A stretch of DNA of 64,000 bases from Lytechinus pictus (Eukaryota). Made by a program: the position numbers and the translations under genes. How positions within the stretch are numbered: the first letter of the stretch is position 1; the number at the start of each line of letters is the position of its first letter. This document shows positions 1 to 64,000 of this stretch, piece by piece. The stretch is taken from the NCBI RefSeq assembly GCF_037042905.1, contig NC_087245.1:23252001-23316000 (forward strand), read 5' to 3'. Under the pieces are notes generated by a model, which did not search any database, had not been told where the DNA came from, and saw only the letters and a list, made by a program, of their open reading frames with translations.

Positions 1-502
1 TCACTGCCCCCTTTTTACCCAAGAAAAGTGCTCCTAAAGAACTTGTTCTGTGCCCCTTTCACCTGAGAAGGACCCGTTTTATGGTCACCATGACGATTGC
101 CCTTTGAAACAAGAAAACAATATTCTCATTTCGATAATATACTTATGAAGGAAATCCTTTGTGCATTAAGTTTAATAATTCATGGGTGGGGTATATAAGC
201 AGTTTCGTACAGATGGAGGGGGGCTTGAATGACTCTTGCCCCCCCCCCCCCCCCAAAAAAAAAAAAAAAAGTCAAAATTTTGCTCGCTCGCAACTTCTTA
301 AAAATTTCATGTAATACAGCATTTTCCCTATGCCCCCCCCCCCATTTTCAACTTCACTCCGCCGCTCCTATTTGTATGTTTATAGCTTCTCCTTTTGCAA
401 CCAGTTTTAATGAAAATCAACAAGAAATTTCATACGTCATGAATTTGGGGTTGTGATAATAATTTTTTTGTGTGTGAAAAATTGGACTTGGAAAAAAAAA
501 AC

Positions 503-3070
503 CTTTTCCATCTTCATCAAGTGGTTCCTAAGTCAGACTCTTCAATGTTGAATTGTTGGATTTCTTGAATGAAAACATCTGTTACACCAGTCCTGCAGAT
601 TGAAAAAATAGAGAAAGAAAATCAATGAATTTAAATTAAAATTGTCCTGATTTATGAAACTTAAATGTTTTAAGAAAAGTGAGACTATACATATATATGT
701 TTCTTCAACACATAACAGGAAATCTTACTTCTACTAATTATAAACTTGTACTTCTATAAAGCATATCACTTAAACCTGTTCTATGCAGTTTACATACCAC
801 TCTCCATTATAACGACATGTACTGTATGAAAAAATGCCAGAGATTTCTCATAAATATGAATATATGAATCAACATATGTAAATTATATAAATAGTCAAAA
901 TTAAAGTTGATATGTTTTGTTGCACAGAAATATGATTAAAAACGACACTAACTATAATCTAAAAACAAAATTGAAATTGGTTTTTCAAAGGCAGGTCTAT
1001 TTGTTGCCAAAAAAATGTGAACAATCTCCATTATTAAAAATATTCACTAATTAACTCACTCATATAACTGCTGTAGGTTGTATTTTTCTTTGTGGTCTAG
1101 TCGCTGTTCTATTAGGCCTACTTCACCGATTATTTATTATCATCAATCACCTCCATGGAAATTGTAAAACTGCATCATCCTATTGGACAAAATGTAAAAT
1201 AACAAGATTTTTAAAAATTGTAAATCTACAAATATGAATATCACACTAAAGAATGCATAAAATGAATTTTGTAAAATATGAAAAATAAATATTGCTTTGT
1301 TTATAAACAAATAGGAAATAAAAAGGCCATTTAATTACTAGTAGATCAAGGACATGACCTTATTTTATAAATTTGCCCAAGGTACATAACTTTTGGCATT
1401 GGTTCTATTTTAGACTCGAGAGCCTTAGGCTGTATATTTAAGAAGTGTATATTCATTACAGATCCTACCTCTTTGTGGCTCAGATTATTTTTATTTAATG
1501 TAAACATGGTTAACATTTAATGCATGTAATGTATCTGTAATTTTGTATGGGTTAGTTTAAGTTTTATACCTGGATGAGAATCTGCAAAATGATGCATGCA
1601 CTTATATGATCATCATCTTGAACCATATAGGTAGACCTCTACTGTTTTTTCTTGTTCTTCAAACTCAACCTGTTTGTGAAAGAAGAGAGAGAACAATAGT
1701 AAGAAGTGATCTTTTTCATGGCCGTATGTATAGGGGGAGGGGTTTGGGTAAGAGCTGAAATGTGAAAACCTTCATCAAAAAGAGAATTACTTGACATCCT
1801 TCAATTTTACGTTAGAAAATGCACAAAACGGCCCTAGGTAATATTGGTCACTTCTGGCCCTCGCTTTCTGCATTTTAGGTTTCTCTAATTTTTTTCACAT
1901 GTCTGCCCCCCCCCCCCCCAAAAAAAAAAAAAAAAAAAAAACTGGATCTTTTTATTTCCAAATCTCATTTCATTAGATTTTAACATAATTTCATAATCTC
2001 ATGCACTAGGTCTAGATCTATTTGTAAGAAAGTATAGATCTAGTCCAACAAGACTCAGTGCTGTGCGACAGCATTCATGTATCTAAATTAGGTCTAGATC
2101 TAGACTAACAATGGACTCTCGATCTATCTAGACCTAGGCCTAGTAGAAAGTAAAGCTTCGGTTCTAAACCCTATATCGGTTTAGAAATTATTGATGTCTG
2201 ACTTTGACTTCTATTCCTGGCTAAGAGTAAGACTTCACTGCCATGCATTATTGACCGAGAGTAGATCTAGATCTAGTCCGACTCCTTGGTCCACTGACAG
2301 TCATACTCGTACATGTAAATACTAAATGGAGTCGTTTAGGCCCAGACCTAGATCTAGGCCTAAATTACAGACCTAGATCATAAGCCCTGGGGGTAAGTAT
2401 CGAGGGTTGGGAAAGTATAAGTTAGACTAGATTTTAATTAGAAAGTCAAAAAGGGGCCTAAGCTTTCGATCCTAGCAGAATCTTCGTCGGAGGCAAAATG
2501 ATTTTAATTAGGTAGGCCTAGCTCTTGATACTTGATAGCATCGATGAATAATTAAAAGTAAAGTAGCCTAGGCCTACCTAGATCTAAGTATAAAGTAAGT
2601 AGGGCCTAGGATTAAGAATATCTAGGTCATAGATCTATTGATAATAAGACAAACATGCAGAGCAGCATGTTATTTCTAAGACCGAGTCTATATATTTATG
2701 AATAACAATAAGAGTTAAAATGGGTGGGGGCTAAATGCAGAAGCCTGAAGTTATGCAAAATAAATTTGATAATGATATCTGAAACAAAGTGAGGACTGAA
2801 CAATGACAGGCGTATCTTCATCCACACTCCGCTTTACTGTTTATTCCTGACTGAGTCTCGATCTACTGAAGATAGATGCAGATCTCCCTCTAGATCTAAC
2901 GTTACAGTGTACAAAAAGAAGTCTCATTCTTCTTGTTTTAATCAATCGTGGGTTGGTCCTTGTTGGAGGTGAACCAAACCAGCCCGATTATCTCTCGATT
3001 CCCAGCCGGCTAGGAGCCCGTACAAAATACACTGCAAGCAACATACAGGCTGCACTGGGCGACGATGACA
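503..3070 (-). other. Possible spliced non-coding or 5'-UTR exons of a transcript leaving the window to the left
   Basis: Exon-like blocks 1669-1570 (pyrimidine tract + cag, CAG|gtataa) and 592-503 (pyrimidine tract + gcag, weak donor gttttt); candidate first exon ~3070-2906 (ACT|gtaacg) downstream of a CpG/CCAAT/GC-box region at ~3290-3500. Only short uORFs. Confidence 0.4.
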
Positions 3071-5478
3071 ATCTAACTTCAATTTCAAAGACCAAATTCT
3101 GCTTTCCTTTAACAGAAGAATGATAGCAAACTCTCTAATTTGTTAAAGAAATAACCTAAGATCACAAAATACAGTGTGAAATGCGTAAATAGTCCACTGA
3201 ATTCATGTGGTTATATCAATTTATGCGTACTCACCGGAGTGTTCGTAGGTCCATTTTGTGTGTGGAAATAAAAGTTTCAGAATGAATAAATTAGATGACG
3301 TAATGAGGTCAAGTGAATAATTATTTCTGTAACACGATACCACTAGTATCGATGACAAAGAATCGGGGAAATCGCGTATTAATGACGCTCTTAGCCAATG
3401 AAAAGGCGGGATTATGAATATCTTCATGCTCATGAATGTCAATGAGGGCTTATTTTTGTCTTCAAATGATCGCGGTAGGCGGAGCCTAATCTCATTTGTT
3501 TTGTGCTGAACGCGCACGCAGCTTTCGGTCTAGTAATATATTATAAGGTCTTTGGGGTGGGTGCAGGGAGGGGGAGTTTCCCCCTCCCGCGCGAAGCGCG
3601 AAGCTTTTGGTGTTTCATAAATCAAAATGAAAAGGAGCCGTCTCTCTTGTCTCTAGTATCTATATCAGCTCAAATTCAGTTGACTATATTGTGATTTTGA
3701 ACCTGGTTTTCATGAACCTTGTTTTCAAAAAAGATTGTGAACGCACAAAAAAGGAATACAATGGAGGAAATTAAAATTATAATAACCCCGCGCGAAGTGC
3801 GGAAGCTTAAGCGTTTTATCAATTTTTTGCCATGAAAAGAGTCCCGAGAAAAGGATATTCTCAAACATATACTGAATACTTCCCTTGGAAAGATCAGATT
3901 TGATTACAAACAATTTAGCGACAGTGCATATCTTTAACTCGCAAAACAGAGGAGAAAAAGTGTATATGCCGGGAGGAAGATATTCCTCCCCGTGCAGAGC
4001 AACGAAAATCTGAAATTTCAAAGGGCGGACGTTTCATCAAATGCAGATATCTCCAATACCCCATCGGCTCTAATTCTATTTATTTTCTAAGATTATTGAA
4101 CTTCATTAAAAGGAAAATAGTGCGCAAAAAGTTGAAACTTCTGTGATTTATTGAAATTATATAAAAAGGATGCCTAATTTCTTTGACTTATCCTGAAGCG
4201 CTTCATTTTGAATTATAAAGAAACTTAAGAGTCATTCAAAATTTCAAACTGAGGGCGCAAAACAGGACAGGAGATGAATGTACAGGGAAATAACATGAAG
4301 TTTAATCGAATTTGATAAAAAAAAATTGTACTTTTTTATCTAATACCCTTATACGATACGAATTTTATACCTTCCTCTTTTTGGATTAGGAACCTGTTTG
4401 CCCAAAAAATTATGGTTGTTTAGTAATGAGCTGAAAAGCGGGAGAAGTTGACTTTATGGAGGTGACGGCAGAAATTGATATAAAGATTTTACCCGCCCGG
4501 AGCCGACCCGACCAGAGGTTGCGTGATCAATTAAAAAAATATATAACTTCATATACTTCGGCCTAACCTTACTCTAATTCCATGCCCTGATGTATACGTT
4601 TGAACTTTAACTGGCAATAAACACATATAGCTGAGGTAGAAAAACAGGGTTAGAGAAAGGGTGGGGGAAACAATGGAGATCTTCAATATTGTCATTTAAC
4701 CGCGCGCAGCGCGGAAACAAAATTCATATATAAATTTAAAGCAAGAGTGAAGGAGTTTCTCTTTTGAGAAAAAAAAAAGAAAAAGAAAAAAAAAAAAAAA
4801 AGCTACCTTTCTTCCCTTTCCTTTTCCTTTTCTCTTCTCTTTTTTCCCTTCTTTTTTTCTTTTTGGGGACGTTTTGGGGGGGGCGACCGCCCCCACCGCC
4901 CCCCCCTGGCTACGCGATATGGGTGGAATTATACAGAGCAACCAGCTAAAGTAAGCTGATATAATCTGAAAATCAATAAAAAATGTAACATTAAGTGAAC
5001 TGAAATTTTTATGACCATTTCTTCAAATGTCTTATGCCCTTCGAAGTCAGTTCTCAAGTCACATGTTTCAGAATAATTCACTGATTAAAAGCTCTTTACA
5101 CCCAATATTTATTTGCTTTTTGTGTACTTCTTTTTGAAGACTGGTATTTTGTCTGAAATTTCTTTTCCTCAATTTATAAATAAACAAGTTAAGAAGACTC
5201 TGATTTACCTTTCGATTTGTGTTTGTCTATTATTCTATTATTCATTGGTCTATTCATTCAATCATTTATTCATTTACTAAATTTTACTTTCATTCATTAG
5301 TCAGTGTTTACTTGATTGCTTATTTCTCTATTTAGTTCCCTGATTTCATTATTATCATTTTCTTTTTGAGAGGGAATGGGGGGGGGGAGGAGCTTAATGA
5401 TTCTTCATCAGATTAGTAAGCAAGTTGACAGACCCAAGGGAATAACATTCTTAACTAGATGGAGGAGCACTGTTATCA

Positions 5479-5738
5479 TCATCTCTTATCTTCTACTGCG
5501 TATGTCTTCTTCTCTATCTCTCGCACAAGCCTGCGTCCGTAAAAGTCCCTGTATTCATCAGGAAGACCTTCCAGAGATTTTATAGCTCTTTGAACTATCT
5601 GCAAAGCCTTGCTGGCCGCAATGGGGTCTTTGTTGCCGTAAGTATCTTTGTTGTCATAGCAACTGATATCAAGATGTCGCCAGAAGACATTGACAGCTAC
5701 ACTGAAGTCTAAGGAAACCACATTGTGAAACCACAGAG
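5479..5738 (-). CDS. TYW5: TYW5 coding exon 8 (terminal)
   Basis: [22 protein letters not shown]...YAVEDKR then TGA TGA TAA; candidate AATAAA at 5270-5265. Confidence 0.96.
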
Positions 5739-8700
5739 CTGCAATAACAAACAACAAATAATATCTATTGCTGCTAATTTTCTTGCATTTGTACAAGAAT
5801 ATTCAAAATTACCATCATAATTTGAGGGACAAAACATAGCAGTATGCTTGTGGATTCAAAATATCAGGGAAACATGGGATAATAAGGAATAAAAAAAATA
5901 GAAAAATACACAGACGTATGAGACAATTTGTTTGAAAAAATAGACCAGACTTTTTAATCTTGCCCACTTTTTTTGCTAGAAACACTAAATTAGGAGTATG
6001 CATAATTAAATCTGTTTTAACTAATACACCAAAATATCCTATACATGTATAATAACTCAAATATTAGTTTAATTTGGTTCTACGAACTTCTGCAAGAGTT
6101 TATTCTATAGAAATATATTAATCAATTGTCATAAAAGGTCAAAAGGTACATTGAACTATATCACAGAGAATTATAGGATTTATCTTATCTGAGGTCACAT
6201 AACAGATTTTATTTGAATTGAAAATGAGTTTCAAATAGTCCTAGATGTAACAAATCAGCAAAGTAATGATCCCAGCAATAGAAATTTGATGGAAACTATC
6301 CCCATGGATTTTTTTTTTTTGGCAACTGGGCCTGGGAGGAGAAAATGAAATTAGGTAGTCGTAATGACTTGAACTTTGCAAATAAATGGGTATCATTACG
6401 AGTGCTACTCAAAATTTATGGCTAATTTGAACCGTGTTAATGATGTTTAAGAAACCGAAGAACCTTGTCCTTGTCAAGGCACTGAGACATCGATTCCGTA
6501 GTGCTGAGCTCATACTTCTCAATTGACTTGGACATTGCGAGGGCTATTCATTTCTTCTTGAATTCAAAACGGCATTTGCAGTACATGCAGCTGTTGAGAG
6601 TGCTTCAAGCTTACTACCTCTTAGTATCATTCGACATCCATCGTGTCCTGCAGTAATTCACTCAGACTTTGATAATTTTGACACATTTGTGAATGATCTA
6701 TACGGAGCTGGAAGTGTCTATTGAGCGCATGGAATCATGCTTCAGTTTTCAAGATCAAGGTGAAAGTATCAGAAGAACAAAATCAGTCATGCAGACATTG
6801 ACGGGAACAAGAGAGATATCATGACATTGGGGACCAAGCAAAATCTTCCAGAGTGTAACATGGAGAAACACAAGTCACCAAAATTCAAGGTTGTCAAGAA
6901 ATATGTTGATGGTGAAAGAGTACTTGCGAGAGAAATGGAGAAGAATCTCCGTTGGATCATGGTGCGATTGGACAGTGCTGTTAGACAACAGAAAGTGCAC
7001 GGCTAGGGAGGATATGTTTCACTGACAAGAATTATCCCTGTGAATATTATCCCATCATACCTCTCCCAATTACTGATATCAAAGTCATTCAGTAATGCCT
7101 CAGGTACTAAGAAGTGGGTTCACAAGATGTTGGGCGTGTCCATGATGGCATTTCCACTGGTATGAAATAATACACACCAATGTGAGAAACACAACACCAT
7201 GATTGGTACTTTCCATTTAGTCTGTGGCTGTTGGGGAAGAAGATGGATGGAAAAGGGTTCGCTGAAAATTTGCTGGAAGCTTGTCTTACAACATCTGGAT
7301 CTTCGATGGAAGTCATTCCAGCCAAGAATTATGCCTAACCACTATAACCTGCCACAAACTCTGATGGAAGCCCTTGAGAGATTAGTGTTGGCTTGTTTTC
7401 TGAGATGAAGAAATACCATTTGAGAAGCTACCAGTCTTCTAGGGACTGCATCGAGAGTCTTGTTACATCACCAATCATCATTCAGACATATTATTCCTCT
7501 AGCTTTACTATGCTAGATCACTGGATGGACTTTAAAACCTGTTTAAAACTGGAAAGGGCAACAAATGATGCTACATAGATGTGACAAAGCTGGGCATGTC
7601 TTCCACGCCTGTTCTTTGTTCTCCATTGCTTGGCTACTATGTGTGCGACATGGGTGCAACAGTACCAGTGCCTTCAAAGGAAAGGGTAAAATGAAGGGGT
7701 TGAAAGTCGTTGAAACAGATATAAATCATTCCAGGAAGCATTCTCCATGTTAGGGTAGTCTTGGCAGAGAAGTTTGCATGCATGCTCTATGGTACCATAA
7801 CAGAAGAAAATAATGGAGAGGAATTGCTAAATAAAAGTACCGTAAGGGCACTATGTGACTAGTATTCAACCCGTTTGGAGAGTTTCCTCAAATATATAGA
7901 AATATAGAATTTACCTGAATTTCAGACCCGTCTTATTTCCAAGAGCAAATGCTGGTTTTTCTTTTTCTGTTATTTTTTTCTTCAACCCGTCGACTGTGTG
8001 CGCGGGCGATTGAATTATACGGCGATGGTTTTTGGCACTAGTATTCAATCCGTCGGCACTAGTATTCAACCTAGCAATGAAAGACGGCCCTGTCTCTCAA
8101 TCTGCCCTTGTCCCATCTGACTATGGACTAGACCATTTGAGATGAGACCAAACAGGGAATTAATCAAAGCCAGAGACTTACATAGATCTAGATCTAATTT
8201 AGCAATCTAAACCATTTTGAAATTCGCGATCTATCATCACTAGGTTGAATACTAGTGCAATTCAGTGCAAAAGGTCATCGCCACATAATTCGATCCTCCG
8301 CGCATACAGTCGACAGACTGATAAAGAAAATACCAACAACAGATTACCCTGGAAATAACAAAGGTATGAAATTAAGATAAATTCCCTATTTCTAAATATT
8401 TTGGGGAATTTGTCAAAATCTTTGAATTATGCCGGGTTGAATATTAGTGCCCATACGGTAGTCATATCTAGATGTGTCTAATCTTCATTTTCTGCTTCCA
8501 GCTGAAAATGTGGGCATGGTCAAAAGGTCAATGGGGATAATATTCCATCGAATTTCTATTGCTGGGAACATTCATTTTCTAATTTTTTACATCTAGGACT
8601 ATTTGAGATTCATTTTTAATTAAAGCAAAGCTGTTATATGACCTTGGTGACAAAGAAAAATCCAATAATTGCTCTGTAACATGGTTCAATGTACAAGATA

Positions 8701-11700
8701 ATGACCTTTTGACCTTTGATATATTAAGATATTTTTAAAAATAAACACTTGCAGAAATTCATAGAACTCAATTAAACCAATATTTGAGTGATCATACAGG
8801 ATAAATTGGTGTAAAGTTGAATATGCATACTCCTACTAATTTGGTGCTTCCTGCAGAAAAAGTAGGCATGGTACAAAAAGTCCGGGAAGGGGGGGGGGGT
8901 GGGGGGTAACTTCCATCCCAGCTTTTTTTTCTTGGTAACACAAATTGTCTAAACCAATGGCTAAAGGAATGGTTTGCGAATTTCAAATATCCAAATAATA
9001 GAAGGGATTATGGAGAAACAATTTAATTATATGACATGACTCACCTGGAATAAAAAGCACATCCCCTGGTTCTAGGAGACAATGATACGGTGTGGCTAAT
9101 TTGAGGGATGGATATTTCTCAAAGTCTGGGTTATCAAGGTCCATTACAGCAGATTTATCACCTACAAAGGAAATGCAAAGTAAAATTAATTCAACAAGAT
9201 GGATATACCTTTAAACATGCAAGCTCTGAGATATATTACACACTTCAAAAAATTCTACACCATCATACAAATACCTATGTTCAAATCTCTGACTATGCTA
9301 TTATCCTTAATTTTTCATTCAATTTAATATCTAGTTGTAATGACGTCATAGCAATCGTACGATCGGCTACAATTTGAAAATAATTTGGCCTTTACTCCCA
9401 AATAAAGGCTTGCAATCACCCAAAATTGTTATATTAGTATTCTATCAGTTAATTTTTAACGTCATATAAAAAGATAATTTTCATTCACTTTTCAGAAAAT
9501 GATCAAATGCGATTTGTCCCAAAATCGGATCGTGGACCAGTCATAAGGTGTACAGTGGCCTTTATGCTGTAAACCAAGGGGCATAGGTTAATTGATGGTT
9601 CACACTCCCTTTAACTATGTATATTAGAGAGTTTCAATGTACTTCACTTTGGTACCTAACACTGATATATCAATGTGCTCATATCAGAATTGCTTTGGAG
9701 ATGCTGAAAGGGATGATTCTTCAAGGTTCAAGGTTATAAATTTTGACTTGGTAACCCTGAAAATAAATTAGATTATCATCACTAGCACATGCATATGTGC
9801 AAAGTTTGGAGCTGATCCGTCAAATGTTCTTCATTTATCAGAAGTACATTATGAGCAATTTTCGTACATATAATTTATCTACGAATTTGTTATTTGTTTT
9901 AGTTATTGCGAGAACAAAAAAAATGCCTATTCAAATGAACTGCCCAAACATACATGTTCTAATCCTAATTTGCAATAAAAAATTTCAGTTTTGAAACTGT
10001 TATTCACATCAACTCTTTCGAAAACACATTGTTTTATGATTGACCACACAACCCTAGATTTTTTAAGGATCCAGCAGTCCCAGGTTTCATAAAGCAAAGA
10101 TGAAAAAGAAGTATATCAAAGCACGTTACCTGTAAGGTAGAGATGATTGGCATCCTGTGGACTGAATAGAATCACACGCTTATGACCTCGGACTTGCATC
10201 AATATATTGTCCATGACCTTCAAAAACATGAACATGAAGAAAAATATGCACATGAGTGAATGTATACTGGGCCAAAACCTTTGGGAAGGCCTGACTTATG
10301 AACACTGTGTACAATTTCTGAGAATTTTTTAATAGGAAATGCGTGCTGAAAAAATTCTCTCTCTCACTCTCTACAAAAAAAATCAAAGACAAGGATGCAA
10401 AATTGATAAACCACATGTACTAGGAAAATCTGTTGCTGCACAGTGGCTACTGGGCCAACGATCACTTGGGCAAAATTTATTTTCAGAGTACTTCTATTTT
10501 GAACAATAAAATATGGATTTTCATTTTCATTATCTTGTATTGGCCTTTGTGTAGGGTTCATACCCTTACACAAAAAACGAGGTTTTTTTTTCAATGATAA
10601 AAAATAGAAATTCTTCTTTATATCTATGAAAAAAATTGAATGAATAATAAAACTTACATCATAGTGTGTCCACAACTGCAAATTTGCTGAACCTACACGA
10701 AAGACACTCGAGAAAAACTGTTCTTGGTTAAAGAAATCTGGTATTTTGAGGTCGTCTGCTAATGATGGAAACTGAGCCTTCACATCTGCTATTCCCTGTA
10801 AATATGAAGGCCAGGGTAATAATATACATGTAAGTCCTTTGGAAGTGCATAGGGAAGTTATGACATAATGTGATATGTGCTATAAAAGAACTGCGTTTTT
10901 ATTATTTTCATATTAAACAATCTACTCTCTTTTAAATGATGGCAAGCCACTAAACAGCATACATAAATTGCATTTCCTCTTGTTTTGTCATTCTCAGAAA
11001 AGGTCACCATTCATGAAAATCACGACTCAACCATCTTTCCGCCCCACATCCAAGCAAGTGTGAACACACACAAAAACAAACAACTGCACACCGCATCAAC
11101 TTTCAGTGACCCACAACTCCCAGATCTGAATATAAATGCAGATTACAAATTATTTTTGTATGTTAATGTTGTGGATATTCACAAATCTAACAGGTTCAAA
11201 TCACATTTCAAACCATCAATGGCCACACAATTCACTTCCAATATTATGAAAGATAATCAGGAAAGAAAAAAAAACACATCGTGAAATAATTCATGTTCAT
11301 TTTTACATATTTTATTGGTGATCTCTGCTCCATATGTCTTCTTCAAATTAATATCTTCTTTATCCTGTTAAAGAAGAATGAACAAGTGAATTATTTTAAA
11401 GAAAAAAGCACTACAGATAAGATTTACCTTCCGAGGGTCCTCACCAAGTGATCGCAGATAATACAGCTCATTCTGTTCAAAGAAATTGATAACAAAGAAT
11501 TTTGAATGTTTACATTCATATTCACCAAGAGCGGAATACAATATGCCTATAGTAATTAGAAATGAAAAGATGATCCATTTATATTTGTAAATCAAGATGT
11601 AAAAGGAACAACACAGAACATAAAAAAACAATTAAACAAATCAAATAAAAATGAGAAATATTGAAAGATAATTCTAATTTGCATATATGGATAATCAATT

Positions 11701-14700
11701 TAACATGAATAAAAGATTTCTGACAATGAATCTAGATTGTAGTTCACTGAAAAAGACTTAATGCATACCAGGATTGGTGGAATTCACAAGGTGAATGGTG
11801 AAAAACTTCAGAGGCTGAATTGCCTCTCCCTCGCCTTATTTTCACTTTAGACACCAAATTAACAAATACATAAAGCCAGTATACAATTTTACATTTGAAA
11901 GGAATTTAATTCTAGAATGACAATTCTCCTAAATAATGTCATACCTTTTCAAAAAAGAAATCCTCTTGAACTTCTTTTGCGCATCGATGGATAAGCTCAG
12001 AGAAGGGGAGACTCCTGGATTTATGAATGTTAGGATAAATTAAAAATTTTAAAATTTCATTACTGTCTGTACTACAGTAGCTAATTTAGTATGTACATGT
12101 AAAATAATGAGAAATAGTTTGAATCTAACTCTAGTTATCCAATATTTCTAACAGTCTGTAGTCTCTGTATCAGAATACAAGATAATGATAATACATGATA
12201 TCTTAATAGCACTATTTCCACTTTGGTAAAAATGCTTAAGGTGATTTAGGAAGACAGAGATGGAAGAAAAGAAGAGATAGAGGGAGATATAGAGAGAATA
12301 GAGAACTGCCAATCAAACATACATTGTTCAAAGTGGCCTTCATGCTCCTTTAGAAATTACAGAATTTGGCTGGAGATTAGAAACAAAAGCAATCGATTGA
12401 CTGGAAAAAGTACAACAGTGTAATCCTTAATGATAATAAATAAAAACTTTCCCTATAGTCAATACTCTCTTCATTTGTTCATTTGAAAGCATGAATTGTA
12501 ATTTGAAAAAAAAGGATCTCTAAACTCTCAATAGCCAATAACTAGTAATTGATAACATTACGTACATACATGTATGTAAAAATATAAATTGTAGTATAGA
12601 TGTAAAAAAAAAAAAAAGATCTATCACATAAAGAGAGGATAATTCATGAATCAGTGGATCCTTGATACATTACCTATAGGCATAATTCTTGTTTATAAAG
12701 TCCATCTTGGATGAAGGACTAACATGAATCTTGACCTCTGTATCACCCCCTTGTGAAGCAAGGTATTCAGCTGTCCATTTCTCAACACATGGGCCAATGT
12801 CTAACCCTCGAATGACAGCAGGATTCCTCTGTTTAAAAAAAACAAACAATAATTTAACTGTAGGCTAATTATTTTCCCTTTCATTAATACAGACTTTACA
12901 GTAAAACCATCTGTGGAATGGTGGATCCAGGCTTTGTTTTTGTTTAGACTAATACCATTTGGCCCAATGCCCAAATTTTCCAACACCACCTGGGCCCCGT
13001 CTTACAAAGAGTTGTGATTGATCCGATCGATCGCAACTATGGACGGCCAGCAATGTCAACATCTATTATGCATGTTTGTTGAAATATATTTTCTAGCTAT
13101 GATGTATATTCATGCATTCATTGTTGTCTTGAAAATTCACTGTGCTTTTCTTTGTTTACAAAGGACATTGTGCACATTTCCTATAGAAAAAATTATGACA
13201 CTGATGGATTTCCATAGAGTTAAGATTGATTGGATCAATCGTAACTCTTTGTAAGACGGGGCCCTGGTCTATTAGTAACAATTATCTTCATTATTTCCTC
13301 ATCATCATTCATCTCTATCATCTTTACTAATCTAATCAACATCATGATAATCAAGCTATCATCATTACCAGTCATCATCATCATCATCATCATCATTCAT
13401 TTAATCATTTTTATCATCATTCATTACCATAAAAGTCAGCCATCATCAACTCATCACCAGTATCATAATTAATAATTGACACATTAAATTGATTGACACA
13501 CATTAAAACAGAAGTCAAGATGAAATTGAGTTGGTGACTAAATGGATGCCTCTGATCAACAGTTTTTTTTTTATTATTATCTAAAGAAAACTTCTTGCTA
13601 GCCGGGATTATCTGATAGGGGTGAAAGGCCATCTCAACTTGATTTAACTCAACACCTAGACAGGAATAACCGTCGTTTCTGGGGATTTATTCAACAATTT
13701 CTGACATTTTACTGTAATCCCCATTTACCGACGGTAGGGTGTACGTGTGGGCTCGCATGTGTTCTCATTCCCTCCCTTTTGTCAATTCACAGTCCAAAGT
13801 TTGATGTAATTTTACACATCGAATTTACAATCTAAGGATGTATAAACAACAAACTTTTAGACCTTGATATTCGAATATTTAAATACTTTAAACGATATAG
13901 ATGAAAAAGGCATGAAAAATATACTTTACCGATGTTTAATTGGGTTGAACACGATAAAAATGGTCAAAATGGCAGCCAAACTATAAAATATTTACAAACG
14001 AACGTCAACAATCACGAATGTGATATCGATATTGCTTTCGATATTATACGATCTGCTCCATATGCGAACGAAACCGAAGATAAACGATACTAGTTATACT
14101 AGTAGGCCTACTAGTACTAGTTATAATCGCGATATATCGATTCGAGACATTAAGTTAATAACGATAATGACGTCATTCAAGATGGCAACTTGCAAGAAAA
14201 ACGGTCAGGTCAGGTGAAAATGTCTTAGATGACAGATTTCTCAATCATCCAGAGGATTTTTTTCAATAACTCCGGCCCAAGGTATGCAATTACTTAAGTT
14301 ATTTATATTTCCCTGATAATGGAAACCATGAAACTTTCAATTTTGCTTAAAAAACAGTTTTAAATCGCGATCTATAAAACGCTAGTTCACTATACGTTGG
14401 CTGTAGGTACGGGGCCCCATCCCCTTCAGTCTATCATGTATGGTGAGTGGAGCCAACGTAGTTCAGCGGAACAACCAAAATACAGAGACTGAAGCTTTAG
14501 TTTTGGTCTACTCAACACCCTGCTCGAAGCAGACCATAGCCAAACAAACTGATGACTATAATACTCCTTAGTTAAATTGCCCAGGGGCATCATCAATCAG
14601 AGAAAGGGGTATTGCATAACACAACAGTCTGTCTGTGACATGGTTTGAGACAAGGGGAGGTTACAACCGTACCTCAACCTCCTAAGTTAGGCCTAACGTT

Positions 14701-15012
14701 AGCTCCTTCCATTCCAACCACTTCCACCATATCACGGAATTGTGAAATCACCTTATCACTTGCGTGCACAAAAAATTGCACACGCTGGTACGGTACGTCA
14801 AGACTCCGAGTCCAAGTCGCAAATCAAATGGCGTTAGGCCATGCCATTTGATTTGCGACTTGGACTCGGAGTCTTGACGTTTGTCGTCCGGACGGACGTG
14901 GACCGTACCAAACAGAACTCACCTTTTGGTAAATGACATCTAAGAATTCAGTTTTACTGACATCAGTATAAACGGGCACGTCTTTTTTTATCCATTTTCC
15001 TTCGGATTCCAT
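5479..15012 (-). CDS. TYW5: tRNA wybutosine-synthesizing protein 5 (JmjC hydroxylase), 8 coding exons, ~320 aa
   Basis: Exons (minus): 15012-14923, 12828-12674, 12014-11945, 11472-11428, 10795-10658, 10217-10130, 9161-9045, 5738-5479; total 963 nt, all GT-AG, phases consistent. Contains TYW5-typical [27 protein letters not shown] (HxD), GDVLFIPALWFHNV (distal His), [14 protein letters not shown]. Confidence 0.96.
5918..8952 (+). mobile_element. Decayed Academ (XPG-type) DNA transposon in TYW5 intron 7
   Basis: ~390-bp diverged inverted repeats (~5918-6306 vs ~8530-8952) flank a frameshifted ORF with [72 protein letters not shown] and the XPG/H3TH-like [13 protein letters not shown]. Family assigned from recalled motifs. 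Confidence 0.75.
7840..8458. mobile_element. Tc1/mariner-type MITE nested in the Academ relic
   Basis: ta|CCGTAAGGGCACTA ... TAGTGCCCATACGG|ta; ~240-bp imperfect inverted arms; TA TSD. Confidence 0.75.
9045..9161 (-). CDS. TYW5: TYW5 coding exon 7
   Basis: [19 protein letters not shown]...[10 protein letters not shown]; gtag / gtgagt. Confidence 0.95.
10130..10217 (-). CDS. TYW5: TYW5 coding exon 6
   Basis: [29 protein letters not shown]; gaag / gtaacg. Confidence 0.95.
10658..10795 (-). CDS. TYW5: TYW5 coding exon 5
   Basis: [12 protein letters not shown]...[20 protein letters not shown]; acag / gtaagt. Confidence 0.96.
11428..11472 (-). CDS. TYW5: TYW5 coding exon 4
   Basis: [15 protein letters not shown]; acag / gtaaat. 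Confidence 0.95.
11945..12014 (-). CDS. TYW5: TYW5 coding exon 3
   Basis: [23 protein letters not shown]; ccag / gtatga. Confidence 0.92.
12674..12828 (-). CDS. TYW5: TYW5 coding exon 2
   Basis: [23 protein letters not shown]...KIHV...[10 protein letters not shown]; acceptor aaacag, donor gtaatg. Confidence 0.95.
12993..13263. mobile_element. PIF/Harbinger-type MITE
   Basis: TIR GGCCCCGTCTTACAAAGAGTT, CTG duplicated on both sides. Confidence 0.85.
13290..13460. repeat. Degenerate (TCA)n microsatellite
   Basis: Runs of tcatcatca. Confidence 0.8.
14795..14880. repeat. Perfect 38-bp inverted repeat with a 10-nt loop
   Basis: ACGTCAAGACTCCGAGTCCAAGTCGCAAATCAAATGGC (14795-14832) and its exact reverse complement (14843-14880). 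Confidence 0.95.
14923..15012 (-). CDS. TYW5: TYW5 coding exon 1
   Basis: [30 protein letters not shown], donor AAG|gtgagt. Confidence 0.88.
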
Positions 15013-15277
15013 TACTTTTTTTTGTTTTTAATCTACTCAGCTCGCACAGTTTAGGATATATGGAAAGCGGTGTGTGTAGTTCTCAAATAGGGGGGGGGGG
15101 GTAGGCCTAGCTACTTATGGATTTTATCTTTCATTAATTTTGTTGCAATATGCATGCTGACCGGGATGATGGCCTAAACATGTGTTGGTTATCACTATTA
15201 TTTATTATTAATGAATTGATTTTTTATAGATTATTTCATTCTCCAGTTAGCTACAAATACAATGATGAGGTTCTGCA

Positions 15278-15580
15278 ATTTGAAACCCTTGCATGGCCCC
15301 GCGGTCATCCTTAATATAGCCCATAAAAAAAAATAAAAAAATAAATCCAAAGCTTCAAAATACATATTCTGCACACTGGAAGGGGCCGTGGGTAAATTCT
15401 TAAAACTTTTAGAGATGAGGTTGAAATATCAAATTTGAAATCCTTGGCCCCGCGGTCATCCTTTGCAATTAAGCCCATAAAATAAAAAAAATCCAGCCGC
15501 AATCAATTAAAGCTTCCGCAAAATACATACTCTTCACACTGGAGGGGGGGGGGGGGAGGCGTGGGTAAATATCATTCTTA
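15278..15580. repeat. ~150-bp tandem duplication upstream of TYW5
   Basis: Two copies of tttgaaa..ggccccgcggtcatcctt..agcccataaaa..cacactgga..cgtgggtaaat. Confidence 0.75.
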
Positions 15581-15816
15581 AAAATTCTTTTAAAAAATAA
15601 AGGAAATCGATATGCAACTGAAAGTTAGAGAAATATAGGCCTATAAAATATTCCCGATCCCCATGCATGCATGCTCGATAACAAAAAGGGCAAGGCTCAC
15701 TTTGTTTCAAGGCTTGCTTTCAGTTTCTCTGTATTGATTCTTTGCCGTGTTGTTTGTTATCTCAGGATGATAAAGTGTTTTACATCATAGGCCTACTTGA
15801 GTTAAAATAAAAGCCA

Positions 15817-17137
15817 CCGGGGGGCTGTTTGATGTACACATGCGTGACAAAAAAAAAACGTTTAAAGGTGTTTTTTTTCCAGTTTTGGACGAGGGCCGCG
15901 CGTGCACTCTTTAATGGTATCAAAAACACCGATTTTCAACCCCCCAAAAAAGTGGTTTTGAAAGACTGGTCAATCATTATGGTGGGGTCACTGTATTTAT
16001 GGTATGTTTTTCCCCCCAAGCTTTTTCCCCGGAATTTCGTTTCTGTCTTAGTGTTCGGGTTCTTCCCGATCGTGGTATTTTATAATTTTAACCTATAACT
16101 GCACTGAGGGGCATGCAATACCCATGAATATATGAAGAGCTCACTTGCAAAAGGGGTTAGGTCCATTTTTCATCAAATTTGATTTTTATGTCTCAATGTA
16201 TAGATTTTAAGTAGCTCTATAAGATGATACCAAAGAAAAGTTGAAATTCCTATTAAAAAGTGAACTCAAATGGCAAAGAAAAATCACTTTTTTTCAAAAG
16301 GGGTTAGGTCCATTTCAGTTTAGTTGCAAAAGGGTTTAGGTCCACACATAATTTTTTTGGAAAAGAATATTTTTTAAAATATGAAGACAGGTACTAGATA
16401 TCTCTTATACCAAATTTTATGTTCTCATGGTAGGGTATCATGAAAATTCATTAAAAACATAATTTTCTTGCAGTGGACCTAACCCCTTTTGCAACTAAAC
16501 TCTTCTGAATAACTCATTTGTCAAAAGGGGTTAGGTCCATATTTCATAAATTTTATTGTTTTCTGTCTCTAAACCTCTAAATTTTTAGTCACTCTGATGA
16601 TACCAAAGAAAATTTGAAATTCAAATGAAAACGTGAATGAAAGTGGCAGACAAATCACCTTTTCAATCAAAAGAGATTATATTTATTTCAGTTTGTTTGC
16701 AAAAGGGGTTAGGTCCACAATGACAATAAAAAAATATATATATAGAAAAAAATTGAAGACAGGTAGATTTCTTTTATACCCAATTTTATGTTCACATGAT
16801 AGGGTATATAGTACATCATGGCAATTTAGTTTTCTCATAAGAATATTGCAATAAGTGAGAATAAAAAACATGGTTTTTCTTGGAATGGTCCAAAGTGGAC
16901 CAAACCCCTTTTGCAACTAAACTCTTCATATAGCTCTAGCTAATATTGATAACAATAAGCTGTAAACAAAAATTGTTTATGGGTCATAATTATTCTGGCG
17001 ACAACTTGTTTACGCCCAAAATGAGTAAATGAAGCCCGCGAAAATCTTGTATAGGGGGTTATTTTGCACACAGAGAAAAATTGGTCACGCATGTGTACGT
17101 CAATACTTTCGGACTGCCCCCCCCCCCCTCCTCCGGG
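15817..17137. mobile_element. Non-autonomous TIR element with poly-G termini
   Basis: ccgggggg...tacacatgcgtgac at the left and gtcacgcatgtgtac...cccccc..ccggg at the right; carries a nested MITE. Confidence 0.55.
16134..16927. mobile_element. MITE with 4-bp ATAT TSD (possibly Sola-type)
   Basis: atat|GAAGAG...TTGCAAAAGGGGTTAGGTCCA ... TGGACC..CCCCTTTTGCAACTAAACTCTTC|atat; many internal copies of aaaaggggttaggtcca. Confidence 0.8.
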
Positions 17138-17568
17138 TTAAAAGCAAAGTTTTATGATGAAGCTTTAGATTGTGACTTCATATATGCAAGCACTGAGCTT
17201 CGATCCCATATGCAATATAAAATATGCAAATTCCAATTTATGATGGAATATGATGGAAAATATTTTCCTCAGCAGGCTAACTTAATAAATTGTGTTGAGT
17301 TGGATATCCACACACGCTCACAATAAATTAAAATCGCTTTCAAATTTTTGAGAAAATGTGATTTTCAGGAATTTCAGATGGAGGAATTTTGTCTGTGACG
17401 TTACAATTAATAATCTTTGCAAAATAACTCTGTATTATTATGGCAGATCGATTTCCATACATGATATAGTACGTTAGGCCCGGATCGACGTTATAGGCTA
17501 AAAAAGATCACCATGTTCACTCTCCTCTATTATATATACGGTACTTCCACCCGGGGGGGGGGGGGCAG

Positions 17569-19222
17569 TCTTCTTCTTCTTCTTCCTATATAAGTACATA
17601 CCACCTGTGGTGTATTGTCGTACTGTATTGTGGACTTGAATGCTGAGTGCTGAGTATCCACCGTTGAAGTTGTGGTAAAAAAAGCCAACATATATATAAT
17701 ATTTACATATTTACAAACAAATTCAGACTAACATAGTCTGACATGTTGCACCTCACTCTTGAATATGTTTGCTGAGGTGCTGTCTACGACGTCCTGAGGT
17801 AGGGAATTCCATAACCTGGCAGTGGCAGGAAAGAAGGAATTTTTGTAACATTCCGTATTTGCAAATGGAATCATGAGTTTTTGAGAATGACCTCGGGATT
17901 TGAAGGATGAGTGTTTCAGTTGTTGCTTGACGTCTACAAGATTATTAATGATGCGATACATTAGTAGAGTCTTGGCTTGGGCCCTACGCTCTTGAAGGGT
18001 TTGCCACTATAGTTGTCGAAGCATAGCAGAAATGCTGCTTGTAGTTCGGTAGTCGTGACAAACATAGCGTGCGTACCTGTGTTGTATCATTTCCAGATTT
18101 CTGATTTTTGACTGTGTGAATGGGTCCCAGATCTCAGATGCATACTCCATTATTGGCCTCAGGAGCATCTTGTAACAAATGACCTTAGTGTTTCTTGGAC
18201 AGCTTGTGAGATTTCAATAACAACTCGTTGACTGCGTTGAGACAAAAAGTCAGCAAGCCAAAGATGTACTTCATCCCTTATACCATAGTATCCAACCTTA
18301 CAGCAGTCTTTGATGTGGAACTTTGTCAAACGCCTAATTGGAAAAATCTAACAAGATTGCATCAGTTTGTCCTCTCCTGTCGATTGTTGAAGCAAGATCA
18401 TCAACAAATTTAACTAACTGTGTTACACAGGATCTCCTTTTCCGGAAGCCATGTTGGGCATCAGATAGTGTATGATGCAAGTCCAGGTGTTTCATGATGC
18501 TGCTACACACAATATGTTCTAAGGTTTTGCATACTATCGCGAAGTGAGTGATACAGGTCTGTAGTTCTCTGGCAGCGATCTATCACCCTTCTTAAAGACT
18601 GGGACAATGTTTCCTTTCTTCCAATCTTCAGGAATGGTACCTTGATTAAGGGACGCCTGATAGAAGTGAACAAAGATTGGTGTTAACTCAAGTGCAAGTT
18701 CTTTCAAGAGCCGCGCTGGAATCATGTCAGGTCCAGAAGCTTTGTGTGGGTTCAAATCGTGTAGGAGCTTGTAAACCGGCCCCTGCTGGTGACAGATCAA
18801 TGGGTTCCATACTCTTGTAAGGACTGGGACCTTTCTGTGGTATGCTGGTGATGTCTTCGTTTCCATTGAAAACTGAAGAAAATTGTTTATTGAGAAGACT
18901 AGCTTTAGTAGAACTGTCAGACACCATTCCGCGTTGTTTGGAGAAAATAAAGTGGAGACACCATTGTTGTCGCACTTCTTGCTGTTGATGAAACTCCAAA
19001 ATCTTTTTGGATTTGAGGAGCATTCTGGGCTGACAATGTTGGTAATGTAGTCACTGTATGCTACTTTACAAGCCTGCTTGCACTCTTTTTGGAGTTGCTT
19101 GTATCGCAAAAAATCATGGTTGTTCTTTGTCATTCTCGCTTTCTTGTAACTCCGTTTCTTCCTTCTTGACAACCTCTTGATATTTGAGTTAATCCAGGGT
19201 TGGCTGTATCTGGTCGAATGTA
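17569..19222 (-). mobile_element. 5'-truncated, internally deleted non-LTR retrotransposon (RTEX/CR1/L2-like ORF2)
   Basis: NPKRFWSFI, KASGPDMIPARLLKE, WKKGNIVPVFKKGDRSLPENYRPVSLTS, LDF..AFDKVPH, RPIMEYASEIWDP, SFFPATARLWNSLP; stops and frameshifts; (GAA)n 3' tail at ~17570-17585; the central RT segment is missing at ~18213. Confidence 0.9.
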
Positions 19223-20374
19223 TCGCTGTATATACACATGCGTGACCAAATTGTTTCCAAACACAAACGAGTTTTTCTCTGCATGTGCAAAATAACCCCC
19301 TAAACTGATATGAACAAGTTTTTTGCGGGCTTCATTTACACATTTTGGCCCCTAACTTGTTGTCGCCAGATTATGACCCCTAAGCAAGTTCTGTCTCGGG
19401 TCCGAACACTTTCCAGAAACGAGGAGGAAATAGCTCCAGAGAAAAAGCATGCGACGGTGGAAAAAAAACACTCTAAGCACGTTTGATGAGTCTTTAAAAA
19501 AATACTCAGTGCAAAAAAAAAAAAAAAAAAAAAAAAAAACTAAATACGTTTGACCCCGCGATTGACTATTGACTAGTCTTTCAAAACCACCTTTAAGAAA
19601 AAATGTGTTATTTATACCAAATGCGAATGAAGTTTATTATCATTATTATTATCATTTTTACTATTTTTTACTTTTAGCACGTTTGGCCGGGTATCGAGAT
19701 CTCTTGTTCTGCCTTTTTTATATGTTTATCATGTTTATGTTTATTTTTTTTACATGGTTATCATATCAATCTAGTGTAAATATTGTGTTTCTTGGTGATT
19801 TATAATAAAAAAATATAAATAAAATGATACTCCTTTAATTGGATTAGATCGCTATAAAAAAAATGGGGAATAAGAGAAAAGAAAACAACAAATCCAACAA
19901 TAAAATAAACTAGCGTTCCATAACAACCCCAAATTCGAGGTGAGTAGTGGTGATGTGAAAAAACTGGACAGCTGAACAGGCGAACGTCAAAATCTCATAT
20001 TAAGAGTCAGTAAGGTTCGTAAACTGCTTTAATTTTAAATTAAGAGTGACTTTTAAAACTCTAAATATAGACCCACGGCATATTTTGTACAACGTGTGCG
20101 TATTACACGCCAAATAGAGCAATTGGGAAAATGTGAAACTTCGGCCGCCCGGAGCCGGAGGCTCGGGAGTCGGGGGGGGGTCCGGCTGAGCTGAGTGAGG
20201 AGATACGAGAACTGACTGCGCTCTGGTCGGGTATATCAGGCATGTTTGTTTGCCAGTGACCGCTGACGGGACCTAGGACTTTGGCCGTTTCTCAACACCG
20301 TCATACCCGGGGGCAGGCTTGGTGACCAGATTTCACATAACTTGTATTTTTTGTGAAAAAAAAATATATAGACT

Positions 20375-20760
20375 ATAAAGTATAATAAAGAAAAAGAAGG
20401 GAGAATGAACAAAAGAATGAAGGAGAGAAAGAAAAGAGGTAAGAACTAGGAAAAGAAAAGAGATGAATTGAGAGGAAAGAAAGAAAAAAATAGGGCCAAT
20501 ATACTAGGGGAAATACTGTATACTGTAAAGAAAATGAAGGATAAAAAAGAAACAAAAATAAAATTAAAAGAAAGAGAGTTAGAATAAAAGAAGGATGAAA
20601 GAAAGAATAAAAAAGAAAGAAAAAAGGTTTCTGTCATTCTTTGAAATGAATAAAGAAAGGAAGGGGAGATGAATGAATGTGTGAAAGAAAAAATGAAGGA
20701 GAGAAAGGAAAAAAAAGTAAGAAAAAAGGGGGAAGAAAGAAAGAATGAAGGAAAGAATGT
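20375..20760. repeat. GA-rich low-complexity tract
   Basis: Nearly pure purine on the + strand; produces spurious F/L/S ORFs. Confidence 0.85.
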
Positions 20761-21242
20761 TTCCTGAGCTGGGCCTAGACCAAAAGCTTTGGTCTCTGTT
20801 ATGTTGGTTGTTCAGCTGAACTCCGTTGGCTCCAAAGCATAGCATTTTCTTATCGAGAAAAAAAGAAGAAAGAAATCCGCTCCAAAGCTTCGCATATTTT
20901 TTGTTACGCCGTTCCGGTCGCATTGATCTGCTACAATAACTGCAATTTTGGTGAAAAGCAGAGCGCTGTCCGATCATCGCCTCTGCGCGAGCGCACTCGG
21001 CGGTACAGCCGCCGGGCTAGCTGCATCATGCACGCATGCCCGTTCCATAGGGATGCATACGCACTCACACGCTGGCGATCCGTTCCAAGGACCCCCGTTT
21101 TTACAAACATTTGTAGTTCCGAAGCCCGTTCCGAGGACCCTCCTTTTTACAATAAGCCCGCTCCAAGGCCCCCGTTTTTTGTCTCGCCCGCGGCACACCC
21201 CTACCACTTTTTTTAGTCGAGTGCCCCCCCCCCCCCCGGGGC

Positions 21243-22186
21243 GTTATGTATGGGACAATTATAAAAACTCATAGAAAATCAAAACAAAACTTGTGAGATT
21301 TAGTCATAGGTGGGACATGGACCCCCTAACATCTTATTACTTTGGGAGGAAAAAGTCATGTCATCTAATTAAATATGCAAATTAGGTCTTGTCCAAGGAT
21401 GGAATGTCCCATACGTTACTTTAAAAAAAAGTTATTTCTCAGAATACAATACTTGTATTTCAAGAGTGCTCTCAAAAGTGATTTATTTACTTTTTCTTTA
21501 GTTTCTAAAGACTGATTTGTTATAAATACTGATTAATGACAACAATTGAAGCAAAATAAAATGGTGAAAATTGAAAAATATGAAAAAATTAAAAACAATA
21601 GAAATACATAAAAAAATTAATGAAACCATGAATAGCAAGAAGTAAGATTGTTGAAATGTCTAATTTCCTTTTCAGTCATATCAAATATGTCTCAATAGAA
21701 CATTTTAAAAGAAAAAAAAAACTCTGTTATTTCCATAGATTAAATTATTGTTTAATTTTTAAAATTATGGGGAACACTGTATATTCTCTATGGGGACAAA
21801 ATGTCCCATACATAACTGTCCCATATGTAACATGTCAATAATTTGTTTAATTAGAGTCTGTAATTAGAGGGTTTTTGCTTATGACATGAAACTTGCCTTA
21901 GATATACTAGAGTGTTGTGACTTTTACCACACTAAATTACAAGTTGTCAAATGAAATACTTTCAGAGAATTTTTAACTTGAAAAAATGTTTAGAAAATTG
22001 TATTTTTTCTGCGCCCCATCCGTAACAAATCTTTTGTCTCTGGAGCAGGTCGAGGTCGTATGTCACCGTTTTTTGGGCATGGTTATTCTTCTAGATATCT
22101 ACCATCATGAGGGTATTCAATCTAATCAAAATCATTTAACACTATTTTTCAGGTCATTTAATTCTCTGAAATGTCCCATACGTAAC
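21243..22186. mobile_element. Non-autonomous TIR element
   Basis: GTTATGTATGGGACA ... TGTCCCATACGTAAC with internal copies of the tgtcccata motif. Confidence 0.65.
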
Positions 22187-22223
22187 ATGCACAAATTCTT
22201 GGACTTGCCCTCCTTCATTCTTT

Positions 22224-22710
22224 GAAAGAAACAAAGAAAGAAGAATATAGGAAGGGAGGGAGGGACGAAGGAAAGAAGGACGGACGGGGAAGGAAAGAAG
22301 GACTGACGGGGAAGGACAGACGGAAGGAAGGAAGGAAGGGGAAATAGAGAATAAGGGATAAGGGAAAAGAATTAGAAGGAAAAAAAATTGAAAGAAAGGA
22401 TGAAAGAGAGGGAAGAAAGAATGAAGGGAGGAGAGAATGAAAAAAGAAAGAAAATAATAGAAGGAGAAAAAGAACAAAAAGGAGAGGAAGGAAAGAAAGA
22501 ATGAAGGAAATGAAAAAGGAAATAAAAAAAGGAAAATAAGAGAAAAAGGAAAGAAAGATAAATGAACAGAGAGAGAGAAAGGATCAAGAAAGAAAGCTAC
22601 AGCCTGTAGGAAAGATTGGAAATCAAGAAAGATGGAACAAAAAAAAGCAAGCAGGAAGGATAGAAGGGAAAAGAAAGAAGGATAGAAAAGAAAAGAAAGG
22701 CAAAGGCGAA
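22224..22710. repeat. GA-rich low-complexity tract
   Basis: (GGAA/GAAA)-like purine run. Confidence 0.85.
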
Positions 22711-23465
22711 TTGGGCTATACAAAGAATGGTCCTTGGAAAGACACCTCCAGAGACCTGACATGTCCTACATAGGCATGATCTTCTTTGCACACTGCCCGC
22801 CCCCGTCGGCATTGAGAGAAAATGCATTTACGGCAAGCCACACACATATCACCTTTAAACATTTTTTGGGGGTCATTCAATTGCACTCTGAGTCTGATGC
22901 ATTATCTGGGATGGTGGCAAGTTATTTTTATATGGGGGCTGTCATCAATTTCAGGTCGTCTTGCACGGCAAGACGACCCAAAACGGATGTCATTTTGACT
23001 TCTCCGGGGTAATCTAGGCCCAAATAATTTTCTTTGATATGTTTTCTTTTATTTTCTTACATTTTCTCCCTCTTTTCCCTACCCCTTTCCCATTTTTTTT
23101 TCAACAAATCTTCGAACATCGAAATGGGCGGCAATCTCTCTGACCCCTCATGCTTTATCATTACATAAACATAAAAACAAATAAAAAAAAAAGAAATTAT
23201 TCAGCCAAAAAAACAAAACAAAAAACAAGCATGATACAAAACTATAAAGATGTTACTAAACATGCTAAATCAATTATCGTCCCAAAATCAGCAGTTGAGC
23301 TTCCAGGTCTACTTGTCAGCTTCCTTCATCATCATACTTCAAGTTTAAAAGGAGGCAGTGGGGTAAGTACACTGTACTGAAGTAGACTGATATTATAAAT
23401 CCGCTGTTTAATAGGAGTTTTTCAACATTTTCAGATTTTTTGTCCTAACATTACACAGAGGTATG

Positions 23466-23978
23466 ATGGCCATTGGGCTCATAGTGGTGGAGCTCCACCG
23501 ACACCTTAACTATATATGTTGACGGGGGAAAAAGGAAGAAATTATAAAGATAAATATATATTAAATACAATCAGCTTACCACAAATATGCTGGAAAATAG
23601 CGAATTTTGATGAAAAACAGATAAAGATCAGCCAGGATCTTCTTCGATCTCTCCATCGCCGTCAGCGCAGCTGCAGCTGAGCGTGGGAACATGCCAGCCA
23701 ATCCGCTGGTACAGTGATCGAGCGATCAAAGAAGAACCTGGCTGATCCTGATCTCTTTGTCATCAAAATTCGGCATTTCCAGCATATTTTTCGGAAAGGT
23801 GGTAAGCTGATTCATTTTTGTATTTGACATAAATTTATCTTTATAATTTCTTCCTTTTTCCCCATCAAAAAGCAAAACTTAGGAGTAATCAAGGAGGGTG
23901 CAAAATTGCACCCTTTTCTCCATATATGCTGTAGTTAAAACATCGATGGAGCTCTACCACTACGAGCCCAATGTCCGT
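23466..23978. mobile_element. ~510-bp fold-back (palindromic) MITE
   Basis: cattgggctcatagtggtggagctcca / tggagctctaccactacgagcccaatg; aaaaaggaagaaattataaagataaat / atttatctttataatttcttcctttt; centre near gcagctgcagctg (~23675). Confidence 0.75.
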
Positions 23979-24999
23979 ATTGACCAAGGGGATGCTGCGG
24001 ACGAAGTCTCAGCAGAGCATATCCCTGACAGAAATATATTTATCGGTCTATGAGGCAAGTAGCCCTGGAGGACTCTGTGATGATATTTTCTATGATTTTG
24101 ATATTGTCATTACAATGATAACATCACGGAGCCTAGACACGCATATGGGATTATGCCGAACTAAAGCGAACTTTGTACGCAAGGAGGGAATTCCCTTCAT
24201 ATTTAACATTGCAACTGCCGATTGCATTTTAAACAAAAATTGTATTTAATGACATACATTAAATACACCTTATGCGTATAAAGGTATAAACATATTGCAC
24301 AACAAATCAAAAAAATGAGAGGTTTCTTACCAGACCTATTTCGTGTATCCATTTGTAAAGACTGCAAATACAATAGGCTTGACCCTTGAACCGCTTCGTT
24401 ATGACGTAGCTTCGATGAGCGATGTTACAAAATGCTGTTTTGAATAACGATATAGATAGAAATTATTATTCAACAAATAATAACATTTCAATTTTGGTTG
24501 TAAATAATAAAGAATTTTCTTAAATTTTATTATATCTTGTCTTGTCCTGTCAGTTCAGTTAAGCTGGCTTATGCAGGGGAATATGCCGAGTTTATAAATA
24601 TTAAGAATAAAAAGAAATCAAGGCAGAACATAATAAAAGTGAACAATATGACTATATCAAGCCAAGAGTCTAGCATTAAGTAGCAGTAAGGTTAGAGTAA
24701 CTGTGGCATAGCAATATTCTGAGTGAGTGATGATATGAAAAAGAGGAAAGCGTTGTAATCTTATACATGAATACTCTAAGCCCGAAGGGGGGGGTGATCG
24801 GTTGAACCGTATCTCCTCCCAGGATCCGCCACGCCTGGGCTTTAAAATCGCACCGCATGTTGGGCCTTCCACTCTTCACGGACTCGCCACACTCGCAGCC
24901 CATGACGACATCGCACAACGAAGTCGTCGTCCGATTCTTCCAACGAAAATCGCTGTAGACACGCGTGTTGTAGCCCGACATTCAACCATTACAGACGAC

Positions 25000-25207
25000 A
25001 GACGCGTCACGTGGGTCGTCTCGCTCCGAACGCCACGTTCTGATTGGTCAGCACGGCCGGGTACGTGATATGATTTCGGTATTGGCGTGGGGCTCTTTTG
25101 ATCGTGAAAAAGAGGAGTTTGATGTACGTGTTTACTGATGTGAACAAGTAACGTGTACACTTACGGAGAGGTTGCTAAGCAAGAAGTAAGAAGATGTAAA
25201 AAGTAAG
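25000..25207 (+). promoter_or_regulatory. Putative AP4B1 promoter and non-coding exon 1
   Basis: CpG-rich stretch (~24870-25100) with E-box GTCACGTG (25006-25013), two inverted CCAAT boxes (ATTGG at 25043 and 25081) and GGCGTGGG; strong donor AAG|GTAAGA at 25207/25208 upstream of the 30026 acceptor. Confidence 0.6.
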
Positions 25208-25571
25208 GTAAGATTGCATTTTATTTTATTGAAAATATGGCAGTCAACTTCATTGAATTTGCACAGAAATGTACAGTTGACGAGAGCGGTACGTATAAGT
25301 TAGATCTACCGCTCCATACACTGTGTCAGTGTGACACTCGCTAAAAAAAAAACATGGCGAGATCTTTGATTTGAATTATGTGTAGAATTTAAAGTGAACG
25401 TGAAATGAGATTTTGGCATTCTGTCACAACTGAAATGCACTTTCGCACTGGGCGATATTCGCCAATTAATTTTGGCACAATACAATGATTTTATTCCCAA
25501 ATGTCTAATCAATCCATAACCTCAATTTCAGCCGTGCTCGACGCCTTCGTTTGAATTCTCAGTTGGACTTC

Positions 25572-25724
25572 GCCGTAGTTGCGATATGGACTAAAGTTAG
25601 CGATCATAATAATGTGAACCTGCCTCGCGAAGGATGGGGCAGTTTGTGCCGCGCCGCCTGTGTGTCCGCGCGGCAGGTTCACATCTTTATGACCGCTAAC
25701 TTCAGTCCATATCGCAACTACGGC
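25572..25724. mobile_element. 153-bp hairpin MITE
   Basis: ~55-bp near-perfect TIR GCCGTAGTTGCGATATGGACT..., flanked by ttc on both sides. Confidence 0.8.
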
Positions 25725-26771
25725 TTCTTTAATTGTTTTTTCCCCATTGCTTTCATACTTTTTTCTTTTTCTGTTTATTTTACATTTTTCCCCTTTGACT
25801 CCTTTCACTTTGTTCTTTCTTTTTTCCCTTTTATTTATCCTTTGTTTACCTTTCACTTCTTCTTTCTTTTCTTTCGTCCTTCCTTTTCTTTATACTTCCT
25901 TATTATTTTCTTTCTTTAATCCTTTTTTTTTTATGATAAAGGGGACAAAAAAATAATAATAAATAAAAAAAAATAAACTTGCGTCTTTTTAAAATGTTTT
26001 CTTCCTTCTTTACTTTTTGGGACCAATAGAAATAAAAAAACAGTAAAAAAATAAAAAATAAAAGGCGGGGGCGATAAAATGAATATCAGCTAATGCAATG
26101 AAATACGTTGAACAAGTAAATAAAAGGGTTAATGTAAATCCTCCAAAACCAAATACTTTAAACTTCCCTTTTTATAGTTAAAATGAGGAGCAATATTTTT
26201 AAACCCTACTTTAACTAAATATCATATTCGTCCAACTTCAATATCATTTGAATTCTCTTATCTGTAATACTTTTATTAACCAAAATCCTAAACTCTTTAT
26301 CACTTTTTATTTCTCACTATTACCTTTAATCAATCATATATTTTTCAAAACAAATTACGACTTCAAATAAAAACCTAACTTTCACATTCCTTTCAAACCA
26401 CAACCACAACCTTCTCTTAAAAAATTCAAATGTTTATTTCTTTCCCTATCTTGAATAAACTTGTCAATTTACAACAAATTCTATTTAACTTAATCACACC
26501 CCCAAAACCCGTGGAATTTCCACGGGCTCTGCTAGTAAGAAAATAATACTAGTTCCTCTACACCAAAACAACATAATAAAAGAAATTGGCTAGACCTATT
26601 ATTCTTGCTAAGCAAGATGCAACATGTAGGCCTAATAATCATCAGTAATACTACTAAAAAATCATGCCCCAAAGAAAAGCGAAATAAGAATACAAGAGCT
26701 AGTGTATTTGGTTTCACGGTACACCATGTATCTTTCTTGGGCAAGTGTTGGTCCTGAAAAGGACCACCCAA

Positions 26772-26813
26772 TCTCGACTTTTCGACAAGTGTGTTCTTGT
26801 CGTCTTCAGGAGA
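26772..26813 (-). ncRNA. Second (inverted) copy of the hammerhead motif
   Basis: Reverse complement reads UCUC CUGAAGA C GACAAG aacaca CUUGUC GAAA A GUC GAGA. Confidence 0.7.
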
Positions 26814-27028
26814 ATGAGCAACTACTGGATTTGGGGACCTATAGGAAACTTCCTAGAGACCCCACACCGGCCATCGAATGTAGGGCTAATGAGAAGCTCC
26901 TCTATCTCCAGAGGAAGGATGTCTTGTCTAGACCTCTTTACCGAAAACTCCGGAGCTCGTCTGGTCTATGTCCCATAATATTTGGGCAACCGAAGATTCA
27001 TAAACCAGATACTCCACTCAGACATATT

Positions 27029-27338
27029 GGCCCGTATTCTGAAGTCAGGTTTAACTTAGACTCAGGTTTAAAGTTGTGGTTTAAGTATGGGAAGCCAAAA
27101 GTATCAATTTTTTATTAAGTTGTACGTTTCTTATGTTATTGTGCTCTTTCCTGATTCATCGATGGTGAAGACAATAATCTATATAATACTTCCTAGACAA
27201 TTATGAATGATTTGAGAGCCAAATGAGCTGAAATATGATATCTCTACCGTTAGTGATTTATGTAACAATTGGCTGTCCATACTTAAACCACAACTTTAAA
27301 CCTGAGTTTAAGTTAAACCCGACTTCAGAATACGGGCC
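27029..27338. mobile_element. Harbinger-like MITE inserted in the Penelope RT
   Basis: TIR GGCCCGTATTCTGAAGTC, ATT TSD; removing it restores the frame PLRHIVFTKGSPTY. Confidence 0.9.
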
Positions 27339-28788
27339 ATTGTGTTTACTAAAGGATCTCCCACTTACGCACTGGCTCAGCATTTGACTAACATCTTACA
27401 GCCTCTAGTTGGTAAGAACTTACATCACGTGAGAAACTCTAAACATTTCGTTGAGCAGATCTGTCAGATGACCGTCTCTAGCAGTGACCTCCTCATCAGC
27501 TTTGATGTTGAGTCATTGTTCACGAGTGTACCAGTTAAGGATGCTTGCGCTATCATCTTTGAGAGATTGAAATTTGACAGAACTCTCCCTGACAGGATGG
27601 TTCTCCAGTCAGCAACCCACAAACCCAAAGTGTGGCTTAGATATGTGGACGACACTTTTGTGGTTTGGCAACATGGAGCTGAGGAAACTAGCACTTTCTT
27701 ACAGCACCTAAACTCTCAACACGAGTGTATCAAGTTCACCATGGAAATGGAGAATGAGGGCTCTATCCCCTTTCTTGAAACAAAGATTACGAGGACGGCA
27801 CAGGGATCCCTATCCCATCAGGTTTATTGCAAACCTACTCACACTGATCGGTTCTTAAACTATTGTTCATTTCACCACCCATCAGTGCTGAGATTCTTTA
27901 ACAAGACGTTGGTCAAACGAGCCCATGAGGTTAGTGACCAGATCCACCTGAGAGGTGAGCTTGAGCATATCAAACGTGTTTTGAAATGTAGCAACGACCC
28001 CTCACATAAGATCTGCACTGAACTTCCCCCGTCGCGGAACCCTCATATAGGACAGCCCAAGGCGAGAGTCGTTCTTCCCTATCTGGGAGCAGCCTCTCAC
28101 AAGAATTAGAGGATTTTTAGAGAAACCGACATTGAGGTTCGTCATACATATAGTTCCTCAAATAAGCTTCAATCTGCCCTCACTACCCACAAGGACAAGC
28201 ACAACTCCAAGGACCTCCCTGGAGTTTACTAAATTCCTTGCGATTGCGGTAAAGTTTACATCGGCGAGACTGGTCGTTCCTTTAACACTCGGATTAAGGA
28301 ACACAATCCCCATGGTAGGAGAGATAAGAGGGACAAGTCTGCAATCATCGATCATGCCCATACACAAGATCACCGGATCCTCTGGGATGAGAGTAGAGTG
28401 GTCACCCGTTTTCCCTACTAGCATCAACGGAGAGTGAGAGAAGCATTGGAGATCGAGGAACATAACACTGTTCCTCAAGATAGCGGCCTCCAACTCAGCA
28501 ATATCTGGCTTACCGTTCTAGACAAAGAGGCTAATTAGACTAATTAGCCTGCTGGGACGTTCCACACATGTGTGAGCATTGCAGTGTACGGGCCGAACTG
28601 GGGGCTTTTGTCATTCATGCTAATCTTAGCAGGAATGATAATTGATGGCATTTCCGGTCGTCGCTGGTTTTGCGCGCCCAATTTTGAGTGTTGTCACCCA
28701 CTTCCGAATATGTGGAGGTCATGTGACTTATCTAGCATACGGCACTTTGACAGAGTATATAAGGCCTGCTTTTACAAACTTTGCTCAT

Positions 28789-28830
28789 TCTCCTGAAGAC
28801 GACAAGAACACACTTGTCGAAATGTCGAGA
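28789..28830 (+). ncRNA. Minimal type-I hammerhead ribozyme motif in the Penelope terminal repeat
   Basis: Stem I UCUC/GAGA; core CUGAAGA (28793-28799) plus an extra C; stem II GACAAG-aacaca-CUUGUC; GAAA (28819-28822); GUC with predicted cleavage after C28826; stem III vestigial. Confidence 0.75.
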
Positions 28831-30042
28831 TTGGGTGGTCCTTTTCAGGACCAACACTTGCCCAAGAAAGATACATGGTGTAACGTGAAACCAACTACAC
28901 TATTCTTCGTCACCATGGAAACCTTCAGAAGTTGAATACAAGAGCTGTACTAGCACACATTCAAAAGACGGTCATAAAGTTTGCATTGGGTTTTATATAC
29001 CTCAGGTGATAGTTCAGGTGTTTATCTTGTCCTCTGCTTCCCACTGTCTTAGTACGTGTGTGGGCGTGGCGGTATCTTACGAAATCAAATGGGAAAGAAA
29101 AAAGGGTGCCAGTATTTTAACAGGATCTCTGGGTGGGAATAAAGTGAATATATAGAAAAGAAATGTAAGGTGGAGTAATGAGAAAGTGAAGAGAGATAAG
29201 ATTAGGAGATCGAAATTTGAAAAGACAGATTTTCCACGCGACCACCATGTTTGCATTTAAAAAAAAAACTTTGTTGTTACCATAAAAATTTGTTAAAAAA
29301 AACCATTGTTTACATCACGTAGGCATTTAATCTTTCCTATATTTAATATATAAAATGGCTGCTTTTATCATGTTCACTTATGAAGAAATATATTTAGATA
29401 TCATTCCTTGACCATTTTGGCAGTTTGGAAGCCAAACAATGTGCTGATATATACTGGAAAATTTTTCTTCAGAATATGACTGTCTTTGTGTTTGAGTTTG
29501 ATACTCAGTGTAATGCCATTAAAGCGAATTAAAAACCACAGAATGAATTTATTGCAAAACACTATATTTTTAGTAAATGTAAATTATATTTTCTGTGGAA
29601 TGATTAATCACATATTATTTATACTTATTTCTTGCATGATGTTGTTAAATGCTTACAGTTTCATTTCAAAAGTATTGCTCGTTGGAAATTCTTCGATTTG
29701 TATACCTAGCACATTAGGAGTTAATGTCCATGACTTCGGCTTTATTCATTTGTAAATGAGCTAATGGATGGCCTACTGGTGTAACGTTTAGCCTTGCTTT
29801 CCAATTTTCCTTTCATCCATCACCTTAAATGCATGTTACAACATATAAAATCAAATTTACCATTGTAATCATTTATCTGCAAAGGTTCTATCTATAGATC
29901 GTTTTTAATTCAGTATAGTCCCTGACAACAGGGTTGGCCAGTTTCACCTTTTCATTCACAGAAATCACCTCATCCCCTCCCTCTGCATGTACCTTACTCT
30001 TTATATTTGTGTCCTAAATATACAGGCTTTCATTTCATCAAC

Positions 30043-30092
30043 ATGGCTCTTTTGTCAGAGGGATATGGTGATGATGATATTAAAGAATTGAG
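30043..30092 (+). CDS. AP4B1: AP4B1 first coding exon (exon starts 30026)
   Basis: tacag acceptor ending 30025; [16 protein letters not shown]; donor AG|gtaatt. Confidence 0.82.
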
Positions 30093-33000
30093 GTAATTAT
30101 CTTATTCAATAGAGTACCAAAGTGTGTCATCATCAATTTTCACTTTTTGGATATCAGCATTTTTTATACCATATTTTGGTAGAGCATGATAACTCCCCCC
30201 CCCCCCCACAATCCAAATTTGGTGGGAATCGGTCCATAGGGCCCCAAGATATGACCTCATGAATACATAATTAGCCCCATTGAAGTCTAATGTATTATTT
30301 GCCTGGTTCCTTAATAACTTTTAGAATCAGGCCAATAATACTGCTTCAATGGGGCTAATTATGTATTCATGAAGTCATATCTAAGGCCCCCGTGGACCGA
30401 TTCCTACCAAGTTTTGGTACTGGGTTTTTTTTCATCATGCTCTAACAAAATATGGTATCAAAAACGCTGAAATGCAAAAAATAAAAGTTTTTTTCTGACG
30501 TCATCACTTCAGTACTCTATAACTTCTTGTTGAATTTAGAAAAATATTTATGAACCAATCAACTTTTTATGGGGTAAACCTTTTGTATACTACAGCAGTA
30601 GCTCTGCGATCACAACAGTGACTGAAAATTAATCATAGTTGGAATTGCACTGCTATGAAATCCATTATGTAATTTGAACAGACCTGCTAACCAGAATGAT
30701 TTTAATGTGCAGATGACCCTTCCTAAGCCAAATCTTCAGGGACCAGAGAAATCTGTTAGACTTAGGCAAAATTCCAGTTTTAGAAGATGTTATTAACACT
30801 TGTTCTGCATTTTGGTCTTAAATAATGCTTTGAGTTAGGCGAGTAATCAACTTCATGCAGAGTTTAATGCATTTTTCAGTGAATATACTACATCATTCTA
30901 AGAGGTTGGCAGGTCTGTTTAAAATTCAGTGGTAACCTATTAATGGTAATGTGGGCAAACATAAATCAACCTAGTACGAGACTTCAAATATAACTTTTCT
31001 AACATCACCAACACCACCAACACAAATATTTAAATTAGCAAGTGTGAATTTTGGTAATCAGAAGAATATGAATTTAAATGAATTAAATATCTTCCTTTAC
31101 TTTATTAGGGTTATTGAATGGTTTGGACATCTCCAAAATTGCTGCACATGTGATATTTACAGCAATATTGTTAAAAAGTCGGTGATGATCAAACTTTTCC
31201 TGAAACATTTTTGTTTCCAGATTGAATCTTTCTGAAGCAGCAGCGAATCCTGATCCTACCAAACTTCGAACTGCTTTGGCTCACATCGTGTCACAGATGA
31301 GTTTGGGGAATTCACTCTCGGCTTTATTTCCAGAACTAGTAAAGGTAACGTCAATGGCACTCTGAGCATTTAGAGGGCACTGATTTTTCAGACAGACGTT
31401 CAGGTTTATTTAAACCAACCAGTCATTCTGTATTTTCAATCAAATAACAATAGGAAACATGAAATGTCTATGATCTTGAAGAAACAGAGCTGCACAATTT
31501 TTTTATTGAAACCCAACAAAGAAATAGAAATCATTTATTTGGAGAGAATAAACTGTTTGGTCTTTCATAAATCTGGTTTACAAACTTTATTTTGATTTGT
31601 CTTCTTCAAAAACAGGACGGTACCTACTATCGGTATAAAATGTGTCCCAGATAGTTTTTAAGGGCAAATGGTGCTAATTTTGATTAAAAACAAATAGTGT
31701 TTCAGAGCCACCACCAAGAAGTCTTAAATGTTTAACCCTATCTTAACTGGGCTATTTCGGACCAGTATATACGGGGGGGGGGGGGGGGGTCAATTTGACC
31801 CCCCCCCTCAGATCTCAGCCGCTGATTGCGCGATCGCCGCGAAAATTTGCACACACGTAGAGCTGGATGTAAACTACAAGACTGAATAGAAAATTTTCAA
31901 AATATTAATTGTTTATATTTTTTATTAATTATGCAAATAAGTGTATGAAATTTGCCCTAAATTTGGGTTTTTGTGTATGTTTTTGCCTTTAACTCAATTT
32001 ATATAGCTAGAAGAATTCTAATTTTTGGTGGGAGTATCAATTATTACGTTTCTAACAAATATCTACAAAAAATTGCAAAAATATGATTAATTTCTTATGT
32101 ATTTTATTGTTTTTTAAATTCTTATGTATTTCTTTGTTTTTTCAAACCTTTTTTTCCGATGAACTTTGTCAGGGACCCATTTGCGATCATAAATAGCATA
32201 AAATAAATCTATTAAAACCAACAAAATTGAAAATATTCGTACATTTATGAGTTTTGGTTGAAAAACACAATTTGCATTGACTTTGTACACGGAATCACGT
32301 TTTTGAGCAATTTGGGTCTGACATGCACTTACAAAATGTTGTGTAATTTCGGAACCACGTTACCGGGCATCGCAAATTTGGTCTTAAAATATGCGCAAGA
32401 CCTGAAAGTAAAAAGTCAGCGAGCGGTGCGGTAAAAAAAATTGGCGCGACGGTGTAGTGACGAAATTTGTAGAGGGGGGGTCAAATTGATCCCCCCCCCA
32501 GTTTAATAAGGGTTAAGGCAATGAAGAGCACTATTCACCATGAACTTGTTCCGGGTGGGGGGGGGGGGGGTTGTGTGTATTGATGCCATCTGTTAATGCC
32601 CTTTAATCATTCATCAATAAGATCCACTTCTATTCCATCCTCCTTGATAGAATCCAGCCATCTCTTTCTTGTTCTACCTTCTTCACTGACATTCAAGCAA
32701 ATTCAAAGTTAGGTGAAAAATCAAATAAAGGCAAAGTCATGCAAACAATGGATATGTAATTTCTCAGAAATCTGTATCATGTCGCATTCACTGATGTTTT
32801 GTCCTGAGGATTATGATATGATATACTTGTACATATACCATATCTTTTAATTCTTCTTCAGATATGTGCAACCAATGACCTGCCGAGTAAGAAGCTTGTT
32901 TACCTGTATATGGCCGGCTGTGCCTGTGAGCAACCAACACTCACACTACTAGCGATCAATTGTCTGCTCAAAGATTGCCAGGACTCAAACCCGATGATCA

Positions 33001-36000
33001 GAGGTATGGCTCTCAGGACTCTATGCTCACTCAGGTTAGTGCTTTGAATGGAAATGATTATCATTTTCTTGAATTGTTATTGAATTGATTGTATGATTAT
33101 GATTATGGTTGAAATCAGATAACAAAGTCTTTAATAGGCCCAAGATACACATGCGTCAGGTTTTGAGCTGCCTCCAACGCCAGCCCAAGCCTGCACTTTG
33201 GTGCGTATACACATACACCAGAACTAGACTGAAACCGCTTTGTGATTCTTTATCCATGACAACTATTTAAGTGACAAATGTTCCTGTCTTTTCATGTCAA
33301 CATTTTCTTTTGTTCGTTAGCAATAACTATTGTTTGCTACTATACCCTTTTCTAGTTCAGTGGTCAAGCTGCCTGTTGGGTGTACCGAGTCCAATACGGC
33401 AATCAAAAATAGGGAGGTGATACACATACATTGTGCCGCCTTCAGGTCGGCCTCGTTCCACCTTTTGCCGTATGTGTATCTCCAGCCTTAGATTTGACTA
33501 TTACAATGGAGAACTTATATGCACATACTTGGGTAAAATCAAACTAGGAAATTAGAAAAGATGCAAGATGTGTTTTGAAGTTCTCTTTACATGGACCCAT
33601 AGCACTCCCTACTCTGATACCCAACAATGCCCACTTCTGAACTTCTATGTAGTCTGACTTGTGCATTTCTGTGTATGGTGCATTTGACTCTCAGGAGATT
33701 CGAGTCACTTAATTTTCAAATTATATTAACCTATAATAATTCTTTGATCCATTAAGATCTACATTTTCCAATCACTCTCAAAGTTTGTTTCTTCTGTAAT
33801 TAATCTCATGACCAAAACTGAAGTTTATATTTAATCCATTTGTTTGATTTTCAATAGGTTACCACTCCTGATGGAGTACATAGAGCTTCCTCTTCTGGCA
33901 GGGCTGAAAGACAAGAGTGCATATGTGAGAAGAATTGCAGTGTTAGGGTGTCTCAAAGCCTGGAAGCTTGACTCTTCATTCATCAAAGGTACGAGCATGA
34001 TAGCAAATGATAATAATAAGCAACATTTATTTAGCTCGTATGCTTCAGATGGTTAATTGCCAATTCGTCTACTGCTAACTCGTCCACTCACCACATGGTC
34101 TACTTTTAGTTAGTCTAATGCCATTCCGTCCATCAACATTTCGTCTAACAACCTTTTGGTCCAACTATCACTTCGTCTAATCACCATTTTGTCTATGACC
34201 ATTTCGTCTCATAAACAGTTGTTCTTATATCCATTTCAATTTCATTCATTTTGCACAATTAACACCTAGTCCAATTAGACCAAATGGTATATGGAGTAAA
34301 TGGCTATTGGACCAACTGGTTATTAGACGAAATGTTGAGTTGACGTATTGTCAATTAGACCATGTGGATAGTGGACAAACTGATGGTAGACCAAATGATA
34401 GAAGACGAGTTGGCAATTTGACGACTTGGAAATAAACCTTCAGATCATTTCACCATCTTTTACACAAGTAAACGTCTTGTCCTGCAGTTCTTGTCATCAT
34501 ATGATTGCAAGTAGCATGAATGAGAAGTTTGATCTACTCAATGTGTATGAGACTTAATCCTTGGAATATTATGATGAAAAGAAAGTATTAAATGTAAACT
34601 AAATAATTTTCCCAGTAATAAAGGCCATGCCTGATTATTGTGATGTGAAATGTGCTAAATATAAAATAAATGATGAGTGTTGTCAATACAGTGGTTAGTG
34701 GTGGTCGGAACCTTCCTCTACACTGAATTTCAGACAGCACTCTTTGCAATATGACATTCACTTGTCAGCACATATTTTCTTCACTGAAACGACAATCTTT
34801 TGAATATAAATGTTCCTTTAAGTTGTGGCCCTGAGACCCAACTGGTTTTGGTCACCCTGCACCCAGATGTTGGGTGATCAACTTTCCATTACTTGTACTC
34901 AAAGCCCCTGTGGAAACCCTGAATACCGGTATGTGAAATGTGAAATATGAATATTGAATTATGAACTACCACATTTTGTTATAAGCCATGAATACTTGTG
35001 TAATACCTTGATATTTGATATCAGAGTATATATGCATGACCAGTCAGAATCATGTTTCATCTAGTTATGGCTTGGTGTAAAGAAAATACAATGCTAGAAA
35101 AATTTCAACTATATGCAGTCCAAAAATATGTTTTTCATATTGAATGTGATTTCATCAATATCTTTGTTTGAAGAATGTACAATGAATGTCGATGATCATT
35201 TGTAGCTGACAATTTTAACCATCGGTAAAATGAATTGAAATGCATAACATTTGTTGGAGGGGTGAAGGGGCTGCTTTGTACCAACACTTTTTTCAGAAAT
35301 TCCACATTCAAACTATGTTTGTCCTGTTCATTACCTTGTAGACAGGAACATCATTGAACAGCTATGTGAGCTGATTGCTGACCGAGATAACACTGTCATG
35401 ATCAATGTTCTATGTGTGCTTCATGAACTTCAAGGAAATCTTCTCGTCACTCAGAACATAGCACATGCACTCCTCAACAGGTAATGTTTTCCAAATAATT
35501 CAATTTTATTTTGTCACCCATTTCCCATGAATCTTCATTGCCTTTTGTACATGTATTTGTGTTTTATTGGATCTACTGATTATTGTCAATATGTATATTG
35601 GGTTTATGTCCATTATACCCATCTTAACAGACACTTTTCTGACTGCTCTTCCACAAGGGTGGAAGCGAGGTAGAAAAACAACTCTACCCCGCTAACGCCC
35701 GGACGCATGTTCTGTTAAGACGCAATTGGGGTGCAGTCTGTCTGAAAAGCTCTCCCCTCTCCAGTTCCTTTATCATTTTCTCTCTCTATTCCTCACCTCC
35801 TCTCCCCTCTTCATTTCCCTTCTCTTTTTCTTTCCCTCTCTTTTAGCATGTTTCTTCTTCTCTCTCTATCCTCTTCCTTTTCTCTCCTCTCTCATTTCTT
35901 TTTATCTTTTTACCCCTCTTATCTCTCCTTTCCCTTCTCTCCCCCTTTTTTATCTTTTCCTTTTTATTTCATATCTCCCTTTCCCTTCATTATTTTTTTC

Positions 36001-39000
36001 TTCCTCATTTTCTCTTCCCTTCTTGATCGTTTTTCTTTCCTTTTTCTCCCTACCTTTCCTTTCCTCTCTGTTTGTCCCTTCCTTTTCACTCCCCTTTTCT
36101 TTACCCTTCTCCTTATCTTTCCCTTATTTTTGTCCTCTCTTCTTTCTCTCTCTTTCTCCCCTTTCTTTTCTCTGCCTCTCCTTTTCTCCTTTGCCATTTC
36201 TTTTCTTTCCCCTCCCCCTTCCTTTATTTACCTTTTTTCCTCTTTCCTTTTCCCCCTCTTCCCTTCTTGCTTTTACTCCTCCCTTTCTCCTTCATTTTGT
36301 TCACCTTCTTGGCTACTGTCTCTTTTTGGGGAGGGGGGCATTCATTACCATGGAAACCTACCAGGGTAGGATTTTAAGTGAGTGTCTGTTAAGACGGAGT
36401 ATGGAGGCTACCACCTATGGTTTTATTGCCTCATTGAGGAATTCCATCCCCCTTTTTCTACCATTATTTGATTGAAAATTTGTAATGTTCATATTATTTC
36501 AAACACCTTTCTCTATGTAGATTAAGCTCACTGTCTGAATGGGGCCAAATCAAGGCATTGCAATTCCTTCTGAAGTACAAGTACTCCTTTTTGATGACCT
36601 AGCATACCATTATTTGATTGAAAAATCTGTATAGTTCATATTATGTAAAACACCTTTCTCTGTGCAGATTAAGCTCACTGTCTGAATGGGGCCAAATCAA
36701 GGCATTGCAATTTCTTCTGAAGTACAAGCCACAAAACGAGGAAGAAATATTTGATATATTGGTAAGTAATTTTTTATTAATGTATGTTCATTACATTTTA
36801 ATTTCCCTTTTCAGCCTTAAGAATATAGAATTGTCTCAATTTCATGTGTATGTCTAAACAGTTTTCAATTTCTCCACTATTTCCATACAGATTTTTGTTT
36901 ACAATGAGTACTATGGGTGGAAAATGTGTTTAAAAAAAAGAAAAACAATGTTTGTATACTTTATTTTATCTAGTATTCTCAGCTACATTACCAAATGTAA
37001 ACTTTGTAATGATTTGTGTATTATTCTTTTCTATTGAAAACAAAAAAATATATTTTAATCTGGAAAAAAAGAGAGCTATAAGTTACCAAGACTATCTTGT
37101 TAAGTTAGGATTGATCAGACAATCTTCAAGTTTTTAAGTCTACTGTGTTGTTTCGAAAATTGATTATGAAATGCTGTCTTGTGCTTTTGATATCTGTTTT
37201 TGACTGAACCTAGTGCATGGCTACCATTTATTTCATTGAATAAGCCATGTCCATGAAGTAATTAATGAACATGGCTTAATTGTTATTGCTCATCTTACTT
37301 TTCTGACCTGTTCATCTTAGAATTTGGTCGATGGTTGTTTGCGTCATCCCAACAGCGGAGTGAGCCTGGGGGCCATTCACTTGATGATTCTTATCACAAA
37401 GGATATGCCTCAAGTCAATCAAGATGTCACTGGAAGACTTAAAGGTAAGAAGGGTCTGACTTTGAATAAACCTTACGCATTGGTGTCATCATGCCACCAT
37501 CTCAGAGGTTGAAGCCATTGCGTTGCATGCTTTGGTGATCCGCAGCTGGCGCATGTCTGGCAATTCTGATTACAAGTATTCCTATATATTCTGAGGGAGG
37601 GCGCTGTATATATTTGTAAAAAAATTAGGTGTACAGGTAACTTTTCCTAAGTCAAATGTTTTGGGACAACGGACATCTCTTTGACTATTAAAGGAGAAAA
37701 TTGAATTGGAAGAGGTATAGTTGTTTGCATTATAATCTGGTGGGTGTTTCATAAAGCTGTTCGTAAGATATGAATGACTTTATGCACGACTGGTGATCCT
37801 TTCTTGTGCTATGTGATATATCCCTGTGCAGCTGACTTAGCACCTTAGAACATGTTCCAGTCATGCATAAAGTTGTGCATATCTTTACGAACAGCTTTAT
37901 GAAACACCCACCAGGGGGCCGCTTCATAAAGCTGTTCGTAAGTTAAGAGTGACTTTAAGAACGACTGGTGAACCTTTCTAACGCGCTAAACCATCGCCGA
38001 TGAACATACAATTTACCACAAGAAAGGATCACCAGTTGTTCTTAAAGTCGCTCTCAACTTACGAACAGCTTTATGAAACACCCACCTGGTATGTAAAATT
38101 GCTGTAACTTGGACAAATATTAAAGCCATGCAAGTTTTCATATAAACTCCTCAAAAAAAGTTTAAAAATCTGACTTTGATCGATAATCCCTCCTCGGTTT
38201 TAGTAAATATAAATGTGTAATCAATATTAATGAATAGAGCATTTAATTCTCTTTAAAATGATACCCTACATGATATGATTATGGGTCACATAGAGGTGCA
38301 GTGCCTTGAAATGTGGGGCAAGGTCAAATTTCAAAAGCTGCAAAATGACACAATATTGAAAGTCACTTTTCTTTTTTCCGTGGTGATGAATGAGTTTCTC
38401 AGCGGTTTCTTTTGACTTTGATCGATGATTCCTCATCGGTTTTAGTAAATATCAATGTTTAATTAATATTAATGAATAGATTATTTAATTTTCTTTAAAA
38501 TGATACCCTACATGTGATTATCGTTCACATGGAGGTGCAGTGCCTTGAAATGTGGGGCAAGGTCAAAATTCAAAAGTTGCAAAATGACACAATATTGAAA
38601 GTCACTGTTCTTTTTTCAGTGGTGATGAGTGAGTTTCTCAGCAGTTTCTTTTAATTATTTTCATGCACCTTAACATCAACATTAACATGGAATCAAACAC
38701 ACCTTTGCACAAGCTAACACATAACAAACAAACAAACATGCATGGGTATTTCAAACCACGACTCAAACCATGTTATCTCACAGAACCATCACTACAGAAG
38801 CAGGGGCTTGATTTGAATGGATTTTCATCTCTATTGACAGACAAAAGAATCATGTTCTGTATTGACCCTTCATGACTATTTCTGCTCGTTTTGCAGCTTT
38901 TCAATTCAGACCTCATCCAACACTTTTGAATCCTGCTCTTTTCGTGATGGCATGATCATGACAAGCATGGTATCATTTTAAAGAGAATCAAATGATCTTT

Positions 39001-42000
39001 TGAATGATATCAAATATGTATTGTGTAAAATTGGAAATTGGGAGAAATTGATGGCCAAACTCAGATTTCCAATTTTTTTTCTCTCATTTTGCAGCTTTTC
39101 AATTCAGACCTCATCCAACACTTGAATCCTGCTCTTTTTGTGATGACATGATCATAACAAGCATGGTATCACTTTAAAGTGAATTAAATGATCTTTTGAA
39201 TGATGTAAAATACGCATTGTGTAAAATTGGGAGTTGGGAGAAATTAACCCTTTGCGTGCGGACCCGCGAATCCCGATACCTCTCCCTGCGGCGGAGCCGT
39301 TTTGGTACATTGCTGGTATTTGGATCTGTGGCGGTGTTTTCCCAATCAATTGCTAATTTCGCCAAACTGATGTATTTTCAGGATTTTTAGTAAATGTAAA
39401 GATGAAAGATCAGACATTTTTCTTTCTAGAAATACAGGTTTCGCTTCTCAAATCAACAGAATAGTTAAAAAATTTATGAGGAAAAAGTCGTGTTATTTTG
39501 TAAAATCTTCGCTTTTCCCCCAAGTCAATAGGCACTGTGTACAAAAATGCGTAAGGGCAATCAGCACGCGCGGACAGGTCGGGTTCGATCGATACCGCTT
39601 TGTTGTCTGCTCTAGTGCTTTTTTTTTCATTGCCTATTTCCCCGCTACTCATGAATCGTCTCTTTACCTCCTTGTAGAGAGATCATTTCCAAAGTGTATA
39701 ATTACAACGATAATCCGTTTTGGGTGAAATCACAGCATACCAAATACCTTTATTTTCAAGAATGAACAAAAAAGCGCGAATTTTTCCTTGCAAGTGCGAT
39801 GATGATGATTTAACACCGCGCAACGAAAGTCCGAAACTATTTTGTGATTTTGGGGGGACTTCAAGACGGTGGCCTCAACGTTTCACTAAATATCGTCTTT
39901 GGTATCTTTTCATATATTATGGTTTGTATTAAAAAAAAATTGTTCCTGAAGATTACATACCAATATTCGAAATGTTTTCCGTTGCAATTTCAAAGAGTGA
40001 AGGGTGTAAATAAGTTTCAAATTATATAGTGGATCTGAAATCATACCTCCCAACGTTCTCCTCGTCTCGTTCTACATTTCATTTTTCTTTATCTTCTTTT
40101 CCCCTCCAAAATAACCATGCTACCGACTACTGTTCGTTACAATGAGAGAAAGTAAATTATTTTCATCTAATGAAATTGTAACATCTAAATTAAAAGTGTT
40201 TTATTATGTTCCTCCATTTTATTTTTTTTTACCGTTCTGGGTTTTTTCACAATCGAAAACAAAATTAATAAATCACTTTTTGTCTCTTTCTTTTTAATCG
40301 TTCACTTAAAACAGTACAGGGGTGTTGGAGTTGGTAGGAGGCGGGAGTCCACCCCCCCCCCCCCTTCAGGAAACGTATACAAAAAGGGGAAGTATTTCTT
40401 TTTTTATAAAGTGCTGTCATGCTCAAGAAGAAAACGTTCTTGCCATTTCTTAAGCGCCTGCATGGTTTGTCAATAAACAAGTAGACATTTACATTGTTTA
40501 AATGTTACTGTCGTAATATGAAAAGCAGTATTCCTAAGAGCTTTTTGTACTGCTAAATACGAAAAGCAGTAGGTCATCCTGACGAAATCACTAATCTATG
40601 GCTATTTGTTCCCTGCTCTTTTTATAAGGGATTTGTTTTAGCGTCCACATGACTTTCTTTTGTTTGGGGAGTGCCGAGATCAAGAACTACAAGGACGTTT
40701 TCATTTTCGAAAGAGAAGAGGATAAACGGTGTTCTAAATCGCTTTATTCTCTGTTTATTTCCTTTGAAATATAAAGAAGACAAAAATAATAACAATAAGA
40801 TGAGAGAATGAAAGAACGCAGGGGGTGGGTTTCAAAGTGCACCAGGGGCACTGGAAAGCTACTGAAATCATTCTATGTGACTGGCGGATGTTTTTTCCTT
40901 TTTTTTGGGGGGGGGGTTATTGCGCATTTGTCAATATAAAGTGCAGTAGTCTACATGTATTTAAAAACGGTACCAAGGGATTTTTTTTTCGTTTTCCCTT
41001 TCCCTGGTTTCTAACCTGTAACTGAATGTATTATCTACCGCTTTCATTCCCTTTCCTAAATCTAATGTATTTCTATATCCCCTCCCCTCTACACCTTTTT
41101 TCCCCTCTTAGTTCTTCTCATTTAAATGATATATGTATTGTCTTCCTTCTCCCCGATTTGGATTACGAGGTATGTACCCGCCCCACCCCCCTCTATCAAT
41201 TCTCTCTGATTTATTTCTTCTCAGTACCTGTCATTTTACATTACTTCTACCTCCCCCCCCCCCCTCTCTCTCTCTTCATCGGAAATCGTTTCGAGAGTAT
41301 GCCTCGATTTTGCCAACTTGTATTGATCAGAGATTGTTGCATTTGTGAGCCTCTCATCCTATTGCATCGTGGCCATCATGTCGAAAATTTAGGGGTGTTT
41401 TCTCCCAGATTCTCAAAAAAAGTCCCGAAAAACCTTTTAAAACAACTACAATATTGTAATTGTCATTTCACAATAAATTCTATATCATCTTCCATTTCCA
41501 ATAACGTGGGTAGATATCTATCGCAAAAGAAAATGCACGACTAATCTATTTTTTGTGAACTTGGGGCTTAGGGATATGGCAAGACAGAGGCCTCCATTTT
41601 TCACTAAAAGTCATTTAAAAAAAGATTTTTTCGTAAATTATATGTCTCATTTAATTCGATTTGCCACGCAGCTATTGTAATAGTAAAATAATTTTCTTCC
41701 TGAAGTTTGCGCACCAGTATTCGATTGGTAATATCTTGAAATTATTTCAAAGTTACACGGGTACGAGTGACTAAAATTGTAAATCTGAAATCATGTCTCC
41801 CGACTCTCTCCTTGTCACTTTCTATGTTTCTTTATTTTACTTTTCCCTCAAAAAGAGCCATGCTAGCAACTACTAAAAGTAAGAGAAATTATTTTTTCTT
41901 AAATAAATTATAACATCTGCAATTAAAAGGTGTTTTTTATTTGTTCTTTCGTTTTGTTCTATTTTTTATTTGTCTCCTTGATTTCACAACCAAAAACACA

Positions 42001-45000
42001 TGAAGTAATAATGGTAATAAATAAATCATTAAAACAAATCATAATAGTAATAGTATGCAGCGCTTAGAAACATTTATATTTAGCGCTATATAAATGTTGC
42101 ATATTATTATTATTATTATTATTATTATATAATTCACTTTTGCCTCTATTGTTTTAATCGTTCAATCTAATAGTACAGAAGCGGCGGAGTTGGTAGGAAG
42201 TTTCAGTCCTCTCCCCTTCAGCAAACATGTACAAAAAAATCCGAAGTCTATATAAATTTGTAATTTTTCTTTTGGCCGGTCCACTCCCTCCAACTATCGG
42301 CTCAACCCCTCCATTATCAAAAATGCTCAGCGGCCCCCGTTTTTTATGTAAGAAATAAGATATTTTGGTTTTGATGTTAACCAGGGTAAGCGACCCAAAT
42401 TTTTGTTTGCAGTAACGGGAACAAAAACGGGTGGGTCGGATTTTTTCTAAATGAATTTTTTCTACCACGCTTTTCGCCGGTTAAAAAAATAAGAAATTGG
42501 CGAAAAAAAGCAGAAAATCGGAGAGAGGAGACAAACAAGCAATATTAGAGTGCAGATCAGAACATTTCTATCTGGAGGGGGGAAGGGGTATGTCAAACAA
42601 GAATAATAAAAAAGTCATCAGTTTGACAAGGGTCTGAGGACCGAGTTGCGACAAACAAACGTTGTGGGATTTTTTTTTGTAATCTATAAGCAAAAATAAA
42701 GTCATGTTGTTATTCGTTTAAGTGGATATTCATGGATTTTAGCAAAGCGCACTTGTCTATTAACCCTTTTATTCTCTGTCTCTCATTCTTTGTCGTTCTC
42801 CGTGACATCTGAACATTTTTTTTCTACAATTTCCCTAAATGGTTCTTCTTTCATCCTTTATTATGCATCATCACCAAGGGAAAGCGCTTTGAATCACTGA
42901 CGGATGTCATAAGCACCTACGAGTTGTTGGTAAATGAGACAAAGTTTGTTGTTTTTAGTTCCGGTATGTTGGTCGAAAAAATAAAAGTATTCATAAAAGC
43001 TTTTTGTATTGCTAAGTACGAAAAGCATTAAATAAGTCATCCTCTCGATAAACACTAATCTTCCTTTTGTTCGGGGCGTTGACCATCTGTATCCTGCTCT
43101 TTTCGGAAGGATTTTGTTTGAGTGGCCGCCCTGACCTTCTTTTGTTCGGGTAGTGCGGATATCATGAAAAACATGGGCGTTTCCCTTTTGAAAAGAGCCT
43201 AAGATGAATGGTGCGCTAAACTGCTTTCTTTTCTCTTTTTTTTACGGAATAGTAGACAAAAATAATGAGAAGAAGAGAGATGATCGTATTATGGGGAATG
43301 AAAAAGTTTAAAAGTGTACCGAGATCAGCTCAAAGTACTAAGACATTACTCTCGTACAAGCTTTTTTGTTTTTCTGAAAATACAATCGATCGATGAAACC
43401 GAGGAGATATCATTCTAGAGTGAAATCTCCTTGATGAAACAAATAATAAGACGAAAATGGTGAATAAACGCGTAGCATATTATGTGACGATCTTGCAGAA
43501 AAGATGTTGGTGTACGATATGGATCAAATCACGTGATCCGAACATGTCACGTGATCAGGCCTTTTGCGCGCGCGTACGTGCTCGTCACCAAATTTATTCG
43601 TCCCCGTCTGAATCCAACGGAAAAATCGGGTAAAGTTGAAATGATTTCCTATTTTCGGGATTTTTCCCCACGTAGCTGTATATTGTTTTCATTCTGTTAT
43701 CGAAATAGGTTTATAAAGGAAATAATGGCAGAGGTTTTAGTACATAACAATTACGAAAAAGCTGAAAAACTTCATCGAATTAGACCCAAAAAATCTCGGC
43801 TTCTGTAGAAGCCCGTCGTAGCTAAGTGAACGACTCGCTGGGCTTCTGTGGAAGCCCGTCGCACGCAAAGGGTTAATGGCCAAACACAGATTTCCAAACT
43901 TTTTTTGAGGGGTTTACTTATACATGTACCTCTGCACACTGATGTATTTTCTTTAATTCAGGTATTTTATTGAGTCATCTTAGCAGTGATCAGCCAGCCT
44001 ATGTATATGCTTCATTGTGTCATCTTCAGTGGCTCATAGACAGGCTACCTCAGGGAATCACTAAATACTACAAGAAGTTCTATTGCAAGTAAGTCATCAG
44101 ATTCTCTCCTGTGTCTGAATGTCTGTCTGGCTCTCTCATTCTTACGTTTTCTTGTTGTAAGTGCCCTGGACCATTTTGGGAATAGCGCAGTACATAAATA
44201 ATAATAGTAATAGTAATAATAATAATAATGATGATAATGATAATAATGATGATGATGATGATAATAATAATAATGATAATATTGATAATAATAATGAATA
44301 TTATTATTATAATGATTTTCACCTGAAAATAGTTCCTGCTTCTGGGAGTATCTGACAGAATTGATTCATGTAATTATTTTTCATAATTCAATTAATTTTT
44401 GATTGTTCAATTATTTTCAGCCTTTCTCATACAAGTATCTCTTCTGATGATTTGTTGTTGTTGCTGTTGCTTTCTAGACTTTAGCTGGGTTTTGGATTTC
44501 ATACTGAATGTAATAAAGCTTTTATTCTTTTTATTTTTTCAGGTACAACGAGCCTGTATATCTAAGATGCAAGAGGATTGATCTCCTTGTTCAACTCATC
44601 ACTGAGGCTAATGTTAATGACATTATAGGAGAATTAAGGTAACACCCTTTTAAGAGGTTTATTGATTTATGGATCTATGTAATTGTTTTGGATTTTTTAA
44701 ACTAAGGAGCTCACATAATTTTGGAGTTTACCTTTTAAGTATGTCAGACAGAAGGATTTGTAATGTAAACTTATTGTAAATCCTTTTAAAATAAAGTTTG
44801 TTTAAAATAGTATACATCCGAAGAATCAAAAGTATTTTATAATGACTTTATGTGGTCATCATTGTAAAGGGGAAGTATTACTAATCAGATATATAACTTC
44901 ACTTTTCAAAATAGTGATCAGAGTTTGCAGAAATCAGCTCTCAAAAATGATTTATTTTCATGCCATATTTCTGCCTTCCACCGGTCCTCTTGCGAGCTCC

Positions 45001-48000
45001 AGCTGAGTGACGTCACACAATGAGCAGAGCAGCTGAGCTGACAGCAGCCCATTGGAGACGATCTTTCCAATCAGCGTTTTTTGCTCTTAGAATTGTTTAT
45101 TGCTCTTAATATTGGTCTTGTTATATAGATAAAAGTTTGAATTTACTGAACAGTGAAAAAAAGTGCACATTTAACGTATTTTGGTAACCGATATTTAGCT
45201 TAGAAATTTTTTTTTTCCAAGAAATATATGTGAATAAACAAAGCATATTTTCACGTAGAAATCTCACTTGCGTCACATTAATATTATAATCAATATAAAG
45301 CATAGACATTCTTCTTTATGACTGAACAAAAATTATGAAATTTCATTAAGTAGCAAAGTCAGGAACCACAAAAAAAACACGGCAATATCCATCGCGAAAT
45401 GACTGAAATTGCAGTTGAATTGCCGAAGCATTATTAGGCAAACGCGGCGAGCGGACTTTATTTCATATATCTTAAAAATGCCATTCCGGTAAGGCAATGG
45501 TCTGTGGCCAAATGCGTTGGCCATTGTTTTGTCATGTGCGAGGACCCTGGTTCGAAACTCGTATTTTTTGGGGGGGGCATTTTTTTTTTATTCCTTCCCC
45601 GTCCCTACCCATCTTTTTTTCTCTTTTTATTTTCTTGTGAAATTCTATTCAGACCTGTATTTATCAAATCTTGCTTCTTAATTGCTGCTTTTGATTTCCA
45701 AGTTCTTGATTAGATTATTTCTACTCTTATTTGGGATGGGAGGGGTAGAGTAAAAAGTCAAGTCCACATCAACTAAAAATTATTTGAATAGAGTAATTTC
45801 CCTTGTTGTTTTTACTCAAAACAGTCATACACACAAAACAATGATATGCAAATTAGAGTTGTCACTCACATCACATTCGTTTCTATTTTTTGTGGCATTT
45901 TGTTTTTTATTCTTTGCAGATTTGACGATAGGAAAGTAACTCTTCATCTGATCACGTAAAATAGGTTATATTTACGGAACTGTTAAAATAGTAATTATAT
46001 AAATTTGAATCAAAGTTTTTATGAAATTTCCTGCAATATCTTGTTATTTTTCTTTAAATTCAAATGAATTTTTGATTGCGTGGACTTCTCCTTTACTCTT
46101 AATGTAGGGAATGCATAGCAAAATTTATCCAGACACAAAATTGTATTAGAATATGCAAATCAGTAATTGGACACATGTTCACTTTTCTTTCATCCAGGCC
46201 ACTTCCTCACATCCACCAGGCTTTCAGTCTTATAACAAAAATGATGAACCATCACACAACAGCACACAACATTCACAGTGCTTCACAATAAATATTTCAC
46301 TTCTGTTCATACATGCAATAAATATTGTGGAAAACAAATAAAAGGCGTACCCATATTCAAATACCGTTTAAAAGGACAAATATATTATACCTTTCGAGAA
46401 AAATCAGCACGTTGAATATCTGATAACAAAACATAATTATGGGGCACTGCAAGAAACTTATGTTCAATTGCAAATCAAGCGTAAGTCTTAAATTCAAATT
46501 CAAGCGTAATAAGGTCGAGTTGCAATCGCAATTCAACTACATGTTTAATCAAAGGACTTACCCTTGATTTGGGACGTGTGATTGAGTATAACATTTCTCG
46601 CAAAATGCCCTAGTAACATTAAAATTGTTCTTTCGTTTTAAATTGTGTGTTATTATTTTTGACAAGCTGTATTCCTGTCCAAGTCAAATTTCTTAGTTCT
46701 CTCCAAAACTATGCTCAAAATTGTTTCCAAGATTGATAAAGAAAATTTTTCTTTTGTATCATTATCAGTCCACAACTTGCAAACCGTAGGTCCTGGAAAG
46801 AGTGAAGAAAAAAATGGCTATATCCAAATCATAGTAAAAGGACATGATGGAATCTCCCAGATTGAGGTAGCAAGCAGAGACCAGAAGTCACCAGAGTCAG
46901 CAATTGTGCAGATCTGTGTGTAGAAGAGAGAAAAAAAAGAAATAGTTTAAATAATCAAATCAAAGTATGAATTTAATTATCGTGATGATTGATGACGTGC
47001 GGTGGCATGTAATTCCCGGTCAACAACAAATGATAGTAGGTTAAGACACCTGAAAAGTTCCACTCAGAACACTGGTGCTCTACCTCAAGTGATGTTTGTG
47101 TAAGCCCCACTCCACTTCACTACCGCTACACTACCGTACATGTACGCCACACCTACCCGGGTAGGTGTGTAGCGTAGTGTAGGCTGTAGCAGTAGTGAAG
47201 TGGAGACTACACGAACATCACTTGAGGTACGGTGCTCTCTGAGTCTCTGTGTCATTACAAAGATTGCATTTATCTTCATTGTTGAAGGCATTACGCATGC
47301 ATATATGCAGCAACACTCTAATCAGAAAGAAACACCAGACTCTAATTTTGGCCCACCCAAGGGTTCATTACATGCCGCCGCGCAAAGAAAATTCAAGCCA
47401 TAGAAGTCGTGTGTTGTGGACCCAAGAAGTGAGATCCCAGCACGCGTGACCCACTAGTTAGAAATCCACTGCCAAACGCGGTTCGTGGTGCGAGGTTAGT
47501 ATACTAATACTAACCTCGCAATACGTGTGAGTGATTTTGGCCAGGAATCAGGGTAATCACTGCTGAAAATTTGTCTGGCTTCATGACATCGGCATCATGG
47601 TGATATATTTCTGTGTATAATAAAAACTTAAACATTCCTCTGAAACAGCAGATTTTCAGCCATGGTCCATACCAGTGCTCCTAAATAATTTAATCGCCTG
47701 CCTGAGTCCTGACCAGTTTTAGAAATCTGAAGAAAAAATCTGCTGGAATTGTGCAAAAACATTATTTCTAAAATAAAGACTTTTTAATTTTAATAGTATA
47801 CGCCAAAATGCATGATTCTAAACTTATATCAGATCTGTATCTGTCATCTGACCTGAATGCATCGTCAGAACAAGTACAGTTTCCAAACATGCTTACCTTG
47901 ACTTTTGACTGGATCAAACAGCGTAACCTGCAACATGCATCGGGAGCAAGTGAATGGGACCGTGCAGCTTGGAGTTTTTCAATAGTTAGTAGAGCAACAC

Positions 48001-51000
48001 AACGAAGACTGTCGAGTGGACAAAATCGATCTTTCCAGTTCACAATTCAATAAAAACTGGGCAAAATAACACAGTTCTGGTTCCCTTATAGTCTGAAGTT
48101 GTCGAAAACAGAATTCGGATATCACAATACATGAAGAAAACGGTAAATTCGAAGAAAAATAGAGACCAGGAAGGTGAATCAGCTATCAGTGTACTGCTGG
48201 CTTGCACAGAGCTAGCTAGAGAGCGGCTGAGTGAGTCGATCATCATGTGACGTCATTATTCTCGACTGGATTTGATCACGTTTAGTGTGTGTCTGGGGGG
48301 CTGAGAAGGGTCTCTAATAATTTCATTTCTTGCATTTCCACGACATCAATAAGACTTTTTAGTGACATATTTGTGTATAAAAAGACAAGACCTTTCCATT
48401 CATATATAATTTGTCTATAATCATCACTTTCGTGAATTTTCTTTGGATGTATACTTTAAAATACTTTATTTTTATTCTAATTTGTTTATCATTATTTGAT
48501 ATGTCGCTGACACTAATCAATGTTCTGCATCTGAAGGTTATTTTTACCTTGAATCACTGTATCCATTTACTGTTTGCAGATTAATGTTTTGAGGTTTGAT
48601 ATTTAATGATAATTTTGTATACATGTGTGTATACATGTATATACTTACATGTATATCGATGTCCATACATATCAATCCACATCTATCAATATCAATATTT
48701 TCGTACAGGCTGTGTGACCTTGATCCAGTACATTCTTGTACCGGTAACTGTTTGTTTGTACTTTAACATGCCTTTGAGCTGCATGTATGATACTTATTGG
48801 TAGTATTATGTTTACATCTACATCAATATCTACCTGCACATCAACACCAATAACATCTATGTACATCAATAACTACATCGAGATGTATATTAATATTTTA
48901 AGCCTGAGGTTATATTTATTGAGTGTACATACTGAACTTACATATATCTACATCAACATGTATAACAACAACAACTGTACATCAATATCTACATCTATCT
49001 ATATTAATATTTTTGCATCCAGTACATGTACATCTTTCTATTGGTTGTTTGTGCTTTACGCCCTTGATACCACTGTATTTACATCTGTACATCAATATCT
49101 ACATACATATCAACATGTACATGTAACATCACTAACTGCATCTATCAATATCATTATTTAATACATATGTCTGACCTTGATCCAATACACCGTTGCATTG
49201 TTTGCTTAAGTACTCATATGCCTTTGAGGTACGTTATTCATTGACTGTATTGTATTTACATTAATCTACATCAATAGATACATGTATATCAACACCAATA
49301 CCCATGTGCATCAACATCTACATCTATCAATATTAATATTTTGCATGTAAAGGGTATTTGACCTTGATCAGGTACATCCCTGGGTTTACATTTATCTACA
49401 TCAATAGTTACATAGATGTATTTCAGCATTAATATCCGTGCACATCAATATTCACATATAGATATCGATATTTTCTTGCATTGACATGTACAGTAATGCA
49501 TGTTTGACCTTGATGAGGTAAATTGTTTATGTGTTTGTACTTACATGTATACATGCCTTTTGAGGTATTGCATTTACATTTATCGACATTAATATCTCTG
49601 CATACTAATATCAACACCAACATCCATGTACATAAACATCTATATCAATATTCTTGCACAATATATTAAAAGGCTGTTAGACCTTGATCCATTACATCCT
49701 TGTATTTAATTGTACAATGTGCCTTACATATTCAGTGTATCTTAAAACTGTAGACATGCAAGAATATTACTGCGTTATTCAAAGCTGTGTGTGTTATTTC
49801 CAGAAGACAGGACAGTCTTTTTAATAATTCCTTTTTTTTTGTTTTTAACTATGTATTTTGCAGATTCTAGTCTTATATTTGAAAAGACACATTGTTATAA
49901 TTCCAATTTTCCATGTTATAATCCTTATAATTCTGCATTTCTTTGTTTGTTTGTTTGTTTTCTTGTTTTATTCAAGATTGTTATCTTCAACTGTTGTTGC
50001 CCCCCTCTTAGTTAGGTGTTATTCGATATCTTTTTTTTTTTTTCTTCTTCTTCTCTTTCTTCCTCCTTTCTTTGACTTCTGTTTATGTACCTACATTTAC
50101 ATGTCTAGCCGTACATCATGTTGTACTTGTGAAATTATATGTGACCAAAACCATAGTCAAGCCGACTCATATGATTTTATATGTTCCATTTGTAATGGAA
50201 AAATCTTTCCTTTTAACCATATTATTGAAGATGATGAGTTTTTATGGGCACTACAACAGTTTTTTCATATGAATAAGAGTATTCCATATGCTAATGTTCA
50301 AAATTACCCAAAATTCTCTACGTTGTAGAGGAATTAAGCTGTGGAATGATTTAAATAATGATATTAAACAAAGCAAAACCCTAAATAAGTTTAAAAAACT
50401 CTTGAAAGTTGAATGTTTTGCTCAGTATAAAAACTCCTGCCAATACATGTAGCACACTGTAGGTCACTATGATTTATAATTATTACTTCTAGTTTGCTTA
50501 TTTGTTTGTTTATTTCCCCTATGTTAGCCCATTGTTTCTTGTTATTTGTTGTTCACTCTTTATGTATGTACTATATTAATTTGTATTTCATTGTACCATG
50601 GTGGTGCCCCACTCACAAGTTTTTTTTAATGAAAACTTCTAGGGGCTCCCAATCCCATGTTTTTTTACCTAACTTGTATATACCTGTATTTTTATGATTG
50701 ATTGATTGAAATAAATTTTGAATTTTGAATTGAATATGTCGTTATAGCTTGCATGTTTTGATTGTCTTCCTCATTTTATTTTCCTATATATACAAGTATT
50801 CATTGGTACAGTACATTTATTAATGATTACATTATCTATTCTGTATGATTAGTGTTGTTTGTATATTTATTGATTTACTTTTATTCTCATCTTTATTTAG
50901 ATTTCATATTGTAATTCATTCAATCATTTCTTTGTCTTGGTTCATTTATATTGCATTTTAACATGATTTTATTTTTATTTTTAGGAGAAATGATGATGGT

Positions 51001-54000
51001 CCCTCTTTTCTTTCTCTCCCTTTTTTCTATATTTTACGCTATCAATGTTGCAAGACCTGTATTTCTTTTACTTTTGCCCATGAAGTTCTCATATCCTGTA
51101 ATTATTTCTACTCAAACTTTTTGTTTCCTTAGTGCTTACTGCATTGATGTATGTACTAAGTTTGGAAAGCATGCTGTACAAGCCATGGGTTCTATATCTC
51201 AACTAAATCCAGCGTACTTAGCGACATGTATGGATGCTATACTTCGTCTTCTTCACCTTGGAATTGACCGAGTTTCTTCAGCAGTTTTCATCGAGATGCA
51301 AGGTATTTACTGTTCTGACTCAAAGATATTATTTCAATATTATATTCCTTTACTTCACTTCATAGCAGCAAAAATTTTCACATAATAAATAACCAGAGAC
51401 AGATCATTTCAGGAAGTTCCTACATATAGTGGGTTGGATTTTCATTCTTTATAGAATTGCAAACATATGAATTTTCGAAACATTACAACAAATGTGAAAT
51501 TATGAAGAGCAAGGTAGATTAGGGAGAGAGAGAGAGAGAAAGAGCTTTGCACAAATGAATGAATTCTGGTTTTCCCTTTGCTTCTCAACACACAGTGCGT
51601 AGCTTTAAATATTTTCCCCCTATTTTTTGCTTTATCCTCTTCTAGAATTGCTATCCATTGAAGGGAAGTATCAAGAATATGTTGATCAAGTGTTAGATTT
51701 TATTCCAGGCTGTTGGTCTAATATAGATGATGAGGATGGCAGATGTGCGATGATTTTTCTTGTAGGCCACCATGGACAGGTAGGTTTATAATATATTCTG
51801 AGTGACACGACACTTGCTCCTGCGACAATTGCTTTGGGCTTAATTTTGTCTAAGATGTAGGGTCATTCGATTAGTGTGTGGAATATAGAGCGGAGTAATT
51901 GTCGCCGGAGCAAATGTCATGGAACCATATTCTGAAGGGGTGGAGGGGAGGGGGGGGGGATGCTGTTTCATAAATCTGTTCATAATTTGCACAGTACTTT
52001 TCAAGTGACTGGACTAGAACATATTCTTCGGTGTTAAATACCCATCGGTTTAGTCGAGTTATGATCTTCGTAGATTAGAATTCTTTTTGTTTAGAAGCAG
52101 TTAAATGCAAAAAAAAATTATTTGTCAAAATTTATTTAGGGTTACAAGAATGTAAATCTCACTTTGTTTAAATGGCAGGGTAAAATATGGGTATTCAAAT
52201 TTAGCATGTTTTTGGCCTTTAACTTTCATCTTAAAGTATACAAGCTGTACATGGGCGAAAGAAAATGTGCAGTTAACAAATAGTTCCTGAATATTTAAAG
52301 TGTGTACAATAATAGTCACACCCCTTCTAGGTACACCGAGACCAAATGCCATAAAATCATCCATTATATTTTCTCTATTTTGTTATTTCATTTTTTAGAG
52401 ATTGCAAGATGCTCCCTACCTCCTTGAGAGTGCAATTGATAGTGTAATGGAGGAATCCAGTCTTGAGGTCAAAGGTCATCTACTGAGTGCAATCACCAAG
52501 TTATTCTTCACCCGCCCTGCAGAATGCCAAGATACGCTTGCTACATTGCTGCACCATTGCATAGGTAAGAGCTGTGTATTGTTATTGCTGTGACATAGAA
52601 ATCAATTTGTATGAGGGCTTTTTCCAGCTTCTGGGGAGCTTTTCATAAAACGAATAGTCCGTGATTTTCACTGACAACTGCTATCAGCTAGTACAAATCC
52701 TTGCTTTTGATTGGCTGAGAGCGTGAGTGAAAGACCTAAAGGCTGAATTCTCAAAGAGAATTTGGAATCTGTGGTTTGATAACATTTCTTAATACTGATT
52801 TCATGCATTACTTGCGCATGAATCAGCGGATATATTGAAGAAGCGTCCAATAATGACACAGTCAATGTCGTTGTCAACATTGAAAGCTTAAAGGACAAGT
52901 CTACTTCCCCCCCCAAAAAAAATGATTTGAATAAAAATAGAAAAACCCAACAAGCATAACCCTGAAAATTGGATGTAAAATAAGAAAGTTATGACAATTT
53001 TAAGTTTTGCTTAATTTCACAAAACAGTGATATGCACATCCTGTTCGGTATACAAATGAGGGGACTGAAGACATCACTCACTCACTATTTCTTTTGTTTT
53101 ACATTTCATAAAATATGAAATATTCTAATTTTAACCTCATTGTCCTGTGAAACAAAATTTTATTCCTCCCTGAACATGTGGCATTTTCAATGTTTTAACA
53201 TTTCATGGTTCAATTAAGTTGGTCCTTAATGTCAAATTGGTAAAATTTGAAAAATTGTATAATTCAAGCAATAAAAAACAAAAGAAATAGTGATTGATGG
53301 ACATAATAAACTTTCTCATTAGCATGTCATTGAGTTGTGAATATAACTGTTTTGTGAAAAATAGCGAAACTTTAAAATGTCATTTTCTTATTTTACATCC
53401 AGTTTTGATCAAATGTTCAGCATTATGCTCATTTGATTTTTCTCTATTTATTTGAATCAACATTTGTCTTGGGTGGACTTGTATATGGACCTATTTATGA
53501 GACGTGGATATATTAGGGTTATGAAGTGTCACTGATCATCTGGCATGAGTTGCAGGTCACATGATTCAGATGCAGATCACATTGGTTACCTCTCAATAAC
53601 AATCAATTTTCTTGAGATTCAGTGAACGATGAATAATGCTCCCTGAAGGAAGTTGGAGATGAGTTCCTTCATGTATTTGTGTGCTCTCTTTAGTAAAGAC
53701 AGACCAATATACAGACCCAAAGAATATTTTATAAGACCCTGTGCTTACCAAATGTGTAGATTGTTAAGTGTCTAGTTGTAAGGTACCATTTAATTTTTTT
53801 TAAATAAAATTCATATAATGGTAATGTACTTCTCTAAATCATTTAATGGTAAAAGGTTTCTTGTTAATAAAACAGTTACCAGAGTGTCTGTAACTACTAG
53901 AAGTGGCAGGGTGGTTAAACGTCCAATGTGTTTACAATGTAATTGTGCCAGATATGAATAGATGAAGTTCATGGTGGGTGTTATAATTGTTGTAATATTA

Positions 54001-57000
54001 TCCTTTTGCAACATGTACTTTTACAACACAACCATTTGTATTTATTATTTGTAAATATTTTCATTTTTGTACACATTCATTATTATAAATAGATTCATTT
54101 TTTGTATACACAAATTCATAGATATGCTCTTGGTAGACTCTTATACCAGAGTGACATAAAATCTTTTCTTACTATTAAAGTCAAAGGCCATTTTGGATAA
54201 CAATTGATATATTGATCATTGTTTAAAAAATATTGAATCAAATTAAATGAAATTTCTTCCCTTTTTTCAAATCCCCTTCTACTACAAGAAGAATCAGGGG
54301 AGGGGAAAGGGGGAGCAGTGACCCCCTGCTGCCCCCTGAACGGCAGCTCATTGAGTTTACATAAACCATAACAAGATCAAGTTATATTGGGCTTTAGGCT
54401 CAGAGGGCTTATGGTATTCTTTGTTTTTGTCCACCATACCTTGTAGCAACCTTTGTCATGAGCAAGGCATTCCTTTCTCTCAAAGGTATGCATACCATGT
54501 GAAATCATCTAGCTAACAGGTCTTTGTCTGACCTAGCAACAATCATGAATCATGCATTCATTGGATATAGTGTCCCACCACAATTAGACAAATTCCTGAA
54601 GGTGGTGCACACAGTCAGTATTGTGCATTTGTTTTGACAACTTTCAATAGATAGACCCATATGAATAGAGGAATGCTATGACCATTGAAATTCAAAGAGC
54701 CAGATGGTAGCTTTGCTTGCAATGTTTAAATACCTTTATGAACTGGTCATCATGGATTCAAGTATAAAAGAGGAGAGATTTGTGTCATGAATTACTTATT
54801 GTTGTATTCATGAAGGCATGATAATAGATTCTCACCCCCTCTCTGCCTATTGGATGATAGCACTAAAGTCTATTGTCAAACATCATGTTTATGCATGGTT
54901 TAGAAATTAAAACCAATGCGTGGTGGTTTCGTCACTAACTGTCAAAAGTTTGCCTATCATTTGCTGGAGTATATAAGACAGGCCTAGCTTGCTCTAAGTG
55001 GAGGCAGTGAGCAAGCAAGGCCAGTGTACAGAGACACATATAACAGAACTTGTGACTAGTCATGTGATGATGATGTCATTAGTGGTGATGTCACTACATC
55101 TACATAACAATAAACATGCACAACACAATACTCTACATACCATAACCCCCTTTTATGCTGTATGCTGGTCTTGTTTATTATCTATTTATGTCAGCCTTTT
55201 TTCAGCTGGCATAAATAGGTGATTGCTAGTGGGCTGCGTTTTCAACTCTAAACTAATTTATGCTAATTAGATTTGAATCAAAGTCCAGTTCAGAAGTTCA
55301 TAGAAAGTTCATTTGCTCATCCGAAGGGCTAGTAGGTCAAGGGTCCACAAACCTAGGATATGAAATGTTTTTATTTCCCTCTTCAAAAATAAAATATTTA
55401 TCTTTTTTAGTTGTTTATTAAATCAGCACTAGTATTATTTTGAAACATGCAATGCAGGCGAGACTGGCAGAGACCACTTTTCAAGTTATTTACATGAACA
55501 GTGGGCTCATTAAGGCATTGACCTTTAATAGTACCAAGCACTGATAAAAACACACATTCATTTTTGGAGGCTTCTTCAATATGCACTCAATTCATGAACC
55601 CTTTTGTCGGACTAAAGTCCAAATAGAATTCAAGTCACAGTCATTGCGATTTTTAATTGAATTTGCTTTTATTTTTATAGCATCGAATTGCATAGTGTGC
55701 GCCGGGCTTGACATTCATTCAAAAAGATATATGGTCCGTAGACAGATATTGTTCCTCTTTGTAGCCCAAAATTGATGAAATACAAAACAAAAATTAATCT
55801 TGCTTTCCTGCATTTTTGTCTCACATACATGTAGCAGGTGAGGTGCTATAGCTGCCGCTTTTCCGACGGCGACGGCGGCGTCAACACCAAATCTTAACCG
55901 AAGGTTAAGTTTTTGAAATGACAGCATAACTTAGAAAGTATATGGTCCTAGTTCATGAAACTTGGCCATAAAGTTAATCAAGTATAACTGAACATCCTGC
56001 CTGAGTTTCAGGTCACATGACCAAGGTCAAAGGTCATTTAGGGTCAATGAACTTTGGCCAAGTTGGGGGCATTTGTTGAATTACCATCATAACTCTGAAA
56101 GTCTATTGATCTAGTTCATAAAACTTGGACATAAAGAGTAATCAAGAGTAATCAAGTATCACTGAACATCCTGTGCGAATTTCAGGTCACATGGCCAACG
56201 TCAAAGGTCAATGAACTTTGGTCATAATGGGGGTATCTGTTGAATTACCAATCATAACTCTGTAAGTATATTGGTCTAGTTCATGAAACTTGGCCATAAA
56301 GTTAATCAAGTATTACTGAACATCCTGCCTGAGTTTCAGGTCACATGACCAAGGTCAAAGGTCATTTAAGGTCAATGAACCATGGCCATTTTAGAGGTAA
56401 ATATTAGATTGCTGTCATTACTTTCAAAGTTTATAGATATAGTGTATAAAATGTGGATATAGGGGTAATCAAGTATCACTGACAAGTTTTAGGTCACATG
56501 ATCAAGGTCATGAAAGTAGTATTGTATCCTTGGTGTTTTTTGTGAATGATTATTTTATAGTATTTTTCAAAGTCAGCACTGCTGCTATATTGAATCGTGT
56601 GATGCAGGTGAGACCGCCAGAAGCATTCCACTTGTTACTACTAAATATTGAATTTTCCTACCTCTTCTTGTCTCCTGGATATAGAAACCCAGACAGATGT
56701 AATTCTCCGAGAGAGAGCCATGTTTTATTACCAGTTACTGCATGCTGATATCAATAAGGTAAGCCTAAGTAATACAGTGATAAGTACCCTGTTATTATTA
56801 ATGTAAATATGCTTTTTAATGCTCTTACAATTTGAAATTGTAAAATCCATCAAGTTCATTGAAAAAAAAATACAATTAGTCCTGAATCAGCAAAAATCAC
56901 ATGTTGTATGGACATGAGGGGTGGTAACAACTTGGTTAAGTAAGCAAGCACACTTCATAATTAAATGGGAGAAAGTTTTATCCTTTTTCTATTTTAGCTC

Positions 57001-60000
57001 AGGAAATTATATAGTCTGTGGCAATCAAAATAATGCATGCTAATACATTTCTTCACAGAAGTTAGCCATTAAGATTAAAAACACTCCTGGAAAATGGGGA
57101 GTTTTTCGCTTCCTTTTTGTGTGTCTCTATTAATACTTATGAAGTCATTTTGGTTATGAATACTTGAGTCATTTTGGTTTTAACTGATGACAACAAATCC
57201 TCAATCACAGTTTACTCAAAATTGATTCTGCATTGTCAATGGAGATGCCAGTACCAGCAGATTAAGAAATGGCTAGTAATTTTTTTTATTTATTTATTTT
57301 TTTTTTTTTGGGGGGGGGGGCTATGTAAAATGAAAAGAAATCTAATTTGTTAAACACTTGTTTGATACTGTATTTTTGAAGATAATGTAAATATTTTGTG
57401 AATTCTGAAGCTGTAATAATTTCTGATTTGTACTTATCATTAACACATCAATCCTTTGTATTACAGGCAAAGCTGGTAATCTGTTCATCTCAGAGGTTAA
57501 CACCACCTTCAAGAGCTACATCAAGGCAACATTCATCAATCAACAACTTCAATAGCTTCCAACTGTTATTGGGTAAGAATTTGATTCGGCAAGAATTTAT
57601 TTGTTCGGACATTTGGGTCAGTATAATCAGCATATTCTTCACCTAAGTGGGCTAAAGTAGGAAACACCCTTCTTCAATGGAAAGTTAAAAGTTTCGTAAT
57701 ACCTCAAAAATGATTGAACTCAATTTACTGTTTTTAGCTAGTGTGTTGTAAAAAATGCTAAACTTCTAAAGATACTGTAAATATTTTCACCTTACATGTA
57801 TGTGAATTTTCATTGGGATCAATACAAGGTGTAATTTGGCATTAAAAGAAACATGTAAAGTAGCACCCATTCAGAATTTTTCTTTCACCTTGATTGAAAT
57901 CTCTCTTAATTTTTTTTCCCCCCAGGATCTGATGACATCTCACACAATGAATTGAAGCAACAGCCATCCTCGTTCTCATCAGATATGCCTTCAGTCAGGA
58001 CCTTGCCCTCTGCTGTGACTGATGCTGTGGCAGCACCAGAGGGTATGCTTGTTGATCTAAGCTTGGATGATACCAAGGTGCAGGATGCAGGAAACAATGA
58101 CAAATATTCAGGCACCAACCATAACCTAGAAGGCACAAACCTACATCTCCATACAGGACATGGGAGGGACAGTAGCAACGTTAACATTGAAATCAAAACT
58201 GCAGCAGGGTCAAAGCTTAGAGAAAAAGGAAGTTTATCATTTCTACAAGATGTTAAAGACCTTGGGGAGAGTTCAATCGGTGTGTGTGACGAAGCAAAAG
58301 CTTCTGAAGAAAGGAAGGATTCTGTACAAATTCAAAGACTTGTAGGCACTTCTGGAGTAGCATCCTCAGTGTCCAAGGATCTTAAAGACATGAAACCATC
58401 CCTTCCAACAAAGAGCATTCAGTCTTCTGAACATTCAAGAAGCACTGTTGAACACCCTGGATCTATAGATGCTGAAGATGGTGAGAAAGAAGAGGAGAGT
58501 TTGGTTGCAAGCGTTCAAGAGGAAGAAGTGACATATGGTGTAACCTTTGACAAGTCGTTTACACTCTCACCCCAGGAATTTGAAGAAAAATGGATGGAAT
58601 GTACAAACAGGTATATCTATGTACTACTTCATATTTTGTATTACAAAATGCAGTTGTAGTAACGAGAACAAATATGAAAAGTTGTCCTGATCAGTTCAAA
58701 TTTTGAAAGATTACCGAAACAGGTTAAGTTTTACTTATAAAATTAGAAATTTTCTCAATATTGTGATATCATCATTAACAGAATTGTTGCCTATGTGCAA
58801 TTCAAGCTAAAGCCTACAAAATTTGTCATGAATTAAATACCCTTGATTTTACTGGTACTATTAGATAAAGCAAGGTCTTTTTTCTCTCTTATGGAAGTAT
58901 TAAATAGTTATCTAGGGAATTAATAATTTGATTTTAAAAAATGATATACAACTGCATGAAGCCATTAGACTGGCTACAATATCATTTTGTACTTTGATAT
59001 ACTCAGAGATTCACACAGTCTTGAAAGCCATCACTTGCTTTCTTGTGGTATTAAAGGACAAGTCCACCCCAGCAAAAAGTTGGTTTGAATAATAAGAGAA
59101 AAATCCAACAAGCATAACACCCAAAATTTCATCAAAATCGGATGTAAAATAAGAAAGTTATGACATTGTTAATTTTCGCTTAATTTCACAAAACAGTTAT
59201 ATGCTTATCCTGGTCGGTATGCAAATGAGGGGACTGATGACATCACTCACTCACTATTTCTTTTGTATTTTATTATCTGAAATATGAATTATTCTAATTT
59301 TCTCCTCATTGTCCTGTGAGACAAAGTTTTATTCCTCCCTGAACATGTGGTATTACCATTGTAATAACATCTTATGGTTCAGACAAGTTGGTCCTTATTT
59401 TCAAATAGGTAAAAATTGAAATATTGTATAATTCAAACAATAAAAAACAAAAGAAATAGTGAGTGATGGACATCATCAACTCTCTCATTTGCATGTCACT
59501 GATTTGGACATATAACTGTTTTGTGAAAATTAAGCGAAATTGTAAAATGTCACAACTTTCTCATTTTACATCCGATTTCGATGAAATTTTCAGCATGATG
59601 CTTGTTTGATTTTTCTCTATTGATTCAAATCAACATTTTTCTGGGGTGGACTTGTCCTTTAACATAGTGCAGTACAGTCGGCCACTTCCCACTTGTATTA
59701 CGCTTTCTGCTTCCTCACTTTGCATACACACATCACTGTCCTTGCTGTATATAACAATATACATGTAAGTACCCCCTCCCCCAATTAAAAAAAAGAAGAA
59801 ATTTGCATGTTTTTATGAATTAAAATGTAGGTGGGAGTGTCTTTCTACATGTACTTCAGTGAAGTCCTCTTTATTTAACAAACAGTGGAGAGGAATGTAA
59901 ACTTTTGCATGCTTTTAGGAAATAAAATGTGGGATTGGATGAGCTAAGAATATAAAAATAGCAGGTGATCTGAGTGGGATAACACAATCACAGCTAATCA

Positions 60001-62808
60001 TTGAAGTAGGATATAGGAGGGAATTGTTTGAAAGAGTATGAGCTGCCTAAATAGAGAAATTGTTATGCATAAACTCACTTTTTTTTCTTTTCTTATTCAG
60101 TAAAACGTTTGAAGTAGCTGAAAAGAAGCCTTCAGTGTTGCTTGAAAGGTTCAATGATATAGGATTCCACACCATGGCGTCCATGCCTGAAGATTCAGAG
60201 CACTGGAGAGCATTTCTTTATGCAAAAGTAAGTTCTTTTGTATTTTTTATACGCCCGTCCTAGACGGGACGTTTTATGGTATCATGCTCGGTGTCCGTCT
60301 ATCTGTCTGTCCGTCCGTTAACTTCTCCTTGTAAACGCGATAACTTCAGTTTAACTAACCTAGGTTCATATAATTTGGTGTGTATGATACTAGCATGGAT
60401 CCCAAGAAGCCTTTCGATTTTGAGGTCAAAGGTCAAGGTCACACTGACATGTTTTTATCTTGTCCTTCTGAAGTCCTTGTTAATGCGGTAACTTTGGTTT
60501 AACTTAACGTAGGCTCATATAATTTGGTGTGTATGATACTAGCGTAGATCCCACCAATTCTATTGATTTTGAGGTCAGAAGGTCAAGGTGAAGTCGCCAA
60601 CTTCCACTTTTCTTGCTTGACCAATAACTCCATTTTCTGCGTTACAGGCGGGTATATTATGTGCTTGCCTTAGCGACACTCTTGTTCATACCTATCATCA
60701 TCGGTTATGTGACATTTGCTCCAGCAACAATTGCTCCAATTGAAAGTCTGCACATTAAACCAAACATAAAACCTAACCTGCTTTAGATAAAGTAATCTAA
60801 AGACCACCACACCCTTGAATATTTCACTTTGAAACAGGTACCTTTCATTAAGACGACCTGGGCTCCGTAACACAAAGATTTGCGATTAATCACTAATTTA
60901 AAAAAAAACTTCTGATTGGTTCTTAGTCAGTCAACTGAGCAAAATGCGCATGCAACAATGATCTTGATAGGCTATTTCATTTAGCAATTAATCGTTAACC
61001 GACACAAAGGTTACGGAGCCCTGGGTTCCATAACACAAATGTTAGCGATTGATATTACGCCTGACTTACATGGCGATAGTACATTGTGATCAAATTTATT
61101 CAATCGTAAAGATATCCTTCTACATGTACGTTGATTGCTAAGCTTTGTGTGACAGGTTCCAGGTGGTTGTTTCATAAAGCTGCTATAAGTTATGAATGTC
61201 TTAACGCATGACTGGTGTACCTTTCTTGTGTTATGGTATATCCCTACATGTATGTATCTGACTTAGCACCTAAGAACATGTTCCAGTTTTGCAGATAGTC
61301 ATGTGTAACTTTACAAAGCTGAATCACCAACCCACCTACACATATATAGCCACATTATCTGTCTCCTTCGACAGGTTTTCCCCTGTTAAAAATTTACCAT
61401 TTTAAATTATTGTGGAAGGGTTTTTGTCTCGCCTGCATAGCAGAGCGAGACTATAGGCGCCGCTTTTCCGACGACATAAGGGTAATGAAGTATTACTGAA
61501 CATCAGGTCACATGACCAAGGCCAAAGGTCATTTAGGGTCAATGAACTTAGAACATGTTTGGGGAATCAATATCGAAATCTTAACCAAGGTTAAGTTTTT
61601 GAAATGTTGTCATAACTTCAAAAGTATATGGACCTAGTTCATAAAACTTAGACATTAGGTTAGTCAAGTATTACTGAATATCCTGCCTGAGTTTCACGTC
61701 ACATGATTAAGGTCAAAGGTCACTTAGGGTCAATGAACTTTGGCCATATTGGGGGTATTTGAGGTATTGTCATCATAACTTTGAAATGTTATTGATCTAG
61801 TTCATGAAAATTGGACATAAGAGCAATCGAGTATCCTTGAACATCTTGTGCTAGATTATGGTCAAAGGTCATTTAGGGTCAGCAAACTTTGGTAATGTTG
61901 GGGGTATTTGTGGAATTTTCATCATAACTTTAAAAGTCTATGGATTTAGTTCATGACACTTGGACATAAGAGCAGCAATACCCTCTGTGTGTTAAGTTAA
62001 CTTATCATGTGTAATGACACAGAGGATGACCTGATGAATATATTTTTATATAATGTACATACTGTGATATTAATTTTCAGTGTTCTGATTATGAATTATG
62101 CTGATATCACTATTCAAATAGTTGAAAAGGTGATAATTCTCCCCCGAAACCGAAAAAAAAAATCCAAATAATTTAACTCCCAGGTCATTGCCATTAAGAT
62201 TGACCTATTGATACCATTCTTTAATACTTCAGTAAGAGAAATTGTGTGTGTGTTTTCATTTCCAAACAAAGAAAAAATACAATACATTCATTTAGTTATA
62301 TATATCCATCTACATCACAATTTTATTGCATTTTTATCCAATTACTGTACAAATAAAACAATACTTCTAGTGGTGAATATATATAACACATAAATATTGA
62401 GGTATAAAGCTATGTCACAAGTAATATACACAACCCATAAGTATGTACAATTTCATAATGGTGTGGTATATAAAAGTGCAAAACTGGAGTACATACATTT
62501 ACAATATTAAAACATTGAAGCATATATCAGTAACAATTTACTTTGAAAAATGCAAATGTTCACTGAAATTTCCATTTTATTTTTTTTTTGGAATAAGAGA
62601 GATACAGATTCTTATGAGGGAGTCAAGAGAATATGATTTAATATCTTTCATCATATTATTTTCCATACAGATAGGAGGTGATCTGTTTCTCATGGAGACA
62701 ACTGTGCATCAGAGATTAGGAGCATGTTCTTCTTGCATCAAGTCTTCCGACTCCAGCCCCTCATCCACAAACAAGGTTATAGTCCTTTGTAAAAAGGAAT
62801 TCCTTTAA
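30043..62808 (+). CDS. AP4B1: AP-4 complex subunit beta-1 (beta4-adaptin), 17 coding exons, ~885 aa
   Basis: Exons: 30043-30092, 31221-31344, 32862-33034, 33858-33988, 35342-35480, 36668-36761, 37321-37444, 43962-44088, 44543-44638, 51133-51302, 51646-51779, 52399-52564, 56685-56758, 57467-57572, 57926-58610, 60101-60227, 62671-62808; total 2658 nt, all GT-AG and in phase. Beta-adaptin trunk motifs ([46 protein letters not shown]) plus beta4-like [41 protein letters not shown] and a short platform-type ear ([10 protein letters not shown]...HTMAS...WRAFLYA). Confidence 0.93.
30110..30518. mobile_element. Palindromic MITE
   Basis: TAGAGTAC...GTACTCTA termini; long internal inverted arms (catgaatacataattagccccattgaag / cttcaatggggctaattatgtattcatg). 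Confidence 0.75.
31221..31344 (+). CDS. AP4B1: AP4B1 coding exon 2
   Basis: [41 protein letters not shown]. Confidence 0.9.
31736..32512. mobile_element. piggyBac-type MITE
   Basis: TTAA|CCCTAT..AACTGGG ... CCCAGTTTAATAAGGG|TTAA. Confidence 0.8.
32862..33034 (+). CDS. AP4B1: AP4B1 coding exon 3
   Basis: [17 protein letters not shown]...[17 protein letters not shown]. Confidence 0.95.
33136..33488. mobile_element. Diverged Harbinger-like MITE
   Basis: aggcccaagatacacatgcg ... cgtatgtgtatctccagcct. Confidence 0.5.
33858..33988 (+). CDS. AP4B1: AP4B1 coding exon 4
   Basis: [35 protein letters not shown]. Confidence 0.95.
34051..34438. mobile_element. Foldback/Mutator-like MITE with internal short tandem units
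   Basis: GGTTAATTGCCAATTCGTC ... GACGACTTGGAAATAAACC, flanked by a TTCAGAT direct repeat; ttcgtctaa / ttagacgaa arrays. Confidence 0.75.
35342..35480 (+). CDS. AP4B1: AP4B1 coding exon 5
   Basis: [23 protein letters not shown]...IAHALLN. Confidence 0.93.
35616..36402. mobile_element. TIR element enclosing a ~550-bp CT-rich tract
   Basis: tcttaacagacact (35622) / agtgtctgttaaga (36381); pyrimidine tract ~35765-36310. Confidence 0.55.
36459..36729 (+). repeat. 147-bp-offset tandem duplication of an AP4B1 acceptor and exon 5' part
   Basis: 36521-36581 matches 36668-36728 with one mismatch; upstream intron sequence is also duplicated. Confidence 0.92.
36668..36761 (+). CDS. AP4B1: AP4B1 coding exon 6
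   Basis: [31 protein letters not shown]; gcag / gtaagt. Confidence 0.94.
37321..37444 (+). CDS. AP4B1: AP4B1 coding exon 7
   Basis: [22 protein letters not shown]...DVTGRLK. Confidence 0.93.
37740..38085. mobile_element. Two adjacent Harbinger-type MITEs
   Basis: ctg|GTGGGTGTTTCATAAAGCTGTTCGTAAG...CTTACGAACAGCTTTATGAAACACCCAC|cag|second copy|ctg. Confidence 0.85.
39248..43872. mobile_element. 4.6-kb non-autonomous piggyBac-type element
   Basis: TTAA|CCCTTTGCGTGCG ... CGCACGCAAAGGG|TTAA; the joined flanks (gggagaaattaatggccaaac) match the uninterrupted sister repeat at ~39040; no transposase ORF visible. Confidence 0.88.
42057..42128 (+). mobile_element. L2-type LINE/SINE 3' end fragment
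   Basis: agcgcttagaaa...agcgctatataaat stem-loop followed by an (ATT)n tail. Confidence 0.55.
43962..44088 (+). CDS. AP4B1: AP4B1 coding exon 8
   Basis: [24 protein letters not shown]...YYKKFYC. Confidence 0.93.
44195..44315. repeat. (AAT/GAT)n microsatellite
   Basis: Direct reading. Confidence 0.9.
44543..44638 (+). CDS. AP4B1: AP4B1 coding exon 9
   Basis: [31 protein letters not shown]. Confidence 0.93.
44809..48455. mobile_element. Possible decayed Kolobok-like element filling part of an AP4B1 intron
   Basis: agtatacatccgaagaa (44809) vs ttctttggatgtatact|ttaa (48455); inverted tgacgtcaca motifs at ~45008 and ~48246; several nested MITEs. Confidence 0.4.
47081..47229. mobile_element. 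149-bp palindromic hAT-like MITE
   Basis: TACCTCAAGTGATGTT...AACATCACTTGAGGTA; 8-bp flanks tggtgctc / cggtgctc; centre cctacccgggtagg. Confidence 0.75.
48610..49700. repeat. Degenerate ACAT/ATCT-rich tandem repeat
   Basis: Recurrent gaccttgat (~48716, 49173, 49360, 49506, 49680) and acatcaatatctac units. Confidence 0.7.
50095..50735 (+). mobile_element. Internally deleted L2/Crack-like LINE
   Basis: Cys-rich N-terminus plus [12 protein letters not shown] (typical ORF2 start) joined to the ORF2 C-terminus [27 protein letters not shown], then a 3' UTR ending aaataaa(ttttgaa)n. Confidence 0.7.
51133..51302 (+). CDS. AP4B1: AP4B1 coding exon 10
   Basis: [19 protein letters not shown]...AVFIEMQ. 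Confidence 0.93.
51646..51779 (+). CDS. AP4B1: AP4B1 coding exon 11
   Basis: [44 protein letters not shown]. Confidence 0.93.
51802..51926. mobile_element. Mutator-like MITE
   Basis: gacacttgctcc.gcgacaatt / aattgtcgccggagcaaatgtc, flanked by a 9-bp direct repeat ATATTCTGA. Confidence 0.7.
52399..52564 (+). CDS. AP4B1: AP4B1 coding exon 12
   Basis: [11 protein letters not shown]...[21 protein letters not shown]. Confidence 0.95.
52892..53482. mobile_element. Kolobok-like palindromic MITE (same family as 59055)
   Basis: TTAA|AGGACAAGTC...GTGGACTTGT; collinear with 59055-59658. Confidence 0.8.
55813..56636 (+). mobile_element. Helentron-associated (HINE/DINE-1-like) element
   Basis: TTTTTGTCTCAC start, gacggcg micro-repeat, tandem units with gaccaaggtcaaaggtca, subterminal caggtgagac and end cattccacttgTT; related copy at ~61420-61975. 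Confidence 0.65.
56685..56758 (+). CDS. AP4B1: AP4B1 coding exon 13
   Basis: [24 protein letters not shown]. Confidence 0.93.
57467..57572 (+). CDS. AP4B1: AP4B1 coding exon 14
   Basis: AKLVICSSQ...[11 protein letters not shown]. Confidence 0.88.
57926..58610 (+). CDS. AP4B1: AP4B1 coding exon 15 (685-nt hinge exon plus start of ear)
   Basis: Open 227-codon S/D/E-rich frame in phase with both neighbours, ending [17 protein letters not shown]; cccag / gtatat. Confidence 0.88.
59055..59658. mobile_element. Kolobok-like palindromic MITE
   Basis: TTAA|AGGACAAGTCCACCCCAG ... CTGGGGTGGACTTGTCCT|TTAA. Confidence 0.88.
60101..60227 (+). CDS. AP4B1: AP4B1 coding exon 16
   Basis: KTFEV...[26 protein letters not shown]. 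Confidence 0.9.
60243..60687 (+). mobile_element. DINE-1/HINE-like element
   Basis: ttttTATACGCCCGTC-ctaGACGGG, (GTCY)n microsatellite, subterminal caggcgggtata, 3' stem-loop ending cttgTT. Confidence 0.7.
60858..61335. mobile_element. Cluster of three Harbinger-type MITEs joined at CCWGG sites
   Basis: cctgggctccgtaacac...gttacggagccctgg; second copy to ~61160; third copy homologous to the 37740 family. Confidence 0.65.
62671..62808 (+). CDS. AP4B1: AP4B1 terminal coding exon
   Basis: IGGDLFLME...CIKS...LCKKEFL* after a catacag acceptor. Confidence 0.85.
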   Translation: MGGDLFLMETTVHQRLGACSSCIKSSDSSPSSTNKVIVLCKKEFL

Positions 62809-62830
62809 TTTTTGCTATCAGTAGTGTTAA

Positions 62831-63300
62831 AGGGATGATCCGGGCTGAAAAGATTTCTAAATAAATAGAGTAAAATTCACAGAGCAAAATGCTGAAAATT
62901 TCATCAAAATCGGATAATATTTATTAGGTGGGCTGATGATGACACATCTCCACTTTCCCTTTATTACATGAAATTATACATGTGTAAATGATGTGTCTCC
63001 ATTATTATGAAATAAGTTGCGGCAATAAATAACTAATGCACTTATCAGTTGTCAATCCAATTGTTTTAGTTTTTTGAATAAACCTAATTTCCTACAATAA
63101 AGAACAAGTGGGGATATGACATCATCAGCCCACCTAATAAATATTCATAAGAACATGCCTAGAACTGTTTCACCGGAATAATGCAAATCTTTAAAAGTCT
63201 ATAACTTTGTTATTTGTTATCCGATTTTGATCAAATTTTCAGCATTTTGCTTTTACTCTTATTTATTGAGATATAGACATTTCCAGCCTGGACCATCCCT
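62831..63300. mobile_element. Kolobok-like MITE in the AP4B1 3' UTR region
   Basis: TTAA|AGGGATGATCCGGGCTG ... CAGCCTGGACCATCCCT|TTAA. Confidence 0.85.
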
Positions 63301-64000
63301 TTAAGGAGGGCATATTGTTCCTACTCAATTGTTTAAAGGAAATGGACAGGACGGAAGTGTGGCATGATTCGTAGGACTCTGCCTAGATGAGCAAAGAGTA
63401 ACATCATCTTACTCTCTATTTTTGTTGTTCAATTATGAGCTATGCAATTTTTTAAATAATTAGGTACAGTTAGTATTTACACTATCTAATGAATAATAAG
63501 ACATTTAATGGCATATAAAAGGAGGGGGTTGCATAAGAGAACATTTTCACAATTGTAATTAATCTTGTGAACTGTAAAAGTCGGAAGTGCCACAACCCCA
63601 GCATCAGTTCACAGAATATGGTACAAGCATTAGGATATGTTGTTTAACTCGATATACTGAAATACTCTTTAAAAGCGATTATCAACATCCAGAAATATAT
63701 ATACAAATATTACATGGAACAGCAGTTGATTCCAGATTATCTTTAGACAAAAAAAATTAATTTCTACAGAAATATTGTTTAAAAATATTCGGAAATAAAT
63801 TTCGTATGGAAAGGAGAATCGTGGTATTGTAAAAATCATTTTAATGCAGCTGCATAAATTAAAGAGGAAATACTTCAGTAAACTGATAACTAAGGGTATT
63901 GCTAGCCCATTTTGGGGTCAACAAGTCTATGCTCTACAAGTACTAACTAACAACAAATGAATAGGTCTGTTTGAAATGGGAAGGATGCATATAAATAATT

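What the first reader, a model, noticed from the sequence alone, without database searches (positions are those of the whole stretch)
6042..61252. Recurrent TA -> TACATGTA 6-bp insertions shown by three internal copy comparisons (candidate transposon excision footprints)
Seen: three unrelated repeats each have one copy carrying exactly 6 extra bases (CATGTA) after a TA. (1) Academ left TIR tatccta-TA-CATGTA-taataactcaaata (6042-6049) vs right TIR reverse complement tatcctg-TA-tgatcactcaaata (~8795). (2) Harbinger MITE tatatccc-TA-CATGTA-tgtatctgacttagcacc (61245-61252) vs tatatccc-TG-tgcagctgacttagcacc (~37825). (3) hAT-like MITE left arm TA-CATGTA-cgc (47137-47144) vs right arm TA-cgc. TACATGTA also recurs at ~2309, 10825, 12093, 12567, 35548, 40952, 43921, 57793, 59760 and 61121. 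Established: Tc1/mariner excision leaves the duplicated TA plus terminal bases, and Tc1 (CA...TG ends) can leave TA-CA-TG-TA. Inference: the region carries many scars of insert-and-excise cycles, a directional mutational signature that ordinary repeat annotation misses.
Basis: partly seen in the sequence, partly recalled or inferred. Interest (0 to 1): 0.75.

Follow-up and report, generated by a model that had tools for sequence, protein, structure and literature searches.

The report
Six-letter transposon scars in urchin introns
The word TACATGTA is several times too common in the introns of this sea-urchin DNA, and at two sites checked against many sister copies it is six extra letters at a plain TA, likely the scar left when a cut-and-paste jumping gene hopped out, although that jumping gene was not found.

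Summary
Partly confirmed. TACATGTA occurs 22 times (16 outside one ACAT-rich tandem array) against about 2-7 expected. One is ambiguous: at 6042 the best alignment is an inverted duplication, one mismatch better. One fails: at 47137 the arms differ by 2 letters, and the word sits unchanged in a high-depth repeat contig. A new clean case appeared at 61121. Flanks match the published Tc1 target motif (88 of 176 positions against about 60; p about 1e-4). 21 of 22 sites lie in introns, none in the 15-kb gap between two genes; TAGATCTA and TAGGCCTA cluster near gene starts. Best reading: full two-plus-two excision footprints of a Tc1/mariner-type element (0.7). No culprit element or occupied allele was found, and partial footprints are not enriched. 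This scan has reported the same signature at over a dozen other places in this genome; I found no paper describing it as a natural genome-wide signature.

The parts
61245..61252 (.). TACATGTA in a small inverted-repeat family: shown 6-letter insertion at a TA
   Evidence: contigs align from 61251 with loose letters ending ATATCCC (81, 76, 38, 44 contigs in X2, X3, X11, X12); depth 71-350 at 61247 against 1655-22466 at 61253
61121..61128 (.). TACATGTA in a second repeat family: sister copies lack six letters here
   Evidence: table 4: 'left out 6' at 61121 in 5 contigs of X2 (depth 306 of 580) and 4 of X3 (191 of 664); no local template
6042..6049 (.). TACATGTA in the left arm of a 2.9-kb inverted-repeat element (5945-8885); 6-letter gap real, register ambiguous
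47137..47144 (.). TACATGTA in a hairpin of a multi-copy repeat; not a private scar, 6-letter insertion not supported
   Evidence: table 8 record 9
48632..49549 (.). six TACATGTA words in a degenerate ACAT-rich tandem array; 48632, 48646, 49118, 49279 look intrinsic to the unit, 49542 may be an insertion, 49023 unclear
   Evidence: alignment read by eye
2310..2317 (.). TACATGTA, untested candidate scar inside the sister-word cluster
10825..12574 (.). three untested candidate scars (10825, 12094, 12567) in introns of the TYW5-like gene
35548..59853 (.). eight untested candidate scars (35548, 40952, 43921, 50444, 55826, 57793, 59760, 59846) in introns of the AP4B1-like gene
2013..2898 (.). cluster of 9 TAGATCTA and 4 TAGGCCTA, with stacked forms sharing a TA (2262-2275, 2349-2362)
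14103..15795 (.). 5 TAGGCCTA around the start codon of the TYW5-like gene
5482..15012 (-). host gene, TYW5-like JmjC protein (coding span)
30043..62805 (+). host gene, AP-4 complex subunit beta-1-like (coding span)

Best explanation
Most of the dispersed TACATGTA words are likely excision footprints of a TA-targeting Tc1/mariner-type DNA transposon with CA...TG ends; at 61245 the word is shown to be six letters added at a plain TA. Inferred cycle: the element inserts at a TA and duplicates it; later the transposase cuts two letters inside each end and leaves two non-complementary 2-letter 3' overhangs; the germ-line break would be joined with both overhangs kept and filled in, giving TA-CA-TG-TA. 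Shown here: the excess, the insertion at 61245, the six-letter difference at 61121, Tc1-like flanks, and intronic location. Inferred: the transposon, the cut, the repair route, and the extension from two tested sites to the rest. About 12-14 of the 16 non-array sites would be scars; most array sites are not.
For: Excess 16 against 2.0-4.2 outside the array; one-mismatch neighbours only 69 against 51, so the exact word is enriched. 239 contigs in 4 of 4 runs join the left flank to 61251, and 9 contigs lack six letters at 61121. 2 of 6 six-letter gaps in window self-alignments remove this word. Flanks match the Tc1 half-site T-R-T-G (motif CAYATATRTG, table in PMC2577343): 88 of 176 against 60-61, and 63 of 128 against 42-43 without the array, p 5e-5 to 2.5e-4 with global and local controls; still p 1e-4 to 4e-4 against flanks of other TGTA and ATGTA. 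Tc1 breaks have non-complementary 2-letter 3' overhangs, and the full join is seen in worms (PMC4490562 legend and supplementary file 4). Sister words stack on shared TAs at 3 places, as repeated cycles at one site would give.
Against: No TA-flanked CA...TG element in the window and no DDE transposase hit in 253 of 274 ORFs. No occupied allele was seen, and no contig spanned the window's own copy of 61040-61400. Partial footprints are not enriched: TACATA 74 against 64.8, TACAGTA 12 against 9.2, whereas the full join is a minority outcome in worms (3 of 39 polq-1 revertants, under selection for frame; called rare in PMC3520976). Six-letter gaps are not an excess size class in the window (8, 6, 5 gaps of 5, 6, 7 letters). 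Only 2 of 22 sites were checked against many copies. Case 1 fits an inverted duplication slightly better and case 3 fails. At 61245 the insert is one letter from an inverted copy of the six letters that follow it. The A in the family's empty site at 61252 is read from where alignments start, not from a printed column.
Confidence: 0.7

Rival explanations
1. Scars of a TA-targeting cut-and-paste element, but not by the Tc1 two-plus-two route: for example ends CAT...ATG with 3-letter overhangs that anneal through the self-complementary AT, or another superfamily with CA ends and a 2-letter duplication (animal EnSpm-type elements; recalled, not checked).
For: It would explain why only one product is enriched and partial footprints are not. 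All three enriched cores (CATG, GATC, GGCC) are self-complementary. SB and mariner leave 3-letter overhangs (PMC7827188 passage).
Against: A self-complementary core also follows from the two-plus-two route. The flank bias matches the Tc1/SB motif. No such element was seen.
Confidence: 0.13
2. Local replication errors (fold-back template switching or slippage in TA/CA/TG-rich DNA) build the palindrome with no transposon.
For: Case 1 is best aligned as TATACA, the reverse complement of the adjoining TGTATA. Six sites lie in an ACAT-rich array. 9 of 22 sites have a CATG-like piece within 15 letters, against 24% of all TAs.
Against: 6 of those 9 are array sites; outside it only 3 of 16, no more than background. 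61121 has no local template. Only 3 of 16 TA-NN-N'N'-TA palindromes reach 10 or more copies, and palindromes rarely extend into the flanks (16 of 22 not at all). The flank bias survives the TGTA control.
Confidence: 0.09
3. A transcription-factor site kept by selection: the same word is bound by Irx homeodomains and by PsMyb37 in Phytophthora.
For: PMC3520976 passage and PMC11134190 passages. Sites lie within genes.
Against: The word arises in one 6-letter step inside old repeat copies, is spread through long introns and not at promoters, and has Tc1-like flanks. Binding could be a later use, not the origin.
Confidence: 0.03
4. An unknown enzyme or repair route writes the six letters at TA breaks with no element ever inserted.
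For: One uniform product, no culprit and no occupied allele found.
Against: No such activity is known to me; a known mechanism gives exactly this word; my search for the culprit covered only 64 kb.
Confidence: 0.05

Closest known systems
Tc1 excision footprint TA-CA-TG-TA of Caenorhabditis elegans (PMC4490562 passages and supplementary file 4; Eide and Anderson 1988 only as cited in PMC3520976)
   Same: Same eight letters, a TA target, six letters net gain, flanks like CAYATATRTG.
   Different: In worms it is one minority product among many, seen in laboratory revertants; here it is the only enriched product, stands in natural DNA, lies in introns, and its element is unidentified.
Sleeping Beauty and ZB footprints (PMC7827188, PMC7913693; passages)
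   Same: TA duplication plus terminal letters left by staggered cuts; palindromic AT-rich target.
   Different: Three-letter overhangs and footprints of 0-3 letters; the TACAGTA type is not enriched here.
Natural excision polymorphisms of rice DNA transposons (PMC4423477; passages)
   Same: Excisions read from comparing related genomes.
   Different: Rice excisions are heterogeneous (8 of 94 perfect, most with deletions or filler); here one fixed word recurs.
TACATGTA promoter motif of Phytophthora bound by PsMyb37 (PMC3520976, PMC11134190; passages)
   Same: Same word, very abundant.
   Different: There it is upstream of genes and treated as a binding site; here it is intronic and arises by insertion.

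Membership tests
Tc1/mariner excision footprint | Empty site is a single TA; filled site is TA + fixed letters + TA | tested here: met
   61245 and 61121; not met at 47137, ambiguous at 6042
Tc1/mariner excision footprint | The filled state is the derived one | tested here: met
   61245: 239 contigs lack the word and depth over it is 1-9% of that six letters on. At 61121 only 9 contigs, about a third to a half of the depth in 2 of 4 runs
Tc1/mariner excision footprint | Flanks follow the Tc1/SB target motif | tested here: met
Tc1/mariner excision footprint | Inserted letters equal the ends of a resident element (CA...TG) | not testable with these tools
   No genome held; none in the window. 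Earlier notes name a young Tc1 family in this genome but show no ends
Tc1/mariner excision footprint | An allele that still holds the element at the same TA | tested here: inconclusive
   Not seen in the rows shown; tables were cut and the window's own locus was not spanned
Tc1/mariner excision footprint | Companion partial footprints (TACATA/TATGTA, TACAGTA) as in model systems | tested here: not met
   74 against 64.8 and 12 against 9.2; a modest excess of these short words would be hard to see
Template-switch or slippage product | Insert copied from adjoining DNA | tested here: not met
   3 of 16 non-array sites have a nearby template, background 24%; met at 6042
CpG-decay product of TACGCGTA | Other decay products similarly common | tested here: not met
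   TACGCGTA 0, TACACATA 3, TATGTGTA 2, TATGCATA 4
Selected transcription-factor site | Conserved between species and bound in vivo | not tested
   No orthologous alignment or binding data available

The most novel reading that the evidence does not exclude
Sea-urchin germ lines repair transposon excision breaks into one fixed, family-specific word, so the genome holds a countable map of past insert-and-excise cycles, sorted by chromatin: TA-CATG-TA in gene bodies, TA-GATC-TA and TA-GGCC-TA near gene starts. The gene-body bias would arise because methylation boosts excision of IR/DR-type Tc1 elements (shown in human cells, PMC3680223 abstract) and urchin gene bodies are methylated.
Probability: 0.25. 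Interest if true: 0.75.

Novelty: new variant of a known kind. Interest (0 to 1): 0.5.

Why it matters
Excisions normally leave no trace that annotation can count. A fixed, in-frame six-letter scar would let one measure past cut-and-paste activity, target choice and germ-line end joining from one genome, and would be a directional source of insertions that also creates a known homeodomain/Myb binding word. The footprint itself is textbook; what is unusual is its abundance, uniformity and sorting between introns and gene starts.

Tried and rejected
No whole genome was held, so the genome-wide insertion table could not be made. A scan of the metagenome collection for the repeat family around 61245 found 0 loci. 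Laying four runs on 46500-62000 was swamped by repeats: 12 of 514 indel rows were shown, none at a TACATGTA site, which is no evidence either way. A scan for TA-flanked inverted repeats (16-letter arms, up to 2 mismatches, up to 5 kb, not very AT-rich) gave 4 pairs starting TACA, all inside longer arms. Pfam found no DDE transposase in 253 of 274 ORFs of 55 aa or more; the 21 left out were host exon frames or scanned. Link to low CpG: 0.47 against 0.55, p 0.05 (22 sites) and 0.09 (16), so not shown. CpG decay of TACGCGTA rejected. Case 3 rejected as a private scar. The sister words do not show the Tc1 flank motif: 33 of 96 against 31.8 and 29 of 88 against 29.7. Eide and Anderson 1988 was not held.

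Full report
Setting. No genome was held for this window. Two host genes map by homology: a TYW5-like gene on the minus strand (coding span 15012 to 5482) and an AP-4 beta-1-like gene on the plus strand (30043 to 62805); the best hits are Lytechinus variegatus proteins at 92% and 85% identity over the queried pieces. The window is thus sea-urchin DNA close to that species (inference).

The excess is real. TACATGTA occurs 22 times and is the commonest palindromic 8-mer; Markov orders 2-5 predict 2.2-6.8, and order 6, which absorbs most of the word, 16.3. Six sites lie in a degenerate ACAT-rich tandem array (48.5-49.7 kb). Read by eye, four of them align to sister units without extra length, one (49542) may be a six-letter gain and one is unclear. 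Without the array there are 16 against 2.0-4.2 expected. One-mismatch neighbours are only mildly raised (69 against 51).

The three comparisons. Laying four public runs on 61040-61400 settled it: 81, 76, 38 and 44 contigs align from 61251 onwards and carry loose letters ending ATATCCC, which is the window's left flank; smaller classes start at 61252 (20, 18, 5 contigs) or at 61253 after TG (22, 31). Depth is 71-350 at 61247 and 1655-22466 at 61253. The family therefore mostly has the empty site, and this copy gained six letters. That the empty site reads TA is deduced from where the alignments start. Case 1 (6042): the gap is real, but removing TATACA or ATACAT leaves 6 mismatches in 45 and removing CATGTA leaves 7; TATACA is the reverse complement of the next six letters, so a fold-back duplication fits as well. 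Case 3 (47137): the arms differ by a net 2 letters, no scoring scheme of 4 gave one six-letter gap, and one contig of depth 457 matches 47072-47377 with 2 changed letters and no gap, where single-copy-like pieces of that run have depth 4-9. Depth is no copy number, but the word is evidently shared by a repeat family and is not a private scar. In window self-alignments 2 of 6 six-letter gaps remove the word, but six-letter gaps are not an excess size class.

Target signature. With the insert removed, the flanks match the Tc1 motif CAYATATRTG (table in PMC2577343) at 88 of 176 positions against 60-61 for other TAs, and 63 of 128 against 42-43 without the array (p 5e-5 to 2.5e-4). The signal is mainly R at +2 and T at +3 and persists against flanks of other TGTA or ATGTA (p 1e-4 to 4e-4). 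Outside the array only 3 of 16 sites have a possible local template, against 24% of all TAs.

Location. No site is in a mapped exon. 21 of 22 lie within the two coding spans, which hold 67% of TAs (p 0.0017; 15 of 16, p 0.012); none lies in 15013-30042. The exception, 2310, may be in the first intron of a third gene whose short first exon I infer at 3235-3254 on the minus strand (sequence only). A link to low CpG is weak (p 0.05-0.09). Two sister words are as enriched: TAGATCTA 12 and TAGGCCTA 11 against about 0.8 and 0.4 at order 3. They cluster at 2.0-2.9 kb and around the TYW5-like start, stack on shared TAs at 3 places, and lack the Tc1 flank motif; whether they are insertions was not tested here.

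Mechanism. Established: Tc1/mariner elements insert at TA, duplicate it and excise with staggered cuts (PMC7827188 passages); Tc1 leaves non-complementary 2-letter 3' overhangs (PMC4490562 legend), and the join that keeps both reads TACATGTA (supplementary files 1 and 4). Inferred: an urchin element with CA...TG ends made these scars, and germ-line repair kept both overhangs. Against: in worms this join is a minority product (3 of 39 polq-1 revertants), partial footprints are not enriched here, and neither a candidate element nor an occupied allele was found. A variant with CAT...ATG ends annealing through AT would give the same word and explain its uniformity; it cannot be told apart with these data.

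Comparison and novelty. It works like a Tc1 footprint; membership is not established, since the element-end test could not be run and the partial-footprint feature was not met. Seven full-text searches on the word or on footprints returned no paper that describes the word as a natural genome-wide excision signature; the five papers holding the exact word concern oomycete or fungal promoters (listing seen for all, passages read for two). The library lacks most subscription papers. Papers seen: passages of PMC3520976, PMC11134190, PMC2577343, PMC7913693, PMC7827188, PMC4423477, 10.1101/2021.09.23.461091; abstract of PMC3680223; passages and supplement rows of PMC4490562. Earlier notes of this scan report the same signature in more than a dozen windows of this genome, sister words at a promoter in another genome, and a young Tc1 family; these are unchecked leads and not counted as support. 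This window adds one well-polarised insertion, one further six-letter difference, a controlled flank test, and a caution that some words (the array, case 3) are not scars.

Verdict. Real feature, partly as described; best explained as Tc1/mariner-type excision footprints (0.7; about 0.83 for any TA-targeting element). New variant of a known kind; interest 0.5.

Noticed in passing
window 2013-2898 and 14103-15795: TAGATCTA and TAGGCCTA are about 15- and 30-fold enriched, cluster near likely gene starts, stack on shared TAs (2262, 2349, 8183) and lack the Tc1 flank motif; candidate scars of other TA-targeting families with GA or GG ends.
   Followed up: partly
window 3235-3254 (minus strand): Possible short first coding exon (ATG, then a GTGAGT donor) of a third gene running off the left end, with CpG-rich promoter-like DNA at about 3300-3560.
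   Followed up: no
window 26700-28902: Penelope-like retroelement remnant (weak RVT_1 and GIY-YIG hits) with 122-letter inverted repeats 98% alike, and a small inverted-repeat element inserted at about 27022-27345.
   Followed up: no
window 48540-49700: Degenerate tandem array of about seven 150-190-letter ACAT-rich units in an intron, at low depth in all four runs laid.
   Followed up: partly
window 47072-47377: Hairpin-bearing repeat that matches one high-depth contig almost exactly in run X11, so probably a young family; part of a larger repeat-rich stretch 46500-48567.
   Followed up: partly
window 59051-59662, 52888-53482, 62827-63304: Very high-depth inverted-repeat elements starting TTAAAGG with TTAA-like ends.
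   Followed up: no
window 5945-8885: 2.9-kb element with about 370-letter inverted arms filling most of the last intron of the TYW5-like gene; no Pfam hit inside; the family label Academ is untested.
   Followed up: partly
window 18337-19331: Broken LINE-type reverse-transcriptase remnant on the minus strand between the two genes (weak RVT_1 hit).
   Followed up: no
window 38001-44000: CpG-rich block (observed/expected 0.9) inside a long intron of the AP4B1-like gene, whose other parts are CpG-poor (0.42).
   Followed up: no
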